Shown here: one piece after another, positions 1 to 64,000 of the stretch
Layout of the letters: each line of letters opens with the position of its first letter
Position numbering within the stretch: the stretch's first letter is position 1
IMG/VR virus record: IMGVR_UViG_3300025727_000603
Location: 1-64,000 of that record
Reading direction: 5' to 3' (one strand)
DNA: 64,000 bases
Source of the DNA: a virus
Made by a program: the position numbers and the translations under genes
The notes under the pieces: generated by a model
Seen by the model: the letters and a program-made list of their open reading frames with translations, nothing else
The model's database searches: none
What the model was told of the DNA's origin: nothing

Positions 1-530
1 AAGGATACAGAATAAGCTGGTATAAAATCACCAGTTGCCATTTGTTGTATCTGTATATCTGTAGAGAACACATCCTTATAATTCATCTTCATTTCATCTA
101 TATCGCCGGGTGGTGATATAAGATCCATCCAAGATTTAAAATATTTAAATATGTAGTAATCATTTGTTAATAAGAATGTCATCTCAATATCAGGTGAGTC
201 TATACCATAAGGTACTTTAGTTGTTTTCATACCTATTCTTCGATCTGATGTCATAAATGATCGACCCGGTAAAGTACATGATTCAGCGAGTAGATATATA
301 TCTCTAGGATCATTAAGAAAGGAAGTAGGAGAAAACCCACCACCAGTTACAAGAGATCTCAGACCTGTAGAGGCTACAGAACCAATAGCACCTGCTATAC
401 CTCCAGCACCTCCGGTAAGTATATTCTGACCTGCAGGGTTATTCATATATATAGCAAACCTATTAGATTTTGCTACACCCCCTCTACGATCTATACTTGA
501 TTTTAATGTATCTACATTAGCTGGTAACAT
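1..530 (-). CDS. baseplate tail-tube initiator / tail-tube family protein (T4 gp54/gp19-like); runs off the window, not in ORF track
   Basis: Manual translation from ATG at 530, directly after the gp2 stop: MLPANVDTLKSSIDRRGGVAKSNRFAIYMNNP...LAESCTLPGRSF...KVPYG...IEMTFLLTNDYYIFKYFKSWMDLI. The GG.ak.NRF, LPGR and F..W.d.I motifs are typical of gp19/gp54 family proteins. Confidence 0.75.
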   Translation of the reverse strand, partial: MLPANVDTLKSSIDRRGGVAKSNRFAIYMNNPAGQNILTGGAGGIAGAIGSVASTGLRSLVTGGGFSPTSFLNDPRDIYLLAESCTLPGRSFMTSDRRIGMKTTKVPYGIDSPDIEMTFLLTNDYYIFKYFKSWMDLISPPGDIDEMKMNYKDVFSTDIQIQQMATGDFIPAYSVS

Positions 531-1121
531 TTATATTGACCTTCTAGATTGTCCCCATACATGGGATTTTGATTTCTTCTTAAACGATTCTGTTTTAAGA
601 AATATTGCTATTTCCCATTCAGGTGCTTCTACCATTGCAATATTTGAATTAACATTAGGTGTTAAATAATGTTTAAAACATGGTGCAAATTCTTTTAATT
701 TAGCAACTGATTTTAACATAGAATAGTTAATTGATATCTTTGTTGACTCATCAAACTTTCTATTATTAGTATTCTCCATTAACTTATCGAGAAACTTAGC
801 TCTTAATACAGGTGAAAGATAATGTAAATTTAATCCATAAAATCCACCTTCAGCTCTTTCAACTGCAATAATTAAAGGGAATGCATCATAATAAGGTAAT
901 GTCTTACGGTGCTTAGGATCGTAAAAGAACATATACATTGATCCTGACCTAAAACCAGACTTTTGTATTAATGCTTTGTCTGCTAATACTTTATGCCCAT
1001 TAACATTACCAAGTTCTTGTACTTTTTGTCGAAACCACTGCCTAGAAGCGTCTGACCTGGCTTGTATACCTGATCTAAATGCTTCCTTTTCTAATGTATC
1101 GAATAATGATTGTTCTGCCAT
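531..1121 (-). CDS. gp2: DNA end protector protein
   Basis: MYMFFYDPKHRKTLPYYDAFPLI, GLNLHYL, PCFKHYL and WEIAIFL motifs; sits next to gp4 as in T4-like phages. Confidence 0.9.
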   Translation of the reverse strand: MAEQSLFDTLEKEAFRSGIQARSDASRQWFRQKVQELGNVNGHKVLADKALIQKSGFRSGSMYMFFYDPKHRKTLPYYDAFPLIIAVERAEGGFYGLNLHYLSPVLRAKFLDKLMENTNNRKFDESTKISINYSMLKSVAKLKEFAPCFKHYLTPNVNSNIAMVEAPEWEIAIFLKTESFKKKSKSHVWGQSRRSI

Positions 1122-1126
1122 ATATG

Positions 1127-1134
1127 TATTTATA
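1127..1134 (-). promoter_or_regulatory. T4-type late promoter (TATAAATA) for gp2/gp54-like genes
   Basis: tatttata on the + strand at 1127-1134, 5 nt upstream of the gp2 ATG. Confidence 0.65.
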
Positions 1135-1144
1135 TACCTATGTC

Positions 1145-1173
1145 TTGACTTTTACTTAAAAATGTGTTATAAT
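1145..1173 (+). promoter_or_regulatory. sigma70-type promoter, TTGACT-N17-TATAAT with extended -10 TG
   Basis: TTGACT at 1145-1150, 17-nt spacer, TG at 1165-1166, TATAAT at 1168-1173; intergenic and pointing antisense into gp4. Confidence 0.65.
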
Positions 1174-1206
1174 ATTACTAGTGATGCGGAAGCCAGGGAA
1201 AGTACA

Positions 1207-1653
1207 TTAATACGTGAGTAGTTTAATACCCATCCCCTTTAATGTATGCTCAGTCCATATACAAAACTCACAGTCGTTGAGTTCAGCAAAGTCACGTGCA
1301 GCTTCCCATTTACACTGATTCTTAACATAAGTCAAAGCCTCTTTAATATATCGTTTAGTCTTTCTAGTTCCTCTCGGAGGTTTTGTTTGTTTATCTGGTT
1401 TAATCTCTATTAAGTATTTCTTACCTGCAGCTGTCTTAAAGTAGACATCAATAAAGTAACGATGCATCTTATTATCTGTTTGACATCGATAAGGTATTAC
1501 TACTTCTTCAGAATTCCATTCTACTATATCAGACTGATTGTCAATCCATTTAAAGGTTTGTCGTTCCCACATGGATCTATACGTTATCTTCTGAGCATCA
1601 CCTCTATATTTTTTTAGATTTTTAGGTGTGAACTTCCCTTTATATGTTTTCAT
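1207..1653 (-). CDS. gp4: head completion protein (TnsA-like nuclease fold)
   Basis: MKTYKGKFTPKNLKKYRGD, YRSMWE, WNSEEVVIPY, HRYFID, EIKP and NQCKWEAA motifs. The true start is probably ATG 1653 rather than 1680. Confidence 0.9.
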   Translation of the reverse strand: MKTYKGKFTPKNLKKYRGDAQKITYRSMWERQTFKWIDNQSDIVEWNSEEVVIPYRCQTDNKMHRYFIDVYFKTAAGKKYLIEIKPDKQTKPPRGTRKTKRYIKEALTYVKNQCKWEAARDFAELNDCEFCIWTEHTLKGMGIKLLTY

Positions 1654-1659
1654 AATTAG

Positions 1660-1689
1660 TATAAATATAATATAATACACATATTTATA
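1660..1689. promoter_or_regulatory. pair of opposed T4-type late promoters (TATAAATA + at 1660-1667, - at 1682-1689)
   Basis: Both octamers lie in the 50-bp gap between divergent gp4 and gp48. Confidence 0.75.
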
Positions 1690-1703
1690 AGGCTAGAAAT
1701 CAC

Positions 1704-2570
1704 ATGGGATTATTAAGCGCAGCTGCGGACGCGGTAGGATTATCATTCGATGACGCTAAAAAAGATTTATTATCAGACAAGGTTGCCGGTAAAATTTTAA
1801 GATATCCTTTAGGAATTGGTGATAATAAATCACCTGTTATAGTATTTCATATCCATAAAGCTCAATATTCTCTGAGAGGAGTGAGTACTACTGTAGGATC
1901 ACACATAGCTCTTCATATGGTTAAGGGGTTTCAGGCAGGAGATTCTCTTAATTACACAGATAGACAATCCGGTATAGCTGGATCAGTAATGATGAATGGG
2001 CTACCTTCATCAGAGGAAGCCAAAAATTCAATAAAAGCTATGCTTGGTGAAGAATCTTTTAAAGAAGTTACTTCACTTGCAGGTACAGCAGCTGGTGGTA
2101 TGATTGGAGGTGGTAGTGGCGCTGTTATAGGTAATATAGTATCCCAATCTTTAGGGAATATGGCAGTGGAACAATTGAAGAATACACAACAGGTATTTAC
2201 TGAAAACCCATTTATAACATTTCAGGGTGTTAACCTCCGGAGTTGGGCATTTCCATGGACATTTCACCCGTCATCTAAAGAGGAATCACAAGCAGTAAAA
2301 CAAATTATTCAGAGATTTCGCGAAGCTATGTATCCGGCAAGAACTAATAATGGATTAACTCTTCAATTTCCTATGGTATTTAATATAGAAATATTAAACG
2401 CAAATCTTCCTAAAATGCCTGAAGTAGCTCTTGTTAGTTTAAATGTAACTTATAACGGCACATCAAATTCGTATTTCTTAGATACAGATGAACCTACAGA
2501 AGTAGCGCTTAATTTAGAATTTAAGGAATTAATGCCTATCTATAAAAACCATGTTAAAGAAGGATATTAA
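1704..2570 (+). CDS. gp48: baseplate tail tube cap
   Basis: LRYP, NPF.TFQGVNLRSW.F.W.F.P.S.EES.AV..II..FR..MYP, and L.LEFKEL; position divergent from gp4. Confidence 0.85.
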   Translation: MGLLSAAADAVGLSFDDAKKDLLSDKVAGKILRYPLGIGDNKSPVIVFHIHKAQYSLRGVSTTVGSHIALHMVKGFQAGDSLNYTDRQSGIAGSVMMNGLPSSEEAKNSIKAMLGEESFKEVTSLAGTAAGGMIGGGSGAVIGNIVSQSLGNMAVEQLKNTQQVFTENPFITFQGVNLRSWAFPWTFHPSSKEESQAVKQIIQRFREAMYPARTNNGLTLQFPMVFNIEILNANLPKMPEVALVSLNVTYNGTSNSYFLDTDEPTEVALNLEFKELMPIYKNHVKEGY

Positions 2571-2575
2571 ACGTT

Positions 2576-3514
2576 ATGCATTATTTTAAGTATTTTCCAA
2601 CTGTAACATGGGAAGATTTCGTTGATGGGGTTCATGAAAAAAAGACAGTAGTTAATTTAACAGCCTATACTACAATTGCATCTAAATTAATAGATGACGT
2701 TTCATACTATTCTTATGTTACAATACCTCAAGGTGACAGGCCTGACAATTTATCATACTCTTTGTATGGTACTACGGATTACTATTGGACATTTTTTATA
2801 ATTAATGATCATCTAAGAAATCTGTATACAGACTGGCCAATGACAGATTCTCAATTAATGGATTGGATTGAATCAAAATATCCAGGTATTGCTATATACC
2901 CTCAACAGGTTGGTCAGACAGATTTTTCTCATTCTTTTTTTAATTTAGATATAGGTGATATTCTTTCTTCATATTTTGATAAAAATTCAACTGATACTGA
3001 AATATCACAAAAAATATCTGTTGAAGTTAAAAACCTCTTTCCTACCAATGGATGGATTCAAGCTGAATATATAGATCCTTCGAAGGGTCAATTTAAATTT
3101 GGTGATAACCCGGTTATTGCGCAAGCACAGGTTTTAAAAATAGATGCTTCTACCAATAAATCGGATATAGGTGAATCTTTTTTAATATCCGAAATATCAA
3201 AAGCGTATGATGCACCTCATCATTATGAAAATGAAGAAGGTGAGGTTGTAGCTACTAATCCTGAACTAAACGATAGAGGTGAACGAGTCTCTCTCACTTC
3301 TTCATCAAAAGACACCACACTAGATTTTTTATCCCAGGTGGGTATAGATTCAGTAGATATTAAAAAACATCATCCAAAAATTCGTCCTGTATCATTTGTT
3401 GAATATGAGAAACGGGCAAACATTAACAGATCATATATAAGAGTAATCAAACCGGAATTTATAAAGGAAGTTTCAGAAAAGTTTAGATTAGCAATGAAAG
3501 AGCAACAAGAATGA
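2576..3514 (+). CDS. gp53: baseplate wedge subunit
   Basis: YFKYFP, GDRPDNLSY.LYG..DYYW....N, DWP, HHYE and YE...N...IRVIKP motifs; follows gp48. Confidence 0.85.
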   Translation: MHYFKYFPTVTWEDFVDGVHEKKTVVNLTAYTTIASKLIDDVSYYSYVTIPQGDRPDNLSYSLYGTTDYYWTFFIINDHLRNLYTDWPMTDSQLMDWIESKYPGIAIYPQQVGQTDFSHSFFNLDIGDILSSYFDKNSTDTEISQKISVEVKNLFPTNGWIQAEYIDPSKGQFKFGDNPVIAQAQVLKIDASTNKSDIGESFLISEISKAYDAPHHYENEEGEVVATNPELNDRGERVSLTSSSKDTTLDFLSQVGIDSVDIKKHHPKIRPVSFVEYEKRANINRSYIRVIKPEFIKEVSEKFRLAMKEQQE

Positions 3515-4812
3515 GTCGTAGAGTAAATCATGACGTAATAACTGAGGTTAAACCTGATTCGTTAATTAATTCGTATGATGATTTTAAAGTAATTCTTACA
3601 ACGGTTAACTCTAATTCTATAGATATATCATCTAACGTCATCACTGTTGAGATATACGAATCTATCGACTCCCCGTACTTAAATGCCACTCTTACAATGA
3701 TGGATGATTCTGGTCTAATCTCTGGTGCCCCTCTTATTGGTCAGGAAACAATTGAAATACAATTTACTAAAGATTCATCTAAAAAACAGTTATTCTTTAA
3801 AATTAATGGATTTAATAATCTTGAATATTTAGATGATAATATAGTCCATTTTGATCTTGAATTAGTTTCAGATATTGAAATGCTTAATTCAACAAAGGCC
3901 TTTTCTAAAGCTTTTTCTGGTTCAACAACTTCGATAATTGAAATGATTTATGATCAGTATCTTAAAGAAAAGATAGAAATTATTGATAAATCTGCAGATG
4001 ACATATCAATAGTATTCCCTTTTATTAAACCCTTTCAAGCTATAGGTAAGTTACTTTCTCAAACCTTTGATAAAAATGGATTTCCTTTATTTCTTTTTGA
4101 GACTCTAAACGGATCTTCTATTAAATTAATATCTCTAGCTACCTTAAGATCAGAGAAACCTAAATATACACTTTCTAAATCACCTATTTTAAATACCGGT
4201 GATCTTGGATCATCTTTAAGAGGTGCTCATAAGCTGAGACATAAGATTCATACATTAAGTCTAGAAGACTCTTATGACACACTAAAACTAATAAGAACAG
4301 GTTCATTTTCTTCTAGATCTGAAGTAGCTGATATATCACAGAAAACAGTATATTCTAATCTATTTGGTTATGAAGGTCTTAGTCCTCTTGAATATGAATA
4401 TATTTCACCTATTCATCAGATATCGTCACCTTCTATACCCCCATCTAAATCTTTTACCTCACTTATAAGTGAACGAAGGTCCAATTTAAAAGCCTACGAG
4501 CGAAATTCAAATTATAATACTATTCAAATTAATAAGATTAATATAATGAAATCCTATTATCATAGAATGGACCTTGTTAAGATAAATGTAGAATGTGACC
4601 CTATTCAATCCATTGAGTCAGGTGATATAATTAACCTAATAATACCAAAGAATATACCTAAGATTTCAGAAACTGATAATGATCTTTTTCTTTCCGGAAA
4701 GTATATGATTCATGCGATAAACCATAGATTCCATAAAGGAGAATATAAAATGTATATTGATTTAATTGGAGATTCTATTGGTACTGAACATACTCTGGGT
4801 GCTGTAGAATGA
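3511..4812 (+). CDS. baseplate hub / tail protein (gp27-like)
   Basis: IYESIDSP.L...L...D, P.IGQE.I, FLFET, SGD.INL.IP and SGKYMI.AINH.F motifs; lies between gp53 and gp5. Confidence 0.65.
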   Translation: MSRRVNHDVITEVKPDSLINSYDDFKVILTTVNSNSIDISSNVITVEIYESIDSPYLNATLTMMDDSGLISGAPLIGQETIEIQFTKDSSKKQLFFKINGFNNLEYLDDNIVHFDLELVSDIEMLNSTKAFSKAFSGSTTSIIEMIYDQYLKEKIEIIDKSADDISIVFPFIKPFQAIGKLLSQTFDKNGFPLFLFETLNGSSIKLISLATLRSEKPKYTLSKSPILNTGDLGSSLRGAHKLRHKIHTLSLEDSYDTLKLIRTGSFSSRSEVADISQKTVYSNLFGYEGLSPLEYEYISPIHQISSPSIPPSKSFTSLISERRSNLKAYERNSNYNTIQINKINIMKSYYHRMDLVKINVECDPIQSIESGDIINLIIPKNIPKISETDNDLFLSGKYMIHAINHRFHKGEYKMYIDLIGDSIGTEHTLGAVE

Positions 4813-6080
4813 TGCAAGTTGAATTAGGTGTTGTTGAAGATAGAATGGACCCTGAAGAAATGGGTAGAGTAAGAGTTCGTATACTCGGTAAACATACTTC
4901 CAATTTAAGCGATATACCTACAGCTTCATTACCATGGGCTACAGTTATGTTACCTAACACATCACCTTCTACTTCTGGTGTAGGGCATACACCATTCTTA
5001 GTTGAGGGTTCATGGGTTGTTGTGGCATGGTATGACGATTTTATGCAAGATCCTATTGTACTAGGGTCTATAGCGTCTATATCTGCAATGAGACCTAATA
5101 TATCCGAAGGGTTTAATGACCCTAAAGGAAAATTTCCATGGGAGTACAATATTGGTCAACCGGACTATAATAGATTAGGACGTGGACTTAATGCGGAAGA
5201 TAATATAATGCTACAGCAGCGTAGAGGTTTAAAATTATCTGATATTCCAAAAGCCACTAAACCTAATGTAAAATCAACAGAAAATGTTAAGCCAGATGAT
5301 AGAACAACATGGGATGAGCCAGATCCTAAATCAAATACATATTCACAGTATCCTTATAATCATGTGTATGAATCAGAAGCAGGTCATATTATAGAAGTAG
5401 ATGATTCCCCTGATGGTGAACGTCTAATGACTCAACATAAGTCAGGTACATTTGAAGAAATACATCCTACAGGAGACAAAGTTGTTCATATTGTAAGAGA
5501 TCAATATGAGATAACAATGGGTAAAAAACAAGTATTCATTAAAGGGGCATGTGATATTACTGTAGATGGTACAGTCCGTCAACTTATTAAAGGGGATTAT
5601 ATTCTTGAAGTTGAAGGTGATATGACTACTAAAGTACATAAAAATAGATATACTAAGATCGGTGCTCGTGGCGATAAAAAGGGTGGTGGTAATGATGCTT
5701 TTGAAATTGTAGGAAATCGTACAGGTAATATAGCTAAAGGTGAGATACTAACAATACATAAGGATTCTTCTATTACAACTATTGAAAATCATAAGCATAC
5801 TATTAATGGTGATTGGGATCAGGCTATAATGGGTAATACACAGATTACTACTACAAAAGAATGTAATTTAACTACATGGGGTAATTTCGGTACATTCTCT
5901 GGATTAAATTCATCAATGAAAGTAGCTGGAAAATTAGAAATTGATGCTAAAGGATTGTGTACATATATAATTGGTGAGACTTTAGCTATTTCTTCAGGAA
6001 AATTAATGACAATTAACACAGGATCTGAGAATATTGAGATTGATTCTGGCGATGTTATCCATTTAAATAAATCAAAATAA
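4809..6080 (+). CDS. gp5: baseplate central spike (OB-fold plus beta-helix, no lysozyme domain evident)
   Basis: GVVEDRMDPEEMGRVRVRILG.H, LPWA, YPYNHVYESEAGHIIE.DD.P.GER....H.SGTF.EI.P.G; C-terminal beta-helix repeats. Confidence 0.9.
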   Translation: MMQVELGVVEDRMDPEEMGRVRVRILGKHTSNLSDIPTASLPWATVMLPNTSPSTSGVGHTPFLVEGSWVVVAWYDDFMQDPIVLGSIASISAMRPNISEGFNDPKGKFPWEYNIGQPDYNRLGRGLNAEDNIMLQQRRGLKLSDIPKATKPNVKSTENVKPDDRTTWDEPDPKSNTYSQYPYNHVYESEAGHIIEVDDSPDGERLMTQHKSGTFEEIHPTGDKVVHIVRDQYEITMGKKQVFIKGACDITVDGTVRQLIKGDYILEVEGDMTTKVHKNRYTKIGARGDKKGGGNDAFEIVGNRTGNIAKGEILTIHKDSSITTIENHKHTINGDWDQAIMGNTQITTTKECNLTTWGNFGTFSGLNSSMKVAGKLEIDAKGLCTYIIGETLAISSGKLMTINTGSENIEIDSGDVIHLNKSK

Positions 6081-6094
6081 TAGAGGATATATAG

Positions 6095-7339
6095 ATGCCA
6101 TGTGGACTAGATGTTGATGCCTTATTAGGTGGTCTTCAGAAAGAATTAGATAAGGCAAAAACAGAAGCCCTTAATATGGTAAATTCTGCCATTGGAGAAG
6201 CTGAAGCTGCAGCTAACAAGCTGAAAGAGGATATGGAAAAACAAATCCGTGACTGGATGCCAAAAATGCCTGAGCTTCCTGAATTACCAAAAATACCAAT
6301 GCAGATTGCTATGGCTCAAAAGGCAATGCTGATTGCAAAAGAAATGGAGAAACTAGCTGGTGGAAATATTCCACCTGAAGTCCGAGCAGCTGCCATGAAG
6401 AAAATAAAAGAAATTAAAGAATCTTTTAAAAAAGAATGGGGGGATGCACTAGATGAAAATGGGTTTGATATGGAGGAAATTTTTAAGCAAATAGAAGCTC
6501 TTAAAGATTTAGACCCTTGTATGCTTATACCTAATATAAAGAAAGACCCGGCTACAGGAAAGGCTAAGTTAGAAGTAGAAACACCAGTATTTCCTACTAA
6601 GTTACCTGAGGCAGAAGAGCCATCAAAACCCTCAGCGTCTGCGGAAAAATCTAAAGAGGCTATAGAGTCTACAGATCTTATAGTAGCGGCAAATGTAACA
6701 GCTGTTGCAAAAGAGGTAGAGTCAGCTCCTGATGATACTACTATAAAGGAAGCAAGATCTAGTAAGACACCTTCAGGGAATAAACAAATTAAAGGAGCAT
6801 CTGTAATATATGATGCGTCTGGTAAAGAAGTAACATATACTGGAGTTGATCTATTTTATGAATTCCTAGTGGAAAACCCAAATGTGAAAAGAGAAGATTT
6901 TAAACATGCATGGAAATATAATAGAGCTAAATGGGACACTTTAGATGAGTCTACAATTATAAAATACCAATCAAGATTTGATGCTAAAATATCAGGTAAT
7001 AATTATAAAATAGGAACTCTCTTTCAGGATAATATTTCTTATAAAACCTATGATCGAGGTAAGTATGTACGCTCAATGAGAGGGGTAGAAGATAAAGACC
7101 TTATACTAAACTATGATTTAAAATCTCATATAAAACAAATTGAAGAAAAATTAGGGGTTGTTTATGTCTCAACAGTACAATTTCCTATTGAAATGGCTCT
7201 ATATAGCCGTTTGGGTACATATACAGGAATTGAGAAAATGATGACACCTTTCAGTTGGAAATCAAATGAATTTGCATGGAAAGAACCTGCATATACTATA
7301 GAATACGATAAAGCCTCTATCAGATTTAGATATAAATAG
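6095..7339 (+). CDS. hypothetical baseplate-region protein with N-terminal coiled coil
   Basis: 414-aa ORF with SD (agagga). Helical E/K/A-rich N-half containing DPCMLIPNI; located between gp5 and gp25. Confidence 0.5.
   Translation: MPCGLDVDALLGGLQKELDKAKTEALNMVNSAIGEAEAAANKLKEDMEKQIRDWMPKMPELPELPKIPMQIAMAQKAMLIAKEMEKLAGGNIPPEVRAAAMKKIKEIKESFKKEWGDALDENGFDMEEIFKQIEALKDLDPCMLIPNIKKDPATGKAKLEVETPVFPTKLPEAEEPSKPSASAEKSKEAIESTDLIVAANVTAVAKEVESAPDDTTIKEARSSKTPSGNKQIKGASVIYDASGKEVTYTGVDLFYEFLVENPNVKREDFKHAWKYNRAKWDTLDESTIIKYQSRFDAKISGNNYKIGTLFQDNISYKTYDRGKYVRSMRGVEDKDLILNYDLKSHIKQIEEKLGVVYVSTVQFPIEMALYSRLGTYTGIEKMMTPFSWKSNEFAWKEPAYTIEYDKASIRFRYK
7331..7338 (+). promoter_or_regulatory. T4-type late promoter
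   Basis: TATAAATA ends 5 nt before the gp25 ATG. Confidence 0.7.
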
Positions 7340-7343
7340 TAAT

Positions 7344-7757
7344 ATGTCATATACAAACACAATAAATTCTAGAGAAGTTATATATTCGGACTTAAACTAT
7401 AAGTTTCGTATACTTCCTAATATAAAAGATTTAGCAATTAAAAAGGATGTGGACGCTGTAAAACAATCAGTTATGAACATTCTTTTGACTAATAGGGGTG
7501 AAAAACCATTTGAACCTTTGTATGGAGGATCTCTTAGAGATTATCTATTTGAGAATTTTGACATGATAACTGCAGCTGCTATAAGAGAAAGGATTCGCAC
7601 ATCAATAGTTAATTATGAACCTAGAGTAGAAATCCTATCAATTGAACTTAATGATTATATGGATAGAAATGCCCTAAGAATAAAACTAGAATTAAAAATT
7701 ATATCACCTGAGGATTTAATTACCTCATTAGACTTCATAGTAGAGAGACTCCGTTAA
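7344..7757 (+). CDS. gp25: baseplate wedge subunit
   Basis: YSDL, AVKQSVMNILLT.RGEKPF.P.YG..L...LFE, YEPRV and C-terminal ERLR. Confidence 0.92.
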   Translation: MSYTNTINSREVIYSDLNYKFRILPNIKDLAIKKDVDAVKQSVMNILLTNRGEKPFEPLYGGSLRDYLFENFDMITAAAIRERIRTSIVNYEPRVEILSIELNDYMDRNALRIKLELKIISPEDLITSLDFIVERLR

Positions 7758-9700
7758 TGGCCATTCTAAATAACTTCAAAGTATCAGAATTAGATTTTGA
7801 TCAGATTAAATCTAATTTACTAGAGTTCCTTCAGTCACAGGATGAGCTATCTGATTATAATTTTGAGGGTTCTGTATTAAACACATTAGTAGATCTAATG
7901 GCATACACTACTCATTATAATGCATTTAATGCTAACATGGCCTTAAATGAGTCTTTTCTGGATACTGCACAATTAAGATCATCAGTAGTATCACATGCTA
8001 AATTATTAGGATATACTCCACGATCCGCATTAGCTGCACGCGCGATGGTTGATATTGAAGTATTTAACCCTTTCCCTGAAGAAAATTCTGAAAAGCGTTC
8101 TACATGGCAACGAAGTGAAACTAACGCTGATACATGGAAACCTTTAGAACTTGTACGTGGAACTCAATTTTCAACTTCCATTCATAATAAAGACTATACC
8201 TACCTTGTCACAGAATCATTAGTTCATGAACACAATACTGACACATCAGATGGAGCCCCTGATTATAAATTCAGTAATGTTATGTTAACACAAGGTGAAT
8301 ATAGAACAGTTAAGTATGTATATACAAAACAATCTTCTGAGTTATATATAATACCATTTGAAAATGCAGTCACATCTACTATAAAAGTGACAGTCCAGAA
8401 GAATAAAAGCTCTACCCCATTTGAATATTACCATCCAGCATCAAATATTGTAAATATAACCCACAAATCAAAAATATATTGGATTCAAGAATCACGAGAG
8501 GGATTTTACGAATTAACATTCGGTGATGGTATTATCGGTCAGTCATTGTCTGATGGTAATATTATTAATATAGAATGTATAGTAGCCTCTAATCCGGCGG
8601 ATATTTCTAATGGAGCATCAATATTTTCTATACATCAGGATTTAGTTAATTCTAATAAAGTTAATGTTACAACTACAATGAATGCTATCGGTGGAGCTCC
8701 TCGTGAAGATATTGATTCAATTAAATATACGGCTCCTGTTGAGTATATATCACAGAACAGAGCTGTAACTCCTGAAGATTATAAAGCTATTATCTTAACA
8801 AACTTTCCAGATATTCGTGCTATTAATGTTTGGGGTGGAGAAGATAATATACCACCTGATTATGGTAAAGTTTATATATGTATTGCACCTTTATTTCAAG
8901 AAAATACTGTTAATAATGGTATTGGTATACCTACATTATCTTTTCAGCAAAAGGACTATATTAAAAGAACAATTTTAAAACCTAAGAATATTGTTTCAAT
9001 TACCCCCGAATTTACAGATCCTTCATACACATATATATCCCTTGGTATTTCATTTAAATACAATTCTAATATTACTAAAAAGAATTCTGTAGAATTATCA
9101 ACTATAGTTAAGAATAACATTTTAGCGTACTATGATCTTAAATTAAGACATTTTGATGGTGTCTTTAGGTATTCGAATTTACTTACTTTAATAGACAACA
9201 CTGATCCTGCTATATCTAACTCCACAGCTAATGTATATATTAAAAAACGCGTTGAGCTTCGCAAAGAGATTGATAATAAATACATAATACAATTTCCTGC
9301 AGCTCTTTTAAATTCTAATCAAGAAACTATTGTTTACTCTAACTCCTTTATATTTTCTGGTCTAGAGTGTATCTTTAAAGATATTCTTAGAGCTGATGGG
9401 AAAAGAATAGTATATATAATGTCACTTGTTGATTCTAATAAGCTTCGACAAATTGGTTTAGTAGATGCTTCACGGGGTCTTGTAACTCTTGAAGATTTTA
9501 ATCCTCTCGCTATGATGGACAGAGATAAGAAATATTTTGAAATAACAGGGATTCCTAATTCATACGATCTTGCTCCTAATAGAAATGAATTATTAACAAT
9601 TCTATCAGCTGATATTATAGTAAATGGTGAAATAGATTCAATGTTAACAGGTACAACTAATGCAGGTATAGATTATATAACTGCAGCTAAAGGAACATAG
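7757..9700 (+). CDS. gp6: baseplate wedge subunit
   Basis: SELDFDQIK.NL, DYNFEGS, AYTTHYNAFNANM..NESFLDTAQLRSSVVSHAK.LGY.P, FGDG.IG, QNRAVT..DY and WGGEDN.PP.YGKV. Confidence 0.93.
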   Translation: MAILNNFKVSELDFDQIKSNLLEFLQSQDELSDYNFEGSVLNTLVDLMAYTTHYNAFNANMALNESFLDTAQLRSSVVSHAKLLGYTPRSALAARAMVDIEVFNPFPEENSEKRSTWQRSETNADTWKPLELVRGTQFSTSIHNKDYTYLVTESLVHEHNTDTSDGAPDYKFSNVMLTQGEYRTVKYVYTKQSSELYIIPFENAVTSTIKVTVQKNKSSTPFEYYHPASNIVNITHKSKIYWIQESREGFYELTFGDGIIGQSLSDGNIINIECIVASNPADISNGASIFSIHQDLVNSNKVNVTTTMNAIGGAPREDIDSIKYTAPVEYISQNRAVTPEDYKAIILTNFPDIRAINVWGGEDNIPPDYGKVYICIAPLFQENTVNNGIGIPTLSFQQKDYIKRTILKPKNIVSITPEFTDPSYTYISLGISFKYNSNITKKNSVELSTIVKNNILAYYDLKLRHFDGVFRYSNLLTLIDNTDPAISNSTANVYIKKRVELRKEIDNKYIIQFPAALLNSNQETIVYSNSFIFSGLECIFKDILRADGKRIVYIMSLVDSNKLRQIGLVDASRGLVTLEDFNPLAMMDRDKKYFEITGIPNSYDLAPNRNELLTILSADIIVNGEIDSMLTGTTNAGIDYITAAKGT

Positions 9701-9703
9701 AAC

Positions 9704-12700
9704 ATGTCACTAAATCATAAAAGGTTTAATGTATCTTCTCAGATATCTTCTTTATTACCTGATCATATCCAATATGATAATAAAGAGATTAATGTATTTG
9801 TCGAAAAATTTATAGAATTTTTAGAAAGGGAGAATCAGTCTCTTTATTATCTGAATACTGTATCAAACCATAGAGATATTGATGCTACTGATTCTCATTT
9901 TATAGATAGACTTCAAAAAGAATTGGCCGTACCTATTCCACGAAAATACACTGCTAATCCTAGACTTCTATACAAACATTTAAATGATATCTATATATCC
10001 CGAGGTACTAAAGATTCTATTAAGAATTTTTTCCACATTCTTTTTAATGATAATGTAGAAGTTTATTACCCCTCTGACGACATACTTAATGTGTCTGATG
10101 GTAATTGGTCTTTAAATCGTAACCAGGAATATGATAATACTCAAGTTTTCCGACGTCTTAAAGCATCTAATGAAAATGAAAGATCAAAAACTTTAAATCT
10201 TTTTGGTAGTCTTCCGGATGCTATAACTGTATGGCATCAGTCTTCTTATATAACTTTAGTTACACCAACTAATGTAACTTTACCAGGTACTTTAATTGAA
10301 GGATCACTTAGAATACCGTCTCTTGAAGATATTGAAAATATTCAGGCTCTCGAAGATGAAACTGTAGATCAATTAGCCACTAGAACCCAAGAATATAAAG
10401 ATGCTAGAGAAAACCTATTAACCTATTTTGTTAAAACTTATATTAGACCCGGTGCTAAAGATGTTAATTATGGTCAGATTGGTATTGTCTTAAATTCTAA
10501 TTTTAAAAGAGATGTAGTATCTAATGTTGGGTCATCAGAAGGAGTCTCTAGAATAGTTAAATTTTCCGATTCTTCTGTAGTCACTTATACAGAAGATAAT
10601 CTTATAGTTCTTCCCAAATCTACATTCTATAAATTAGATAGGTCTAACTATTCTGTACAGTCAAGAACAGTTTCTCGTACATCATCTGAAATACAACCTT
10701 TTATTAGCTTTAAAGATGATATACTAAGAACTACTGATTCTATTCATTGTATACCTAAGGGCAATCCTCTATCAAATTCCGGTTATTTAAATAATAAAAA
10801 GTTTATCCAAGATTCTTATTACTGGCAAAAGTTCTCTTATGTTCTTCGTACAGGTGTTGATTTTGAGACATGGGCATCTTCGTACAATAGGTTAATACAT
10901 CCTGCTGGATTTAAACATTTTGGTGAAGTTTTAATAGCTATATTTTTTACAGGTGAAGGTCCTTTTAATAATGTATTTCAATGGCTTTACGGACCTAAAG
11001 ATGTAAGATCCCTAGAACTTAAAGATTTTGCTAATTACTCCGAGGAAACCCGGTCAGACTTTGTTAGTACTGATTTTATACACCGTGATGGTCGCCCCCT
11101 TCTTGGACATCCACTCTATTCCTTTTTAGCTAAGAATCCTGGTTCAGGGCTTGAGTTTAAGTACCACTTAATAGATGGATTGCAAAGAGAATTCCCACTT
11201 ATAAGAATTAATGTACCTTCTGTAGATGTCTTTCATGATCCTGATTTATCTAATTTTACTTTACTGAACTTAAAGTTTAAAAAAATTACTACCTCATCAT
11301 CCAGATTGATCACTCAGTCTGAATATAGAGAGCTAGATCTACTTAATTTTATATTCCTATATGAGAAGAATTTAGGTAATGTAACTCACTCACATAAAAC
11401 TCTTATAAGAGATACAGAAACTAATCATAGAACATGGGTTGATGAGGCAATTGTTCCTGGATCCTTAAGAATACCTACAGAAAATGATCGAAATAATACT
11501 AATTCTGAAGTTACAAGTGATCAGTATGATCAAGGAGTTAATCAAGGAATTAAACTTGATATTCCTACATATAGAAAAAATGGTCTTTATGATGATAATT
11601 TAACAAAATTTGAAAAGATTATAAATGATGGTAAGTTACTTTTAACTGAAATACAACATTTAGAATTTGAAATTCAGCAGATATCTGAAATAATAGAATC
11701 CTTAAAATCATACACACCGACCAATTTACAATCAATAAAGGATGAGCTAGTACTAACAAAAGACAACTTATCTTCCTATTTTAATAATATTAAAAACCCA
11801 GCTGGGTATACAGATGCCCTTAGTAATATTACTTTGAAGATAGCCTTTCTTGATAAACTTATTGAGGTAGAGAACGGCGAAAATGATTTTCAGACTGATT
11901 TAGAGACTCAGTTAGATACTAATAATACAAATCTTGAAATATACATATCTGATTTTGAAATGAAAAATGTTGATTTTCAGTCTTTATGGCGTTTTAATCA
12001 TGTAGGATCAAATTCATTTGTTAAAGGTAAATTGTCTGAACATACCACTACAAAAATTACAAAAAGAAATATTCCATTTGAAGCATTTACGAAAAATTTC
12101 CTAAGTCTACTCAGACTGCTTGTATCGCTAAGGTTTACACTCGGTAAATATTCATCCGTGGAATCACATATGGTGAAATTAGAGCAATTACCGTCAGTAG
12201 TTAGTATAGATAACTTAACTATAATAATTGATGGAAATAGGAAAAAGAACCTAGGACCAACAAATGTATTGTATGCTTCAATTCTTAGCGACTTAAAAGA
12301 CAACAAACTAACAAACCAGTATACGAACATACCTGAATTGTATAACTGGTTTTTTGGGGAGGAAGTGTCTACCCGTTACAATAGCGACTATACTACTAGC
12401 CCAGTTTATAGATGGGAAGCATATATACCCAACTTAAAGGAACCAAACCTTGACCGAGTTAAAGTAAAGTATGAAAACGGTCACTGGGTTTACAGCGGTG
12501 ATCCATTGATTCCTACAACCGGAGTCTGGTCTAAATTAGACATTCCTACCATTCTGCAGGTGCTAAGCCGAATGATAATTGGTATAGCCCCTATACCTGT
12601 AGAGACAGAGGAATTCTCACCCACTTCAAAATTCAGTGGTCAATATGTACCCACTGACTCTGATGCACCACAAGCACTTTCAGAACTTATTTCCGAAGCA

Positions 12701-14095
12701 TATACCGACGAGAAATGGGAAAGTCTTAAAAGTCAATGGAATTTAGAGATTATTAATACTCTAACAAATACTCTAGATGATAATAATCAAGCAAACTACG
12801 AACTTCTTTACAGCGAATCAGGAGGGCTTAACCAACAGGAACTTGCTAGTAGGGGTATGCTTGGTAGATATGATGTAATTAATATCACCCCATCGGCTCG
12901 TTTAAGAACATACCATTCTTCACTCCTTGTTGATCTTAAACCACAGTCACATACACCCGATACTGTATTTGGTATGGGTGAATATTTTGAGAGACGTAAA
13001 TTTCAGTATAAATCGGGAATGTATGTATGGAAAGATATTGTAATTGAGTCTATAACATCTAAAAAGTTTGGTGCTAATATAGATTCTGAGGTGATACAAT
13101 CACCTAGACATGATAGTTTTCATACTAATACCTATACATTTACATCTTTATTCAATCCTGGTACTTACTTTCAACAAAACCCAATTGATAGTTTTGGATA
13201 TTCAATAATGGCTTACCGAACTGAAACTGGAGTGGCATTAACTTTTAGTTATAATGGTGGACCGGCAACGGAGCGGATGGGTAGCTCTGATGGAATGTTC
13301 CTAGCTGGAACATGGCCACCGTATAACAACCTTTCTCACTCAACTGCATTCAATGAAAGTTTAGAGCCTGCAGGTACCAATGCGGTTGAATATAAAAACT
13401 ATGTTTTTCAGTTTAGCTTACCAGATGAAGTTCATCATAACATTATTACACAACAAGCTGATGCATTTGGAGATGTATTATCTGTAGGACATCTTAATTG
13501 GAGTGCCGGAAATGGACCTGAAGCTGCAGATGGTAGAGCTCAAGAAGTTAAAGTATATTTTGATCTTATTTATGCGGACAGTAGTATTCCTACAGTAACT
13601 ACTGAATTAACAGAGGTCCCTATTGACTGGGCAGGAACCTTTGATGAGCGGCATATTACTGAACCTAATGTTTCGCTAGAGGATAGACAATGGGATTGGT
13701 ATTACAACCCTGACGATAACTGTATATATCTCGCTTATGAAACAGCATACTTACTCGAGAATCGGACTGTATTATCAACGGATTATGATGAAGGCATTGA
13801 GTATACAACTAATAGACATAATGTGGGCGCATACTATCATGGTCTGGTCGGTTCCGAATATCAACCAAATGTTGATATGCTAGGAACCACCAGAAACTTT
13901 GACGGATGGTTGTATGGTAAAAATAACGTCTACAAAGCAGCTGCTGATCATTTGGATACTACAGGCAATTCTTTTAATATTCGAATTACTTTAAATCCTA
14001 ATCTACATTATAATGCTGACGGGAACCTTGTTACTGAACTTATAGGTAGCGATATTGAATTAGGTGCTGATATGACATCATGGGATACCGTATGA
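9704..14095 (+). CDS. gp7: baseplate wedge initiator with long C-terminal extension
   Basis: Y.SRGT..S...FF.ILF...V.VYYP and IQDSYYWQKFSYVL...HPAGFK.FGEV; lies between gp6 and gp8. Confidence 0.75.
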   Translation: MSLNHKRFNVSSQISSLLPDHIQYDNKEINVFVEKFIEFLERENQSLYYLNTVSNHRDIDATDSHFIDRLQKELAVPIPRKYTANPRLLYKHLNDIYISRGTKDSIKNFFHILFNDNVEVYYPSDDILNVSDGNWSLNRNQEYDNTQVFRRLKASNENERSKTLNLFGSLPDAITVWHQSSYITLVTPTNVTLPGTLIEGSLRIPSLEDIENIQALEDETVDQLATRTQEYKDARENLLTYFVKTYIRPGAKDVNYGQIGIVLNSNFKRDVVSNVGSSEGVSRIVKFSDSSVVTYTEDNLIVLPKSTFYKLDRSNYSVQSRTVSRTSSEIQPFISFKDDILRTTDSIHCIPKGNPLSNSGYLNNKKFIQDSYYWQKFSYVLRTGVDFETWASSYNRLIHPAGFKHFGEVLIAIFFTGEGPFNNVFQWLYGPKDVRSLELKDFANYSEETRSDFVSTDFIHRDGRPLLGHPLYSFLAKNPGSGLEFKYHLIDGLQREFPLIRINVPSVDVFHDPDLSNFTLLNLKFKKITTSSSRLITQSEYRELDLLNFIFLYEKNLGNVTHSHKTLIRDTETNHRTWVDEAIVPGSLRIPTENDRNNTNSEVTSDQYDQGVNQGIKLDIPTYRKNGLYDDNLTKFEKIINDGKLLLTEIQHLEFEIQQISEIIESLKSYTPTNLQSIKDELVLTKDNLSSYFNNIKNPAGYTDALSNITLKIAFLDKLIEVENGENDFQTDLETQLDTNNTNLEIYISDFEMKNVDFQSLWRFNHVGSNSFVKGKLSEHTTTKITKRNIPFEAFTKNFLSLLRLLVSLRFTLGKYSSVESHMVKLEQLPSVVSIDNLTIIIDGNRKKNLGPTNVLYASILSDLKDNKLTNQYTNIPELYNWFFGEEVSTRYNSDYTTSPVYRWEAYIPNLKEPNLDRVKVKYENGHWVYSGDPLIPTTGVWSKLDIPTILQVLSRMIIGIAPIPVETEEFSPTSKFSGQYVPTDSDAPQALSELISEAYTDEKWESLKSQWNLEIINTLTNTLDDNNQANYELLYSESGGLNQQELASRGMLGRYDVINITPSARLRTYHSSLLVDLKPQSHTPDTVFGMGEYFERRKFQYKSGMYVWKDIVIESITSKKFGANIDSEVIQSPRHDSFHTNTYTFTSLFNPGTYFQQNPIDSFGYSIMAYRTETGVALTFSYNGGPATERMGSSDGMFLAGTWPPYNNLSHSTAFNESLEPAGTNAVEYKNYVFQFSLPDEVHHNIITQQADAFGDVLSVGHLNWSAGNGPEAADGRAQEVKVYFDLIYADSSIPTVTTELTEVPIDWAGTFDERHITEPNVSLEDRQWDWYYNPDDNCIYLAYETAYLLENRTVLSTDYDEGIEYTTNRHNVGAYYHGLVGSEYQPNVDMLGTTRNFDGWLYGKNNVYKAAADHLDTTGNSFNIRITLNPNLHYNADGNLVTELIGSDIELGADMTSWDTV

Positions 14096-14105
14096 TAATA
14101 AACTA

Positions 14106-14113
14106 TATAAATA
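14106..14113 (+). promoter_or_regulatory. T4-type late promoter
   Basis: Intergenic TATAAATA upstream of gp8. Confidence 0.7.
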
Positions 14114-14164
14114 TATTAAATACAACAACAAGTTAATTATAAATTTTTTAAAAGGTCAAAACAA

Positions 14165-15922
14165 ATGCCGGCAATTATAACAAGTCAATTTAGATTAGAT
14201 GTAGCGAAGAAAGTATTAAGAGATATTCGCACAAATAATTATTACCTAACCCTAGGTCGGTCTAATCCATGGCCTTTAAATGCGGAAAGTTCCGAACAAC
14301 CCGAACCTCCATATGATAATCATCAGTACTCTATTACAGATTTATACCAGAATGCTCATACTATGGTTAGTATATCGGAGTCTGTAGGAGGTACATCATC
14401 ATGTGGTGCAATATTAATGGCTCCTCTAGTTCAGTGGCAGTCAGGTATGATGTATAGAGCTTATGACCCCTATGATATAAATTTTGAAGCTCAAAGTCTT
14501 GGTAGTTACTATGTAGTAACCGAAACAAATCAAGTATATATTTGCTTAAAAGCTCCTATTAGTAACGTAAGTTCCAGCTATAATCCTGAATCTTCTATAG
14601 GAGGTGCTGTCGGTGCTTATAAACTAGAGGATGGTTACATTTGGCAGTATTTATACACTATATCTACTGATTTGTTTGAAAAATTTATGACTGCAGAATT
14701 CTTTCCTGTTCCTTATACGGCAGGGTATTACCATGAGGATTCATCAAGTGGTAATCTTACTACGGAGTTACAGTGGTCTGATGCCACGCAAATACCTGGC
14801 AGTAGCCCGGTCAATTTTTTCACTTATGCTAATGCAATATCTGATCGATTATTAGGGGAAGAAGATGCTAGAGTGGCGTACAATCAGAGTGATGATGCAT
14901 GGAATCAACTTGTAGTTGCTACAGCAGCACAAGCTTTTCCAAATGCGCTATTTAATATTAAAATCAATGGTCTAGGACTACCAGTTGATGCAACTGTTTG
15001 GAATGAAGCTCCTTCTGACTACCCACCGATTATAATTAAGGACCTTGCAGAAAGTTCCTCTACTGCTCAAAATATAATAAATCCTGAGAAGGATTTATTA
15101 ATAGACAAGGAGTTCATTACACATGTAACTAACTCGGAAGGCACTAATAAAATAACAGACATCCAAATACCATCATCTTTAGTGGCTGGTGGTACAAGCA
15201 TATTTAAACTAATCGACACCAATTTTAAAGAACCAGCAGTTTTCCTGAAAACCACTCATGCTGGCGAGTCTTCGGTGTATGAACAACAATTTGATGCTAT
15301 TGCTATTAAAGGACCAGTTGGTGGTTTTGGAGCGGACCCTCGTAATGAGTTAAGAGCTCATTATGTAGGAATATATAGAAGTCTTCAGGGTATTGATGCT
15401 TCTGATAAATTGCCAGATCAGGGTTCTTTTAGACAATTGGGTATTATAAAAGATGTTGCATTAAATACTAGTAATCATGCAGACACTTTGCGCATTTCTA
15501 AACAAATGATATTTGGTTCTAGCATCCCAGCCTCAATAGTTGCAGGTATGCAGATAAAACAAACAATAACCACTACATCAGGTGGTGCTATAGTTAATCA
15601 GGCAGTAGGTTATGTAGATGAAGTTATATCAGACGTAACTGCTGCTACATATTATATTTCTTATCATCAAACTGACGATTTAGGATTGCAACCATTCAGG
15701 CCCGAAAGTGCAACTGAGTCAGTGAGTTGGTATACCAGATCTGTTCTTCAAGAAGGTGGTTACGGGGAACAAACATTAGTATCAGCGGTACCCGTTTTAT
15801 CATCTATAGCTGATTCGGAGGTAATAACAGATTCTGGTGATGTTATTTTTCTAGAAAATAGACATAAAGTTACTCGTACTAATGAACAGACAGAAAGAAT
15901 TAAAATAGTAATAGAACTATAA
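14165..15922 (+). CDS. gp8: baseplate wedge subunit
   Basis: MPAIIT.QFR, YY.T.GR..PW, YYVVT....VY.CL, DGYIWQYLYTI, GGFGADP..EL, FRQLGII and SGDVIFLENR....R...QTE.IK.VIE. Confidence 0.88.
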   Translation: MPAIITSQFRLDVAKKVLRDIRTNNYYLTLGRSNPWPLNAESSEQPEPPYDNHQYSITDLYQNAHTMVSISESVGGTSSCGAILMAPLVQWQSGMMYRAYDPYDINFEAQSLGSYYVVTETNQVYICLKAPISNVSSSYNPESSIGGAVGAYKLEDGYIWQYLYTISTDLFEKFMTAEFFPVPYTAGYYHEDSSSGNLTTELQWSDATQIPGSSPVNFFTYANAISDRLLGEEDARVAYNQSDDAWNQLVVATAAQAFPNALFNIKINGLGLPVDATVWNEAPSDYPPIIIKDLAESSSTAQNIINPEKDLLIDKEFITHVTNSEGTNKITDIQIPSSLVAGGTSIFKLIDTNFKEPAVFLKTTHAGESSVYEQQFDAIAIKGPVGGFGADPRNELRAHYVGIYRSLQGIDASDKLPDQGSFRQLGIIKDVALNTSNHADTLRISKQMIFGSSIPASIVAGMQIKQTITTTSGGAIVNQAVGYVDEVISDVTAATYYISYHQTDDLGLQPFRPESATESVSWYTRSVLQEGGYGEQTLVSAVPVLSSIADSEVITDSGDVIFLENRHKVTRTNEQTERIKIVIEL

Positions 15923-15940
15923 AAAATTAAGGATTAAAGA

Positions 15941-18900
15941 ATGTCAATCAATTTTAATGTACCACCCTATTTCGATGATTTTGAATCAGTTTCTGAATTT
16001 GACGGATCCGACGGTTTATCCCCAAAAGATAAATATCATAAATTACTATTCAGACCATCATATGCAGTTCAGGCACGGGAATTAACACAGCTCCAATCTG
16101 TTCTTCAAAACCAAATCACTAATCTTGGACATCATTTATTTGTAGAAGGGTCCTTAGTAATACCCGGTGATGTATCATTCTCTAATGATATAGACTATAT
16201 TAAAGTTGAGATGGGGTCTATTCCGGACGTTAATGCAGATATAAATTATATAATGTCAAATCTGGATGACTCAGATTCTACTGGCCTTAAAGGAAAGTAC
16301 TTAGTCCGTGCTATCGACCTTGACTTGACCGGAAATATAACTCTCCCAGAACCTACATTATCAGCTAAAATTTTAAAAGTAGTACCTGCTATAGGTACTG
16401 CTCCGGCTGTACTATACATTCAATATTATGCAGCCTCTGCAGAGAAAACTGTAGATACTGGAGTTAATGTTAATGTTAATAAATTTAGGCCGTCTGATGA
16501 GCTTAAAGTTATTGATAAAATGCCTTCAGTTTATGGTAGTAATAGTAATAGTAACCCGTCTCCAACTAGTCTGACACTTCAATTTCATCAGGCTGTACTA
16601 AAGATTCCGTCTGAATTAAAACAATCTGCTATTGGTAAAGCGTCCCTAGCATTTGTTGAAAAAGGTGTTTATTTTATAAAAGGTAACTTTGTACAGGTTC
16701 AAAATTCAACACTTATAGTTGCTCCTTTCTCAACTTCGGCATCTGCAGATATTGGATTTAGAATTAAAGAATCTGTTATATCTTCTGCAGAAGATCCTAC
16801 ATTAAGTGATAATGCTACAGGATCACCTAACTTTGCGGCACCTGGGGCACACCGATATGAAATAAAAACAGAACTTATTGCTCTTGATATTAATACAGAT
16901 ATTGAAGGGACTGATGACGATTTCCTTTTGCTTTGTAGGGTAGATGAATCCGCTGTTAAATGGAAAGTTAAGAGAACTGATTATAATATTATAGAAGATG
17001 AATTTGCTCGAAGAACGTTTGACGAGTCGGGTAACTATACAGTAAGACCCTTTCATATTGATATAACAGAAGATAGAGACAATGTAGATTTATTTCAAGC
17101 CCAGCTAGAGCCATCAAAGGCATATGTACAGGGATACGAAATTGAAACATTATCCTCTATAAGTGTTCCTATTGAAAAGGCGAGAAGAGCTGAGGATACA
17201 GATGCAAAAGAGTCCGTTACAGTATCTATAGGTGTAGGTAATTATATACTTGTATCACCTAGAGATTTTTCTAGTCTTCTTTCTTCTGGTATAGTACCAC
17301 CTATAGATACTTTTGCTAGAGTCGACTTAAAGAACTTTGATAACTCAACTATAGGGTATACTAGAATTAGATCTGTAACTCGTGTTTCACCTGGATATAC
17401 TCATGACGACCAGGGTGTTATTATCCGTGATACATCTTTGGATATTTATAAAGTATATCTATTTGATGTATTTCTTAATGAATTTCAAAATTTTTCTTCT
17501 GTAGCTTCATTGTTATACTCATCGAATAATCACACATTTGATGTAAAATTGGTATCAACCCCTGCCGTTATAAAGGAAACTGATAAAAATTCACTTGTAT
17601 ATAAACTACCTTATGATCGTGTTAAAACATGCTCTATAGCTAAATTAAATACAACTGAAGAGGCAGATTATAATTACAGATTCAGAACTATTAAAATGTT
17701 TTCTCCTAAGCATGGAAATGGTAACTTTATTAATGCTACTGTTAATAATACGGAAACTGAATCTTTCGGTGCATTTAACCAATCTGATTGGATTCTTGAA
17801 AAGTTCATCCAGTCTGCAGGCACTACAATTATACCACTTACGTCAGCTATGGTAGGAGCAGCTGTTAGTGGGGATATGACATCAATTGCAATTGATTTAT
17901 CATCATGGTCTGGAGTTGTTGGAGGTGGAAAATATAGATTAACTGCACCTGTAGACTCCACAGCTATACATAGAACTAAGGAAGTACGTGATATTGAATC
18001 TGAAAGATGGGTTTATGACCAGTACGTTACTGCTGACAGTACTGCATATAATTCTGCACACCATTATGATGTTATTACACTAGCTAAAAACGACGTATTT
18101 AAAATTAATTTTGTTAAAGAATATATCGGTGACGGTGATTTAGGCGAAACCGGCACCGCAATTTATATACAAAACAATCCGGAACAATTTAAAGATATCA
18201 CAGAGCATTATATACTAGATACTGGGATGACTGATAATTATTATGACAATTCTAAACTTCGTTTAAGGTCTGATTCAGATTATATACCTTCAAATGATAT
18301 ATTCTGTTCTTATAAATATTTTCATCACTACCCTGGTGATTTCTTTTCTATAGATTCGTACCCTCCAGAAATGTATGATGATATTCCTGTATTTAATTCG
18401 GATAATCAGGGTAAATTAATAGAATTAAGATCCTCTATAGATTTTAGACAATCTAAAGATATTGAAAGTAACGTAGGTACATGTCCTCACCCTAATTCTA
18501 AATTCCAAACTGATCTTGAGTATTATCTCCCAAGAAAGGATATTATAGTAGTTGATGCTAAAGGTGATTTTAGATGTATTAAAGGTGTTTCTTCCCTAAC
18601 ACCTACATTACCTGAGACTCCATCTAATTCAATGGTTCTATATAATTTACATCTTCAGGCATATACTTTTACTCCGTCCGAAATTCAATATGAAATGATT
18701 GACAACAAACGCTATACAATGCGGGACATTGGTAAAATACAAAAAAGAGTAGATAATTTAGAATATTATACTTCCCTATCTCTCCTAGAATCGGAAGCTT
18801 CGAATAAAATAGTAGTAGATTCTGAGGGATTTTTAAGATCTAAAGCAGGATTTGTTGTTGATTCATTTAAAAACCATTCAATAGGTAATACACTATCACC

Positions 18901-21900
18901 TGAATATAGATGTGCGATTGACCGTAAAAGACGTACAATAAGACCTATCTTTCATGAGAATTCTATAGGGTTACAGTACGTCCCACCAACTTCTGAAATC
19001 AACCCTGCTGTATCAAGTCATGTTCAGAAAACAGGGGATCTTATTACACTTCCATGGTCTCCTGTAGAATTGTTCTCACAAGGGAAAGCCTCATCGACTA
19101 TTAACATAAACCCTTACGATGTATTTACATGGACAGGTTCTGTTAAACTTTCACCATCTCAAGATGACTGGAAAGATACAACTCATGTACCTGAATTAAT
19201 AGTTAATCAGACAGGTATATATGACGCCATGATGTCTATTATAGATGCGACAGATGCTCTTGGTACTGACTGGAATGAATGGGAGACAACTTTCTTTGGT
19301 TCCGAATCGACTTCATGGGTATCTGCATCAGGACGTAATTGGCAAACAACTACTACTGAAACAAACACTACTGAAGATCAAGCAAGAGATGGTATTTTAA
19401 CTGTTAATAACCCTTTTGTTAATTATACAGAGCTAGGTGAGCGAGTAATAGAAATAGGGTTTGCTCCGTTTATAAGGGGTAGAAGAGTATCATTCTCTGC
19501 AGAGAGGCTTAAACCCAATACTATAATATATCCTTTTATTGATAATGTTAACATATCGGAATATGCTATTCGAGATAATGTATTTGTGGATTATTCATCT
19601 TCAGATGATGAGATTTTTAATCAAATGGTTGAAAATTATGGCGCACATCCATTTGATACTGAGAGACTGTCGCCAATGTTTTATCCAGATAAGCAGGACT
19701 CAGTTACTGGAAAAGGTACACACCCATATAGATATGATGCGAACTCTTTAGAAACTATTGCATGGAAATTGTACGGATTAAATGACGCACCAACATATGA
19801 TAATATGTCAAATATGTATCCTAATACAGAATTAAAAACAGATGCTGCCGGTAGATTAACAGGGTCTTTTTGGTTTCCTAATGATGATGGTTTAAGGTTT
19901 AAAACCGGTACTCGTACTTTCAGATTATCGGATTCACCTATTTCTGTAAATAGAGATGAAGAAACTACTTTTGCACAAACACAATATCACGCAAAAGGAT
20001 TACTAGAAACAAAGGAAAATTTGACAATAGCTACTAAACTTCCTATGTTATCACAGACACAGGTATTTGATGAAAGAACAATATATAATACTTCTAGAAC
20101 AAACTCTACTAGATGGTGGGATCCTTTAGCTCAATCATTCCTAATAGATATTGATAAGCAACCACAAGGGGCTTTTATTACATCTATAGACTTATATTTT
20201 GCTAAAATATCAGAAACTATACCAGTAGTTCTTCAGATTAGAGAAGTTATAGTAGGTCTTCCATCTGCTATTATTGTCCCACACTCAACCGTAACATTAT
20301 ATCCGTCTGATATTAATGTAGATTCTAACCTAGGTCAGGCTGCTACTAAATTTGAATTTGAATCACCTGTCTATCTAGGGTCTGGTAAATCATACGCATT
20401 TGTTATTTTTGCTGATACTATCGATTATGAAGTCTGGATGGCGCGTACACAGGAAATAGATGTAGTTACTGATGCTGCTATTTCTAAAAATGTATTTGCG
20501 GGTGTATTATTTAAATCACAGAACGGTTCGACATGGTCTCCTGACCATAACGCAGATCTTAAATTCGCTATACATCGTGCAAAATATGATATTTCACGAC
20601 CAGGAAACCTAGTTTTAGTTAATAAAGAATTACCATTAAAAAGATTAAGAAATCATCCGTTCACAACTACTGAAACTAATGAGTTAAAAGTATATCATAA
20701 AAATCATGGTTTTGTTGAAAGTTCTTCTAGACAATCTTATGTTTCATTTTCTGGTATAGAGCGTAATCATCCTACTGAATCTCCGGAGACAGCTAATTTA
20801 TATGGTATTGATGCCAATAAAATTAATGCTATTTCTGAACACCCTTACTATGATGGATCAAACTTAGTCTCACCAACTGGTGCTGGAGTTTTCCCTGTAT
20901 TTGATGTAACACAAGACGCATATTCTGTTAGACTTGGAATTGATGAAAATAATAGTGATGGTCGAACTCAATTTGGGATTGGTGGAGGAAAAACAATTGA
21001 AGCTTCTGAAAATTATGCATTCTCCACGTGGTATCATCATGCGGCTATAGTAAACCTACCAACTACTAATATAACTTGGGGGGTTAAAACTACTAACCTC
21101 GGGACTATTGGAGCTAACAATACAACGGTATATAGAAAATCAACTAACTATAAGGCCTATGTTCCGAATACTAACATACATGAACCTTTTCCGCAAGTTA
21201 TAACCTCTAGAGAGAATCAATTACATAATGTTGATGTACACGATAACTTACCAAATAAATCGTTTGAGGTTATGGGACAACTAACATCTAATTCAGATTA
21301 TGTCTCACCTTCTGTTGATATAGAACGATGTTCTGTAGTATGTATCCAGAATAGAATAGGTAACTTCACCGGATATGGTGAATTAACCTCAGTTAATTTT
21401 AACCCTACTACACCAGAGTTAACAGGTCTAGGAAGGTTTAATGCAGGATTATATAAATTCGCTATTGACTCTAATAATGAAGCTAAAGGGGGTATACTTA
21501 ACCTATCTATTGAAGGAAAAGGCCCTATCTTATCTATAGACCATTTTATCTCAGCTTCTAATAAAACATTATTTGAGACAGATAAAGATTACTTAATGAT
21601 AATAGAAAACCCTTCTAGTTCTGATGCTACAAATGAAAATGTAGGAGTAATGAAGCTTAAGATTAACAAGTCAGATTCCGGAGCTGTAGTGTTTAATGAT
21701 ATTAAACTTAGCAGTGCTTCTACTCCTATTGCGGAATATGTTCCAGGTGTTTATGACTTTACAATTCTTGATAATAAGTCTAGATTTGGAGAGGCTACTC
21801 CTGATGCTAGTGGCCCAGGGCCTTACGGTTACGTTAATTTTAACTCTGGCTCTATGGATGTTGAATATGCAGCCAAAATAAGAGTAAGGGTAGATGCAGC

Positions 21901-24900
21901 CACATCAACAATTGCCTGGACTGATGAAGATAATAACACAGTTGCAGATAATATTAAAGTCTTAGATAATGGCTCGTCTGATAATAAATTTCCTATAGGT
22001 ACTGGTGTAGCACAGCCTGCAACCATTACACAAGATATTTCTTACTCACAGGCTCAAAAGTTAGGTATCCTATTTGATTCAGATAAAGCTTACGCACAGG
22101 ATGAAACTACTATAATATTTGCTAGTGGTAAATCGATAGCTTATAAGAGAAATGGCTCAAGTCTAAACACCAAGAATCTCCACCCAACCGAGCCACAGTA
22201 TTGGGATCAAGTCCCAGGACAGGGGGTGCTGATTAATGTTACGGCCTCAAACACATTGTTTAAAAATACACCAAGTTCAACAGGAGTAGGTGCTAAATTT
22301 AAAATTAAAGACTCGGGTTCGGGTATTGTTTCTGGTGAATATGTAGCGGATGTAGAACAAGTAAATGTATATAATATATTACCCATACCTCATGGGTCCA
22401 CTACGGTACTTCTAAGGGAGTATACTCCTTATAATGAGAATTTGATGGGGACTAATGAAAAAGTGTCTTTACTGGTTAATCCAAATGCAACAGCAGATGA
22501 AGAGGGTAATTTCGACTGGACTTTCAATTTAAAGGTAATAGTGAACTACCTGTATTCAGGAGCTTCAGGAGCGTCTAAAAGTGTCGGATTTAATATTAAT
22601 GGTATTTCCATGTCAGCTTTTAAGGATATACTTAAAGATGATCTGGGTCTGGACAGCATTCCGGCATTATCCGGTACTTATCCTAATGCTAGTTATAATA
22701 CTTATGCTTTTAAAGAAGTCGCAAATAATCAATCAGATACTTTAACTACCTGGCTTAATGATCTTGTAGTAGATAGATGGCGATCTATACAAGCTTGGGC
22801 AATTTTATTAACGGGCTCAGTAGACCTTTCTGACTCCTCTAATTTAACTGGTGACGGTGGATATATTGACCCTACTCTTTCAAACGGAGTGGCTGGAGAT
22901 ATTCTTAACATACACATAGCTAACGTTAATGATCCATCAACTCTACAGCTTTCAAGTACAGGTACCTCGATATCTATGTCCACGGACAGTAACAGTAGTA
23001 AGATAGGCATTTTTCTAGAAGATACTTGGAGCACAGCTGCGCACGGTACAACTGATCTTATATACTGGAATCTATCACCAGATGGACCTTACGAGTCTAT
23101 ACTGACTGATTATTCTGGAACTCCCGATATAATGACACTATGGGCCGGCGGTACCGATGTTCGTATTGTTCTTAATGTATGTCAGGGTACACCATCAGCT
23201 GATAATGGATGGGACAATGCAGATGCTGAGCATGAAGCAGGTAAAGTTAAAATTACCGTTAAATCAGACGCTTCACTAGAAGGAGCTGCACTTCTTAATG
23301 AAATCCAAACGAATGCGTGGTCTAATGTTATGGGGTATAATGTGGTACCATTAGATAGTGACACTAACAAATGGTCATTTGACATTAATCAGTGGAAACA
23401 TGTAAACGGTGGGGATACACATACTGTTACACTAAAACCACCCGAAGCAGTGACCGTTGACTTAGCTGAAGTGGGTATATGGGTTGATCCATATCTTGAA
23501 CTCGGAAAGATGGAACAAGATCTTGGTAATGAATCGAATCCTTCTGATAATAACATGCTCCAACCAGTAAAATGGAGATGGGGTTATGACAAATCCTACA
23601 ATCCTACAATTAATTATACTCAGATTGATGGAGATTTTGATGATAGCTTTACTAGTTTGATTCCTAACGGTTATTATTATAATTGTATGATACCAGCTTA
23701 TAATGTAGTTCCTTTATATCAGGCGTCTGACATTACACCATTTTTTAATACTCATGCTCAACATTCCAATAGTGTCTATACCGGTCCTACTGGTATACCA
23801 ATTAATGTACCTATTACAAAGTCTACCTTAGGTTTAGGAAAAAAAGTTAATAATATCGATACAGAAGCTAATTGGTTAAAAGGACTGCTTAAATATAGTT
23901 TTAATCAGCAGCTGCAGCACTACACATTTACAAAATACGTCCCTTCTTCAACTAGGGTAGTTACTCAAGAAGATTTTACAAATGGAGCTGAATATATTGA
24001 AAAGACCTATTCTGCAACAAATGCAACAACTGAAACAACGACTACAATTCCAATTACTGATTGGCAGAATGGAGTAACACGAACTGTACAGTCATATGAG
24101 TACGACTATAGTCCAGCATCAATTTCAGAAGGAGACATTGTATATTACCAAGATACTGATGAGAAAACGTTTTCGTTTTATGAATGTATAACTTCTCATG
24201 GTGATACCTCAATAGACAATAATTTAATTGACGGTCTCTTGAATGAGAATACGCACTGGCAAACAGTTTATGACTATAATATAGTACTTAATTTCCTAAA
24301 TTATAATTTAATTACATATACAGTAGTACCAGTAGAAGGTAAATTTCTAGCCTATGATAAGCTTAAAGTAAGAAAAGCACCTACTTCCTCTAACCTTTCA
24401 TATGAATCTAAGGAAGTGAATGTACAAAGATTGAATTACAGTTTCTCTTCCGAAGGTTCGTTGGCAACTCCAACCTTTAGTGGATTATCACCAACATCAG
24501 AGAAACTATTACAGCTCGAATATAATGGACAATTGGATACGGGTGGAAGTAACTGGAATACTGAACGATTTAGTAACGATGCAATTGCAGCCAATGATAT
24601 CTTTGCTAATCCTTCTATAATTAAAATACAATTAAAAAATTCACATCTTCCAAGTCATCATAGATTAAGAAAGATAGTTGCATCTCCGGGTGTACCTGAT
24701 TACAATATTATAATTAATGATAAAGTAACAGTATACGCAGATGCAGTTGAAGATACAGAAATGCCTACTCTCTATTATCAGGAAGGTATGTTTTTCTTAG
24801 AATCACCTGATAACTCTAATAAGTTAACTTCGGAGAATAGAATAGACTTTTTACCTCCACAGTCACCATACACGGCCAAAACTACCGGACTCCCTGCTGA

Positions 24901-27900
24901 TTATAACTCTTGCTTTTCGCTTCATACAAATGGGGAATCAGCATCGTCGGCTTTTAACACGCAAACAAATAGAGCTGCATTTACAGGAGATGCATATGGT
25001 ATAGCTAAAAATTTAAAAAATAACAACAGTTCAGACTTTCTTATCAATGAAGGAGATAATCGTATTCCGGATCTTCATGAATCAGGAACTATAAAACTAA
25101 GCCCATTAGAAGGAATAGAGGGTAATATAACACGTGATGGCTCTATTGTTCACTCAATAAATAGACCAAATGATGTAATGATAAATGCTGTAAATTATAC
25201 TAAAGAAGACTGTAGACTATATGATAACGGTCTTAGAGTAAATCTTCATCCTTATATAACTAACTTTGCGTTAAGGTCGTTTTTTCTTGAACTAAAGACT
25301 TCTAGTTTGATTAATCACGTTGAAGATTGGCGAGCAAATCACGCCGACATTGCCGGATGGGAGGGCCTAGTAGATAATGAATATTATAGATATAATATAG
25401 ACTCTGAATACTATAACAATAAGATTACCGGTATACTTGGTAGTCTGGCAGCAAAAATTATTTTCCCTAAACTAGATGATAATGTAGACTCAGGTACAAT
25501 AAACCACTATCGTTCTGATGAGGGTAGTATTATTGGTGATGTAGCTATTGAAGAAAATTCTGAACAGACTAATATTGAATGGATGGCAGTAAGTTCAAAT
25601 TTTGTTATTCCTGATGCTATATTAAGTTGTACAGGGACAATGCAATTTTGGGATAAAGCGGATTCTACGGCACCGGATACAATAACAACTGTTGACGGTT
25701 ATTGGCCTCGTAAAGGGGACAATTATTCGAATATACATTCCGGTCGGCAAATTGAGTCATCTAAATACTTGTTTGATTGGAATAAACTAAAAGACGATGC
25801 GGCAAACATTAATATTAAATGGAATACTCATCAATACATAGAAGGGTTATACAATCAACCGGGTTTGTTACCTAATGATAGAAAATTATTAAGACGTGAA
25901 TTCCCTTATAATTATAACATATTACAGAATATTAACTCGACAACTAATCCGGTTGATTATAGTCAAACTAGATATTCTGAAGTTGATAATTTGGATAAGC
26001 TTATGTTATCTGCTTACTCAACTTTAGGATCTGGTGTATACGGACCACCGACGACCGGCAGCGGCAGAGCATGGACATTCGGAGATCAAGCATCAACGAC
26101 ATCAGTTGTGTTTAATGATATAGTAAAAATTGACCCATTAACATCTTGTACAAGCATATCTTATGTTAATGGGCCCCTCTCGATGGTTACTAGCTCTGAT
26201 GGATCGGAAACTAGCATTAGAATAAAGATACCCCATAATAAGATTCATAAATGGGTACACATGGCGTTGGCAAATCAATCAATAGCCAACAATACAGTAA
26301 CAACTGCCTTTGATGCTAATAATAGTTCAATTCTACATAGACAATTACATAATCCTGAAATGTTTAATTTTAATTCATTCTTTACATTTGAAAGTTCAAC
26401 GGAGTCATCAACAATAACCTCAAAACTTATATATCTTAATGATGGTATGCGCGCGAGTGATGGTCTCAGTTCAGAATTTAATGTAATCTCTGGAACTGCC
26501 ACTATTGGGGTTGAATATCGAATTTGGTATCCTAATGACTCTACAGGAGTCAGTGGTTTCAAAACATATGATTACCCAGACTGGTATGAGAATTCAGGTT
26601 GGGGAGTGGATGATAACATTATTGTAGAGTTCTTAATACCATCAACACCAGGTGCTGATTTTATAAATTCATTAGTATCAGTTTCATTTACCCATTATCA
26701 GAATCTTCATGTAGTTGCCCCCACTAGCACCGGTGCTAGTATTGCGGATTCCAGTAGCCAAGCTTGTGGATTTGGAGCACGGAGTATTATTTCATCTTCA
26801 ACTGCGAGTACTAACACCACCCTCACCGATCAATCAGATTACCATGGTAAATTCAAAGATGGTAACGGACTCTCATGGACAGATGAAAAATATAAACTAG
26901 AAGAGTATAGACTATCCGATAATGCAACTGACTCTGATATTAAGGATAATACTACCACTTTATTATACTTACCAGTAGACAGTGGTGCAATCCTTAAAAC
27001 AATTAATCAATTTTCTGGAGTATCAACCTTAAAATTTACTGAGATTGGTAGTAACCCATATGAGTACTTTACAGGTATTATTACTAATATACAACTATCT
27101 CCCGCTAAAACAGGGTTTGGGTATACAACTGCTACGGCTGTAGATTCTGGTGGTGCACAAATTCAAATAAAACCAAATTGGGGTAACATGATAAGTAGTG
27201 GTACCGCAGCTCCTAAAATATCATTTACTGCGTCCAACACGGGTGCTGTATCTATATTTGAAGTATATAAACCTGATAACGCTTCATCCGGCAATATTGT
27301 TTCAGGTCAGGATTCTATGGGTTATTGGGTAGGACAAAATTACAATATAGGGGAATTTGATGATCGACATTTAAGCGTTAATTGGCATTCAATTTATGAT
27401 GTTAAGAATGCTGCCAACACAGGACTAAAATTTACTACTGATTCTGCAACTGAAAAGTCTTTACCATCTTTACAGTTTAGCGCAGACGGGACTAATGGTA
27501 AAATATCTAAAATTACAAGGAACACTCCGGCGAATGGAGTGGATAGTAGCTTCTATGTATGGAATCAGTCAGCTAGTAATAGTTCAGGGACATTTGGTCT
27601 TGGTATATGGGGTCTAACACTCAGTCTGGATGATAATACAAGTAAAACAATCAGGAATTCCGGTGTAACTAATCCCGATTTTGAAGTTGGAGAAAGCTCA
27701 ATTGGAGCATCTATAAGTGCTGTGCATATTTTAAAAACAGGATACGGATATGCTGGTAATATTAGTACCAGCTCAGCACTCACTCTGAACTCGTACATGG
27801 ATTCTATAGCACTACAAAAGATACTTAGTTTCGAAGATGCAGTTGCACAGGGAATGATATTGAATAGTAGTACTATTACTAATGTGACCTGGGATGCTGG

Positions 27901-28948
27901 AACGTGGTTAAATACCATTGGTTCGTATGATTTAGTAGATATTCAGTTTATATCAGATGTTGCACCAATAGTTAAATCTAATGTGGCAGCTCTGAATAAT
28001 GTAGAATTAGAACTCTTATATGATGGAGGGCAGGACGCCGTTTTTACAAATAATGGTTCTTCGTTCTTTGAAGCTATAGATGGTAATAGACATATTACAT
28101 TTGTTAGCTATAGCGATAGTGGGTACAGTGATGATCGAATTAGGAATATTCGAGACAATATTAGTAATATAGCTCAGGACTCACGAACAACTATGGAGAC
28201 AAACTATCTCGGATGGTACAGTGACCCAGAGAAAGCTGGTCTGCAAGACACAGCTAGATTGTTTAGTTGGGGTTCCGAAAATTCCGTTTACAATAATGTA
28301 ACAATTAAGTCTATTTTTCAGAACGATTTATCCTTTCTTCAGTTAGTTGATAATGTAAGTGGTGTATTAGATTCAAACTCTGATGTATGGTTAGAAGCTT
28401 CAGGAAATGCTTACTCTTCAAATAATATTACTCTTACTCCAATTGGAGGTAATAGTACGTCGGATCATACTGCGTTAGCAGAGCACCTAAAAGATTTTAT
28501 AACACTTGATTTTAATTATATTGATAACACAGACGATGTGAATAATTTATCTACTCGGTTTATAGCTGAACTTCATCCTTCTAAAGGTACAGCATTAAAC
28601 AAATATGTTACAAGGAATATTAAGTTAAAGAACTCTTCTAATTTATTAAATATATTTTTAGATGTTAACAGACCTTTTGGGACAGATATTGAGGTATATT
28701 ACAGAACACATACAGAAGATGATATGATTGATGAGTCAAATTGGATTCTTGGAGAACCTGTAGGTGGTACAGACATACCATTTAATGATAATCCTAATGT
28801 TTTTACAGAGACTGAGTATTATATAGATAATGTTATTTCCGCTAATAATATGTTCACAACATTTGCTATAAAAATAGTATTTAAATCCGCTAATAGTTCT
28901 GTTATACCTCAAGTTAGAGACTTAAGAGCAATTGCACTAAATGTATAG
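15941..28948 (+). CDS. giant virion structural protein, DUF4815/VrlC-like, with ~2400-aa internal insertion
   Basis: N-terminus NFNVPPYFDDF...LFRP..AVQARELTQLQS.LQNQ, APGAHR, ARRTFDESGNY.V.PF, RYTMRDIG, GF.VDSF and DPLAQSF; C-terminus KYVT...V.DLRAIAL. Confidence 0.85.
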   Translation: MSINFNVPPYFDDFESVSEFDGSDGLSPKDKYHKLLFRPSYAVQARELTQLQSVLQNQITNLGHHLFVEGSLVIPGDVSFSNDIDYIKVEMGSIPDVNADINYIMSNLDDSDSTGLKGKYLVRAIDLDLTGNITLPEPTLSAKILKVVPAIGTAPAVLYIQYYAASAEKTVDTGVNVNVNKFRPSDELKVIDKMPSVYGSNSNSNPSPTSLTLQFHQAVLKIPSELKQSAIGKASLAFVEKGVYFIKGNFVQVQNSTLIVAPFSTSASADIGFRIKESVISSAEDPTLSDNATGSPNFAAPGAHRYEIKTELIALDINTDIEGTDDDFLLLCRVDESAVKWKVKRTDYNIIEDEFARRTFDESGNYTVRPFHIDITEDRDNVDLFQAQLEPSKAYVQGYEIETLSSISVPIEKARRAEDTDAKESVTVSIGVGNYILVSPRDFSSLLSSGIVPPIDTFARVDLKNFDNSTIGYTRIRSVTRVSPGYTHDDQGVIIRDTSLDIYKVYLFDVFLNEFQNFSSVASLLYSSNNHTFDVKLVSTPAVIKETDKNSLVYKLPYDRVKTCSIAKLNTTEEADYNYRFRTIKMFSPKHGNGNFINATVNNTETESFGAFNQSDWILEKFIQSAGTTIIPLTSAMVGAAVSGDMTSIAIDLSSWSGVVGGGKYRLTAPVDSTAIHRTKEVRDIESERWVYDQYVTADSTAYNSAHHYDVITLAKNDVFKINFVKEYIGDGDLGETGTAIYIQNNPEQFKDITEHYILDTGMTDNYYDNSKLRLRSDSDYIPSNDIFCSYKYFHHYPGDFFSIDSYPPEMYDDIPVFNSDNQGKLIELRSSIDFRQSKDIESNVGTCPHPNSKFQTDLEYYLPRKDIIVVDAKGDFRCIKGVSSLTPTLPETPSNSMVLYNLHLQAYTFTPSEIQYEMIDNKRYTMRDIGKIQKRVDNLEYYTSLSLLESEASNKIVVDSEGFLRSKAGFVVDSFKNHSIGNTLSPEYRCAIDRKRRTIRPIFHENSIGLQYVPPTSEINPAVSSHVQKTGDLITLPWSPVELFSQGKASSTININPYDVFTWTGSVKLSPSQDDWKDTTHVPELIVNQTGIYDAMMSIIDATDALGTDWNEWETTFFGSESTSWVSASGRNWQTTTTETNTTEDQARDGILTVNNPFVNYTELGERVIEIGFAPFIRGRRVSFSAERLKPNTIIYPFIDNVNISEYAIRDNVFVDYSSSDDEIFNQMVENYGAHPFDTERLSPMFYPDKQDSVTGKGTHPYRYDANSLETIAWKLYGLNDAPTYDNMSNMYPNTELKTDAAGRLTGSFWFPNDDGLRFKTGTRTFRLSDSPISVNRDEETTFAQTQYHAKGLLETKENLTIATKLPMLSQTQVFDERTIYNTSRTNSTRWWDPLAQSFLIDIDKQPQGAFITSIDLYFAKISETIPVVLQIREVIVGLPSAIIVPHSTVTLYPSDINVDSNLGQAATKFEFESPVYLGSGKSYAFVIFADTIDYEVWMARTQEIDVVTDAAISKNVFAGVLFKSQNGSTWSPDHNADLKFAIHRAKYDISRPGNLVLVNKELPLKRLRNHPFTTTETNELKVYHKNHGFVESSSRQSYVSFSGIERNHPTESPETANLYGIDANKINAISEHPYYDGSNLVSPTGAGVFPVFDVTQDAYSVRLGIDENNSDGRTQFGIGGGKTIEASENYAFSTWYHHAAIVNLPTTNITWGVKTTNLGTIGANNTTVYRKSTNYKAYVPNTNIHEPFPQVITSRENQLHNVDVHDNLPNKSFEVMGQLTSNSDYVSPSVDIERCSVVCIQNRIGNFTGYGELTSVNFNPTTPELTGLGRFNAGLYKFAIDSNNEAKGGILNLSIEGKGPILSIDHFISASNKTLFETDKDYLMIIENPSSSDATNENVGVMKLKINKSDSGAVVFNDIKLSSASTPIAEYVPGVYDFTILDNKSRFGEATPDASGPGPYGYVNFNSGSMDVEYAAKIRVRVDAATSTIAWTDEDNNTVADNIKVLDNGSSDNKFPIGTGVAQPATITQDISYSQAQKLGILFDSDKAYAQDETTIIFASGKSIAYKRNGSSLNTKNLHPTEPQYWDQVPGQGVLINVTASNTLFKNTPSSTGVGAKFKIKDSGSGIVSGEYVADVEQVNVYNILPIPHGSTTVLLREYTPYNENLMGTNEKVSLLVNPNATADEEGNFDWTFNLKVIVNYLYSGASGASKSVGFNINGISMSAFKDILKDDLGLDSIPALSGTYPNASYNTYAFKEVANNQSDTLTTWLNDLVVDRWRSIQAWAILLTGSVDLSDSSNLTGDGGYIDPTLSNGVAGDILNIHIANVNDPSTLQLSSTGTSISMSTDSNSSKIGIFLEDTWSTAAHGTTDLIYWNLSPDGPYESILTDYSGTPDIMTLWAGGTDVRIVLNVCQGTPSADNGWDNADAEHEAGKVKITVKSDASLEGAALLNEIQTNAWSNVMGYNVVPLDSDTNKWSFDINQWKHVNGGDTHTVTLKPPEAVTVDLAEVGIWVDPYLELGKMEQDLGNESNPSDNNMLQPVKWRWGYDKSYNPTINYTQIDGDFDDSFTSLIPNGYYYNCMIPAYNVVPLYQASDITPFFNTHAQHSNSVYTGPTGIPINVPITKSTLGLGKKVNNIDTEANWLKGLLKYSFNQQLQHYTFTKYVPSSTRVVTQEDFTNGAEYIEKTYSATNATTETTTTIPITDWQNGVTRTVQSYEYDYSPASISEGDIVYYQDTDEKTFSFYECITSHGDTSIDNNLIDGLLNENTHWQTVYDYNIVLNFLNYNLITYTVVPVEGKFLAYDKLKVRKAPTSSNLSYESKEVNVQRLNYSFSSEGSLATPTFSGLSPTSEKLLQLEYNGQLDTGGSNWNTERFSNDAIAANDIFANPSIIKIQLKNSHLPSHHRLRKIVASPGVPDYNIIINDKVTVYADAVEDTEMPTLYYQEGMFFLESPDNSNKLTSENRIDFLPPQSPYTAKTTGLPADYNSCFSLHTNGESASSAFNTQTNRAAFTGDAYGIAKNLKNNNSSDFLINEGDNRIPDLHESGTIKLSPLEGIEGNITRDGSIVHSINRPNDVMINAVNYTKEDCRLYDNGLRVNLHPYITNFALRSFFLELKTSSLINHVEDWRANHADIAGWEGLVDNEYYRYNIDSEYYNNKITGILGSLAAKIIFPKLDDNVDSGTINHYRSDEGSIIGDVAIEENSEQTNIEWMAVSSNFVIPDAILSCTGTMQFWDKADSTAPDTITTVDGYWPRKGDNYSNIHSGRQIESSKYLFDWNKLKDDAANINIKWNTHQYIEGLYNQPGLLPNDRKLLRREFPYNYNILQNINSTTNPVDYSQTRYSEVDNLDKLMLSAYSTLGSGVYGPPTTGSGRAWTFGDQASTTSVVFNDIVKIDPLTSCTSISYVNGPLSMVTSSDGSETSIRIKIPHNKIHKWVHMALANQSIANNTVTTAFDANNSSILHRQLHNPEMFNFNSFFTFESSTESSTITSKLIYLNDGMRASDGLSSEFNVISGTATIGVEYRIWYPNDSTGVSGFKTYDYPDWYENSGWGVDDNIIVEFLIPSTPGADFINSLVSVSFTHYQNLHVVAPTSTGASIADSSSQACGFGARSIISSSTASTNTTLTDQSDYHGKFKDGNGLSWTDEKYKLEEYRLSDNATDSDIKDNTTTLLYLPVDSGAILKTINQFSGVSTLKFTEIGSNPYEYFTGIITNIQLSPAKTGFGYTTATAVDSGGAQIQIKPNWGNMISSGTAAPKISFTASNTGAVSIFEVYKPDNASSGNIVSGQDSMGYWVGQNYNIGEFDDRHLSVNWHSIYDVKNAANTGLKFTTDSATEKSLPSLQFSADGTNGKISKITRNTPANGVDSSFYVWNQSASNSSGTFGLGIWGLTLSLDDNTSKTIRNSGVTNPDFEVGESSIGASISAVHILKTGYGYAGNISTSSALTLNSYMDSIALQKILSFEDAVAQGMILNSSTITNVTWDAGTWLNTIGSYDLVDIQFISDVAPIVKSNVAALNNVELELLYDGGQDAVFTNNGSSFFEAIDGNRHITFVSYSDSGYSDDRIRNIRDNISNIAQDSRTTMETNYLGWYSDPEKAGLQDTARLFSWGSENSVYNNVTIKSIFQNDLSFLQLVDNVSGVLDSNSDVWLEASGNAYSSNNITLTPIGGNSTSDHTALAEHLKDFITLDFNYIDNTDDVNNLSTRFIAELHPSKGTALNKYVTRNIKLKNSSNLLNIFLDVNRPFGTDIEVYYRTHTEDDMIDESNWILGEPVGGTDIPFNDNPNVFTETEYYIDNVISANNMFTTFAIKIVFKSANSSVIPQVRDLRAIALNV

Positions 28949-28960
28949 AGGTTAGAGGTT

Positions 28961-29173
28961 ATGGGAAATTTAATACCTGTTAAAGGTCATTCAGGGTTAT
29001 ATAGAGATTCAAACACAATGGCCATTATAAATACTAACAACACTTCTACTACTGATAGTAATATTAGATCAGCTAAAAGTAAGATGAAACAGAGGGATGA
29101 TGATATTAAAACATTACAGTCAGATGTTTCTGAAATTAAACATATTTTAAAACAGTTATTGGAGCTAAGATAA
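28961..29173 (+). CDS. small conserved T4-like protein with C-terminal coiled coil
   Basis: V.GH.GLYRD....AIIN...DVSEIK.ILKQLL pattern, usually found downstream of DUF4815 genes; SD gagg present. Confidence 0.7.
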   Translation: MGNLIPVKGHSGLYRDSNTMAIINTNNTSTTDSNIRSAKSKMKQRDDDIKTLQSDVSEIKHILKQLLELR

Positions 29174-29176
29174 GAA

Positions 29177-32100
29177 ATGGTACATATCCTAGATAAATCG
29201 ACAAGAATTAATGTCACAGAATCAGACACATTTAATGAATGGCGTTTAAAAACAAATGAAATAGGCTCCTTTATTGGTGATAAGCACCATATTGCTAGAT
29301 ATTCTACTATAAATTATGATTGGATTCCTTTATGGACTGATACAGAACTCTTAAACGGGAATGACGAGAATAGAAAACATCCCGATACTAAAGTCCCTTA
29401 CAGGAAAGCTTTGGTTAATATAAAAATACAGGGTATGCATGCTCTAGAGTCAACCTCTACCGAAGATTGGGTCGCTATGCAGACAGAAACTACCCAATCG
29501 ATTATCAAACAAGAAATTGACTTTGGAGGTATGCTCACAGAAGAAAATATTAGAGTTACTATTAAAACACATCAGCCAGGTGCTGTTAATGATGATGATA
29601 GGTATTACTATGGTGATGTTGGTACTGATTACCCTTATGGCTACGCTGATAATGACATTTTAACTATTCGTGGATCGTCTATAGGTGGTGTAGATGGGAT
29701 AAATGATCTTAAGGTTAAGGTGGCAGTGACAGCGAGTCATGTTAATGAGGGTGTTACCTTTAAATATATTAGTAATGTAAAAATTTCAGGTCAGCCTATT
29801 AACGAATCAGAATATGGATCAGACTACATAACTCTGGCATTAACTAAATTACCTCCGGCCTCCATATATAACGAACTTCATCAGATTAGGTCCGATTTAG
29901 CCGGCGAACAGGAAAATCCAAACTTTATTCCTTTTACAAAATTAACAACTAATGCACAAACTATAGCATTAGCTATTAATGAAGTTAATGCAAAAATTCA
30001 AGGTACACAAGGTAATTTAACATTACTTAAAACTATTGATGACGAATTACAATCAATACCTTGGTCTAAATATTATAAACAATATACGATTGATGGTAAT
30101 GGCAATACCACAATCACTGATGGTTATAAAATAGATGATATTGTCTATGTAGACCCAACGATTATAAATGACATCGGGGATACCCTATATTTTAAATCTA
30201 TTACTGAATATAATGTAGACAATCCTGTATCCCGGGATAATGACGGAAACTTTGATCGTAGTTATAATCTAACACAACAAGGTCAGGGTAACCTCGTTGA
30301 AAATGGGGTTCCTGTCGATTCATCAATAACATGGTTTCAAGTTGACAGTACTGTATATTCCTCCATGTCATTGAATAAATCCTTAAATATAGTTAATACT
30401 AGTCTCGGTATTACTAGTAATAACACACTAGCTTCATTAAAAAATAACCATCCTGACTATACCGGCCCACAAGATACTATATATCATTCCCTAAGAAATA
30501 TTGATTCTTATATAGGTAATTACTTAGGACTTAAATCTCAAGTATATAATAGATATGTTAACCCATACCGTACAGTAACATTAGATGGAGTTGCTACTAA
30601 TAATATAGACTATTCTAGTATAGGAACCGGAGATCCTGGTACTATAAAATTACCTACAGGTATGTTGCTTAGTCAGGCCTTTACGGATCCTAACGACTTG
30701 GAATATAATTTCTTACCTGTTGATGCTGACAAAAATGGCCTATATGCGCAATGGACTACACAAGTAACCGAACCCTATCAGTTATACACTAAATCTTATC
30801 ATCCTGATACCAACGTCTTCAACGGTTTTGTTGCAGCAGCTGATGACGACATTGTAGTAGCTCTAACTAAGCTTAGGTTAAGAGTAGATATGCTCACAGA
30901 AGAGATATATCTAACTAAGCGTGACGCAGGAGATAGTTCGGCGGCATGGCAATGGGCTCAGAGAATTACTAAGAGTGATCAATTTGAGAATAACTTTTCC
31001 GGAATGCACGGTATTATTAATATTCTTAAGGGACTAGAAGATCTTGTATCTCCGATTACAGGAGATTCTTTGGATAGAGGGAAACTATCACGTTCTGGGT
31101 TTAAAACAGACTACGCTGATACAGCTGGTTGGGATCAGTCTATACCAACTGGTTCTAAACAAGAGCAGTCACTGACTAATAATATTTATGAAGATTATGA
31201 CTCTTCTCATGTAGAAGGTCCTTTATGGGCTGGCTCCACTGATTCTGATGATAAGCCATTAGGTATTATTGCAGGTAGTATTACACGAATATCGGCGGAT
31301 GGTGGTTATAAACCTCAATACTCATCTGATCTTCTAATACTAAGAACTGCAGGGGTAACTCCTGTTGATGGGACTAGCCACAATAATATTGATTTTCCAA
31401 GCACGGTAACTGGAACCTCTAAATCGGCCGATATTAGGACATTATATCCAGAACGAATAGTTATTAATAACGGTAGTGAAACACAGGTAGCTATAGGTTA
31501 TACTGAAACTGATCGTACAGATACTAATTTCTGGACTAATAACGACAACACATTTATTGACCACTCCAGTAACCCGAGTTGGGTCTGGGAAACCTCCTCT
31601 GGACTAAACTTACTTCAGCAGACAGCTACAGACCAACCAATGAACCTGGATGTTAAGGGGGATATAAGAGCAACTAATAAGATATATATTGGACCTTCTG
31701 ATAACATAAGGTCAATTGACGATTTATACTTATCATCAGGTATTAGAGAAAAGGAAGCGAGTGAAAATGCACCTGTCCAAAATATATTTACTAAACCTAT
31801 TTTCCGTGAAGGTTTAGTAGTCCACTCTGAAAAACCAATGAATGATTGGTATACCTTTACGGAGGATGGAAGAATACAGCCTGATGCTCAACTTCTGCAG
31901 AGAGAAATAGAGGATGTTGTAGGGGCTATGGTTACTGATAAAATCTCTGCAACCGGTACCCCAAGCACTCTTAATATGGAATCTGGTTTAAACGTTCGGT
32001 ATGACAGTCTTAAAGCAGATACTAATAGTGGTCTAAGGTCTCCACATCAAGCAACTTTAAACTTTGAGGTTCATTCACCTGATATTTTAATTACAGGAGA

Positions 32101-33715
32101 TATGTTAGGAAACACCAAGATGATGAGTTTATCCGATGTAGTAATTGATACTCATATCAATAAAGACTCAACGTATATCAAAAAAGTAGTTAAAGAACTT
32201 GTATATGACTCTTTAAATCCAGCTCATTGGGATTCAAGCGTTACAAACAAATATCATGACGGAATATCGGTCACTGATGCTCATAGTGGGATGGCTTCAA
32301 ATAAATACTATCGTGCTATGAAAATGGAACTTTTAGATGGGTTTGTATCTGGTGATACTCTGACATTTCATTACCATGACGGAGAGAATTTAAAAACTAT
32401 TTCCATTTCGGTTCCGGATAACGTATCAACTGGTTTAAATACAAAGGGTATATATCCGGCCGGAGTAATATCACAGGATCAATACAACGATAATCCTGAA
32501 TGGAAAAAAACAGCACGGTTTGGTGCTTCTAAATGGTTATCTCAATATCTTAAAGCAGAGTCTACCCCTGAACTCGCTACCTTTAACAGCTATTGGGATG
32601 TAACCTTCGCAACATACTATGACGGTAATGCTGATGTTGTTCCTGTTATAGTATTTACAGAGAAAAACCCTCTTTCTGTCAGTAATGAAACAAATTCACC
32701 TAACAATCAGTCACAATTGTGGAAACTTGGTCTGGAGTCTACTAACGCTGGTACTATTGCCTCTGGAAATTTTGACAATAGCAATACTGACAAAGTAGCA
32801 TATAATGAGAAATGGCACAGAGATGGCAACTACAATGACGAATTTAATCAATTTGATATATCTAAGGCAAACGATAGCAGTGGAATCTATACCAAAAATA
32901 AAACACCTCAGTATGCAGACAATTATATAACATCAATAGTAAATGTGCAAATTTCTGAACCTGAAATTATTAAAGATGATTTATCAGATACTCCTAAATT
33001 ATCTTTAAATATAGCAGGACAGACATCTACTAACCACATAGGGTCTTTCACACCATCAATAAGTGTTAATTCAAACGGCGTGGCAGAATTAACAATTACA
33101 ACTAGTGAGGATTTGACACCTTGGAAGGACGAGGGATACCTTAAATCGGCACCTAATAATACATACTCGGCAAGCGCTACCGGTCATATGACTAAAAGTA
33201 CAACCCAATGGGCCAGTGGAATTTTTAGCACAGATGCCGAACCTGGTACATCAACTGACTTCAAAGCAGGTAAAATTGTTTCTCGTAATGATTCGGGTGA
33301 CTTCTATGCTAATATTATGAATGGTACAGCAACTAAAGCCCGATATGCAGATTTAGCGGAAAACTATGTTGCTGATAAACAATATGAAGTTGGTACAGTA
33401 TTATCCTTAGGTGGTGAATTTGAGGTTACAGAATCAGATAGGATAATGGATTCTAGAATCGTAGGAGTCGTTTCTGAAAATCCTGCATACTTAATGAATT
33501 CATATTGTACAGGTGAATTTATAGCTACTGTAGCACTAAGAGGAAGAGTACCTGTTAAAGTAGAAGGACCAGTTGATAAAGGTGACATTATTATATCATC
33601 TGGAAGAGGTACAGGAGTTTCTAATAATAACCCTTCATTTGGTTCTATTATAGGAAAGGCTGTAGTATCTAAAACTTCTGAAGGTACCGAGTTAATAGAG
33701 GTAGTTATCACCTAA
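29177..33715 (+). CDS. tail fibre-like structural protein with C-terminal intramolecular-chaperone-like domain
   Basis: N-terminal SDTFNEWRLKTNEI and LTT.A.T...AINE motifs; C-terminal A.YADLAENY.AD..YEVGTV...GG..EVT...GVVSENPAYLMN...VAL.GRVPVKV.G...KGD...IIGKA. Confidence 0.7.
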   Translation: MVHILDKSTRINVTESDTFNEWRLKTNEIGSFIGDKHHIARYSTINYDWIPLWTDTELLNGNDENRKHPDTKVPYRKALVNIKIQGMHALESTSTEDWVAMQTETTQSIIKQEIDFGGMLTEENIRVTIKTHQPGAVNDDDRYYYGDVGTDYPYGYADNDILTIRGSSIGGVDGINDLKVKVAVTASHVNEGVTFKYISNVKISGQPINESEYGSDYITLALTKLPPASIYNELHQIRSDLAGEQENPNFIPFTKLTTNAQTIALAINEVNAKIQGTQGNLTLLKTIDDELQSIPWSKYYKQYTIDGNGNTTITDGYKIDDIVYVDPTIINDIGDTLYFKSITEYNVDNPVSRDNDGNFDRSYNLTQQGQGNLVENGVPVDSSITWFQVDSTVYSSMSLNKSLNIVNTSLGITSNNTLASLKNNHPDYTGPQDTIYHSLRNIDSYIGNYLGLKSQVYNRYVNPYRTVTLDGVATNNIDYSSIGTGDPGTIKLPTGMLLSQAFTDPNDLEYNFLPVDADKNGLYAQWTTQVTEPYQLYTKSYHPDTNVFNGFVAAADDDIVVALTKLRLRVDMLTEEIYLTKRDAGDSSAAWQWAQRITKSDQFENNFSGMHGIINILKGLEDLVSPITGDSLDRGKLSRSGFKTDYADTAGWDQSIPTGSKQEQSLTNNIYEDYDSSHVEGPLWAGSTDSDDKPLGIIAGSITRISADGGYKPQYSSDLLILRTAGVTPVDGTSHNNIDFPSTVTGTSKSADIRTLYPERIVINNGSETQVAIGYTETDRTDTNFWTNNDNTFIDHSSNPSWVWETSSGLNLLQQTATDQPMNLDVKGDIRATNKIYIGPSDNIRSIDDLYLSSGIREKEASENAPVQNIFTKPIFREGLVVHSEKPMNDWYTFTEDGRIQPDAQLLQREIEDVVGAMVTDKISATGTPSTLNMESGLNVRYDSLKADTNSGLRSPHQATLNFEVHSPDILITGDMLGNTKMMSLSDVVIDTHINKDSTYIKKVVKELVYDSLNPAHWDSSVTNKYHDGISVTDAHSGMASNKYYRAMKMELLDGFVSGDTLTFHYHDGENLKTISISVPDNVSTGLNTKGIYPAGVISQDQYNDNPEWKKTARFGASKWLSQYLKAESTPELATFNSYWDVTFATYYDGNADVVPVIVFTEKNPLSVSNETNSPNNQSQLWKLGLESTNAGTIASGNFDNSNTDKVAYNEKWHRDGNYNDEFNQFDISKANDSSGIYTKNKTPQYADNYITSIVNVQISEPEIIKDDLSDTPKLSLNIAGQTSTNHIGSFTPSISVNSNGVAELTITTSEDLTPWKDEGYLKSAPNNTYSASATGHMTKSTTQWASGIFSTDAEPGTSTDFKAGKIVSRNDSGDFYANIMNGTATKARYADLAENYVADKQYEVGTVLSLGGEFEVTESDRIMDSRIVGVVSENPAYLMNSYCTGEFIATVALRGRVPVKVEGPVDKGDIIISSGRGTGVSNNNPSFGSIIGKAVVSKTSEGTELIEVVIT

Positions 33716-34461
33716 TGATCGGTATTCTTGGTTATGGTTTTGTTGGGAAAGCAGTTGATAAAGGGTTCACAAAAACAGATAAAATAATATCGGACCCTTT
33801 ATATAATGACGTATCTATTGAAGATATGATGGATACAGAATGTATATTTGTATGCCTTCCAACACCTACAGTAAACGGTAAAATAGAAGCAACAATACTA
33901 TTAAATGCACTCAAGCATCTAGAAGAACTCGAGTACTCTGGTCTTATAATAATAAAATCTACTGTTCTTCCAGACCTAATTAAAGGGTACTCTAATAATG
34001 TAGTATGTGTACCGGAATTCTTATCTAGAGCAACAGCTCACCATGATTTCATTAACCCTCATGTATTAATAATAGGATCAAATTCTATTGTTACATCACA
34101 CCATACTTTAGCTATATTTAAGAAATATTCTGAGGTTTCCACAAAGAATGTACATCTAACAGATATAAAAACAGCTTGTATATTAAAGTATACTATGAAT
34201 ACCTTTAATGCCCTAAAAATAACATATTTAAACGAGATATATAAAGTATGTGGGATAGAGGGTATAGATTACAAAGAAATAGTATCTGTATTAGAGCGAG
34301 TACCGAGAATGGGTACAGGTCTTTTTGATGTTCCTGGTCCAGATGGTAAGTATGGATTTGGTGGTCCGTGTCTTCCTAAAGATGCTGAGTCTTTTGCCTC
34401 TGCATACTCTATGGATTTAGTAAAAGGTATATTAGAGGTTAATTCGTTATTAAGACATTAA
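33715..34461 (+). CDS. ugd: UDP-glucose/GDP-mannose dehydrogenase family protein (lacks C-terminal UDP-binding domain)
   Basis: GILGYGFVG Rossmann motif, FVCLPTP, IKSTV.P, PEFL, KY..N.F.ALKI...NE and catalytic GFGGPCLPKD. Confidence 0.85.
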   Translation: MIGILGYGFVGKAVDKGFTKTDKIISDPLYNDVSIEDMMDTECIFVCLPTPTVNGKIEATILLNALKHLEELEYSGLIIIKSTVLPDLIKGYSNNVVCVPEFLSRATAHHDFINPHVLIIGSNSIVTSHHTLAIFKKYSEVSTKNVHLTDIKTACILKYTMNTFNALKITYLNEIYKVCGIEGIDYKEIVSVLERVPRMGTGLFDVPGPDGKYGFGGPCLPKDAESFASAYSMDLVKGILEVNSLLRH

Positions 34462-35438
34462 ATGTTCTATTATCAGAAGGGTGTAATCTAAACTGCTCAT
34501 ATTGTGGAATGGATAAATGGTCTAAAACCACTATATCTCAAGATTCTGTAATAAATAGATTTAAAGAACTTAGACTTGAGTACCCTAATGATCGTATACG
34601 AATAGACTTTTTTGGAGGTGAACCTCTTCTCCAAATGAAGATGGTTAAGTCAATTATATCAAAGATGAAGAAAGTTGATGATAATTATACCTTAGCTATG
34701 CCTACTAATGGGATATCTCTAACACCTGGAATACTAGATTACCTAAAAAAAGAAAAAGTCTCTGTATCTCTCTCATTCGATGGCTTATGGCAAAACGATA
34801 GGAGACCTATTAGAGATTCCAATCTATCTTCTTTAAATGTACTGTACGCTAAACGAAAATTGTTTTCTGGATTAAAATGTCATTCTATGATATCCGGATC
34901 TGACTATAATTTACTAGAAAATCATTTATATATAACTCAAAATTTTGGGATGAATCCTGAACTAACATTAGTTAGGGATAGAGGGACATGGACACCAGAA
35001 TCAGTTAAACTTCTTCAGATCGGTATTAACGAAATTTATGAGTGGTACAAAAATAATCTCTCTGAAGATATGCCTAATTTTATATTATTCTGGCTTCGCG
35101 ATATATTAAGATATCATTATAAAGGATTTACAGTTGAAGGATGTGGTGTAGGAAGAGATCTTCATGCATTAACAGAGACTGGAGAGTCCGTTACATGTGA
35201 CAGATTTGCTGGGGATAAAGAAGCAGTTGAGAAGATAAATGAGTTTTACTCTATGCCTGAATGCTCAACTTGTCGTGTAAAGAATTATTGTCATAAAGGT
35301 TGTATGTATGAACAAATTAAGTCAAATGGGCCAATCCCTGAACTTTGTGATATATATAAGTATTGTTATGATAAAACAAAAGAAATACTACCCCTGATAC
35401 CTAAAGATATAATAAGGAGAGAATTGAATGATTCATGA
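34449..35438 (+). CDS. radical SAM/SPASM protein 1 (peptide-maturase type); probable ATT start
   Basis: The CNLNCSYC motif is at 34482-34505, in frame but upstream of ATG 34509. Also FFGGEPLL, TNG, SFDG, CGVG...C and C..C.....C.KGC...C (SPASM). Confidence 0.85.
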   Translation: MKTLNVLLSEGCNLNCSYCGMDKWSKTTISQDSVINRFKELRLEYPNDRIRIDFFGGEPLLQMKMVKSIISKMKKVDDNYTLAMPTNGISLTPGILDYLKKEKVSVSLSFDGLWQNDRRPIRDSNLSSLNVLYAKRKLFSGLKCHSMISGSDYNLLENHLYITQNFGMNPELTLVRDRGTWTPESVKLLQIGINEIYEWYKNNLSEDMPNFILFWLRDILRYHYKGFTVEGCGVGRDLHALTETGESVTCDRFAGDKEAVEKINEFYSMPECSTCRVKNYCHKGCMYEQIKSNGPIPELCDIYKYCYDKTKEILPLIPKDIIRRELNDS

Positions 35439-35658
35439 TATTACTGATATTAATCAGATTAATACAAGATTATTGAAGACTGTTACACACCTGATAGATG
35501 CGTCTAAATATCTTTCGGATATACCTGAATTTCAAGAAGAATCCTATAAAATTGCTCTTCTGGCAAAATGTTTTATTGATGTAGTCGAACCTCAAAAAGA
35601 AAAAATTACAGAAGAAACAATTAATTCTATACTAGATGAGATATTAAATGCTCAATAA
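35428..35658 (+). CDS. small helical hypothetical protein between the two SPASM enzymes
   Basis: 76-aa ORF with SD (aggag), overlapping both neighbours. Confidence 0.6.
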   Translation: MIHDITDINQINTRLLKTVTHLIDASKYLSDIPEFQEESYKIALLAKCFIDVVEPQKEKITEETINSILDEILNAQ

Positions 35659-36784
35659 TAAAAGACAACAATTTACGTTTGAAATTACAACTACTGCTCT
35701 CTGTAATATGAATTGTACATATTGCTTTGAAGGTCTAAAAACAGATAAGCGTACTTTAAACAATGTACAGGTTTCTGTATTAAAGTCTAAAATAGAGGAA
35801 ATATTAAAATCCAATTGGTTTTTAAGAGATTATGGAGTCCTTAATATATCATTTTGGGGTGGAGAACCTACATTAAATGGACCATTAATTGTTGATATGA
35901 TGAATACATTCGAGCTAAATGATTCTGTAACCTATCATATATATACTAATGGACTAGATAGAAAGAAACTTGATTATGTACTTGATTCAGTATCTACAGA
36001 TAAACTTGCAATTCAGGTATCTTGGGATGGTGATGTCATTAATAAAAAGTATAGAGTTCAGGGAGTAGATAAAGATACAACTGCACGAGTACTTAATAAT
36101 TTAGAGTATCTAATAGAAAGGGGTATAAACGTCTCAATGAAAGCTACAATACCTCTAGAGTCTATGGACGATATTGAAGAAACATGGGATTCATACAAAA
36201 CTTTATATGACAAATTAGGGTCTAGAGCTAATATATCTTATGCCCCTACAATAGATTATGTAAATGAATTACCTGAGGAGACCCAAGAAGCTTCAATAGC
36301 TACATTTAGATCAGCTATGATTAGAGTAGCAAAAAAGGAATTAGAATTTTATAAAGAGCATAATCATTTTTTATGCTCTTGGTTTGACGGTAATGAGCAG
36401 AAAGTACATTGTTCCTCGGGTGCTAATATGGTTGCTATAGATGTAACGGGTAAGTCTTATGCGTGTCATGGTTCATTATATTCTCCTAATAAAGAATCAA
36501 TGGGTTCAGGATCTATAACAGATGCTGAGTGGGTTAAGAATTTAGGTTCTGAAACTAAAAAATATAAAAAGGCTATTAAAACTGTACCTGAAACATGTGT
36601 AGATTGTGTTGCAACAACTTGTATGATTTGCCCTGTATCTTCCTTAGATAATTCAAAAAAATCAGATTTTATGGATAGGTGGACTGATAGATATATAAAT
36701 AATATGTGTGGGTATTTTAAAACATTTGGTGAAATAGACCGAGCGGTTGTAACCAAAATAAACAGAGAAAGAGAAGAGGCATAG
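35648..36784 (+). CDS. radical SAM/SPASM protein 2 (peptide-maturase type)
   Basis: CNMNCTYC, FWGGEPTL, YTNG, QVSWDG, CSSG...YACHG and CVDCVATTCMIC...C. Confidence 0.9.
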   Translation: MLNNKRQQFTFEITTTALCNMNCTYCFEGLKTDKRTLNNVQVSVLKSKIEEILKSNWFLRDYGVLNISFWGGEPTLNGPLIVDMMNTFELNDSVTYHIYTNGLDRKKLDYVLDSVSTDKLAIQVSWDGDVINKKYRVQGVDKDTTARVLNNLEYLIERGINVSMKATIPLESMDDIEETWDSYKTLYDKLGSRANISYAPTIDYVNELPEETQEASIATFRSAMIRVAKKELEFYKEHNHFLCSWFDGNEQKVHCSSGANMVAIDVTGKSYACHGSLYSPNKESMGSGSITDAEWVKNLGSETKKYKKAIKTVPETCVDCVATTCMICPVSSLDNSKKSDFMDRWTDRYINNMCGYFKTFGEIDRAVVTKINREREEA

Positions 36785-36787
36785 ACT

Positions 36788-37576
36788 ATGACAAATACAT
36801 ACGGGACATCAACCTTTATACCAGAAGATAAGTGGCATACAGCTTCGACCGGTGGAAACGAATACAAATCAGTCAGTTCTACTTGTAGCGGTCATAGAGC
36901 TAATAATTCCCACAATAATGTAGACTGGAACCTATTTGGGACTGACACAATAATCAGCATAGGTGATTATAATACTATATACGATGCTGTTCAGACAGAA
37001 CTAGAAGAATGGTTAGCGTTTAAAAACTACAGTGGTACAAAGACATATTCGGATCTAAAAGGTTATAGAAATGTAGGTTCCAGAAAAACAACAGATAGTG
37101 TAATAGACGATCAAGATCTTGTCGCTATCCATTCTATATTAGAGGCTATACTTGGAGAAAACGGAGCAAAACATACAAACACTAATTATGGAAATAGCGG
37201 TCAAGCTAACCGAATAGGTACGGGATGGACTAACAGCTCAGGTACTGCTCCTACATCAACAAAAACAAGCGCTGAGAAAGTTAAAATCACTGATGTTACC
37301 TCTACTGCTATTAGAAAAGGTGCTGTTAAAGGGGCGGGCATGATTGAAAAATCGTATAGTTCAGAATTTGGTGGTAAGGTAGAAGGTACGCTTATTCAAA
37401 ACGAATTCTACAATCCAACTGGTGCAGCTGAGTTTGATGGAAAAACGAGATGGGCAGACAATTCCATTGAGGAAAAATTTAACCGATGTCGTAGTAATTG
37501 TATTTGCGATTCTGATTGTGCCTGTAATGCTGTTTGTAATTGTAACAATAACTGTGATTGTAATTATACTCAATAG
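36788..37576 (+). CDS. Cys-rich-tail protein, candidate radical SAM substrate / virion component
   Basis: S/T/G/N-rich 262-aa protein ending CRSNCICDSDCACNAVCNCNNNCDCNYTQ (9 Cys in 29 aa); SD gagg present. Confidence 0.7.
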   Translation: MTNTYGTSTFIPEDKWHTASTGGNEYKSVSSTCSGHRANNSHNNVDWNLFGTDTIISIGDYNTIYDAVQTELEEWLAFKNYSGTKTYSDLKGYRNVGSRKTTDSVIDDQDLVAIHSILEAILGENGAKHTNTNYGNSGQANRIGTGWTNSSGTAPTSTKTSAEKVKITDVTSTAIRKGAVKGAGMIEKSYSSEFGGKVEGTLIQNEFYNPTGAAEFDGKTRWADNSIEEKFNRCRSNCICDSDCACNAVCNCNNNCDCNYTQ

Positions 37577-37588
37577 GAGATGAAATAA

Positions 37589-38203
37589 ATGATGATATAT
37601 AATATGGCACTAGTGACAGATAAAGGAACACATTTTGAGATAAATGGGGTTACAACTAACGTAGCCTCTAATATAAAAAACAAAGAAGAGCACTATCTTA
37701 ATCTTTCTTCAAAAGCAGCAGAAATTATTAAGGAAGCATTAAACTCTGGTAATAATAGAATTAATGTCTATAAACCATTAAAGTCTATGGAAGTTTTACC
37801 GGGAGAAGTTATTATAGAGGATATAGATCCAGAAGATATCAGAAATGTTAAATCGTCAGAGATTAAAAGAATCAGGGTCCTAATAACACCCGAACTAGCT
37901 TCCATTTCAGGTATAGCACTCTATTCATGGATTATGCTTAATAATGAACTAAATTCTAAAGGATACTTTATATATGATGGTAATAGAGAAGAAGTATACC
38001 TAAGTATATTAGAAACTGGTGATGAAGAGCTTATTAACAAGCTGGAAGAATATTTAAATTATAAAGATGAGATTGCTAGAGTAGCTCAATTAAATTCTAA
38101 ATTTTCTAATATTATTAAAGAAATAATGACTCTTACAGATAAAGATGAGATTATTGAGAAAGCTAACAAATTTATAGAAAATTATATGAAGTTAAATGAT
38201 TAA
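37589..38203 (+). CDS. hypothetical protein (possible partner/chaperone of the Cys-rich protein)
   Basis: 204-aa ORF with strong SD (aggag); no catalytic motif recognised. Confidence 0.55.
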   Translation: MMIYNMALVTDKGTHFEINGVTTNVASNIKNKEEHYLNLSSKAAEIIKEALNSGNNRINVYKPLKSMEVLPGEVIIEDIDPEDIRNVKSSEIKRIRVLITPELASISGIALYSWIMLNNELNSKGYFIYDGNREEVYLSILETGDEELINKLEEYLNYKDEIARVAQLNSKFSNIIKEIMTLTDKDEIIEKANKFIENYMKLND

Positions 38204-38205
38204 TA

Positions 38206-38976
38206 ATGAGCAGGCGAATTGGTGTAGTATATAAATGGCAAATACATAATAAGATAAATGGATCTTTATTCTATGCATTTGAGTATGCAGTATACCTCAA
38301 AACTGAGCTATACATAGTAGGAATCACAAAAGAAGATTTAAATCTAGTTAACAATATCTTCAGAGCAAAATACTCTATTTCTCCGGTGAATATTAAATCA
38401 ATTAATGTAACTAATTTATATAGCCTTGATCTCCAGAAAACTCTATTAGTTGATATTAAATCGTTCTATAATGTAAAGGAATTCCTGACAGGAGATGTTC
38501 ATGTATTCTCCGATGTATCTCATCCTATGTTTAGATATAAGAATGAAAGGAGTGTAACATACTATGGATCATATGATTATCAGAATTATGATGTATTTAA
38601 TTATCTTAAATTAAACTTTTCTATATTTAAAGATATTATAAAGTCTGAAGATAAAACCTTTGTATCAGGGGTGTATCCATTCTTAGGATTCTCGAAATAT
38701 CGGAATAAAGATAATATTATAATGAAAGAACATTATGTGGGTCGTGGAGATTTATTTGAATTAATATCTTCAGTAGTATATGTACATAGCTCACGTGATA
38801 CTAATAATAGAATAATTCCAGAAGCCTTTTATTACTCTAAGAAAATTAAAATCATTGAAGAACTAGAGAATATAATAGACTCTGTTACTCTTAGATATAA
38901 TGATATTAAGACTAATGGTCTTTCTAATTATACATTATCCCGTGACGATATGATGATACAAGGAATGCTAGGATGA
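38206..38976 (+). CDS. hypothetical protein, possible degenerate GT-B glycosyltransferase
   Basis: N-terminal INGSLFYAFEY and C-terminal D...RIIPEAFYY.K, resembling the GT-B donor-binding helix. Confidence 0.4.
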   Translation: MSRRIGVVYKWQIHNKINGSLFYAFEYAVYLKTELYIVGITKEDLNLVNNIFRAKYSISPVNIKSINVTNLYSLDLQKTLLVDIKSFYNVKEFLTGDVHVFSDVSHPMFRYKNERSVTYYGSYDYQNYDVFNYLKLNFSIFKDIIKSEDKTFVSGVYPFLGFSKYRNKDNIIMKEHYVGRGDLFELISSVVYVHSSRDTNNRIIPEAFYYSKKIKIIEELENIIDSVTLRYNDIKTNGLSNYTLSRDDMMIQGMLG

Positions 38977-39929
38977 GTAAAATACTACAATTACCTAAAG
39001 AATATGAATTATGGTTGACTTATTCATGGAGTAATGACAACCACGGCATATGTGGTCATACTTTTGAAGTCATTGATTACTACCATATATTAAAAAACCA
39101 TTTTAAAGTTGGTATATTATTAGCTGAAGATATAGATATGAATATGTTTGTTCAGGCTATTCAAGAGAAATACGATTTTAATACTGATGAACTTAAAGAT
39201 ATAAAGCGAAATACTCTTTTTAAAAAGAGACCTAGACTAGTATCAGGATCTAATATTATCTTTACTGATGGTGGTGTATTATCAACAAAAGATAGTACAT
39301 TACTATTTGATAATATCTTTCATATGGCTTGTGGTGATAAAGAAATAAAAGATAATACAAAAGAAAATGTGTGGATACTTCAAGATGATAGAGTTTATGA
39401 CCCAGTAACTCTTAATGGTATTAATTACAAAAAGAAGATACTATTTTCTAGATTAAAACGACTTAAACGACCTGCATTATTCCCTGGCTGGTTAAGAACT
39501 ATTATGCTATATTCTACTAAGAATTGTCGTAATATTCCAGAAGCTCAAATTAAAAAAATATCTAATAAGTATAAAGGATATCATATAATGGTGCTTACTA
39601 ACTCAGAAAATAAAGGTAAAGACTCTGAGTGGATTAAATATTATGAAGTACCTACAAAGGATCTATTTAATCGGTTTATTATGTATTATTATACACCTAT
39701 AGAAAGGAAGCATGATTGTTCTCCTAGGTTTATAGCTGAGTGTAGGTATTATAATAAACAAGTTGTATACGATTCTAAAATAAACGATGAGTATCTTCAG
39801 ACGGACTTAGGGTTAAAGTATAGAATGCAGGATATTGAAGAGGACTTTGAGTCTTTATACTTAGAGGAAAATGATGACATAATTAATATTATTAAGAATA
39901 TTATATATAATGAGCCCAATAAACTATAA
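38973..39929 (+). CDS. hypothetical protein, possible degenerate GT-B glycosyltransferase; distant paralog of the previous ORF
   Basis: GICGHTFEVIDYY and DCSPRFIAECRYYNK.V.Y motifs parallel those of 38206-38976. Confidence 0.4.
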   Translation: MSKILQLPKEYELWLTYSWSNDNHGICGHTFEVIDYYHILKNHFKVGILLAEDIDMNMFVQAIQEKYDFNTDELKDIKRNTLFKKRPRLVSGSNIIFTDGGVLSTKDSTLLFDNIFHMACGDKEIKDNTKENVWILQDDRVYDPVTLNGINYKKKILFSRLKRLKRPALFPGWLRTIMLYSTKNCRNIPEAQIKKISNKYKGYHIMVLTNSENKGKDSEWIKYYEVPTKDLFNRFIMYYYTPIERKHDCSPRFIAECRYYNKQVVYDSKINDEYLQTDLGLKYRMQDIEEDFESLYLEENDDIINIIKNIIYNEPNKL

Positions 39930-40956
39930 CATTGTATCACATCATAAGATTCAGCCTGAAAATAAAGACAAACTATGTTCAAGAGCTAAGTTAGACACAG
40001 GTACTCATTGTAATTATGACTGTGAGTTCTGCTATTACGGAGAACAACTCCATATTCGTACTGATACTGATGTTATAAAGAAACGTATTGATTATCTCTG
40101 GGATACAGGTATGGAAGAAATAGACTTCTCTGGAGGGGAATCTTCTATACATAAAGACTTTTTTGAGCTAATACAATATACCAAAGATAAAGGTTTCTCT
40201 AACATATCTACACTATCTAATGGACACAAATTCTCCAAGATTGACTTTATGCGCAAGGCCTATGATGCTGGCCTAACAGAAATATTATTTTCTGTTCACG
40301 GCGCTAATGGAAGTATACATGATAAAATAGTAAGACGATCAGGAGCATTTAATCGTATTATTAAAGCTATTAATCTCTGTAGAGAAGTAGGTATTAAAGT
40401 TCGTATCAATACTACTGTTACTATGGAAAACTTTACTGCTTTATCAGAATTCTCTACACTAATTCAAAGTCTCGATGCTGATGTATTTGAGGTTAACTAC
40501 TTACCCCTAAATCATTGGGATGACGCTAAGACACAGATACCATTAGATTATAATGTAGTATGTACTGAAATAAAAAAGTCTATTGACATACTTAAATCAG
40601 CAGTTAAAATAATTAATGTTAGATATACTCCATACTGTTACATGGGAGGGTATGAGAAATATGTATGCTCTACATATCAACATATATGGGATGTCTATGA
40701 TTGGAATATCGGGGTATATGACTATTCTGTTGATCCTCAGGTATATAAAAAAGATCCTCTAAAACATCTACTTAAAGTAGCTAAAGAAAATAGAAATCAA
40801 ACATATATGAAACCTAAATCATGTATGGGATGTAAGTATTTTTTTATATGTGATGGTATTGAGACTGAAAATAACTCTACTCTACCCTTAGCAATAAAAG
40901 GTGAATTGATATATAATCCTATACATTATCGTAAAGGATATTATGAATCTATTTGA
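39910..40956 (+). CDS. radical SAM protein 3 with C-terminal Cys cluster
   Basis: CNYDCEFC, FSGGES, SNG, FSVHG...HD, PYCY and CMGCKYFFICDG. Confidence 0.9.
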   Translation: MSPINYNIVSHHKIQPENKDKLCSRAKLDTGTHCNYDCEFCYYGEQLHIRTDTDVIKKRIDYLWDTGMEEIDFSGGESSIHKDFFELIQYTKDKGFSNISTLSNGHKFSKIDFMRKAYDAGLTEILFSVHGANGSIHDKIVRRSGAFNRIIKAINLCREVGIKVRINTTVTMENFTALSEFSTLIQSLDADVFEVNYLPLNHWDDAKTQIPLDYNVVCTEIKKSIDILKSAVKIINVRYTPYCYMGGYEKYVCSTYQHIWDVYDWNIGVYDYSVDPQVYKKDPLKHLLKVAKENRNQTYMKPKSCMGCKYFFICDGIETENNSTLPLAIKGELIYNPIHYRKGYYESI

Positions 40957-42004
40957 ATTAATACCAACAGATGAGTATCCTACATTCGACTTTAAAGTTA
41001 CATTAAAACCCTCATTTAGATGTAATCAAGCTTGTTGGTTCTGTACTGAATATGATAATAATTCGTATGAATGGTCAAAAGTGGATTGTAATAAAGTATT
41101 AGATAAGCTTGATAATGTATTAAAACCTTATCAATCTATTTTTATATACTTCTATGGTGGTGAGCCTACTCTATCTAAATATTATGAGTATCTACATTAT
41201 GAGATTACTAGAAGACACAGACATAAAAAATTATTTATACAGACACAAACTAATGGTTCTATGGAGACTGAGAGGTTAAAAACTTTTCTTAATACATTAG
41301 AATTATATGATGGGCATACATTAGATATATCAACTTCTGTACATCTTAATAAACAGAAGATTGAAAATCTAATAGATAAGCTTAAAATATTAAGAGAGTA
41401 TAATGTACTAGGTAATATATTTCCTTCTACTGAATACCTTCATGAAGAACAATTTATAGAAGAGTTGAAGTTAATGATACAGGAATTTGATAATAAAGTC
41501 AAGATAAAATTCACAGAAATTGGTTTAGGAGTTATTAATTCAAGAGAAGCTCAATTATATCCTTTGGATCAAGGTGATATTAAATCATTTGAATTTAGAT
41601 ATTTTACACAGAAATATCCTTTTCTACTTAATCATCTTGAAGAGGGATTTAATTTTCAGGTAGATGATAAGGTTGTTAACTATTCTATGGTGAAAGCTAA
41701 TGATATACATAAACAAGTGAGATTTATGAAGTGTGAGTGCGGCACTAAGAATCTTGTTATAGACCATAACCTAAAGATGTATAGGTGTAATGACGACTTT
41801 TATAACAACATAGGTATACAAGATATAACAGAGGATATAGAGATAAAAAATAAGTATTGTCTTAATAAGGCTTGTTATGATGGTCTAGAGTTTAGGAAAT
41901 GGAAACCTATCACTATACAACCTCAGAAGGATATACCAGAATTTTGTAAACCATGTACCTCGGCATATTGTTCATATAATTGTAGGAGAGATAATAATGA
42001 ATAA
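40943..42004 (+). CDS. radical SAM protein 4 (Twitch-like, extra Cys-rich tail)
   Basis: CNQACWFC, YGGEPTL, QTNG, CECG...YRC, CLNKAC and terminal CKPCTSAYCSYNC. Confidence 0.9.
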   Translation: MNLFELIPTDEYPTFDFKVTLKPSFRCNQACWFCTEYDNNSYEWSKVDCNKVLDKLDNVLKPYQSIFIYFYGGEPTLSKYYEYLHYEITRRHRHKKLFIQTQTNGSMETERLKTFLNTLELYDGHTLDISTSVHLNKQKIENLIDKLKILREYNVLGNIFPSTEYLHEEQFIEELKLMIQEFDNKVKIKFTEIGLGVINSREAQLYPLDQGDIKSFEFRYFTQKYPFLLNHLEEGFNFQVDDKVVNYSMVKANDIHKQVRFMKCECGTKNLVIDHNLKMYRCNDDFYNNIGIQDITEDIEIKNKYCLNKACYDGLEFRKWKPITIQPQKDIPEFCKPCTSAYCSYNCRRDNNE

Positions 42005-42842
42005 AGATTGTATTCAGGAACTAGAAATTGATTTAATTGATGCCTGTAACCTATCATGCCCTTTATGTAATAGGAATGTATTAAAGTCTAAAGATGGTTA
42101 TATCCCTTTAGATGAATGGATCTCTATTTTTGATCAGTACAAATATCTAAAGGCTATATTCCTCATTGGAACTAGATCTGAACACACATTATATCCAGAA
42201 TTTTTAAACCTCATGAGGTACTTTAAGAGTAGAGGATTATCAATTATTATATCGACTAATGGTTGTACTAATAAATTAAATTTTTGGTCTGAATTAAAAG
42301 ATATACTACAAGTCGAAGATGAAGTTCGATTTGCCGTTGATGGTATTACCCAAGATATATATGAGCAATATAGAGTTGGTGGTAATCTAGAAAAATTAAT
42401 GAATAATCATAAAGCTTTTAAATCAGAGAAAGATAATGATATAATGCAATATATTAGATTTGAGCATAACCAGCATGAAGACATTACTGAGTTCCTTCAG
42501 CAGTTCTCTGGATTAAGAACTACTAATTCCTCTTTTGAAGGTAATCATGATGGTTCTATTGTTAAACAAACTCCTCAGGATTCTAAGAGATATAACTTAG
42601 TTACAAAAATTATACGGAATAGAAAACCAAATATAAGCTGTGAAACTAAGGGTAAGATGCACTTTATTAACCACAGAGGTCAGACTTCTCCTTGTTGTTA
42701 TTATAATGAAGATGTTGTACTTCAGGGTGGTGAATGGGATGGGACATATGAAGATATTGAAGCAGCTAAATTTGACTTTTGTACAATAATGTGTGATAAG
42801 TTTTGTACGAATCTGTTAAAGTCGTTAGATATAGAATTATGA
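41997..42842 (+). CDS. radical SAM protein 5 (Twitch/SPASM-like)
   Basis: CNLSCPLC, STNG, FAVDG....Y..YRVGG, F.HNQH, PCCY and C...C...C. Confidence 0.88.
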   Translation: MNKDCIQELEIDLIDACNLSCPLCNRNVLKSKDGYIPLDEWISIFDQYKYLKAIFLIGTRSEHTLYPEFLNLMRYFKSRGLSIIISTNGCTNKLNFWSELKDILQVEDEVRFAVDGITQDIYEQYRVGGNLEKLMNNHKAFKSEKDNDIMQYIRFEHNQHEDITEFLQQFSGLRTTNSSFEGNHDGSIVKQTPQDSKRYNLVTKIIRNRKPNISCETKGKMHFINHRGQTSPCCYYNEDVVLQGGEWDGTYEDIEAAKFDFCTIMCDKFCTNLLKSLDIEL

Positions 42843-43402
42843 GAGTATCTATATTAATACTAACACATAATAGACCTCTCTTATTTAAGCGGTGTATTTC
42901 ATCAGTATTATTAAATAAACCAGAGAATGTAGAAATATTAGTTAATAATGATTCAAAAGATATAAAGGAGATTGCTGGTGCGACATATTATTATAAAACT
43001 CATTCGGATCTAAGTGATACTTATAAGTATCTATTTAATAAGGCCTCAGGTGAATTTATATATTTTTTAGAAGACGATGATTATGTATCTTCTGACTTTT
43101 GGAAGATACTATCTCAGGTTAAAGAGAATACAGTATTTAGATATATCCCTGAGAAGAGTATTAAGTTATACTATGAATACTTTATACATAACCCTTCATT
43201 TGAAGAACATTTTCAATTAGGGCAACTGGTATTTAAAAAGAAATCATTAACCTCCTTTCCAAAAGGTAATAATATACACAATGATTATCAACTATATAAA
43301 TCTCTTTCGGGTTCGATAATGAATGATCGAAGACCAATTTATACACAAACTACTGATGGTAACGACAATATAAGTTTTGATGAATATCCAGAAACAATAT
43401 GA
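42839..43402 (+). CDS. glycosyltransferase family 2
   Basis: SILILTHNRP..F.RC..SV, EILVNND and ASGEFIYFLEDDD (DxD). Start re-assigned to the ATGA overlap at 42839. Confidence 0.85.
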   Translation: MRVSILILTHNRPLLFKRCISSVLLNKPENVEILVNNDSKDIKEIAGATYYYKTHSDLSDTYKYLFNKASGEFIYFLEDDDYVSSDFWKILSQVKENTVFRYIPEKSIKLYYEYFIHNPSFEEHFQLGQLVFKKKSLTSFPKGNNIHNDYQLYKSLSGSIMNDRRPIYTQTTDGNDNISFDEYPETI

Positions 43403-44327
43403 TGTAAAGCATAAAATGCAAAGACTCTATGTACATTGGGATGTATCTACTCAATGTCAATTAGAGTGTTCGTATTGTTATGCCATAAAAGACTATGGTT
43501 CAGAGTGGGGTAATATTGATTCATGGGTACGTCAAAAGTTAGTAATTAGGAATATAGCCCACTCAACTCTTCCTGTCTTTCTTGGCCTCCTAGGAGGTGA
43601 ACCTACAATACATCCTCGTTATAATGAGTTAGTAGCTCTTTGCCATGAAGCTATATCTAAACACAAAGATGGTAGACTATATATTACTACTAATGGTTTA
43701 AATCCTACTCGTTGGTTTGAGAAATTAAAGTACTATGATAATATGTATTTTTTATGGTCAGCTCATTTCGAATATGAAGATAAATATGGTACTGGGTTTC
43801 AAAGGATTATAGATAATATAAAGGTGGTAACAGACAAAGGGTTTAGATCTAAGATAAATGTAATGTTAAATCCTGACCCAAAAACTTGGCCTAAGATACA
43901 TGCTCTGGTAGACCAATTAGAAAAGATAGAGGGTCTAGAGATACATCCACATTTCTTATATAACGAGGGGAATGTACATGATCTTTATAAATATTCACCT
44001 GAGTTTTATGAAGAGTTTAAGAGATTTGAGGATTATCCCAATTATCTAGTGTTTGAGGATAATGGTGAAAAGACTATATATAATGACTACACCATATTTA
44101 ATAATAAGAAGACTTCATTTACTGGATGGGATTGTTACAATAATAACTATGAAATTGATTATAAAGGAAGTGTAAATAGATTCTGTTTTGATGAGTCAGA
44201 TGATCTAATTACTAACTTTAACTTTTTTCGTGACATAGGAAAGGTGACACCAGTTAAATGTCCCCACTCAACATGCAACTGTGATGGATTACTAAAGATA
44301 TGCAAAGTGAATCGAAAAAACTTGTAA
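43377..44327 (+). CDS. radical SAM protein 6
   Basis: CQLECSYC, LGGEPTIHP, ITTNG, SAH.E, GWDC...C and CPHSTCNCDG. Confidence 0.9.
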   Translation: MMNIQKQYDVKHKMQRLYVHWDVSTQCQLECSYCYAIKDYGSEWGNIDSWVRQKLVIRNIAHSTLPVFLGLLGGEPTIHPRYNELVALCHEAISKHKDGRLYITTNGLNPTRWFEKLKYYDNMYFLWSAHFEYEDKYGTGFQRIIDNIKVVTDKGFRSKINVMLNPDPKTWPKIHALVDQLEKIEGLEIHPHFLYNEGNVHDLYKYSPEFYEEFKRFEDYPNYLVFEDNGEKTIYNDYTIFNNKKTSFTGWDCYNNNYEIDYKGSVNRFCFDESDDLITNFNFFRDIGKVTPVKCPHSTCNCDGLLKICKVNRKNL

Positions 44328-45217
44328 AGTCCGGCCGAGCAAAAGCTGATGTCTATATTGGGTATGATATAACTTATAGATGTAATTTAAGATGTGAGTA
44401 TTGTTATGTACTACATAAGCTTGATAACAAATTAACGGGTAACAAGTTTATAGCTACCATGGTTTTATTAAAATTAAAACGATTTCTCTCAGAGAATAAA
44501 GATAAAACTGTAGAATTTGATATTTTAGGAGGTGAGCCTTTATCGTTCGAGGGACTTACTGAATATGTACATAAACTAGAAGATATTCGACTAGAATATA
44601 ACAATCTTAAAATTATAACAATTACAACTAACGGAGTATTCCCTACACTCCCTAATTTTAATGATATTGAATATAATAATAATATTCAATTTCAGGTGTC
44701 GTATCATAACTACTCAAATAATATCAAACTTTTAAAGGAGAACCTACTAAAGTTTCTAAGAATTACAGATCTAGTTACATTAACAATTCATTTATATGAT
44801 GATAAATTAAGAATTCAAGAGATTAGAGATATTATAGAGTTCTGTAATTCTAATCATATACATACTTGTACTATAGATATTAACGACCTTGGTAATGATT
44901 TTAAAATGGTAAATAATTCTGTATTCACTGAGATATCAGACTTAACTTCTCTAGATAATATTAAAAATTATCAAGTAGGTAACACAGAGATGTCAAGAAA
45001 GAATATACATGACATAAACTGGATAAAGGACTCAATGAAATACTGTAATCTTTCTTGTTTTAATATAGATTACTACGGTGACATTACAGCGGATTGTAAT
45101 TATACTTTAGATAGAAAAAATATTACAACATCTGATATAGAACTCTATAAAGTATACTGTAAACATATATCGTGTATGGGTGGTTCTGGTTTAGACCAGA
45201 AGAAGGAATATGTATGA
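44300..45217 (+). CDS. radical SAM protein 7
   Basis: CNLRCEYC, LGGEPL, TTNG, SYH, C...I.YYG....C and CKHISC. Confidence 0.9.
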   Translation: MQSESKKLVKSGRAKADVYIGYDITYRCNLRCEYCYVLHKLDNKLTGNKFIATMVLLKLKRFLSENKDKTVEFDILGGEPLSFEGLTEYVHKLEDIRLEYNNLKIITITTNGVFPTLPNFNDIEYNNNIQFQVSYHNYSNNIKLLKENLLKFLRITDLVTLTIHLYDDKLRIQEIRDIIEFCNSNHIHTCTIDINDLGNDFKMVNNSVFTEISDLTSLDNIKNYQVGNTEMSRKNIHDINWIKDSMKYCNLSCFNIDYYGDITADCNYTLDRKNITTSDIELYKVYCKHISCMGGSGLDQKKEYV

Positions 45218-45963
45218 TAATTAACCAGCTTAAACTATATAGGCGATGGGAACGTATAATGTCTAAGGGTCATTCTCTATCTCCCACGATGTTTAGTCTA
45301 AAGAAAACACTCTACTTTAATAATAAAGTATCAAAACTTCTATATAAAGACACAGGTGTGTTGGTTGACGTAAAATCAATTATTCCTTTAGTAAGTCATG
45401 AAAACAAGTTTACATATAATTGTGTCATTAACTCTAAAAAATATGTATTAAAGAATGAGCTACGGCGTAATATAGAATCAACTCTTATATATCAATTTTA
45501 CTATTTTGATAAATTGAAAAAGAGATATCCATTTGTTTTTGAGAGATTTAGGACAAAGGAAGATGTTCTAAAGTATAATTCGATTAAGGCAAAAGAATTA
45601 ATTAATTTTATAGGCTCCTACGAATACTCTATACAAGAACACCTTCCAGAGTTATTAGAGGAAACTGATAATTTTTTTGTATTTAAATACTATGATATTA
45701 TAGAGTATTCAGAGGATGAATATAAGAATAATATGCATACCTTATTAAATATATTTAATAATGATATTGTACCTATAGTTTTAGCGCGCCAGAATGTCGC
45801 GAAGTTAGTAGACTCAGATAAGTTTATAATGTATGATATTGATATATTAAATAAAGATCCTATAATTAATTGGCCACGCGAGGGAGTTTGTACGATAGCT
45901 CCCTCTGGAATGGATGATAACAATTGTGATGGTCTTCTCAAAATATATAAGGAGAAGAAATGA
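45214..45963 (+). CDS. hypothetical protein
   Basis: Probable start at the ATGA overlap (45214). No family recognised. The C-terminus NCDGLLKIYK copies the end of radical SAM 6. Confidence 0.5.
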   Translation: MIINQLKLYRRWERIMSKGHSLSPTMFSLKKTLYFNNKVSKLLYKDTGVLVDVKSIIPLVSHENKFTYNCVINSKKYVLKNELRRNIESTLIYQFYYFDKLKKRYPFVFERFRTKEDVLKYNSIKAKELINFIGSYEYSIQEHLPELLEETDNFFVFKYYDIIEYSEDEYKNNMHTLLNIFNNDIVPIVLARQNVAKLVDSDKFIMYDIDILNKDPIINWPREGVCTIAPSGMDDNNCDGLLKIYKEKK

Positions 45964-46838
45964 AAATACAGGTTAAATTAGCTGGTGCGGTATCTCATTA
46001 TAATTTATTTAAATTATTAAAAAAATCTATTCAGAGGTATCAAGGGATATTTGATTTTACTGTTTATGATGCACCCAATCTTTGTAAATGGAATGCTGGT
46101 CGTGTAAATCGTGATATAACAATAACGCCGGAAATGGTAAGGTGGTATAATGACGCAGGGATAGGGGTGGCATTTACATTCACAAATGATATTATTGATG
46201 TCACTGATCCGGTGGGTATTGACTTATTAGAGATGCTTGATCACAATCCATTGAATTCTATAATACTAATAAACGATGACTTCAGGGAATTTTTGCGTGA
46301 GTCATACCCAAAATATAAATTAACTTTCTCTATTACTGGGCATCCGAATGATATAACTATAACAAATAAATTATTACAACATTATCTCAATTTAGAATCT
46401 AAGTATGATGTTATTGTTCCTAGATTTGAAATGACCTTTAATTCAGAATTTCTTTCGGCCATTGATTCTAAAAAATATGAACCTATAACAAATGACACTT
46501 GCATATATGGATGTAATATATTGAGAGAGCATATGTCTACCATAGCAGATAAGAATAGGATGTATGATAACCCTTGGGTAGACATGGAACATGGTGAGGC
46601 ATTTAAGGTAGAGGAGTGTTGGATAAAACATTTTGATCCTGATGTCGGGTCAGATAAAGATAGAGAAGAATATGGAGAAGAACTTGGGATGGATTTTACA
46701 AAGAGTATGTATACAAGGGCTCTAAAATCTGGGTATCGTAGATTTAAAGTTATGGGCCGTGAACTTGGTAGTTTAGAACTTCGTACTGAAATTATAAACA
46801 ATCTTAAATTATTAAAAGAAGCATATGAAGAAATCTAA
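45960..46838 (+). CDS. peptidase U32-like putative Fe-S protein
   Basis: WNAGR, FTN, N..CIYGC....H...C and G...FKVMGR resemble the U32 Cys ligands and the KIEGR motif. Confidence 0.5.
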   Translation: MKIQVKLAGAVSHYNLFKLLKKSIQRYQGIFDFTVYDAPNLCKWNAGRVNRDITITPEMVRWYNDAGIGVAFTFTNDIIDVTDPVGIDLLEMLDHNPLNSIILINDDFREFLRESYPKYKLTFSITGHPNDITITNKLLQHYLNLESKYDVIVPRFEMTFNSEFLSAIDSKKYEPITNDTCIYGCNILREHMSTIADKNRMYDNPWVDMEHGEAFKVEECWIKHFDPDVGSDKDREEYGEELGMDFTKSMYTRALKSGYRRFKVMGRELGSLELRTEIINNLKLLKEAYEEI

Positions 46839-47679
46839 CAGTAGGATTCCTATCAGATCTGTTGAATGGTTGGTCACAGAAAATTGTAATTATACTTGTG
46901 ACTATTGTGCTTTATATAACTCTAATAAGCCATCCAGAGATTTGAATGAGATAAGAAAATTTCTAATTGGGATAGCAAGGAAACAAATTATATATGACTT
47001 TACTTTTTTCGTATTCGGTGGGGAACCATTTCTTCATCCATCAATAAAAGAAATTATAGTAATGATGAATGAACTACATATTGATTATGTCTTCCAAACA
47101 AATCTTTCTAATAAGAGTGTAAAGAAAATTACTGATATACTTGATTCTGGAGTCACGATACAGGGGATTAATATCTCTGTCCATTTCTCTCAGCAATCAC
47201 TATCTCAGTACATAAAAAATATTAGGAGTATGATAAATCTTTCTGCTAATATTAAAATAATAGATGTGATGTATGATGGGTTTTATAATGTAGAATTATA
47301 TAGACAATTAGTAAAAGAATTGAAGCACTTTAAGTACTTTAATGATATAGCTATATTTCTAGTACCTGTATCTGATTTTTTGGTCACTGGATTTGGTGAT
47401 CATCTTCGGGAGTATAATAAATTAGTTATTGATTCAAAGTATAATGATATTAAATTTGAAGAAGAGTTTATGGTGCATCCTATTACAGGAAAGGATACTG
47501 AACGAAGAATTATTTGGGAAGAATTTGTAAATAAAGAATGGTCACCAAGGGGTAAAGAATGTCTTATGAAAAAGAGTTTTGAGATGTATGATTCTAATCT
47601 AAAATTATTTAATTGTTGTTTCCATGATTATATTGAGGAACCATATATTTGTCCTTATGATAAATGCTTTTTGAGTTAG
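46825..47679 (+). CDS. radical SAM protein 8
   Basis: CNYTCDYC, FGGEPFLHP, QTNLS, SVH and G..C...CC...CPYDKC. Confidence 0.9.
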   Translation: MKKSNSRIPIRSVEWLVTENCNYTCDYCALYNSNKPSRDLNEIRKFLIGIARKQIIYDFTFFVFGGEPFLHPSIKEIIVMMNELHIDYVFQTNLSNKSVKKITDILDSGVTIQGINISVHFSQQSLSQYIKNIRSMINLSANIKIIDVMYDGFYNVELYRQLVKELKHFKYFNDIAIFLVPVSDFLVTGFGDHLREYNKLVIDSKYNDIKFEEEFMVHPITGKDTERRIIWEEFVNKEWSPRGKECLMKKSFEMYDSNLKLFNCCFHDYIEEPYICPYDKCFLS

Positions 47680-47689
47680 AGTACTGAGA

Positions 47690-48376
47690 ATGAAAAAGGA
47701 ATTACTTACCTACTCATATGAACAGGGATTATCTCATATCCCATCTGCCTTATCTATGCTTGATTATGTTGACACACTATTCTCTAATAGATTAGTAACT
47801 CCAGAAGACTATATAATAATAGGTAAACCGTTTGGATCTCAAGCATATTATCTGGTATGGGAGAAGCTTGGTTATTTAGATAATATAGAATCTCTAAGTC
47901 CTGGTCTTAAACATGATGAAATAGATTTTGTGGATTATTCAGAAGAAACTATAGGCAATGCTCTTGGTGTAGCATCAGGTATCGCACTTACTACTGATAG
48001 ACTGATATGGGTTAATATAACAGATGGAGCACTTCAAATGGGTAATACCCTAGAAGCTATACAGTTTATTGGAGCTAAATGTCAGAATAATATATTACTT
48101 ACAGTTGATTATAACGGATCTCAAGTGACAGGGAGAACGGATGATATTATTACAGTAGATCCAGTAATACAGATGCTATCTTTATATGGATGGGATGTAC
48201 ATTATGATAGTCTAGATAATTTTAAGATATCAAGTAAGCCGTGTGCCTTTATAATGAATACAGTAAAGGGTGATGGGGTTGATACTATGATACAGGATGA
48301 GAAGAAATGGCATTACAAGAAAATAGAAACATTGAAAGAATTACAATCGTTGGTGGTGGAACTTCAGGTTATCTAA
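47690..48376 (+). CDS. transketolase-like N-terminal (TPP-binding) subunit
   Basis: HIPSALS, GNALGVASGIA, DGALQMG...EA...VDYN (GDG..N-like) and TVKG.GV...WHY. Confidence 0.8.
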   Translation: MKKELLTYSYEQGLSHIPSALSMLDYVDTLFSNRLVTPEDYIIIGKPFGSQAYYLVWEKLGYLDNIESLSPGLKHDEIDFVDYSEETIGNALGVASGIALTTDRLIWVNITDGALQMGNTLEAIQFIGAKCQNNILLTVDYNGSQVTGRTDDIITVDPVIQMLSLYGWDVHYDSLDNFKISSKPCAFIMNTVKGDGVDTMIQDEKKWHYKKIETLKELQSLVVELQVI

Positions 48377-49548
48377 GTGCTTTATTTTTAGGTAAAACAT
48401 ACCCAGAGAAATCTATTACATGGATATATCCAGAAGATAATAATCCTATAGGTGTAGGGGAGGCATTAGTACCTCCTGTATCTAAGTTCCTTTATAATTT
48501 AGGTATTTCACATGAAGATATTCTTAAACATTGTAACGGAACATTAAAGCTTGGAATAAAACTTGAAGATTTTAGTCTGAAAGAATGTGTATTTCCTTTT
48601 GGTATTGGGGCCTCTGAAGAAAATAGTATATTAAATATAATTAAATCTAATAAGATACCTTCTAATATATTAGATTACCAAGATATATCAGTACATTTAA
48701 GAACAACAGAAGCATTAACATTTATAGAGAAGTTAATACCATCTAATGTAAGTATCTCTAGAGATAAAGTAGATAGAGTAGAGGGATATGACTTATTAGT
48801 GGATTGTACAGGATTTACTCGTAAATTTAGTTATCTTAAAGATAATCACAAATCTATATCACATATAATACCAAATAATAGAGCCTTATCTTACAGAGCG
48901 GAATATACTAATCTCAAAGAACAAATGCTCCCGTATTCCATATTTAAAGCAATGGATTTTGGTTGGGTATGGAATATACCCTTAGGTGATCAATTAGCTA
49001 TGGGATATGTACATAATAGTAAATATGATGTCCAATCTGAGTTTATTTCTTACATTAAAGATAAAATGGGTATTATTGTAGAGAAGGATGATATTGATGA
49101 AATAGATATGGTAACCGGACGTAATAAAATACATCTTCATAATAATATAGTCCCTATAGGACTTTCATCAGGGTTTATAGAACCATTAGAATCAACTGGG
49201 TTATATCTAACAACATACGCTCTTGAAACATTAAGTAAATATATTAACTCAGAGATATCTGAAAAACAATATAATGAATCTATTAACTCCACCTTTGATG
49301 GTATTACTGATTTTATAGGAGCTCATTATAAGTTCTCTAATAGAGATAATGAATACTGGAATATGTATAAAGATATTGATATTAATCTATATAATGAAAT
49401 AGATATATTTCCAAAGGAAGCATGGGATTATATTCTTTCTGGATTTGGTATGACCGAACGACCAAAAGAACAGTTGGATATAAAAGAGATGATAAAGATA
49501 TCAAAAGGTATAAATTACACAGAATGGTATGAGAGCAACTTTAAATAA
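48307..49548 (+). CDS. flavin-dependent halogenase, tryptophan halogenase (PrnA-like) family
   Basis: IVGGGTSG, IGVGEA, T.KLGI (catalytic Lys position), DCTGF, GWVWNIP (WxWxIP) and GLSSGFIEPLESTG. Confidence 0.88.
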   Translation: MALQENRNIERITIVGGGTSGYLSALFLGKTYPEKSITWIYPEDNNPIGVGEALVPPVSKFLYNLGISHEDILKHCNGTLKLGIKLEDFSLKECVFPFGIGASEENSILNIIKSNKIPSNILDYQDISVHLRTTEALTFIEKLIPSNVSISRDKVDRVEGYDLLVDCTGFTRKFSYLKDNHKSISHIIPNNRALSYRAEYTNLKEQMLPYSIFKAMDFGWVWNIPLGDQLAMGYVHNSKYDVQSEFISYIKDKMGIIVEKDDIDEIDMVTGRNKIHLHNNIVPIGLSSGFIEPLESTGLYLTTYALETLSKYINSEISEKQYNESINSTFDGITDFIGAHYKFSNRDNEYWNMYKDIDINLYNEIDIFPKEAWDYILSGFGMTERPKEQLDIKEMIKISKGINYTEWYESNFK

Positions 49549-49990
49549 ATTTATAAGACGTACCGATAACACTATACTACTTCATTGTGATATGTGGGGT
49601 TTTGATTGTCCTTCAATCAATGTAGGTATACAAGAACCTAATATGGTTAATATAGCAGCTGGTCTTGCATCACAAGGTAAGAAAGTAGTTATATACGGTG
49701 TTGCTGGATTTGTATTGTATAAAGCATATGAACAAATAAAACTCAATATAAAGGGTTGGTCTGAGAACTATGGATCTATAGTATTTGTTAATGCAGGCCG
49801 TAATGGTTGTTATTCTATATGTGGTCGTGGCCACTTAGTAGAAGATGACCAAGATCTTTGTAAGGCATTAGATCTAGATTTATATACACCTGCAACAAGA
49901 AAGGAATTTCTAAGAGTTCTTAAAGAAGGACTTCAAGTAAATGGATCTAGATTTATTAGATTAGGGTATGACGGTGAGGTATGGGGATGA
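49529..49990 (+). CDS. transketolase-like pyrimidine-binding subunit
   Basis: INVGIQEPNMVNIAAGLA..G, F...AYEQIK, GH...D and FIRL. Confidence 0.82.
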   Translation: MRATLNKFIRRTDNTILLHCDMWGFDCPSINVGIQEPNMVNIAAGLASQGKKVVIYGVAGFVLYKAYEQIKLNIKGWSENYGSIVFVNAGRNGCYSICGRGHLVEDDQDLCKALDLDLYTPATRKEFLRVLKEGLQVNGSRFIRLGYDGEVWG

Positions 49991-50592
49991 GATGTCTAGT
50001 TACTGGATATAACGGATTCTTAATGAGTTATCTGATACCCTGTTTAAAGTATGATATTGTATATTATGAGGTTGATAAGGAATACAAGGATATTGATATT
50101 GTAATACATTTTGCATCACCATCAGATGATTTTGATTTCCTTGATAAATCTAAAACTGCACATAGTATGATAGATATGACTATAGAACTATTAAATATAG
50201 CTAGAAAGAACAATGCTAAGTTTATATTCTCTTCTTCAATGGCATCTCAAGAGATTACAAATGAATACTCTGTATATAAGCTTGCAATGGAACACTATAT
50301 ACAAAGTACATATAATAATCATTGTATTCTTAGAATACCAAGAGTATATGGTCAACTGAAGAAAAAGGGATTAATGAGAAAGTTTAGAGAAGATTTAGTA
50401 CCTCCCTCTGATATGAACTTATCTATAGAATATATAGACATACATGAATGGTTATTACAAACTATTCAGTACATAAAAGGTCCTTTAGGACTTTTTGAAT
50501 ATAACAATTTAACAATAGATACATTATATAACATTAAACATGAATATATTAATACTAGGCGGGACAGGATTTATAGGAACACATCTAGCTAG
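49987..50592 (+). CDS. NAD-dependent epimerase/dehydratase (short)
   Basis: LVTGYNGFL, VIHFAS, FIFSSS, Y...K (YSVYK) and LRIPRVYG; start at the ATGA overlap. Confidence 0.75.
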   Translation: MRCLVTGYNGFLMSYLIPCLKYDIVYYEVDKEYKDIDIVIHFASPSDDFDFLDKSKTAHSMIDMTIELLNIARKNNAKFIFSSSMASQEITNEYSVYKLAMEHYIQSTYNNHCILRIPRVYGQLKKKGLMRKFREDLVPPSDMNLSIEYIDIHEWLLQTIQYIKGPLGLFEYNNLTIDTLYNIKHEYINTRRDRIYRNTSS

Positions 50593-51439
50593 ATCATATG
50601 AAGAATCAGGTGACTCTGTAACTGTAATAGATAACTATTCTACATCAAATTCTGGTGGTCTTAAAGTACTTAAGAACATTGATATAGTCTATAATGATAT
50701 AACAAAGATGGATGATTCCATACTTTACCCATATATTGGAAATGCAGATAAGATTTATTTTCTTGCAGGATCTGTTGGTGTATCTAATATAGACTCTAAT
50801 CCCTATCAAACTCTTTTGAATAATGTTGATATCTGTAGAAAACTTATCCCCCTATTTGAAAAGGCTCAGAGGCATGTAATATTCACATCATCCTCTGAAA
50901 TATATGGTTCTGCTGAGTATGCATTTTCTGAAGACGATCCAGCATCTATACCCTCATCACTTAATACAAGAGGTGGGTATGCAACCTCTAAGTTATTAAC
51001 AGAGTTTATGATAACATCCTCTTCTTTTCCATATTCTATAGCACGTCTATTTAATGTAGTAGGATCTGGTCAGTTATCTAAGTATGGTATGGTCCTACCA
51101 AGATTTATTGAAAAGGCAAAAAAGAATAAACCTTTAGCTATATATGGTACAGGAGAGCAAATAAGATCATTTTGTCATGTCTCAGATGCTGTAAGTCTTC
51201 TACAAAAGATAACACCTGAAGATAAATTAATTAATATAGGTAATTCTGAGGACCCTATTACTATGACAACACTAGCTATGTTAGTTATTAAACTTCTTCA
51301 CTCAAAATCTATAATTTCCTATAAAAATCCAAGGTCTGGTGAGATTATGTATAGAATACCCGATATGTCTATGGCAATTAATAAGTATGATTATAAACCT
51401 AGATATGATTTAGGTGATATAATAAAGGAAATGATGTGA
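50540..51439 (+). CDS. NAD-dependent epimerase/dehydratase (GalE / UDP-glucuronate decarboxylase-like)
   Basis: GGTGFIG, IDN.ST, LAGSVGV, SSSEIYG, YATSK, RLFNVVG, YGMVLPRF and G.G.Q.RSFCHV.D. Confidence 0.9.
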   Translation: MNILILGGTGFIGTHLARSYEESGDSVTVIDNYSTSNSGGLKVLKNIDIVYNDITKMDDSILYPYIGNADKIYFLAGSVGVSNIDSNPYQTLLNNVDICRKLIPLFEKAQRHVIFTSSSEIYGSAEYAFSEDDPASIPSSLNTRGGYATSKLLTEFMITSSSFPYSIARLFNVVGSGQLSKYGMVLPRFIEKAKKNKPLAIYGTGEQIRSFCHVSDAVSLLQKITPEDKLINIGNSEDPITMTTLAMLVIKLLHSKSIISYKNPRSGEIMYRIPDMSMAINKYDYKPRYDLGDIIKEMM

Positions 51440-52077
51440 TACTTTTTATATTTGCTCACCCAGATGATGAATCGTATGGGCCATCAGGTACAATATCAAA
51501 ATTATCTGATAATAATAAAGTTGTAGTTATTTCACTATGTAAAGGTGATAAACCGCATGCAACACATGTATCTTCCGATCGAATATTAGCATTTAAAGAG
51601 TCATGTCGTCTCTTAAATGCCCAACCTATTATATTCGATCAGTCAGATTGTAATATGGATTATTCTGAAACTCTTGAAACAATTGAAACTGTTATTGAAA
51701 CATACAAACCTGAAGAAGTATACACACATAATATATCAGATATACATAAGGATCATAGAATAGTATCGGAAGCTTGTATGGTAGCATGCAGACCTAAGAC
51801 CCAGAGTACAGTACGTGCTCTATACATGTTAGAAATACCGTCTTCTACAGATTGGAGTTTTGGACAAATTGAACCTGTATTTGTACCAAATTATTATGTT
51901 GATGTAACAGATAAGATAGTGCTTAAACAACGTGTAATGTCATTATATTCAACTGAACTCTATAATTACCCTGATTGCAGATCTATAGAATCTATGGAGG
52001 CCTTAGCTATGTACCGTGGAAAGCAAGTAGGAGTACATAGGGCAGAGGCGTTTAAACAAGTATATCGTCTATGTTAA
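51436..52077 (+). CDS. PIG-L family deacetylase
   Basis: FAHPDDE..G..GT, THN..D.H.DH, PN.YVDV and RG...G...AEAF. Confidence 0.9.
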   Translation: MILFIFAHPDDESYGPSGTISKLSDNNKVVVISLCKGDKPHATHVSSDRILAFKESCRLLNAQPIIFDQSDCNMDYSETLETIETVIETYKPEEVYTHNISDIHKDHRIVSEACMVACRPKTQSTVRALYMLEIPSSTDWSFGQIEPVFVPNYYVDVTDKIVLKQRVMSLYSTELYNYPDCRSIESMEALAMYRGKQVGVHRAEAFKQVYRLC

Positions 52078-52579
52078 TACGTTCTGAACCATAAAAGTCA
52101 GTAAAGCCGTATGATTTTGAGAGTATTGCCTTATATAGACCATCAAGATCATCATTATAAGGAAAACAGAATGATGTAGGTACTGAGTTAAAATATTTTA
52201 ACCAGAATTCTAACATTTCATCTGTATCTTGTTTTATCCAAGATATCTTATCTACTAATCTCTCAAACTTATTAAGATTTTGATGATAATGTGAATGGGC
52301 TCCAAGAGGTAATTCAAGCATTTGATCAAGAGTCATATAATTTTCCATATTACCCCTAAATGCTTCTTTATGAGCATTTCCACATGTTATAAATCTAGAG
52401 GATTGTATTGACTTCTCTGGACAAATAATTCCAGACGATATAAAGAATATCTTTTGATTCTTAAGATGTCTTGCATATTCATATTGTGTGTATAGACCAT
52501 CATCAAACGTTAAAAATAGATTTGGATCTATTATAAGAGGCTTTCTTAATTCGTGTATCATTAGGGTCTTATTAGTCAT
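52052..52579 (-). CDS. polysaccharide deacetylase (NodB-like)
   Basis: LTFDDG, FFI, GAHSHYH and FCFPY motifs. Confidence 0.8.
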   Translation of the reverse strand: MTNKTLMIHELRKPLIIDPNLFLTFDDGLYTQYEYARHLKNQKIFFISSGIICPEKSIQSSRFITCGNAHKEAFRGNMENYMTLDQMLELPLGAHSHYHQNLNKFERLVDKISWIKQDTDEMLEFWLKYFNSVPTSFCFPYNDDLDGLYKAILSKSYGFTDFYGSERINIDDILV

Positions 52580-52596
52580 ATAAATATATATAAATA
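52579..52596 (+). promoter_or_regulatory. tandem T4-type late promoters
   Basis: TATAAATA at 52579-52586 and 52589-52596, upstream of ATG 52633. Confidence 0.7.
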
Positions 52597-52632
52597 GTAA
52601 TAACGATACTTATACCGAGAGAAACCACAGTT

Positions 52633-53037
52633 ATGGCCGCAATTAGCAATTTAAATATAGATCAGGGGACTGATTTTGAAGTCTCAGTATCCTTATTCGA
52701 TAAAGATTTAAATCCTTTTGATCTTAGAGAATATGTTTTGGATGCTGAGAATATCCCAACTTTCCAGACACCTGGTACATATCCAGTTATTGAAGGTCAG
52801 ATTAGAAAATCCTTTAATTCAATCAAATCTTATGAATTTGATATTCAAGTAATTGATGCAATAAATGGTGTTGTAGTTCTTAGGTTACCTTATACTGTAT
52901 CAAATACAATGAAACCAGGCCGGTATATTTATGATATTGAGGTTAAATCGTTTAATGTGGTAATAGGACAGCCAATGGTTGAAAGGATTTTGCAGGGAAA
53001 TATATTACTTTCCGGTAATGTAACCAAACTCATATAG
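52633..53037 (+). CDS. conserved T4-like virion protein
   Basis: NL.IDQG.DF, GQIRKS, G...L.L.......K.GRY.YD.E and RIL.G......VT. Confidence 0.65.
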   Translation: MAAISNLNIDQGTDFEVSVSLFDKDLNPFDLREYVLDAENIPTFQTPGTYPVIEGQIRKSFNSIKSYEFDIQVIDAINGVVVLRLPYTVSNTMKPGRYIYDIEVKSFNVVIGQPMVERILQGNILLSGNVTKLI

Positions 53038-53054
53038 ACTGGGAGTAGAGAAAG

Positions 53055-53273
53055 ATGAGTACAATAGATTATATAAAGGTAGGAACAGCTACACAGAATA
53101 TCCAACTTACATCTACTATTAACAATTCAGGTAGATTGGATACTTTAAATGATGTAGATATAACAGAAAAGATAGATGGGTCCGTTATTGTATGGGACGA
53201 ACAATCAAATAGATATAAAGTAAAACCAAAATTAGAACATTCTAATTTATTCATTATAGGTGGAACGTTTTAG
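53055..53273 (+). CDS. small tail-associated protein
   Basis: L..L.DVD......G.V..W....Y repeat-type motif and terminal GG.F. Confidence 0.55.
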   Translation: MSTIDYIKVGTATQNIQLTSTINNSGRLDTLNDVDITEKIDGSVIVWDEQSNRYKVKPKLEHSNLFIIGGTF

Positions 53274-53344
53274 TCTTATATAAGACAGATAACCCTACCG
53301 ACAATAAAGCAAATATAAATTAAATAGAATTAGGAGTTCTAACA

Positions 53345-55390
53345 ATGGCAACAGTAATAAAAATTAAACAATCTGGGAAACAGGCGGCCGCGGCTGAGGA
53401 TTTAGCACAAGGTGAATTAGGATACACTTTTGGGGAGGCAACGGTAGTTGCAAGCGAGCTCCAATCAGCTGCTCCTGGTGGCTCTAGATTATATATAGGT
53501 TATGGCGATACCAATGCCGAGAATTTAGTTATTGGTGGGTCATATTTTACCAATATGCTCGACCATGTTCATGGTGAATTAATCCTAAATTCAGCAATTA
53601 TAGTAGATGGAAATAAAAAAATTAATGAGTTAAATGTAGATAATATTACATTAGATGGGAATGCAATATCTATTACAGATACTAATGGTGATTTAACATT
53701 AGGTGCAAATGGTACCGGTAAGATTAAATTTATATCAGATCAGGAATTTGCTGGTGATTTAGAGATTGGTAACACAACAACAATCCAACATCTTAAAGTA
53801 TATGGCTCGGCAATAGTTGATAATCTTAAGATCGATGGTAATACAATAAATGCAGAAGGTGGTCTTTTTGACCAAACTGCTAATCAATCTATTACTATAA
53901 CACCTAAAGGTGCTGGTGATGTTGAACTTGGAACATCAGGAGCAGGTGTTCTTCGAATTCCTGCAGGCCCTACTCTTACTAGAAAAGAAGCATCATCTGC
54001 AACAGTTAGTGATACTGAAGCAATGACTGGTTCTATGAGATACAATACAAGTACTCATAGATTTGAAGGTATAGTTAATGGTAGTTGGACTGGTCTTGGT
54101 GGTGTAATAGATAATGACCAAGATACATATATCACCGCAGAAGAAGATAATGCAGGAGATTCTACAGGAAATCCAAGTCACGTTATAGTTGATGATACAC
54201 TAAGATTCTTTATAGCTAATACTGAAGAAATGAGACTTAACTCAACTGAACTTCAAGTTGATGTAATTAATGGTAGGACTGCACAAGCATCAAGTGGTCA
54301 AGTTAAAGTAGATACTAACTTATTAGTATCAGGTGATCTAACCGTAGAGGGAACTACTACTACTGTAGAATCTACTGTTGTAACTATAGCTGATCCTGTA
54401 ATGCATCTCGGTGAAGGTTCATTAGTAGCCAATGATGGTCTTGATCGTGGGGTTAGTTTTGATTATGGTAATGGTACTGCAGTCAAAACTGGTTTCTTTG
54501 GTTTTGATATCCAGACTTCAAAGTTTGTATTTAAACCCGATACTTCGGTTGCAACGGCACCTGTTGCAGTGACTGTTACTGCAAGTACAAGAGTACCAAC
54601 ACTTGTAGATTGGACACAAAGAGCCTACTCAGGTATTACAGAGGTACAGTACAATAATGGTTCAGGGGCATCTATTGCAATAGCTGAGTATACATACACT
54701 CCTGAAGACTTTAGTTCCACTTGGGGTGATGTTGCTTTTGGTAATATGGCACTATCTGCATCCGCTACAATTGGAACATCTGCAACAATTGGAACAACTT
54801 TAGGTGTTACTGGAGCAACTACATTAACTGGTCTATTAACAGCGAATGGTGGTATCACATGTGATTCTGGTGTATTTTCTGTCGCGGATACTACTGGTGA
54901 TGTAGTAACTACAGGCACATTAACTGCTAGTGGACTATCTACACTTAATGGTGGTATAGTCGTTGATACTGATAAGTTTACTGTCGCGGATACTACTGGT
55001 GATGTAGTAACCAAAGGTACATTAGATGTTACCGAAGCATCTAGTTTTAATAAAAAAACAGGCCTTGTAACTGTTGCTACACAGAATGACAACAAAGTAA
55101 CCATAGGAACCGAACCTGAATTATGGAATGGTTCTGACTCAGCTGTGTATAATGCATACTCAGAGGGAGTTGTTGTTAAACATGCAACTAAATATTATAG
55201 ATATAAAGCTGCTTCTGAGTACATAAATATGAATCCTGCCAATACACCACCTGGCGATACCTCTACGGCCGTAGACCTCAATGCATGGGCAGAGATTAAT
55301 TATAAGGCACCAATGGTTATAGATTTTGCAGGTAGGATGACAGATGGTGTTATAACAGGAGCTACTATCATTGATTGTGGATCATTCTAA
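53345..55390 (+). CDS. tail fibre-like protein
   Basis: IKIK.S...L..GEL.Y, IGG.YFT, VDN...DGN.I, G.MRYNT....FEG, LGGVID.DQDTYI, G.L.V.GTTT.V.S and IDCG.F. Confidence 0.75.
   Translation: MATVIKIKQSGKQAAAAEDLAQGELGYTFGEATVVASELQSAAPGGSRLYIGYGDTNAENLVIGGSYFTNMLDHVHGELILNSAIIVDGNKKINELNVDNITLDGNAISITDTNGDLTLGANGTGKIKFISDQEFAGDLEIGNTTTIQHLKVYGSAIVDNLKIDGNTINAEGGLFDQTANQSITITPKGAGDVELGTSGAGVLRIPAGPTLTRKEASSATVSDTEAMTGSMRYNTSTHRFEGIVNGSWTGLGGVIDNDQDTYITAEEDNAGDSTGNPSHVIVDDTLRFFIANTEEMRLNSTELQVDVINGRTAQASSGQVKVDTNLLVSGDLTVEGTTTTVESTVVTIADPVMHLGEGSLVANDGLDRGVSFDYGNGTAVKTGFFGFDIQTSKFVFKPDTSVATAPVAVTVTASTRVPTLVDWTQRAYSGITEVQYNNGSGASIAIAEYTYTPEDFSSTWGDVAFGNMALSASATIGTSATIGTTLGVTGATTLTGLLTANGGITCDSGVFSVADTTGDVVTTGTLTASGLSTLNGGIVVDTDKFTVADTTGDVVTKGTLDVTEASSFNKKTGLVTVATQNDNKVTIGTEPELWNGSDSAVYNAYSEGVVVKHATKYYRYKAASEYINMNPANTPPGDTSTAVDLNAWAEINYKAPMVIDFAGRMTDGVITGATIIDCGSF
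54879..55011 (+). repeat. 31-bp perfect direct repeat (102-nt period) in tail fibre gene
   Basis: ctgtcgcggatactactggtgatgtagtaac at 54879-54909 and 54981-55011, encoding VADTTGDVVT twice. Confidence 0.9.
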
Positions 55391-55439
55391 AACAACTAAA
55401 TAAGAGTATATTAAATAATATATAAAGAGACCCATATAT

Positions 55440-57902
55440 ATGGCTACTAGATTAAAAATAAAACAAACTGCTGTACCAGGTAAGAAACCTGTTGCTTCCC
55501 CATCAACTGATTCTGCCTACATAGAGCAGGGTGAGTTGGCATTAAACACAGCCGATAAAAAACTCTGGACAAATGATGGTTCTGCAATAGTTGAATTAAC
55601 TACTAACGATATAGCATCAATTCTGTTTCCAGGATTAATTAAAATAGGATTTACGGAGAATGGTAGGGATTATCCACTTGAATTAGATAGTTCTAATAAG
55701 GCTTATGTTAATGTACCTTGGACTGATACAGATACTCTTGCAGGTTTAACAGATACTGATACTGCTGGAGCCGTTAATGATTCTATTCTTAAATATGATA
55801 GTAGTACATCTAAATGGGAAATTGCTGAAAATACTATTGACCTTTTAGAAGATACTGATACTACTGGAATCAATCACAACGCTATTCTTAAATATGATAT
55901 TATTGCTGGGAAATGGGTTATTGGAACTAATGCTACAGCAGGTGCTACATCATCAGCCATATTACCAGTTGCTTATGCTAGATTATTTACAACATATTCT
56001 GGTACAGGAACAGGTATAAATTGGAGTGCCTATAATTCTAGTAACGGACAAATTCAATTTTATTTTAATACTGTACAACCAGATTTCAATTACTCTGTAG
56101 TTACAGATTCAGAAGGATATGATAACTTACAAATACAAACTATTAATAAAACTACTACTGGGTTTAAAATAGTATCAGCTGATGCATCAGGTTCATATGT
56201 ACCACCATCAACATTTCCATTTTCATTAATTGTATATCCAAGTAACCCATTACAAACTATAACGTCAGATTCATATACCGGTTCCGGATTAATTTCTATA
56301 TCTGGTTCCGGTGCTATATCAACTACTGCTGAAACTAATGTTCAATCTGATTGGACTGCTACTTCTGGTGATGCAGCTATTCTGAATAAACCCACTGACT
56401 TTTCCACTGGTACCAGTGGATTTGTAGCGGGCCCATCTACTGCTGATGAGTCAGCTGGTAGAATATTAGATGCTAATAATACCTGGGTAGATAAACCAAC
56501 TAACGGTACTGACGGTAATGGTATTACAGGATCTAGTTATAATGCAAGTGACGGTAAGGTTACACTAACATTTGATACTACAGCTGATTTTACTACTGGT
56601 GATTTAAGACGTCCTGTAGGTGCTATAGCTTCTGGCTCTAATGATATTGTATCATCAGGTACATTACACGCCGAGTTTTTGGGATACGCTACATCGTCTC
56701 ATGGTATACATGTACCTAGTTCTACAACTCAAGGTGATGTATTAACTGCTGGAGCTACTGCCGGAGCATTAACATGGGCAGCTCCTTCTTCCTCCTCTGT
56801 TGAAATATCTGATGATGTACCAATTTCTCCAAGTGCTGGGGATCTTTGGATTGATTCTGCATCGATGAGTTTAAATGCTTATTATGCTGATGGTACTTCA
56901 TCACAATGGGTAGGAATATCCGGTTCAAGTGGTGGTGGCAGCGGTGGTTTCAATGGAGTTATGGATGATCATATGATACCAACTACCAATGATACATATG
57001 ATATTGGTTCTGCAGAATACAAGATAAGAGATCTTTATGTATCAGATAACTCTCTTTGGATTGGTGACGATCATAAGGTGAGTGTCGAAGGTGGGAAACA
57101 AAAGAATAAGAAGCGGAAGCAGGGTAAGACCCCCAAGAAAGTATTTGATGCTTTAATTGGTGACGCCCCTAAACCATTTCCTACTGAAGCTGATTTAAAG
57201 GCTAAGTTTAAAATAGATATACATGACCCTGCACCAGATCCTACAGTAGATCCTGATCACGTAGATTTTCAACCATTAACGCATCAATGGTTACATTTTG
57301 CTATAATTAATGGAATGGCAGGGGCTATTACCCCAGAAAATATATTTGATAATACTGATGATTTTGCAGATGATTCTGATACTACGACATCAACAACTGG
57401 CCCGCTCACCACATCAAACCCAGGGAGTGTAGGACACTTCTGGATTAACTCAACATCTGGTGAGGCATACGTTTGTACTGATGCTTCTACGGATGCGAAT
57501 GTTTGGACGGGTATTAGTGCCGATCTTAGCAACTATGTTTCAACATCTTCACCCGCTTTTAATGCAAGGCTAAATGGTAATGGGAACGACTATTACAATT
57601 TTCATCCGCGAGTCTATAACGCTTACCCGACAACCGGTCAAGTACATTCATTAAATTTTCTATATCCCCAATATAGGCTAATATTTAGCGGCGATGCTAC
57701 ATTGACTTATACCGCTAGTATATTTGGCTCAACAATGATGTTGATGCTAAAACCCAATGGACATACAATTACTTGGTCAGGCAGCGCATTTAAATGGGCC
57801 GGGGGTACGGAACCGACATGGTCGGAGCATACCTGGTGGTTGATTGGTTTGACGTATGTCGATTCCGGTTATGTTTTTTGTAGTCCGACAGGTGCGACGT
57901 GA
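55440..57902 (+). CDS. mosaic tail fibre protein
   Basis: N-terminal K.T...GK.P...GELALNTAD.KL, tandem L.DTD...ILKYD...KW repeats, P..GDLW.DS, YDIGSAEYKIRDLYVS and C-terminal W.GGTEPTW. Confidence 0.7.
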   Translation: MATRLKIKQTAVPGKKPVASPSTDSAYIEQGELALNTADKKLWTNDGSAIVELTTNDIASILFPGLIKIGFTENGRDYPLELDSSNKAYVNVPWTDTDTLAGLTDTDTAGAVNDSILKYDSSTSKWEIAENTIDLLEDTDTTGINHNAILKYDIIAGKWVIGTNATAGATSSAILPVAYARLFTTYSGTGTGINWSAYNSSNGQIQFYFNTVQPDFNYSVVTDSEGYDNLQIQTINKTTTGFKIVSADASGSYVPPSTFPFSLIVYPSNPLQTITSDSYTGSGLISISGSGAISTTAETNVQSDWTATSGDAAILNKPTDFSTGTSGFVAGPSTADESAGRILDANNTWVDKPTNGTDGNGITGSSYNASDGKVTLTFDTTADFTTGDLRRPVGAIASGSNDIVSSGTLHAEFLGYATSSHGIHVPSSTTQGDVLTAGATAGALTWAAPSSSSVEISDDVPISPSAGDLWIDSASMSLNAYYADGTSSQWVGISGSSGGGSGGFNGVMDDHMIPTTNDTYDIGSAEYKIRDLYVSDNSLWIGDDHKVSVEGGKQKNKKRKQGKTPKKVFDALIGDAPKPFPTEADLKAKFKIDIHDPAPDPTVDPDHVDFQPLTHQWLHFAIINGMAGAITPENIFDNTDDFADDSDTTTSTTGPLTTSNPGSVGHFWINSTSGEAYVCTDASTDANVWTGISADLSNYVSTSSPAFNARLNGNGNDYYNFHPRVYNAYPTTGQVHSLNFLYPQYRLIFSGDATLTYTASIFGSTMMLMLKPNGHTITWSGSAFKWAGGTEPTWSEHTWWLIGLTYVDSGYVFCSPTGAT

Positions 57903-58855
57903 GTTTGCCGCATACTTTCTACGCGGCGACTTTTGCGGGTGCATTGCCGGCCCCAGAGGGGTCCACATGTGAATTCTCTAACACATTCACTAATGCAGGA
58001 CAAATAGGTAGGACTGGACCTTCTCAAAGTCAAATTAATCAAGCATATTCAGATGTAACTGTTACTAATGGTATTCAAGAATGGATAGTTCCTTGCACCT
58101 CTACCTATAGTATCACTGTAGCTGGAGCATCAGCTGACGGGACGAGAAAAGGACTAGGGGCGATTATAAAAGGGGAGTTTTATCTTACAGAAGGGGATAC
58201 TATAAAAATAATTGTTGGCCAACAAGGTACTCTAGAGGGAGAACCACAGCACAATGACATGTCTAGTTCTGGAGGAGGAGGTAGTTTTGTGTGGAATTCA
58301 AATATTGGAACCCCCTCAAGTTCAAATACCCCTCTGATAGCAGCTGGTGGAGGAGGAGGAGGAAGTGGCATCGTCGGAAACCACACCGGAACAAACGCTT
58401 CATACTCTACATCTGGTGCCCTTGGAACAGGTGGCTGTCCTGGAAGTGGAGGTACAAGTGGAGGGGCTGGAGCTCCAGGAGGTTGTGATGGTAATTGGTG
58501 GGATGGAACAGGTGGAGCAGGTTGGCATCAAGACTCTGTAACCTCTGGACAAAATTCTGGACTAGGAGCTCCCCCAGTTTCAGTTGCAAATGGTGCGGTA
58601 GGTGGACTTGGGCATTATCAGTCGACTGTCGAAGGTGTTGGTGGCTTTGGATGCGGTGCAGGAGCTACCGGAGATGGTATTTGGGGTGTTGGTGGCGGTG
58701 GCGGTGGCTACTCAGGCGGTGGCGGTGGCGGTAATACTGGTACTGATAGTGATAGAGGAAGTGGTGGCGGTGGCGGTTCATATAACAACGGTCAAAATAC
58801 CACCACTCTTGGTTATCAGACTGGTCATGGCTACGTCATAATCGAAACTCTTTAG
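57899..58855 (+). CDS. glycine-rich-domain adhesin-like protein
   Basis: FTNAG..GR.GP, GIQEW.VP....Y.I...GA, L..GD...I.VGQ.G, GGGGSFV, PLIAAGGGGG, GGGGGYSGG and GGGGGSYN.G; GTG start. Confidence 0.75.
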   Translation: MSLPHTFYAATFAGALPAPEGSTCEFSNTFTNAGQIGRTGPSQSQINQAYSDVTVTNGIQEWIVPCTSTYSITVAGASADGTRKGLGAIIKGEFYLTEGDTIKIIVGQQGTLEGEPQHNDMSSSGGGGSFVWNSNIGTPSSSNTPLIAAGGGGGGSGIVGNHTGTNASYSTSGALGTGGCPGSGGTSGGAGAPGGCDGNWWDGTGGAGWHQDSVTSGQNSGLGAPPVSVANGAVGGLGHYQSTVEGVGGFGCGAGATGDGIWGVGGGGGGYSGGGGGGNTGTDSDRGSGGGGGSYNNGQNTTTLGYQTGHGYVIIETL

Positions 58856-58856
58856 C

Positions 58857-58922
58857 TTAGATGATAATAAATATATGTGGAACGAAGAAACTAGTAACTG
58901 GCACTTAACAGAGGTTGAATAA
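58857..58922 (+). pseudogene. probable C-terminal relic of a deleted tail-associated gene
   Basis: The intergenic frame reads LDDNKYMWNEETSNWHLTEVE-stop, resembling the Y.WNEET..W C-terminal motif of small phage tail proteins. Confidence 0.45.
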
Positions 58923-58924
58923 GA

Positions 58925-60286
58925 ATGGCGATTAATTTTCCAAGTAGTAATTTATATAACGGGTACACCCATGTAGTAGGGGATGTAACATTTACCTACA
59001 ATTCAACTAAAACCTTATGGGAACCATCGACGGCTGCTGCAACTATTCATGATACTCCAGTTGATGGTTCTAGTACAATCGCCATTTCTTCAAATTGGGC
59101 ATTTGATTCTGTAAAAACGAATGTACCTACAGGTGCATTGTTTACAGATACTACAGGATCATCAGTTGATATTGATGATAACCCACCAACTTCTCCAAGC
59201 GCTGGGGATCTTTGGATTAATTCAACATCGATGAAGTTGAGTGTATATTATGATGATGGGGGTTCATTACAATGGGTTGAAACTAATACTGCTGGATCTA
59301 ACAATTATGTTGATGGAGTATCACTAGTAGGGGGATCGACTCTAACCTTAACTAGATCCGGTACACTAGGAGATCTAACTACAGATTTATCATCTTTGTC
59401 TGGGCTTGAAGGTATGGTGACGGATGCTACATTTGTTGGTAGAGATTTAACATTACTTAGAAGTGGAGGTGTGGGTAACTTAACAGTTAATATACCAGCA
59501 GCTACAAATACATCTGCTATAAACGAGGTTGAATATATAGTAGGTACAGCGTCTGGAAATTATGATGGTATCAGTACAAGTGCATTTCCAATGGCATATG
59601 ATCCGACAGAGGATACTTTAACACTTTACATAAATGGTGTAAAACAGGCAGCGTCCACATATACAGCTGTATTGGGTACCGGCACCGCCAATAATATAAA
59701 TCTTACCGTAGGCAATGAAGCCAGTGCTACTGATGAGGTAACAATTGTTGTAGTATCCACATTATTTGTTAATGAACAAATAGTTGGCAAGTCTGGGAAT
59801 AATGGTCAAGCATTTATACCAGCAGGAACTACAGCACAAAGAACAACGCATACGACAGCCCAGGGAGGGATGACTGGTCATTTAAGATTTAACACGGATA
59901 ACATCAATCTAGAGGTTTACGATCAGTATGGGTGGTGGCGTCAGATATTACAATCTGGCACTAATTTTGAGTATGAGAAAATTCATCCAAAATCAGTAAC
60001 AATGACAAATACTACTATTGATTTGGATAATAATAATATATTTAAGGTATTAACAGGTACTACATCTTTTGGTTTTACCAATTATACTAGTGCTGGTAGA
60101 ACTACAATACTCCATATAGATAGAACTACCTCAGGATATACTTTTAATTGGCCAGGAGTAGTAAGATGGATAGGCGGGACAGAACCTACATGGACGGATC
60201 ATAGAGATTGGATTATTAATATGTTTTGTTCCGGAGCTAATGCATCTAATTATGTATTCTGTTCAGCTACAGGATATAATAGATGA
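58925..60286 (+). CDS. tail fibre-like protein
   Basis: MAINFP N-terminus, PSAGDLW.NS, IP.GTTAQR...G.LRFNT....E.Y and C-terminal W.GGTEPTW. Confidence 0.7.
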   Translation: MAINFPSSNLYNGYTHVVGDVTFTYNSTKTLWEPSTAAATIHDTPVDGSSTIAISSNWAFDSVKTNVPTGALFTDTTGSSVDIDDNPPTSPSAGDLWINSTSMKLSVYYDDGGSLQWVETNTAGSNNYVDGVSLVGGSTLTLTRSGTLGDLTTDLSSLSGLEGMVTDATFVGRDLTLLRSGGVGNLTVNIPAATNTSAINEVEYIVGTASGNYDGISTSAFPMAYDPTEDTLTLYINGVKQAASTYTAVLGTGTANNINLTVGNEASATDEVTIVVVSTLFVNEQIVGKSGNNGQAFIPAGTTAQRTTHTTAQGGMTGHLRFNTDNINLEVYDQYGWWRQILQSGTNFEYEKIHPKSVTMTNTTIDLDNNNIFKVLTGTTSFGFTNYTSAGRTTILHIDRTTSGYTFNWPGVVRWIGGTEPTWTDHRDWIINMFCSGANASNYVFCSATGYNR

Positions 60287-61128
60287 GTTTACCTCATACT
60301 TTTCTTAATGCTCGAGGAATGCCTGCTGCTGGTGGTGGTGGGTTGGCACCTGTATTTACTTATTCAGCATCTTATTTACCGTCACCTCTTAGCACTTCAA
60401 TAAGCTCATTAACAACGTGGAATTATACGTTTACTAATGTTCCATCAGTTACGACAGCAGGAAAGAGGTATATTATTGTAGTTACTGGTAACCGCGACTG
60501 GAATGGTAATAGCTATAATACATATAGTCAGCAGTTCTTAACTACATCAAGTGGTAGTATTGTAGTAAATGATGGAAGTGGTAACACTATGTCGATGACA
60601 AAAGCCAACAATAGTAGTCTAATTGAGGGTCATAGTGCTTATAATGCAACAGTTATTTCTGGTGGATTTGTTGATGCAGCCGGTAATATTACAGTTACGT
60701 TTAATAGAGCAGCAGGTCAGGTTAGTGGTGGTGGTGATCAGTATACATCAATATTTGTTTTTGATGATATTACAACTATATCATATATAGCAAATAATAT
60801 CGTTAATTCCAACACCTCGGGTGATAATTCCCAGACTTTAAATGTGACTGCAAATAATAGTACTAATGCTTCAGCTGTATTTAGAGTGGTAGGAGGTAAC
60901 AGCAGTAATAGCGGTAATGCGTTTCCAGTTTATATGAAAGCTACCTCTGAGCCAGCTTATACAAAGCTTTTTGATGGTATGAACGGGACTTCGGAAAATT
61001 TTGGAGTGTATTACTATTGGAATGGTACACATGGAACACAAGTTAATTTAGACGGTCAAATAACATTAACAACAACACCAGCTAATAACGGGCTTGCTGG
61101 CGCTGCGGCTATATTCGGATTTGAATAA
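60283..61128 (+). CDS. beta-rich adhesin-like protein
   Basis: Shares the MSLPHTF N-terminus with 57899-58855; the rest is S/T/N/G-rich and predicted beta. Confidence 0.55.
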   Translation: MSLPHTFLNARGMPAAGGGGLAPVFTYSASYLPSPLSTSISSLTTWNYTFTNVPSVTTAGKRYIIVVTGNRDWNGNSYNTYSQQFLTTSSGSIVVNDGSGNTMSMTKANNSSLIEGHSAYNATVISGGFVDAAGNITVTFNRAAGQVSGGGDQYTSIFVFDDITTISYIANNIVNSNTSGDNSQTLNVTANNSTNASAVFRVVGGNSSNSGNAFPVYMKATSEPAYTKLFDGMNGTSENFGVYYYWNGTHGTQVNLDGQITLTTTPANNGLAGAAAIFGFE

Positions 61129-61157
61129 AAAGATAAATACAAAAGGATAATAACACT

Positions 61158-61787
61158 ATGGCAATAAATTTTCCAAATGCACCTACTCATGGACAATCAT
61201 TCGCAGGTGATGATGATACTTGGATATGGGATAGTATAAATTCCAAATGGGGTCTTCAAGATTCTGGGCAGGTACATTATACGGCCGGAAACGGTATAGT
61301 ATTAGTAGGTACTGCCCTTTCTGCTAATGTTGGTACCTCACCTTTACAGATAATTCAATTAGACAATAGTTCTAAACTACCAGCCGTTGATGGTTCACAA
61401 TTAACAGGTATTGCAACTGGTTATTCATATACTGGAGAGACTCCAGTCAATAATAATACTATATTAGCAGATTCAGATAACTCTTATTATCTTATAAATA
61501 ATTATGAGGTTGTCGCTTTTACAATTACTATTGCTGCAGTAAGGGGAACTGCAGCTGCAGCTTGGAAAATTGAAGGATTGGCTAGACGAACTGACTATGT
61601 TAGTACTGTAATAGTAAATTCTAACATAACAGTTATAAGCAACACTTGGGTTACGAATGACCCAAGTGTTACTATTACCGGTGGTAATGATGCTCCCAAC
61701 TATATTCAAATATTAGCGACAGGAAATTCAACTGGCTCTACTATTAAATGGGCAGCATCGATGTCGACAACCATAGTAAGCGCATAA
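61158..61787 (+). CDS. tail fibre-like protein
   Basis: MAINFPNAP..GQ......W.W.....W, YTAGNGI.L.GT and QLD...KLPAVDGSQLTG motifs. Confidence 0.65.
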   Translation: MAINFPNAPTHGQSFAGDDDTWIWDSINSKWGLQDSGQVHYTAGNGIVLVGTALSANVGTSPLQIIQLDNSSKLPAVDGSQLTGIATGYSYTGETPVNNNTILADSDNSYYLINNYEVVAFTITIAAVRGTAAAAWKIEGLARRTDYVSTVIVNSNITVISNTWVTNDPSVTITGGNDAPNYIQILATGNSTGSTIKWAASMSTTIVSA

Positions 61788-61960
61788 TGTCTATTAAGAT
61801 AGATCATTCTAATAATACTAACACTATATTATCTACAGGATCACCTGTAACTATGCCATCAGAGATGGCAACATATCGTCAAGTACTTAGAGACTTACCC
61901 GAAACTATAGATATTAACAATCAAATATTTCCAGAAAATCCAATTACAAAGACTAGTTAA
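61787..61960 (+). CDS. truncated/chimeric tail assembly chaperone-like ORF
   Basis: ATG at the TAATG overlap; C-terminal YRQVLRDLP......FP..P matches the phage tail assembly chaperone motif, but the protein is only 57 aa. Confidence 0.5.
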   Translation: MSIKIDHSNNTNTILSTGSPVTMPSEMATYRQVLRDLPETIDINNQIFPENPITKTS

Positions 61961-61965
61961 AATAA

Positions 61966-61973
61966 TATAAATA
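61966..61973 (+). promoter_or_regulatory. T4-type late promoter
   Basis: Intergenic TATAAATA upstream of ATG 62010. Confidence 0.7.
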
Positions 61974-62009
61974 CTAACATACACTTAAAGTACTTACTAC
62001 GAGAATAAT

Positions 62010-62813
62010 ATGTCAAAATCAAGAGACTTAGCTAAAGTAATTAATTCGGATGGGGGAATAACTCTTCGCGGTAATACCCTATTTGAGTCGGATAATGCTT
62101 TTGATATAGGATCGGCGGAATTTAAGGTTAGAGATTTATTTGTATCTGAAAATTCACTTTGGATAGGGGATGAACATAAATTATCCATTGACTCCACAAC
62201 AAAGAAGTTTAAAACCCGTAAAAGAAAGAAGGGTAAAACTCCTAAAAAACTTAGAGATAGGTTAGTAGGGTCTGGTAAACAATTCAATACAGAAGCCGAA
62301 ATGAAGGCTGATTTTAAAAGTAGATATTTTACTGGCGTCTCAAATCAGAAAGATAAAAACAATCCAGATCATGCTGATTTTAATCCAAATACTAAAAAAT
62401 GGGTTCGGTTTTTAAATGATCTTGAGATCAAAAAAGATGATGGATCAAATAAAGATTATGAAACTCCAGAAGATGTTATGGATGATGATGAGGATTTTGA
62501 TGAGGATAGGGATGATGATAAAGTAGAATCAACACAAACTGCAACAACAGATACTCTTGGTTTAGTTAAGATTGGGTATACTGAATCGGGTAAGAATTAT
62601 CCTGTTGAACTGTCTTCTGAGCAAATGTACGTTAATGTACCTTGGACAGATACGCAAGTAACAGTAAATGATACATTAACATCTACATCCACATCAGAAG
62701 CTCTGAGTGCTAATCAAGGTAAAGAATTAAAAGCTTTAGTTGATGCTGCAGGTGGTAGTGGTAGTGGAGTTTCAACAGGAAAGGCGATTGCAATGGCAAT
62801 TGTCTTTGGTTAA
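62010..62813 (+). CDS. tail-associated mosaic protein
   Basis: MSKSRDLA N-terminus, two modules shared with 55440-57902, LTSTST..ALSANQGK.LK and C-terminal GKAIAMAIVFG. Confidence 0.65.
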   Translation: MSKSRDLAKVINSDGGITLRGNTLFESDNAFDIGSAEFKVRDLFVSENSLWIGDEHKLSIDSTTKKFKTRKRKKGKTPKKLRDRLVGSGKQFNTEAEMKADFKSRYFTGVSNQKDKNNPDHADFNPNTKKWVRFLNDLEIKKDDGSNKDYETPEDVMDDDEDFDEDRDDDKVESTQTATTDTLGLVKIGYTESGKNYPVELSSEQMYVNVPWTDTQVTVNDTLTSTSTSEALSANQGKELKALVDAAGGSGSGVSTGKAIAMAIVFG

Positions 62814-62830
62814 TAAATAGGAAAAAATAA

Positions 62831-63184
62831 ATGGCAAATCCAAATATAGTCAATGTAACAAGTATCTACGGCAGAACAATATCAGCTGCATTAACAACTG
62901 CATCAAGTACATTATTAAGCCCCTCATCGGGTACTGTTAGAAAAATCAATAGTATTACTGTTGCAAATAAAGATGGTACAAATGATGCCGATGTTACTGT
63001 ATATGCATTAATCGATGGAAACGTTAGATACCTTGCATATGCAATAACAGTTCCTGCGAAATCAACATTAGTTGTTTCTTCTAAGGACACATCTTTCTAT
63101 CTGGAAGAAGCAGATATACTTTCTGCAAATGGTAGTGCTTCAAACGATTTAGACATAATCGTTTCGTATGACGAAATTTCTTAA
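62831..63184 (+). CDS. conserved phage tail-region protein
   Basis: MANPNIVNVTSIYG...KINSI.VAN.DG...I.VPA.STL.....YLEE.D...SYDEIS; this protein typically follows GKAIAMAIVFG-ending genes. Confidence 0.65.
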   Translation: MANPNIVNVTSIYGRTISAALTTASSTLLSPSSGTVRKINSITVANKDGTNDADVTVYALIDGNVRYLAYAITVPAKSTLVVSSKDTSFYLEEADILSANGSASNDLDIIVSYDEIS

Positions 63185-63195
63185 TAGTTACATAT

Positions 63196-64000
63196 ATGGG
63201 TTACTTTTCAAAAAATAGTGGGTTAATAGGCACAGGTCAGAACAAACGTGTAGGCGTGCATGATATTATATCCAGTAAACTTAATAATAGTGGATCATTC
63301 TTTTCATCAGGTGAGAATTTAATATTTACAACATCCAGAATGGTTGGTCCTATTGGTCCATCCAAACAAATGACCGATGCCTTTTATGGAGACTATTACA
63401 CAGCTGGTGTTATGGATCTATTTGATACGCAACCATACAACGGTATACAACGATTCAATGTACCTGCGTCGGGTGATTATAGGTTTTATATGATGGGTGC
63501 TTATGCTGGAGGTAATAGATATCAAGGGTACAGCAATAGCGATATATTTGACACAACTTTAGCTATATCTAATGAGCAGGCAATAACTAGCAGTACTAAC
63601 TTAAATTATACATTTGGATGTCCAGGTCTTCTAGTATGCGATATTACTCTAACAGAAGGCGATGTTCTCGACATACTAGTGGGGCAGTCTGGTAATCAAT
63701 CCTTTTTTAGTAACAGGTTTTCTGTTGCTGGTTCTGGCGGTGGTGCTTCAGCAGTTTGGGTTGGTGGGCATGGATCGTCTACGTGGGCTATTGCTGGCGG
63801 TGGCGGATCTGATCGTGATGCCGGAACCGGCTATAACAATGGAAAGGGGAATGCGCCATATAGCACAACGGGCGGTTCTGGTGGTTCTGGTTTGGGTGGT
63901 ACTAACGGCGCTGGTGGTGCTTCGAGTGATAATCATGGTGCTGCTGGTGCAGGTCTAACGGGAAATGGTTCTAGTCACAACGATAACCGAGGGAATTTTT
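63196..64000 (+). CDS. second glycine-rich-domain adhesin-like protein; runs off the window, not in ORF track
   Basis: Manual translation MGYFSKNSGLIG...GPIGP...GIQRFNVPASGDYRF...GA...LTEGDVLDILVGQSG...GSGGGASAV...IAGGGG; paralog of 57899-58855. Confidence 0.75.
   Translation, partial: MGYFSKNSGLIGTGQNKRVGVHDIISSKLNNSGSFFSSGENLIFTTSRMVGPIGPSKQMTDAFYGDYYTAGVMDLFDTQPYNGIQRFNVPASGDYRFYMMGAYAGGNRYQGYSNSDIFDTTLAISNEQAITSSTNLNYTFGCPGLLVCDITLTEGDVLDILVGQSGNQSFFSNRFSVAGSGGGASAVWVGGHGSSTWAIAGGGGSDRDAGTGYNNGKGNAPYSTTGGSGGSGLGGTNGAGGASSDNHGAAGAGLTGNGSSHNDNRGNF

Follow-up and report, generated by a model that had tools for sequence, protein, structure and literature searches.

Comparison with known systems

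Several described systems resemble parts of the locus studied here. In the pairs PapB–PapA (freyrasin) and CteB–CteA, a SPASM enzyme is encoded beside a Cys-rich repeat in which Asp or Asn acceptors lie three residues from Cys, and NxxC-type thioether systems offer a further comparison among the ranthipeptides and SCIFF peptides. SPASM enzymes can also cross-link full-size Cys-rich proteins, as in CrpC/CrpA of Methanococcus voltae and QhpD/QhpC, where ranthionine is formed at the protein level (PMC13692751). Among viruses, the host recognition cluster described for pelagimyophages and cyanomyophages (Zaragoza-Solas et al., 2020; PMC7029224) combines fibres, glycosyltransferases, UDP-glucose dehydrogenase and 'radical SAM cassettes'. 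That study proposed modification of the host O-chain; the radical SAM genes and the Cys-ladder protein were not analysed there. For Campylobacter group II phages, a metabolic benefit to the host was proposed as the role of the radical SAM genes (PMC2853527; PMC3322345).

The window, which is the stretch of 64,000 nucleotides of viral DNA that we analysed, contains an island (33715–52579) that is best explained as the enzyme-rich part of a host-recognition (tail-fibre) cluster of a marine T4-like myovirus. As in the published cluster, this hypervariable island lies downstream of a giant DUF4815 (VrlC-type) protein. The layout agrees with the original prediction of about 24 packed and mostly overlapping genes between fibre blocks: the ORF listing gives 24 tightly packed genes (23 on the plus strand and 1 on the minus strand) with 17 overlapping junctions, and both flanks consist of fibre-type genes. 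The predicted TAATG stop/start coupling of the first gene to the upstream fibre gene can be read at 33713–33717. Contigs from other marine metagenomes (2012, 2024) span the whole island, which rules out an assembly artefact. Exactly eight CxxxCxxC radical SAM enzymes were found, the number originally proposed, by PF04055 and by scanning all six frames of the entire 79-kb record; all eight score above the PF04055 cut-off (starts at 34443/34509, 35648, 39910, 40943, 41997, 43377, 44300 and 46825). Also in line with the prediction, Pfam scans detected no transporter or leader peptidase among the island products. All of these products are soluble, with no membrane-spanning segment in any of them.

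We consider it moderately probable that the conserved core of the island (33.7–41.0 kb) is a maturation cassette for a small fibre-type virion protein (36788–37576), whose Cys-ladder tip is cross-linked. The phage probably cross-links one of its own fibres at the tip, and perhaps glycosylates the same tip. We found no description of this kind of fibre-tip modification in the literature. The original prediction had assigned modification of a virion or tail protein to the entire island; it is supported for the proximal core only, where a fibre-type ladder protein, adjacent SPASM genes and fibre-like evolution come together.

The ladder protein

The candidate substrate is a fibre-type protein of 262 aa (36788–37576, plus strand) with a (CxCNxx)4 ladder at residues 238–260 (37499–37567), followed only by TQ and the stop codon. 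RNA-library contigs align at 36900–37224, inside the ladder gene. The protein belongs to a family of phage proteins of 170–320 aa that have an invariant (CxCNxx)4 in common. An alignment of 16 distinct members, which are 21–79% identical, has invariant columns at C240, C244, C246, N247, V249, C250, C252, N253, C256, C258, N259 and Y260. Outside the ladder and one helix before it, ladder proteins of different lineages are unrelated, and their N-terminal bodies lack a recognisable fibre domain. The strict ladder motif had zero occurrences in 185,579 prokaryote species genomes, and the family is restricted to phages.

In 10 of the 16 aligned proteins, the ladder is immediately followed by S-D-x-x-L-K and a Peptidase_S74 domain (28.6 bits versus a cut-off of 22). 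Here this domain is a self-cleaving fibre chaperone with its Ser and Lys(+5) dyad present, similar to the Peptidase_S74 (PF13884) of endosialidase tailspikes and phage fibres. Unlike S74-chaperoned fibres, the window's ladder protein has no S74 domain; it ends, as do five others in the alignment, at the point equivalent to the S74 cleavage site. Because the window's protein ends where cleavage would leave its relatives, the ladder appears to form the C-terminal tip of the mature fibre-type protein. With its own S74 domain absent, the window's Cys-rich protein is a putative fibre-type protein by family membership. We know of no S74-chaperoned fibre with a Cys ladder or radical SAM partners.

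The evolutionary rates point in the same direction. Compared to a close relative (L009), the enzymes are 95–99.5% identical with a dN/dS of 0.08–0.25, whereas the body of the ladder protein (codons 1–225) has a dN/dS of 0.87 and the upstream fibre 0.81. Hence, the body of the ladder protein evolves like the neighbouring fibre and unlike the enzymes. This neighbour is a large fibre-type protein of 1512 aa (29177–33715, plus strand) with PHROG matches at its C-terminus only. Its C-terminal domain of ~130–190 aa is found again immediately in front of the cassette in other phages (six loci by tblastn). The operon layout and gene order, together with the motif TATAAATA at 29026 upstream of this fibre gene, would fit late expression of the cassette.

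The conserved cassette

Using a DNA pattern for the ladder, we collected 27 ladder loci from about 12 lineages. The neighbourhood check proposed with the original prediction, for co-occurrence of radical SAM genes, a Cys-rich protein and tail genes, gave the same result in every locus with enough flank: a p76-like ORF, rSAM2, the ladder protein, p204, p256 (or a deacetylase), p318 and rSAM3, in this fixed order. The cassette enzymes are only 30–55% identical across lineages, yet their gene order has been kept.

Two SPASM enzymes open the radical SAM series. The first, rSAM1 (34449–35438, plus strand), scores 51.4 bits to PF04055 in its open frame; its probable start is the ATT at 34449, because the CxxxCxxC motif lies upstream of the first ATG (34509), and a separate, independent assembly has the same sequence around this start. 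Its best NCBIfam match is the PapB family over the full length (98.7 bits), among solved structures it is closest to CteB (5wgg, E 4.5e-13, with the alignment covering CteB 95–420), and seven conserved C-terminal Cys have the full SPASM spacing. The second, rSAM2 (35648–36784, plus strand; PF04055 48.5 bits), immediately precedes the ladder gene wherever a locus has enough flank. It likewise matches the PapB family best over the full length (77.5 bits), has CteB and anSME as best solved relatives and carries seven conserved auxiliary Cys in SPASM spacing. Neither score comes near the PapB family cut-off, and an RRE is absent from both enzymes. rSAM3 (39910–40956, plus strand; PF04055 73 bits) has a single auxiliary set of four conserved Cys and is most closely related to enzymes that modify sugars and nucleotides: BlsE (7vob, 3.6e-13), with a similarity confined to the radical SAM core, followed by viperin-like enzymes. 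It is conserved within the cassette.

Between the two SPASM genes lies p76 (35428–35658, plus strand), which encodes a small acidic helical protein and overlaps both neighbouring genes. It has zero family matches in Pfam, NCBIfam and PHROGs, and homologs or positional equivalents of 65–100 aa precede rSAM2 in all lineages. The conserved protein p204 (37589–38203, plus strand; phrog_25260, function unknown) always follows directly behind the ladder gene; 13 sequences were aligned, and Atlas gave no lead.

The other core genes resemble sugar enzymes. At the upstream end, the predicted Ugd is indeed an NDP-sugar (UDP-glucose type) dehydrogenase (33715–34461, plus strand; PF00984, PF03721), but a truncated one: its 248 aa match positions 70–294 of the 413 of TIGR03026, and the C-terminal UDP-binding domain is missing. 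The same gene lies beside rSAM1 in four other loci, at 45–48% identity. Two GT-B-like proteins had also been proposed. Zero Pfam matches were obtained for either, and the assignment is supported by structure models. For p318 (38973–39929, plus strand; phrog_24441), a GT-B-fold glycosyltransferase-like protein, the top Foldseek matches of the AlphaFold model (pLDDT 87.6) are all GT-B, with VIA Z scores of 15–16 (best 15.8) to GT4-type enzymes over 265 residues. Its paralog p256 (38206–38976, plus strand; hhalign 96.9% to p318) is a reduced GT-B-like protein with weak GT-B matches (pLDDT 89.3), and is replaced by a polysaccharide-deacetylase homolog in one lineage.

Proposed maturation of the fibre tip

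Our results are similar to PapB–PapA and CteB–CteA in the pairing of a SPASM enzyme with a Cys-rich repeat. A similar pairing is found in a bacterial cluster, which has a PapB-like maturase and a PqqD protein beside a precursor built of CxC[NDH]xV hexads. However, the island differs from ranthipeptide and SCIFF systems in that it lacks an RRE domain, a leader peptidase and an exporter, and its enzymes score far below the family cut-offs. Moreover, the substrate would be a fibre-type protein of 170–320 aa, served by three radical SAM enzymes, two of which are SPASM enzymes. In CrpC/CrpA and QhpD/QhpC, as in the island, the SPASM gene adjoins the gene of a full-size Cys-rich protein rather than a short peptide. 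Yet, CrpC and QhpD have cellular archaeal or bacterial targets and use an RRE, whereas the island combines a viral structural-type target with RRE-less enzymes and a separate small acidic ORF.

The most likely sequence of events is as follows. The ladder protein would be produced late, alongside the fibres. The RRE-less rSAM2, aided by the acidic p76, would install S–C cross-links (thioethers of the ranthionine type), with rSAM1 as second SPASM partner in many lineages. These links would run from ladder cysteines to the invariant Asn/Asp in an NxxC/DxxC register, and so lock the fibre tip covalently; if the ladder protein is trimeric like other S74-chaperoned fibres, links between chains could be formed as well. 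The truncated NDP-sugar dehydrogenase, the BlsE-like rSAM3 and the two GT-B paralogs probably make a sugar and attach it to the ladder protein, and the variable distal genes probably add further tailoring.

Campylobacter phages may offer a partial parallel. Firehammervirus genomes encode homologs of rSAM2 (27% identity), rSAM3 (45%), p318 (32%) and the halogenase (32%). In CP220, a Cys-array protein with CDCNYCT repeats and CxCN motifs lies three genes from the rSAM2 homolog. The gene 3-9 product of phage IBB_35 is 94% identical to this protein, and was among the virion proteins found by ESI-MS/MS, at 2.6% coverage (PMC3322345). The similarity of the Campylobacter protein to the ladder protein is marginal (E 0.015), and the array is a CDCNYCT heptad in a protein of 535 aa versus a hexad ladder in proteins of 170–320 aa. 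In addition, unlike in the island, the enzyme homologs of the group II phages (CP220, CPt10, IBB_35) are dispersed in the genome.

Alternative explanations

An alternative explanation, which we regard as rather unlikely, has the enzymes at work on the host envelope: during infection they would synthesise or remodel one of its glycans (LPS or capsule), for instance to prevent superinfection, and the ladder protein would be a fibre that happens to lie next to them. Genes of the kinds usually seen in O-antigen and capsule loci are present (NDP-sugar dehydrogenase, SDR epimerase/dehydratase, GT2, PIG-L, polysaccharide deacetylase and transketolase-like), rSAM3 is akin to enzymes acting on sugars and nucleotides, and pelagimyophage clusters with glycosyltransferases and 'radical SAM cassettes' have been interpreted in this way (PMC7029224). 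However, a flippase, polymerase, ligase and polyprenyl-phosphate transferase are absent, none of the products has a membrane segment, and rSAM1 and rSAM2 are akin to peptide and protein maturases rather than sugar enzymes. Strict adjacency of enzymes and ladder across lineages at 30–55% identity would also be unexpected for unrelated neighbours.

Somewhat less likely still, the (CxCNxx)4 tip might be a structural needle held by metal or disulfides, with the substrates of the radical SAM enzymes elsewhere, for instance among sugars. The long tail fibre tip of T4, with its His-x-His iron sites, can be compared to such a metal-binding ladder. Paired Cys in a strict six-residue period, at the terminus of a protein with the chaperone type of trimeric fibres, would fit this explanation, as would the surplus of cysteines over acceptors (only three NxxC pairs for eight ladder cysteines) and the several radical SAM enzymes of the eight that lack a peptide-maturase signature. 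Yet, it accounts neither for the thioether-type SPASM gene that invariably lies upstream nor for the bacterial PapB-like enzyme that comes with the same hexad repeat, and metal binding alone gives no reason for the invariant Asn after each second Cys.

It is very unlikely that the ladder gene encodes a precursor from which a RiPP-like peptide or small protein is freed at lysis, as a toxin or signal, instead of being kept in the particle. Enzymes of the RiPP maturase type are present and a conserved C-terminal core follows a variable N-terminal part, but the island has no leader peptidase or exporter, and the family's one protease, the S74 chaperone, cuts off the part behind the ladder and not a leader. 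Furthermore, the body of the protein evolves like a fibre, and the analogous Cys-array protein was detected in Campylobacter phage virions. Hypermodification of phage DNA, brought to mind by the unusual bases of Campylobacter phages that share rSAM2, rSAM3, p318 and halogenase homologs, is equally improbable, since the eight radical SAM enzymes give only weak QueE-type matches far below the NCBIfam cut-off and no 7-deazaguanine-pathway family above it, Pfam scans contain no DNA transglycosylase or base-modification domain, and the cassette lies inside a fibre operon, tied to a fibre-type protein.

Distal accessory genes

The distal half of the island (five radical SAM enzymes, GT2, transketolase, SDRs, deacetylases and halogenase) may tailor the same protein; alternatively, it may alter the host surface, as published for the sugar genes of such clusters. 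Its first part is a variable accessory block (40943–47679, plus strand; Pfam) with rSAM4 (40943), rSAM5 (41997), GT2 (42803), rSAM6 (43377), rSAM7 (44300), two proteins of unknown function (45172 and 45960) and rSAM8 (46825). All five radical SAM enzymes have extra C-terminal Cys sets, and their cores are only 20–30% identical to each other. Five other loci have homologs of rSAM4, rSAM5, rSAM6, rSAM8 and GT2 downstream of their cassettes.

Most of the enzymes originally proposed for this half were recovered. PF00535 confirmed GT2, but the U32-like protein was not supported: 45172–45963 and 45960–46838 have zero matches in Pfam (E up to 10), NCBIfam and PHROGs. Of the two epimerases, one is a full-length SDR epimerase/dehydratase (50540) and the other only a fragment-sized SDR of 203 aa (49981), both on the plus strand and found by Pfam and NCBIfam. 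Two deacetylases are present, namely a PIG-L family enzyme (51436, plus strand; Pfam, NCBIfam) and a polysaccharide-deacetylase-like protein (52052–52579, minus strand, convergent with the operon) recognised by PHROG only (phrog_26430, 96.5 bits). Homologs of the SDR/PIG-L stretch (49981–52077) adjoin the cassette in two other loci, and homologs of the second deacetylase occupy the position of p256 in four.

The split transketolase-like ThDP enzyme (47690–48376 and 49529–49990, plus strand; Pfam, NCBIfam) was better supported for its N half (at the Pfam cut-off; NCBIfam 1e-11) than for its pyrimidine half (below the Pfam cut-off; NCBIfam about 1e-3). It is interrupted by a gene of the Trp-halogenase family (48307–49548, plus strand), and the predicted halogenase was confirmed by PF04820 at 218 bits. 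In one other locus the two transketolase halves are adjacent, and a 2024 seawater contig joins 48361 to 49530 with the halogenase absent. Because this natural variant exists, the halogenase is a dispensable insertion.

Fibre-type ladder protein

The Cys-rich protein of the island (262 aa; 36788–37576) carries a ladder of the form (CxCNxx)4 at 37499–37567, and sequence searches with this protein found only one close homolog. In the comparison locus L011, a distant relative of the radical SAM enzyme rSAM2 (34%) is followed by a 275-aa protein that has nothing in common with the protein of the window except for the 25-residue Cys ladder, which is 68% identical. The ladder of the L011 protein has an internal position, ahead of the intramolecular fibre chaperone Peptidase_S74 (PF13884) at residues 188–244 (28.6 bits versus a cut-off of 22).

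A back-translated DNA pattern of the ladder retrieved 8 viral and 19 metagenome loci. Alignment of 16 distinct ladder proteins, which are 21–79% identical, revealed the invariant pattern C-x-C-[ND]-S-D-C-x-C-N-x-V-C-x-C-N-x-x-C-x-C-N-Y, together with a common helix preceding the ladder and a common N-terminal Cys motif. In 10 of these proteins the ladder is directly followed by S-D-x-x-L-K, the Ser/Lys(+5) dyad of S74, and then by the chaperone domain. The remaining six, including the protein of the window, end at most 2 residues from that Ser. The features of a self-cleaving S74 fibre are thus present in relatives; the window's own protein has no S74 domain. The position of the ladder at the S74 cleavage point in this family argues that it is the mature C-terminal tip of a fibre-type protein, chaperoned in the same way as trimeric tail fibres and spikes.

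A homotrimer prediction for the ladder protein scored 0.00, with an uncertain fold of the partner itself, and speaks neither for nor against a trimer. In the ESM Atlas, the ladder protein had a sub-threshold lead (0.83) to a cluster described as 'Cys-rich repeat modification target', and its neighbor p204 (37589–38203) had none. A generic (CxCxxx)4 DNA pattern retrieved almost solely low-complexity repeats from viral contigs. Likewise, a relaxed (CxCNxx)3 pattern retrieved mostly (CN)n and GCGCNN repeats from prokaryote genomes, where the bacterial locus L209 was the single informative match. The strict ladder pattern was absent from 185,579 prokaryote species, represented by one genome each.

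Radical SAM enzymes

The eight radical SAM enzymes of the original prediction were all recovered. Each exceeds the PF04055 cut-off and contains CxxxCxxC, and a six-frame scan found none further in the record. The first of them, rSAM1 (34449–35438), passes the cut-off only if the stretch 5' of the ATG at 34509 is included. Its CxxxCxxC precedes this first ATG, and downstream of the in-frame stop at 34440 no ATG, GTG or TTG occurs ahead of the motif (window 34434–34511). An ATT at 34449, preceded by AGAGGT, marks a putative start region. The stretch is not an assembly error, since it is the same in a metagenome contig of 2012 and, but for one synonymous change within the motif, in the close relative L009.

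SPASM enzymes are defined here by a C-terminal motif of seven Cys, C-x9-17-G-x4-C ... C-x2-C-x5-C-x3-C ... C, which binds two auxiliary 4Fe-4S clusters. Judged by this motif, rSAM1 and rSAM2 (35648–36784) are both predicted SPASM enzymes. The Cys of rSAM1 (C234, C252, C274, C277, C283, C287 and C302) are kept in 8 out of 8 relatives. The seven C-terminal Cys of rSAM2, with the variant spacing C-x2-C-x4-C-x2-C, are kept in 17 out of 17. In the Pfam and NCBIfam scans, the SPASM models PF13186 and TIGR04085 were not listed at E ≤ 0.01, and only whole-enzyme SPASM families were matched. The best model over the full length of both enzymes was the PapB ranthipeptide maturase NF047865, with 98.7 bits for rSAM1 and 77.5 bits for rSAM2, far below its curated cut-off of 340. 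Among solved relatives, both are nearest to the thioether synthase CteB, with an alignment that begins at residue 95 of CteB, past its RiPP recognition-type (PqqD-like) domain (RRE). Indeed, neither rSAM1 nor rSAM2 contains an RRE, their CxxxCxxC motifs being located already at residues 14 and 19, respectively. HMM scans of p204 and of the small acidic protein p76 (35428–35658) gave no PqqD match that would point to a separate recognition protein.

The third enzyme, rSAM3 (39910–40956), has one auxiliary Cys set and is closest to BlsE, a nucleoside-sugar decarboxylase, and then to viperin-like enzymes. Further downstream, a 263-aa protein (45172–45963) ends in NNCDGLLKIYK, while the C-terminus of rSAM6 (43377–44327) reads CNCDGLLKICK. 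This protein is possibly a radical SAM paralog that has degenerated and lacks CxxxCxxC; the BLASTP similarity between the two proteins was not significant.

GT-B pair and other island genes

The original prediction of 24 closely packed genes at 33715–52579 agrees with the ORF listing, in which 17 junctions overlap, and the TAATG junction with the upstream fibre gene is present in the sequence. Two of these genes had been called GT-B-like, and neither product has a Pfam match. For p318 (38973–39929) the assignment is supported by an AlphaFold model (pLDDT 87.6), which superposes on GT4-type GT-B enzymes over 265 residues with Z 15–16 (6eji: Z 15.8, rmsd 3.9, 265 residues; PimA and BshA: Z 15.6–15.7). 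The model thus has the two Rossmann-like domains, superposable on solved enzymes, of a predicted GT-B fold. Its neighbor p256 (38206–38976) is a paralog of p318 by sequence, and its model gave weak fold matches only. Searches with profiles of p318 and p256 had no matches among PDB sequences.

Several other assignments were confirmed by HMM scans, including the GT2, the PIG-L deacetylase and the halogenase, which belongs to the FAD-dependent Trp halogenase family PF04820 (218 bits versus a cut-off of 21). Others held in part. One of the two proposed epimerases is a full SDR and the other is an SDR but short, the split transketolase stands as a transketolase-like pair, Ugd is an NDP-sugar dehydrogenase but truncated, and the polysaccharide deacetylase was supported at the PHROG level. 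The proposed U32-like protein was not confirmed: PF01136 matched no ORF of the island (unassigned ORFs were followed to E 10).

Genomic setting and synteny

The IMG/VR virus record is 79 kb long, and the window covers its first 64 kb. A giant DUF4815 (VrlC-type) protein of 4335 aa, with a DUF4815 domain, is encoded at 15941–28948. Upstream of it are baseplate genes of the gp48, gp53, gp5, gp6, gp7 and gp8 types, and several fibre-type genes follow it, on both sides of the island. Among cultured phages, the gp6-type baseplate wedge protein is closest to those of Methylophilales phage Melnitz and of Pelagibacter myophages (33–38% identity). The window therefore shows the hypervariable fibre island 3' of a VrlC-type giant protein that characterizes the host recognition cluster of T4-like marine myophages, and this setting and the pelagimyophage relatives place the island inside the 'host recognition cluster' sensu Zaragoza-Solas et al. 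These authors described glycosyltransferases, a UDP-glucose dehydrogenase and "radical SAM cassettes" in the pelagimyophage cluster, and left the last unanalysed (PMC7029224). Marine metagenome contigs of 2012 and 2024 together span the entire island.

In every locus with enough flanking sequence, the gene order of the conserved core, here called the cassette (33.7–41.0 kb), was constant: an acidic ORF of 65–100 aa, rSAM2, the ladder protein, p204, p256, p318 and rSAM3. In some loci the p256 slot is filled by a deacetylase homologous to the one at 52052–52579. In many lineages, rSAM1 and a short dehydrogenase are located upstream, preceded by a fibre gene with a C-terminal domain of the type found in the fibre-type protein at 29177–33715 (1512 aa). 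The C-terminal ~190 residues of the latter match PHROGs 22593 and 6427, to which no function is assigned, and at six or more divergent loci the fibre gene immediately 5' of the cassette ends in the same domain. For two contigs with the cassette (181 and 227 kb), the matches to the gp23 Pfam model were all sub-threshold, and hence the cassette may extend beyond close T4 relatives. Cultured phages gave no megablast matches to the island.

Analogues in bacteria and cultured phages

A contig of a Desulfobulbaceae MAG (JAAELB010000496.1; L209:1595–3796) contains a RiPP-like cluster. It encodes a PapB-like radical SAM/SPASM maturase with an RRE, a PqqD-like protein with a TAT signal, and a 124-aa precursor whose C-terminal half consists of CxC[NDH]xV hexads and which matched no NCBIfam family. 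This pairing indicates that a repeat very similar to the ladder serves as maturase partner in bacteria. Recently, SPASM enzymes were demonstrated to cross-link full-size Cys-rich proteins in CrpC/CrpA and QhpD/QhpC (PMC13692751).

Among cultured phages, homologs of rSAM2, rSAM3 and p318 were found solely in Campylobacter group II phages, whose homolog of the Trp halogenase family is common also to cyanophages and other marine phages. Three genes from the rSAM2 homolog, CP220 encodes gp140 (L164:2161–3765), a protein of 535 aa in which CDCNYCT is repeated six times and CxCN motifs occur in addition. The array in CP220 is a heptad, and a (CxCxxx)3 hexad ladder was absent. As gp140 resembles the ladder family only marginally (E 0.015), we treat this as an analogy rather than as proven homology. 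The heptad stretch of gp140 is annotated merely as the DNA 'repetitive region x'. The counterpart in phage IBB_35 (gene 3-9; 60,318 Da; L285:5499–7103) is 94% identical. In 2012, ESI-MS/MS of virions identified 38 proteins, of which it is one, at 2.6% coverage (PMC3322345); this low coverage would fit a heavily modified protein. In the same phage, genes 2-32 to 2-34 encode an adjoining 264-aa radical SAM protein, an 86-aa ORF and a short 257-aa 'UDP-glucose dehydrogenase' (supplement of PMC3322345), a trio reminiscent of the one that rSAM1, p76 and the short dehydrogenase form in the window.

Possible function of the cassette

On balance, we favour the explanation that the cassette acts in the maturation of a fibre tip. 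One or both SPASM enzymes would cross-link the Cys of the ladder to its invariant Asn/Asp. These residues are located three residues ahead of the next Cys, in the NxxC/DxxC register known for ranthipeptides. That the chemistry is specifically thioether formation is a more tentative part of this explanation, with somewhat less than an even chance of being correct. The dehydrogenase, rSAM3 and the GT-B pair would probably add a sugar.

Downstream of the cassette, additional radical SAM enzymes and GT2 recur in varying combinations, and in the L149 lineage the transketolase halves, SDRs and PIG-L adjoin the cassette. A role of these distal genes on the same protein is a little less probable again. 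They may provide further tailoring of the sugar or protein, or alternatively have a host-surface role as proposed in the literature. A classical RiPP pathway, with a short precursor and leader, a leader peptidase and an exporter, does not describe the island: the precursor has 262 aa here and 170–320 aa in the family, domain scans of the island found no transporter or peptidase domain, in line with the original note, and none of the island products has a membrane segment.

In its broadest form, maturation of the fibre tip would mean that large phages of many lineages have a dedicated, horizontally mobile cassette that decorates a small fibre on the receptor side: its invariant (CxCNxx)4 tip would receive a sugar as well as thioether cross-links, possibly interchain within a trimer. 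We regard this as plausible, short of probable. If true, RiPP-type radical SAM chemistry would reach viral structural proteins, and its use by phages on their own particle would be an undescribed class of enzymatic virion modification. The literature searched contained no description of fibre-linked radical SAM enzymes, or of radical SAM maturation or cross-linking of a phage structural protein. Autocatalytic cross-linking of virion proteins is known, as is their glycosylation in a few phages. If true, the maturation of the fibre tip would also account for the abundant radical SAM genes of marine T4-like and Campylobacter phages, which have been puzzling since 2010. It would further indicate a tip hardened or decorated by chemistry, with possible consequences for how hosts are recognized and how particles persist in seawater. 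The idea is directly testable, since the ladder family has a precise signature in sequence and the Campylobacter phages provide an analogue in culture.

Expression signals and sequence divergence

The T4-type late promoter core TATAAATA occurs at 1660, 14106, 29026, 36694–36701, 52579/52589 and 61966, and lies 37–150 bases 5' of several structural genes. The 3' part of rSAM2 contains one copy, at a distance of 87 bases from the ladder gene; this copy is also seen in the relative L141. Yet, the frequency of the core in the window was not above chance (16 versus 19 expected) and an upstream copy is not conserved ahead of ladder genes, so that TATAAATA cannot prove late transcription. Scans for sigma-70 promoters and terminators remained at or below shuffle level. 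Contigs from RNA libraries, which may contain DNA, covered only some short stretches of the island; the uncovered parts are uninformative.

In a comparison with the close relative L009 (91.6% DNA identity), the enzymes of 33.7–36.8 kb are 97–99.5% identical, and the conserved downstream genes 84–99%. Enzymes and conserved downstream genes showed dN/dS ratios of 0.08–0.25. The exception was rSAM5 (41997–42842), with a dN/dS of 0.72, which suggests relaxed constraint or a changing substrate. Codons 1–225 of the ladder protein had a dN/dS of 0.87, in agreement with 0.81 for the upstream fibre gene. The ladder itself falls within a DNA-identical block in this pair, which is therefore uninformative on it; its constraint is visible from the distant family members.

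The Trp halogenase gene (48307–49548) sits between the halves of the split transketolase. In a seawater metagenome contig of 2024, position 48361 is joined straight to 49530, so that 1168 bases are missing and the halogenase is absent, and in L149 the transketolase halves are adjacent. Hence, the halogenase is a presence/absence insertion in natural populations.

Follow-up and report, generated by a model that had tools for sequence, protein, structure and literature searches.

Where does translation begin in a gene whose reading frame holds no ordinary initiation codon upstream of the motif that defines its product? The question is raised by a radical-SAM/SPASM gene in the window, the 64,000-nucleotide stretch of DNA analysed here, which corresponds to the initial 64 kb of an IMG/VR virus contig of 79,310 bases (IMGVR_UViG_3300025727_000603; completeness ~35% according to CheckV). 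A first-pass annotation had proposed that this gene, the first maturase of its cluster, starts at an ATT codon, and had named a frameshift from a nearby ATG and a sequencing error as alternatives. Taken together, the alignment of homologs, the conservation of the site, the coding signal around it and the Shine-Dalgarno (SD) sequence in front of it make initiation at ATT 34449 very probable.

The source of the contig is an uncultured marine T4-like phage. Genes at 1704–9700 of the window match T4-type baseplate proteins, the public runs that contain the stretch are marine metagenomes, and GC content is 30–42% along the window and ~34% near the junction of the ugd-like and radical-SAM genes. No match to a cultured phage was returned by blastn, and tblastn found only Campylobacter-phage enzymes which, at ~25% identity, are too distant to inform the start position. 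The radical-SAM gene is the first of several such genes in a large phage radical-SAM island, and the operon around it is closely packed, with most genes overlapping and overlaps of 4–20 nt being the rule. A tRNA scan detected no tRNA genes in the window, and hence no phage initiator-like tRNA to invoke for the ATT. The evidence from RNA libraries is a single 223-nt contig (34987–35209) inside the radical-SAM gene, for which DNA carry-over is a possible source. The public-run data on the stretch consist of assembled contigs (Logan) rather than raw reads.

A reading frame without a canonical start

The features of the junction are collected in Table 1. After the TAA that closes the enzyme frame, the in-frame codons read TTC GTT ATT(34449) AAG ACA TTA AAT GTT CTA TTA TCA GAA GGG, followed by the cysteine motif (TGT AAT CTA AAC TGC TCA TAT TGT) and then by GGA ATG(34509). 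Only 13 codons thus separate the TAA from the first cysteine codon, and listing them confirmed that no ATG, GTG or TTG is among them. The open reading frame called from ATG 34509 encodes 309 aa and is without all three cluster cysteines. That the essential motif lies in frame just upstream of this called start was borne out by direct reading and by the extent of the Pfam matches: both Radical_SAM and Fer4_12 begin upstream of ATG 34509, the former from residue 10 in the stop-to-stop translation. The SD-like hexamer and the short out-of-frame reading frame behind the ugd stop, both also described in the first-pass annotation, were likewise found on direct reading.

Table 1. Features of the junction between the ugd-like and radical-SAM/SPASM genes, in window coordinates.
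Feature	Coordinates	Strand	Remarks
ugd-like gene	33715..34461	+	248-aa nucleotide-sugar dehydrogenase; last 13 nt overlap the radical-SAM gene
Shine-Dalgarno-like AGAGGT (core GAGGT, 34435-39)	34434..34439	+	9-nt spacer before ATT
In-frame TAA closing the enzyme frame	34440..34442	+	Three codons before ATT; direct reading
ATT, proposed initiation codon of the radical-SAM/SPASM gene	34449..34451	+	Aligned with relatives' ATG/GTG
Corrected radical-SAM/SPASM CDS	34449..35438	+	329 codons plus stop
TAA stop of the ugd-like gene	34459..34461	+	10 nt downstream of the first base of ATT
Out-of-frame mini-ORF, 9 codons, MFYYQKGVI	34462..34491	+	ATG 34462, TAA 34489-91
CxxxCxxC motif CNLNCSYC, radical-SAM 4Fe-4S cluster ligands	34482..34505	+	Nearly invariant in the family alignment
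Internal ATG (Met21), wrongly taken as start by gene callers	34509..34511	+	No SD
FFGGEPL, GGE-type SAM-binding motif	34608..34628	+	F56, G58, G59, E60 and P61 invariant in the alignment
C-terminal Cx2Cx5Cx3C CSTCRVKNYCHKGC, SPASM-type auxiliary-cluster ligands	35262..35303	+	C274, C277, C283 and C287 invariant

Start position judged by homologs

The enzyme has hundreds of metagenomic homologs of ~334 aa, and approximately 110 of the best 120 begin MKTLLVVLSEKCNLNCSYC, in fuller form MKTLLVVLSEKCNLNCSYCG(V/M)DKWSK, with the start pattern MK(T/L)L. Read from the ATT, the window protein begins (ATT)KTLNVLLSEGCNLNCSYCGMDKWSK and equals the homologs' N-terminus in length and residues. The counterparts of the KTLNV residues, on whose presence in homologs the first-pass annotation had staked its reading, are therefore in place, with the homologs' initiator Met at the ATT position.

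The same position can be followed in DNA. Among IMG/VR relatives it is occupied by ATG at 12 loci and by GTG at one, always exactly 11 codons before the first cysteine. Since an in-frame stop lies 1–5 codons upstream in each of these 13 relatives, their starts are unambiguous. Outside this DNA-level comparison are P0005, the closest ATG-type relative (58% identity), and the truncated calls P0078, P0087, P0104, P0114, P0037, P0115, P0050 and P0006; scans of viral contigs with P0087 and P0114 added no loci beyond those already compared. Position 2 of the NCBIfam profile for the PapB family aligns to the ATT residue, and in CteB (PDB 5wgg) the alignment with the family profile begins at residue 97, immediately behind the N-terminal peptide-recognition domain of that protein. 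Together with the relatives' starts at the same codon, these two alignments indicate that an N-terminus beginning at the ATT would be complete, with nothing missing upstream.

Met21 finds no comparable agreement, most homologs having Val at its position. The two closest database proteins, P0003 and P0004, were called from this same internal Met and are truncated like the window's called frame.

Coding signal and selection

The window can be compared with a more distant member of its lineage, locus L085 (LWDU01000688.1, 70% amino acid identity). Over the 20 codons from 34449 to 34508, the two differ by ~8.3 synonymous and ~3.7 non-synonymous changes (pS 0.66, pN 0.077), with synonymous sites near saturation and dN/dS ~0.05. 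Because constraint of this kind persists where synonymous sites are nearly saturated, the 20 codons are predicted to be translated in the enzyme frame, and we regard them as coding; both other frames of the segment are interrupted by stops. Conservation within the gene is highest in these codons; for the rest, dN/dS is ~0.2. The signal has an upstream edge as well: the two codons between the TAA and the ATT look non-coding in the enzyme frame, where the GTT to ACT change in L085 replaces Val with Thr while remaining synonymous in the ugd frame.

The enzyme gene as a whole has a dN/dS of 0.20–0.21 in the ATT lineage, compared with 0.03–0.04 in two ATG/GTG pairs. For the ugd-like gene the values are similar in both groups (0.10–0.21 in the ATT lineage, 0.13–0.16 in ATG/GTG relatives). 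Constraint on the enzyme thus appears relaxed about five-fold in the ATT lineage, an observation that draws on only two control pairs and is consistent with reduced output. The gene is nevertheless still clearly under purifying selection, with all its motifs intact.

The raised dN/dS could also be taken to mean that the gene is crippled, yielding only the 309-residue product from ATG 34509 or none at all, with the upstream codons as a decaying remnant; the choice of ATG 34509 by gene callers in three database entries would fit such a state. A remnant, however, should not be the best conserved part of its gene, and here 329 codons run without stop or frameshift in three lineages at near-saturated synonymous divergence, with all catalytic motifs intact. 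The internal ATG, for its part, has neither an SD nor a conserved Met. We consider this explanation unlikely and return to a functional enzyme read from ATT 34449.

Conservation of the ATT across assemblies and strains

The junction is identical in L004 (99% protein identity) and in L005 and L084 (89%). In L085 it reads TAA TTC ACT ATT AAG AAA CTA AAT GTA, so that the ATT is kept while neighbouring codons have changed (GTT to ACT, ACA to AAA, TTA to CTA). Overall, positions 34449-51 are ATT, and never ATG, in four independent assemblies and in four further runs from at least three studies, and the window's lineage was the only one in which a pattern scan across IMG/VR detected ATT at the start position. 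Strain variants do occur nearby in Logan contigs from other studies' runs (T>C at 34440, T>C at 34448 and C>T at 34456), with none in 34449-51. The first of these, seen in runs X3 and X4, turns the in-frame TAA into CAA, yet no canonical start is gained upstream. No indels were found between 34335 and 34700 in the contigs of four other public runs and the four independent assemblies. Neither an ATG at 34449 nor an indel after 34462, two of the three findings named in the first-pass annotation as speaking against the ATT, is thus present in these sequences, which are assembled contigs and not reads.

These data bear directly on whether an ATG was misread as ATT in sequencing or assembly, a suspicion prompted by nothing beyond the rarity of ATT starts. 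The same ATT recurs in independently assembled contigs that come from different samples and share 99%, 89% and 70% protein identity with the window, as well as in the contigs of the further runs, and the site is not a homopolymer. An error, raised as a possibility in the first-pass annotation, is rejected by the independent assemblies and is so improbable as to be nearly negligible. Conservation of T 34451, which is also the second base of a Leu codon in the ugd-like gene, cannot by itself separate start function from ugd coding.

Ribosome-binding site

The strength of candidate ribosome-binding sites was calculated as the duplex energy between the 16S rRNA 3′ end and positions −20 to −4 relative to each start. 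ATT 34449 scores −6.5 kcal/mol, the ninth strongest of 41 gene starts and a value reached at 4% of random window positions, so the AGAGGT match is unlikely to be due to chance. The same hexamer precedes the ATG starts at 28961, 33715 and 58925. Of the two ATG codons nearby, 34462 scores −1.4 kcal/mol and the internal 34509 scores +1.6 kcal/mol. Local mRNA folding near the ATT is unremarkable, at −5.2 kcal/mol where the other starts have a median of −4.0.

The three loci of the ATT lineage lie between −6.3 and −6.5 kcal/mol and the GAGGT core is retained in L005 and L085, whereas eleven ATG/GTG relatives range from −3.9 to +1.6 kcal/mol and have weak or no sites. The strongest SD of the family thus accompanies the weak ATT and looks compensatory, with the caveat that GAGGT doubles as a Glu-Val codon pair in the ugd frame.

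Initiation might instead fall on a different non-canonical codon after the TAA and before the cysteine motif, for example AAG 34452, which is one base from AUG; low-level initiation has been measured at many codons in E. coli (bioRxiv 10.1101/063800). In the same work, though, AUN codons performed about ten times better than codons with a second-position mismatch, and it is the ATT that holds the family Met position and has the better SD spacing (9 nt). Initiation at such a codon is very unlikely, and the ATT remains the preferred start.

Recoding and the mini-ORF

The overlap of the ugd and enzyme frames would in principle allow the enzyme to be reached by recoding, either through a −1 frameshift near the end of ugd that yields a ugd-radical-SAM fusion, or through a shift by ribosomes that start at ATG 34462. 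This ATG directly follows the ugd stop in a UAAAUG junction that is kept in L085. Against both routes, 34443–34481 contains no slippery heptamer of the form X XXY YYZ, the candidate stretch varies among lineages (AATTCGTTATT, AATTCACTATT, AATTCGTCATT), and all relatives encode the enzyme separately, with a Met of its own at the ATT position. Ribosomes shifting from ATG 34462 would, in addition, skip Lys-Thr-Leu, the match to the family N-terminus that is encoded upstream.

The peptide of the mini-ORF is not conserved either: in L085 it reads MYYYLKVVT, with four of eight non-Met positions changed and no change in the overlapping residues of the enzyme. The mini-ORF is a by-product: wherever the enzyme frame has these Leu-Asn-Val and Leu-Asn codons, the ATG and the TAA come with them. 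The frameshift from ATG 34462 suggested earlier is accordingly rejected on account of the skipped residues, the missing heptamer and the unconserved peptide, and recoding in general is very unlikely.

The ugd-like gene and a possible history of the overlap

The ugd-like protein is a short member of its family. Pfam identified only the N-terminal and central domains (PF03721 and PF00984), no C-terminal domain was found in that search, and the NCBIfam TIGR03026 match covers profile positions 70–294 of 413. In the relatives examined, a homologous gene for ~245 aa stands in front of the enzyme gene. At eight of the eleven relatives' loci the two genes are joined by an ATGA overlap, in which the TGA is the ugd-like stop. 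Pairs of this type are translated via termination-reinitiation (Huber et al. 2019, PMC6728339), and the relatives' junction is identical in type to those described there. The window junction shares with them the setting of a short-overlap operon and a stop close to the start (10 nt). It differs in having ATTA in place of ATGA, T replacing G so that neither ATG nor TGA is formed; in a 13-nt overlap that begins 10 nt inside ugd; in its non-canonical start; and in its strong SD, the ATGA relatives being mostly without one.

Alignment of the ugd tails shows how the two arrangements may be related. The tails align without gaps (ILEVNSLLRH in the window, VLELNEQYRQ in relatives) and both proteins keep their lengths, which indicates that a 4-nt overlap became one of 13 nt. 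Between the LE(L/V)N codons and the Cys codon, the window has 9 nt fewer than its relatives. Origin of the ATT from ATGA by a single G-to-T change was considered and is incomplete as an explanation, as the gap-free ugd tails mean that a net loss of 9 nt between LE(L/V)N and Cys is also needed. The 9-nt change and the G-to-T change would both have occurred, in either order, and the reconstruction presumes that the ugd-like protein needs its tail.

The enlarged overlap gives the start codon a second role. Direct reading shows its third base to be the second position of a ugd codon. Combined with the AAG that follows, a start of ATG, GTG or TTG places the stop TGA in the ugd frame and ATA places the stop TAA, while ATT gives TTA (Leu) and ATC gives TCA (Ser). 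A canonical start would therefore cost the ugd tail its last three residues, Leu-Arg-His, since NTG followed by AAG always puts TGA in the ugd frame. The tail carries a hydrophobic-Arg pattern common to the family.

A possible course of events can be outlined from these comparisons. The ancestral state would have been the ATGA stop/start overlap between the ugd-like and enzyme genes, which most relatives keep. In the lineage of the window, the overlap would have been enlarged to 13 nt, after which any NTG before the conserved Lys codon AAG would have created TGA in the ugd frame. The ATT, read as part of a Leu codon in ugd, would then have been retained, with the stronger SD partly compensating. 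Ribosomes could reach it by binding at the GAGGT 9 nt upstream, or by re-initiating after termination on the ugd-like gene at the TAA of 34459-61, 10 nt away, if the two genes are translationally coupled as their arrangement suggests. The ATT would be decoded as initiator (formyl-)methionine, and output of the enzyme would be lower but non-zero.

The chances that the ATT originated as such a compromise with the ugd frame appear about even. The fuller proposition, that dual coding has locked the ATT in place, so that a weak AUU was long kept, the SD strengthened and a roughly five-fold relaxation of selection on the enzyme tolerated, is a serious possibility to which we give slightly less than even weight. 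The comparisons suggest that the ATT is less a dedicated regulator than a side effect of overlapping the ugd-like gene.

The enzyme and its expected output

Read from the ATT, the product retains CNLNCSYC and FFGGEPL, and its match to Pfam PF04055 scores 50 bits against a gathering cut-off of 29.5. The Pfam SPASM model gave no match at E ≤ 0.01; the C-terminal cysteine segment CSTCRVKNYCHKGC does, however, align with the SPASM region of CteB (PDB profile match 5wgg). The NCBIfam PapB-family equivalog model (NF047865) matches over its full length at 98.7 bits, compared with a cut-off of 340, and on this basis the enzyme is classed as related to the PapB family and not as an equivalog member.

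Full-length profile matches also connect the enzyme to radical-SAM/SPASM enzymes without an RRE, among them PapB-family ranthipeptide maturases, CteB (5wgg) and an anaerobic sulfatase maturase (anSME, 4k36). The N-terminal CxxxCxxC, the GGE motif and the C-terminal Cx2Cx5Cx3C are common to all of them. The phage enzyme differs from CteB in having no N-terminal RRE, the family profile starting at CteB residue 97, and from PapB, CteB and anSME in being phage-encoded and situated beside a short ugd-like gene.

It is reasonable to expect, as proposed, that the ATT would down-tune the enzyme. Published efficiencies for AUU lead one to expect reduced output: AUU initiation amounted to 1–2% of AUG in one reporter set (bioRxiv 10.1101/063800), and in another reporter it was 6–8 times below AUG, but only 4 times below in a coupled junction resembling that of infC, to which re-initiation and de novo initiation contribute additively (PMC3592434). 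Overexpression of IF3 reduces re-initiation (PMC2268962).

The closest parallels are infC, which encodes IF3, and pcnB of E. coli. As in the phage gene, their AUU is conserved where relatives have AUG or GUG, it stands behind an SD and near the stop of the upstream cistron (UAA GGU AUU in infC, PMC3592434), and output is expected to be below that of AUG. The phage start differs from that of infC in lying inside the upstream gene, by virtue of the 13-nt overlap, whereas infC starts 3 nt after the upstream stop. AUU initiation in infC and pcnB is IF3-sensitive; for the phage gene, no link to IF3 autoregulation is known. The phage ATT seems to be held by dual coding, and initiation there is predicted from sequence.

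Significance

AUU initiation and translational coupling are already established, and no principle is changed by this locus; its main use is as an annotation correction and an evolutionary example. What it adds is a well-supported further example, by sequence comparison, of a known phenomenon. Standard gene callers cut 20 residues from the window protein and from at least two relatives in public protein collections. The lost residues include the iron-sulfur motif that defines the class, with the result that the first enzyme of the radical-SAM island is under-described by automatic annotation.

As a comparative case, the locus presents a natural AUU start kept through deep phage divergence, together with an apparent route to it through decay of an ATGA overlap, an overlapping frame that plausibly explains why it persists, apparent compensation by the SD and relaxed selection on the enzyme. 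If locking by dual coding is general, non-canonical starts would arise repeatedly and predictably from decaying ATGA overlaps in tightly packed phage operons, and so would truncated gene calls.

Selection and gene context

In the lineage with the proposed ATT start (window 34449-35438 compared with its relatives at loci L005 and L085), the radical-SAM/SPASM gene has a dN/dS of approximately 0.2, whereas the value is 0.03-0.04 in two pairs of relatives with ATG or GTG starts (L007/L008 and L010/L011). The neighbouring ugd-like gene showed no comparable gap between the ATT lineage and these two pairs. With two control pairs, it is possible that the relaxation is specific to the radical-SAM gene and tied to its weak start.

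The ugd-like gene itself (window 33715-34461; L007-L017 and L085) is a conserved short form of 243-248 aa. Of the nucleotide-sugar dehydrogenase domains it has only the NAD-binding and the central one; the C-terminal UDP-sugar-binding domain is absent. Because it lies directly upstream of the radical-SAM/SPASM gene in most relatives examined, the arrangement suggests a fixed two-gene unit. Further upstream, three very large ORFs separate the radical-SAM island from the T4-like baseplate genes; they presumably encode fibre or structural proteins, and the 1512-aa one had no Pfam match.

Very large ORFs upstream of the radical-SAM island
Feature	Position	Length (aa)
Very large ORF	9704-14095	1463
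Very large ORF	15941-28948	4335
Very large ORF	29177-33715	1512

Strain variation

A co-occurring strain variant at 34440 (sequencing runs X3 and X4) converts the in-frame upstream TAA to CAA, opening the enzyme frame back to the TGA at 34386-88; no canonical start is gained in the reopened stretch. At 34760/34764 and 35006-35021, variant contigs from X3, X4 and X7 also have one-base deletions, each paired with a one-base insertion only a few bases away, and the pairs restore the frame. These pairs would locally recode short stretches of peptide; alternatively, they may have arisen from misalignment of a diverged strain.

Other starts that may be mis-set

Several downstream island genes (41997, 42803, 43377 and 45172) have either a long start-less leader (36 codons ahead of ATG 41997) or TTG/GTG first starts with overlaps of 26-46 nt, and naive calling may mis-set their true starts too. 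In the protein collection, the calls for eight further family members (P0078, P0087, P0104, P0114, P0037, P0115, P0050 and P0006) begin at an internal Met or Val codon, and the N-terminal strand or the Cys motif is partly or wholly missing from these proteins; more non-canonical or overlapping starts may be hidden behind them.

Follow-up and report, generated by a model that had tools for sequence, protein, structure and literature searches.

The window considered here, a stretch of 64,000 nucleotides from the IMG/VR virus record IMGVR_UViG_3300025727_000603 that is also contained in marine metagenomes, is the baseplate and fibre region of a T4-like myovirus. Inside it lies a gene island with about eight radical-SAM genes, a UDP-sugar (UDP-glucose) dehydrogenase, a GT2 gene, transketolase-like genes and a halogenase. 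For marine T4-like phages the literature records radical-SAM cassettes within host-recognition clusters but does not explain them (PMC7029224). The gene of interest in this region (Table 1) encodes a 262-residue protein, P0001, whose final 29 residues form a tail containing nine Cys (C234, C238, C240, C244, C246, C250, C252, C256 and C258, at a spacing of 4,2,4,2,4,2,4,2) separated by Asn/Asp-rich spacers. Outside the tail there is a single further Cys, C33. The gene stops two residues past Y260, the protein ending T-Q, and its start codon, with GAGG 8 nt 5' of it, lies 3 nt past the stop of the second of two upstream radical-SAM ORFs. The length of the protein, the 2/4 spacing of the nine Cys, the one other Cys and the position of the gene 3 nt behind a SPASM enzyme had all been read from the letters in the original prediction and were confirmed from the translation. 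Under a chance model based on the six-frame Cys frequency of the window (0.026), 3e-8 occurrences of the eight-Cys pattern are expected in the window against the one that is seen.

Table 1. Positions, in the window, of the Cys-ladder gene, its parts and the neighbouring genes.
Feature	Position	Strand	Remarks
1512-aa fibre-like protein	29177..33715	+	last ~140 residues conserved in related phages, immediately ahead of the module
First SPASM radical-SAM enzyme	34443..35438	+	CxxxCxxC and full 7-Cys SPASM pattern; PapB best in NCBIfam; CteB 5WGG in PDB (4.5e-13)
76-aa acidic helical protein between the two enzymes	35428..35658	+	18 homologs aligned; invariant N12, L22, A25, K27, I72
Second SPASM radical-SAM enzyme	35648..36784	+	Pfam Radical_SAM and Fer4_12; PapB 77 bits; CteB or anSME in PDB
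P0001 gene, 262-aa Cys-ladder protein	36788..37576	+	uninterrupted open frame, 262 codons
N-terminal T-C-S-G-H-R motif of P0001	36881..36898	+	C33 near-invariant in alignments A1 and A2
Family-conserved core of P0001, C238 to Y260	37499..37567	+	four Cys-x-Cys pairs in hexad register; invariant or near-invariant columns in A1 and A2
204-aa conserved partner, downstream	37589..38203	+	phrog_25260; 34 homologs
Two module proteins, 256 and 318 aa	38206..39929	+	gene order shared by the homologs in nearly all loci
Third radical-SAM enzyme of the conserved core module	39910..40956	+	Pfam Radical_SAM 3e-20; phrog_27238; position conserved in loci

Judged by their sequences, the Cys-ladder proteins form a family without a name. 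P0001 has no family in Pfam, PHROGs or NCBIfam, and for 39 members these collections returned no known precursor family, only the S74 domain that is present in relatives. A word-indexed search found a sole close relative, 79% identical over its full length and unchanged in the final 29 residues, and distant relatives emerged in 25 clusters with lengths of 74-272 aa when 1.8 billion cluster representatives were searched exhaustively with HMMER. Motif-plus-tblastn scans, in which only the Cys-tail motif and none of the enzymes served as query, retrieved 15 viral, 32 metagenomic and 4 bacterial-genome loci (about 45 loci overall). The family occurs in T4-like viral contigs and in the chromosomes of Halobacteriovorax, Peredibacter and a Bdellovibrionales MAG, with carriers making up 5 of 301 sampled Bdellovibrionota genomes. 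Among cultured phages, megablast and tblastn with the window and with P0001 gave no match; profile A1 had no significant match among PDB sequences, and a search of the ESM Atlas produced sub-threshold leads only. In a feature-space comparison Pfam PF27846 (rSAM target Cxxx repeat) was a weak neighbour of P0001, with a score of 0.83.

The features that define the family in alignments A1 and A2 are the TCxGHR motif, three helix units that begin G-x-x-I, a helix terminating in Y-N-x-x-R and an eight-Cys hexad block that ends N/H-Y and has the consensus C-I-C-N-S-D-C-x-C-N-A-V-C-x-C-H-N-D-C-G-C-N-Y. P0001 has these traits, and the A2 profile matches its gene at 1.2e-38. The three loose helix motifs of the original prediction match the three family-consensus units (G-x-x-I-x-x-x-[D/W]-[I/Y]-x-x-L), and AlphaFold2 places helices directly after each of them. 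The nine-Cys ladder that had been described is present in P0001, but as a family trait it reduces to eight Cys: C238 to C258 are kept family-wide (six invariant, C238 and C246 in more than 90%), whereas C234 is private to this phage and the 79%-identical relative. Y260 is invariant and D243 and N247 are nearly so (more than 90%). Some members (L013-L015, L046, L047 and L051) lack one Cys of a pair, and in another (L048) the tail is enlarged to about 30 hexads.

The C-terminus of the family takes three forms, which were counted among 43 unique members from the loci. In about 25 of these the Tyr is followed by S-D-x-R-L-K and then by a domain of 70-100 aa that is Pfam Peptidase_S74. About 13, P0001 included, end at the Tyr or one to two residues past it, while in five only a 12-residue stub ending Y-C is left. 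In the four stub members that were checked a separate ORF, in another frame, encodes the remainder of S74, with a conserved junction, T-A-Y T-G-Y T-A-A. Peptidase_S74 is a self-cleaving intramolecular chaperone of endosialidases and tail fibres, and in endosialidases the chain is cut just before the Ser. In the relatives of P0001 the S74 domain begins at the Ser immediately after the final Tyr, so that cleavage before this Ser, as in endosialidases, would cause all three forms to give a protein ending at Tyr. The core from C238 to Y260 is presumed, from these alignments, to be both the site of modification and the mature C-terminus. PF13884 with its Ser-Lys motif is absent from P0001 (no Pfam hit) and from the available 79-kb record of the phage, which is about 35% complete. 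Most family members share with S74-bearing endosialidase and fibre proteins a chaperone that here follows a Cys block, and P0001 ends at what would be the cleavage point. This lends indirect support to the earlier guess that the tail might be a fibre tip, in that a chaperone of tail fibres directly follows the Cys block in most relatives, although P0001 itself is without it. In the literature no paper was found on S74 proteins with a Cys ladder or a radical-SAM partner. An S74-bearing member gave a weak match to structural proteins of Brucella phages, and these were considered as relatives and rejected; the Brucella protein has an S74 domain but no Cys tail, and the match was therefore probably driven by S74.

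The divergence of this copy of the gene was measured against a near-identical contig (L001). The flanking enzymes are 96-99.5% identical between the two with dN/dS of 0.08-0.25; for the Cys-ladder gene identity is 79% and dN/dS 0.83, which resembles the 0.80 found for the gene of the 1512-aa fibre protein. The final 29 codons of the P0001 gene are the same as in L001 even at the DNA level. A second allele of the P0001 body is seen in another marine metagenome (run X7). The body of P0001 thus behaves like a host-interaction cassette and the tail belongs with the conserved part of the locus. An argument for purifying selection on the tail from synonymous changes was considered and set aside, as the 29 codons are identical in DNA and a recombination boundary fits equally well. 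That relatives bear S74, that the gene lies in the fibre module and that it diverges as a fibre gene does together suggest a particle or host-contact protein.

Since only the tail motif was used to find the loci, their neighbours constitute an independent observation. In all 40 unique members for which an upstream flank was available, a homolog of the second enzyme (29-62% identical) ends 60 nt or less before the start codon, and this is seen in T4-like phages as well as in the Halobacteriovorax, Peredibacter and Bdellovibrionales chromosomes. The original prediction had named in advance, as evidence against itself, homologs that lack a radical-SAM neighbour; among the members with an upstream flank none was found, 40/40 lying directly behind a homolog of the second enzyme. 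The reverse search, with an alignment of 26 enzyme sequences, returned 64 viral loci, of which 28 were cleanly called. The next gene after the enzyme encodes a protein of 155-409 aa with a periodic Cys tail in 21 of these 28, and the repeat varies with the clade of the enzyme, from CxCxxx hexads to C-x-C-N-C-N-Y units (up to 35 Cys) and (CHSN)n. Several of these tails also end Y-S-D-x-R-L-K. A distant enzyme clade (26-29% identical) has no Cys-tail neighbour and shows tandem enzymes followed by a small Cys-free ORF; similarly, the sole match to the enzyme among cultured phages, in the Campylobacter CP220 group at 27% identity, has no Cys-tail neighbour. The adjacency therefore mostly holds in both directions within an enzyme clade of roughly 30% identity or more. 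A repeat type that shifts with the enzyme clade while the adjacency persists is the pattern expected if enzyme and substrate evolve together.

The linkage extends to a longer module. In phages and bacteria alike the shared order is enzyme 1, the small helical protein, enzyme 2, the Cys-ladder protein, the 204-aa protein, the 256-aa-like and 318-aa-like proteins, enzyme 3 and further radical-SAM genes, and in the bacterial loci this is flanked by ordinary cellular genes, for example those for EPSP synthase and a multihaem cytochrome. Conservation of the end of the fibre-like protein ahead of the module was established by BLASTP of the ORFs of each locus against its residues ~1330-1512. The 76-aa protein has no match in Pfam, PHROG or NCBIfam; it is all-helical and not RRE-like. 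A homolog of the 204-aa protein is found within about 1 kb downstream in 36 of the 43 unique members, preceded, where these are present, by the separate S74 ORF or by one extra ORF. It is predicted by AlphaFold2 (pLDDT 87) as a small alpha/beta domain with a helical bundle, for which Foldseek and a wide VIA search returned generic helical matches only (Z <= 9, none above background); its profile had no match in the PDB. The 256-aa and 318-aa proteins have no Pfam match. No paper on this family or module was found in the literature.

The genes upstream of P0001 had been described as SPASM enzymes, and both hold to that description. Each contains CxxxCxxC, C-x(9-15)-G-x4-C, CxxCx(4-5)Cx(2-3)C and the last Cys, that is, a complete SPASM domain; in the first enzyme, a homolog of which was found in nearly all related loci, the CxxxCxxC motif is located 5' of the first ATG (34509). 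Among solved structures both come closest to the thioether synthase CteB (5WGG/5WHY), their best PDB match, and among curated families to the ranthipeptide maturase PapB, their best NCBIfam match. SCIFF, QhpD, CcpM, CefB and TIGR04463 are also listed among the NCBIfam matches. The scores are low: 75-77 bits against a cut-off of 340 for PapB (NF047865), 36-59 against 425 for the SCIFF maturase (TIGR03974), 50.7 and 53.3 against 453 for QhpD (TIGR03906) and, for the second enzyme, 31.6 against 525 for TIGR04463. Lying far below every curated cut-off, the enzymes are members of no characterised maturase family. Both align with CteB only from its residue ~95-106 onwards, which indicates that they are without an RRE domain.

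The weak NCBIfam matches of these enzymes include the mycofactocin and PqqE maturases, and this raises the idea that P0001 is a scaffold, in the manner of mycofactocin or PQQ precursors, on whose C-terminal residues, the invariant Tyr among them, a cofactor or natural product is built and later released, with S74 doing nothing other than exposing the C-terminus. Such a role would suit the location of Y260, which coincides with the natural end or with the point of cleavage by S74, and also the GT2 gene of the island, since mycofactocin clusters contain one too. We nevertheless consider this very improbable: no product-releasing peptidase was recognised in the module with Pfam, PHROGs or NCBIfam, the best matches of the enzymes are thioether synthases, and a body of 150-400 aa with a conserved architecture that evolves as fast as a surface protein is not what a scaffold would lead one to expect.

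Thioether formation has parallels in known systems. CrpC, a SPASM enzyme of Methanococcus voltae, has been shown to introduce ranthionine-type thioethers into the protein-sized Cys-repeat protein CrpA (PMC13692751, 2026). The original prediction required a substrate of protein size for such an enzyme, and for this CrpA/CrpC now provides an experimental precedent (PMC13692751). CrpA, like P0001, is protein-sized, carries a C-terminal periodic Cys repeat and is encoded beside a SPASM enzyme. There are also differences. CrpC is a TIGR04463 member with an RRE, whereas the enzymes of the window fall below that cut-off and are without one; the repeat of CrpA is 17 residues long with C-x-x-Q/D, compared with CxCxxx in P0001; and CrpA/CrpC is archaeal and cellular, with neither S74 nor the phage fibre context of P0001. 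The next closest parallel is QhpC/QhpD, in which a SPASM enzyme makes Cys-Asp/Glu thioethers in a protein subunit rather than a short peptide, although the dehydrogenase partners of that system are absent here, the repeat and context are different and the score is below the TIGR03906 cut-off. In PapA/PapB (freyrasin) and the SCIFF pair CteA/CteB, whose enzymes are the nearest curated and solved relatives, the substrate gene adjoins that of the enzyme as it does here. Ranthipeptide enzymes join Cys to the side chains of Asp, Asn or Thr via thioethers, and the ranthipeptide trait of a SPASM enzyme gene beside a Cys-rich candidate substrate is present at this locus; ranthipeptide substrates, however, are about 40-50 aa long with an RRE-recognised leader, whereas P0001 has 262 aa and is accompanied by two tandem enzymes without an RRE.

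From the sequence comparisons P0001 is probably cross-linked by the phage's own enzymes. That it is a fibre-module protein with a thioether-stapled tail, of the kind exemplified by CrpA/CrpC, is the reading we favour, and we judge it on balance somewhat likely to be correct. The stapled-tail precursor that was originally proposed is thereby upheld in part: the linkage, the SPASM motifs, the kinship to CteB and PapB and the CrpA/CrpC precedent speak for it, while against it stand the missed curated cut-offs, the lack of an RRE, the enzyme groups that have no Cys-tail neighbour, the members short of one Cys in a pair and the low confidence of the modelled tail. The protein would be synthesised in the host cytoplasm as the substrate of the conserved maturation module, and one or both of the upstream enzymes would cross-link the C-terminal block of four Cys-x-Cys pairs ending at Tyr260. 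The links would be thioethers of the ranthionine type, joining the sulfur of Cys to carbons in the side chains of nearby residues, for which the conserved Asn and Asp beside the cysteines are candidate acceptors. The outcome would be a knot, insensitive to redox state and resistant to proteases, that closes off a small and probably oligomeric host-contact protein of the fibre module, and in most relatives the S74 chaperone after the Tyr would remove itself. A rationale may be found in the reducing cytoplasm, where a phage protein cannot use disulfides and thioethers could act as permanent staples. There is a tension in this scheme in that an S74 chaperone implies a folded trimer, whereas enzymes of this kind normally act on unfolded peptides.

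Another possibility is that the ladder is reduced in the cell and, on release of the particle, oxidises in oxic seawater to a disulfide-locked mini beta-helix. The AlphaFold2 monomer of P0001, built from 39 sequences, has a mean pLDDT of 57 and only a moderately confident helical core; helices are predicted at residues 58-76, 108-122 and 222-236, and residues 126-205 form a disordered S/T/G/N-rich insert. Foldseek searches with this model against PDB and BFVD returned no match at E <= 0.001, and the prediction for a homotrimer (three copies, alignment A2) scored 0.00, which has no bearing either way. The tail is of low confidence and without a confident solenoid. This counts against the seawater proposal, which could otherwise draw on the regular spacing of the Cys with Asn, Asp, Ser and Thr spacers, the expandable repeat, the marine origin of the phage (the stretch being found in marine metagenomes) and the analogy of cysteine-laddered insect antifreeze proteins. 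As it also leaves the two-way enzyme linkage unexplained, and bacterial chromosomes carry the family with the same enzymes, a disulfide solenoid appears distinctly improbable.

CxC ladders are classic metal ligands, and the tail may instead be a metal-binding needle in which the Cys-x-Cys pairs of three chains hold a column of metal on the trimer axis, or a metallothionein-like cluster, with the radical-SAM enzymes serving sugars or another protein. The i/i+2 spacing sets both Cys of a pair on one face of a strand, the S74 chaperone of the relatives is known from trimeric fibres and spikes, and the number of repeats can expand to about 30 hexads, as in rod-like repeats. The sugar enzymes of the island (UDP-glucose dehydrogenase and GT2) could be what the radical-SAM enzymes serve. 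The tip of the long tail fibre of phage T4, gp37, contains His-x-His iron sites, and a needle of this sort would be a thiolate version of them; both have residue pairs of the metal-ligand type at i and i+2 at the distal fibre end, but the residues are His in gp37 and Cys in P0001 and there is no sequence relation. We regard a metal needle as unlikely. It does not account for the 40/40 adjacency to a CteB/PapB-like SPASM enzyme or for the change of tail type with enzyme clade, six thiolates round one ion would be unusual chemistry, and neither P0001, with zero family hits, nor its relatives matched a metal-binding or metallothionein family in Pfam or NCBIfam. It is mainly because they leave the two-way linkage unexplained that all three of these alternatives are ranked below thioether stapling.

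The thioether-stapling reading can be extended to a wider proposal: that phage radical-SAM enzymes staple a particle protein of the host-recognition module, which would make it the first structural phage protein to be matured like a modified-peptide natural product; that the same device acts in a surface or adhesion protein of predatory Bdellovibrionota; and that S74 serves as a built-in, self-removing follower domain. We put this forward tentatively, as a possibility of rather less than even standing. Thioether stapling by the enzymes known so far concerns small peptides, the QhpC subunit and, since 2026, one archaeal protein. If the proposal is true, this chemistry reaches virus particles, phage fibres share a device with predatory bacteria, and there is an account of the radical-SAM cassettes, so far unexplained, that marine T4-like phages have in their host-recognition clusters (PMC7029224). 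It would also make available a short tag of 23 residues, served by its own enzymes, with which protein ends could be given redox-proof cross-links. The natural variants, with S74 fused, split or absent, three repeat types and from 4 to about 30 repeats, are ready-made experiments on the role of the chaperone. Five observations are new: the lack of a chaperone in the protein of this phage, the occurrence of a split chaperone, the linkage seen from the enzyme side with further types of repeat, the presence of the family in Bdellovibrionota and the way in which the gene diverges.

Contigs from RNA libraries cover short parts of the stretch only, and the parts left uncovered carry no meaning. One such contig, of 229 nt and from a marine RNA library, is 100% identical to the window and crosses the junction between the second enzyme and the Cys-ladder gene (36608-36836). 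Carry-over of DNA in an RNA library is possible, and the contig is a weak hint that the enzyme and the Cys-ladder gene are co-transcribed.

The complete module, with its SPASM enzymes, Cys-ladder protein and further conserved genes, was found in chromosomes of predatory Bdellovibrionota (Halobacteriovorax and Peredibacter), where it adjoins ordinary cellular genes (related loci L049, L050, L051, L052 and L017). The Cys-ladder family was present in 5 of the 301 Bdellovibrionota genomes sampled. Beside the module in L017, the opposite strand encodes a protein whose N-terminus has a methylation motif like that of type IV pilins and which also contains a Peptidase_S74 domain.

A 276-aa relative in contig L048, which is too short to include the gene upstream, consists mostly of about 30 consecutive Cys-x-Cys hexads. 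In sister systems the gene that follows homologs of the same enzyme carries a different periodic tail (L078, L082, L083, L084, L093, L096, L113, L115, L116 and L120). Some are built of C-x-C-N-C-N-Y units, with as many as 35 Cys, others of (C-H-S-N)n, and others read C-N-T-N...C-T-C-N-C..N-Y. An S74 stub terminates several of these sister tails.

A stub also ends the Cys-ladder gene in four divergent related loci (L017, L024, L033 and L051), which close with ...R-L-K-x-x-I-x-Y-C-stop and keep the junction T-A-Y T-G-Y T-A-A. The remainder of the Peptidase_S74 domain is found in its own ORF of about 95 aa, in a different frame and without an ATG. This arrangement could be a split chaperone, a case of re-initiation or a programmed frameshift.

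Coordinates of the features discussed
Feature	Locus	Position
4335-codon ORF	window	15941-28948
Last ~140-180 residues of the 1512-aa fibre-like protein (ORF 29177-33715)	window	33170-33715
Start region of first SPASM enzyme	window	34440-34511
Metatranscriptome match	window	35736-36016
Metatranscriptome match across gene junction	window	36608-36836
Second allele, Cys-ladder gene body	window	36965-37048
276-aa relative	L048	24-854
Separate S74 ORF	L017	6516-6854
Separate S74 ORF	L024	915-1256
Separate S74 ORF	L033	6138-6460
Separate S74 ORF	L051	6096-6419

From about R-Y-A-D-L-A-E-N-Y onwards, the C-terminus of the 1512-aa fibre-like protein is conserved at 32-52% identity in about 20 phage loci, where it closes large proteins that are encoded immediately before the module and are unrelated in the rest of their sequence; a Pfam search with this part gave no match. 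Further upstream, the structural region contains the single 4335-codon ORF, portions of which are likewise conserved in the related phage loci.

Two marine metatranscriptome libraries, in which DNA carry-over is possible, contained contigs that match the second enzyme gene at 100% identity, and one of these contigs crosses the junction into the Cys-ladder gene. In a marine DNA run the body of the Cys-ladder gene was present as a second allele, with 6 of 84 bases different and divergence beyond; this fits the coexistence of variants of the gene in nature.

The CxxxCxxC of the first SPASM enzyme lies 5' of its first ATG (34509). Between this motif and the in-frame TAA at 34440, ATG, GTG and TTG are all absent. 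The near-identical contig L001 gives the same 309-codon call as the window. One marine DNA run carried T>C at both 34440 and 34448, the former of which would convert the TAA to CAA.
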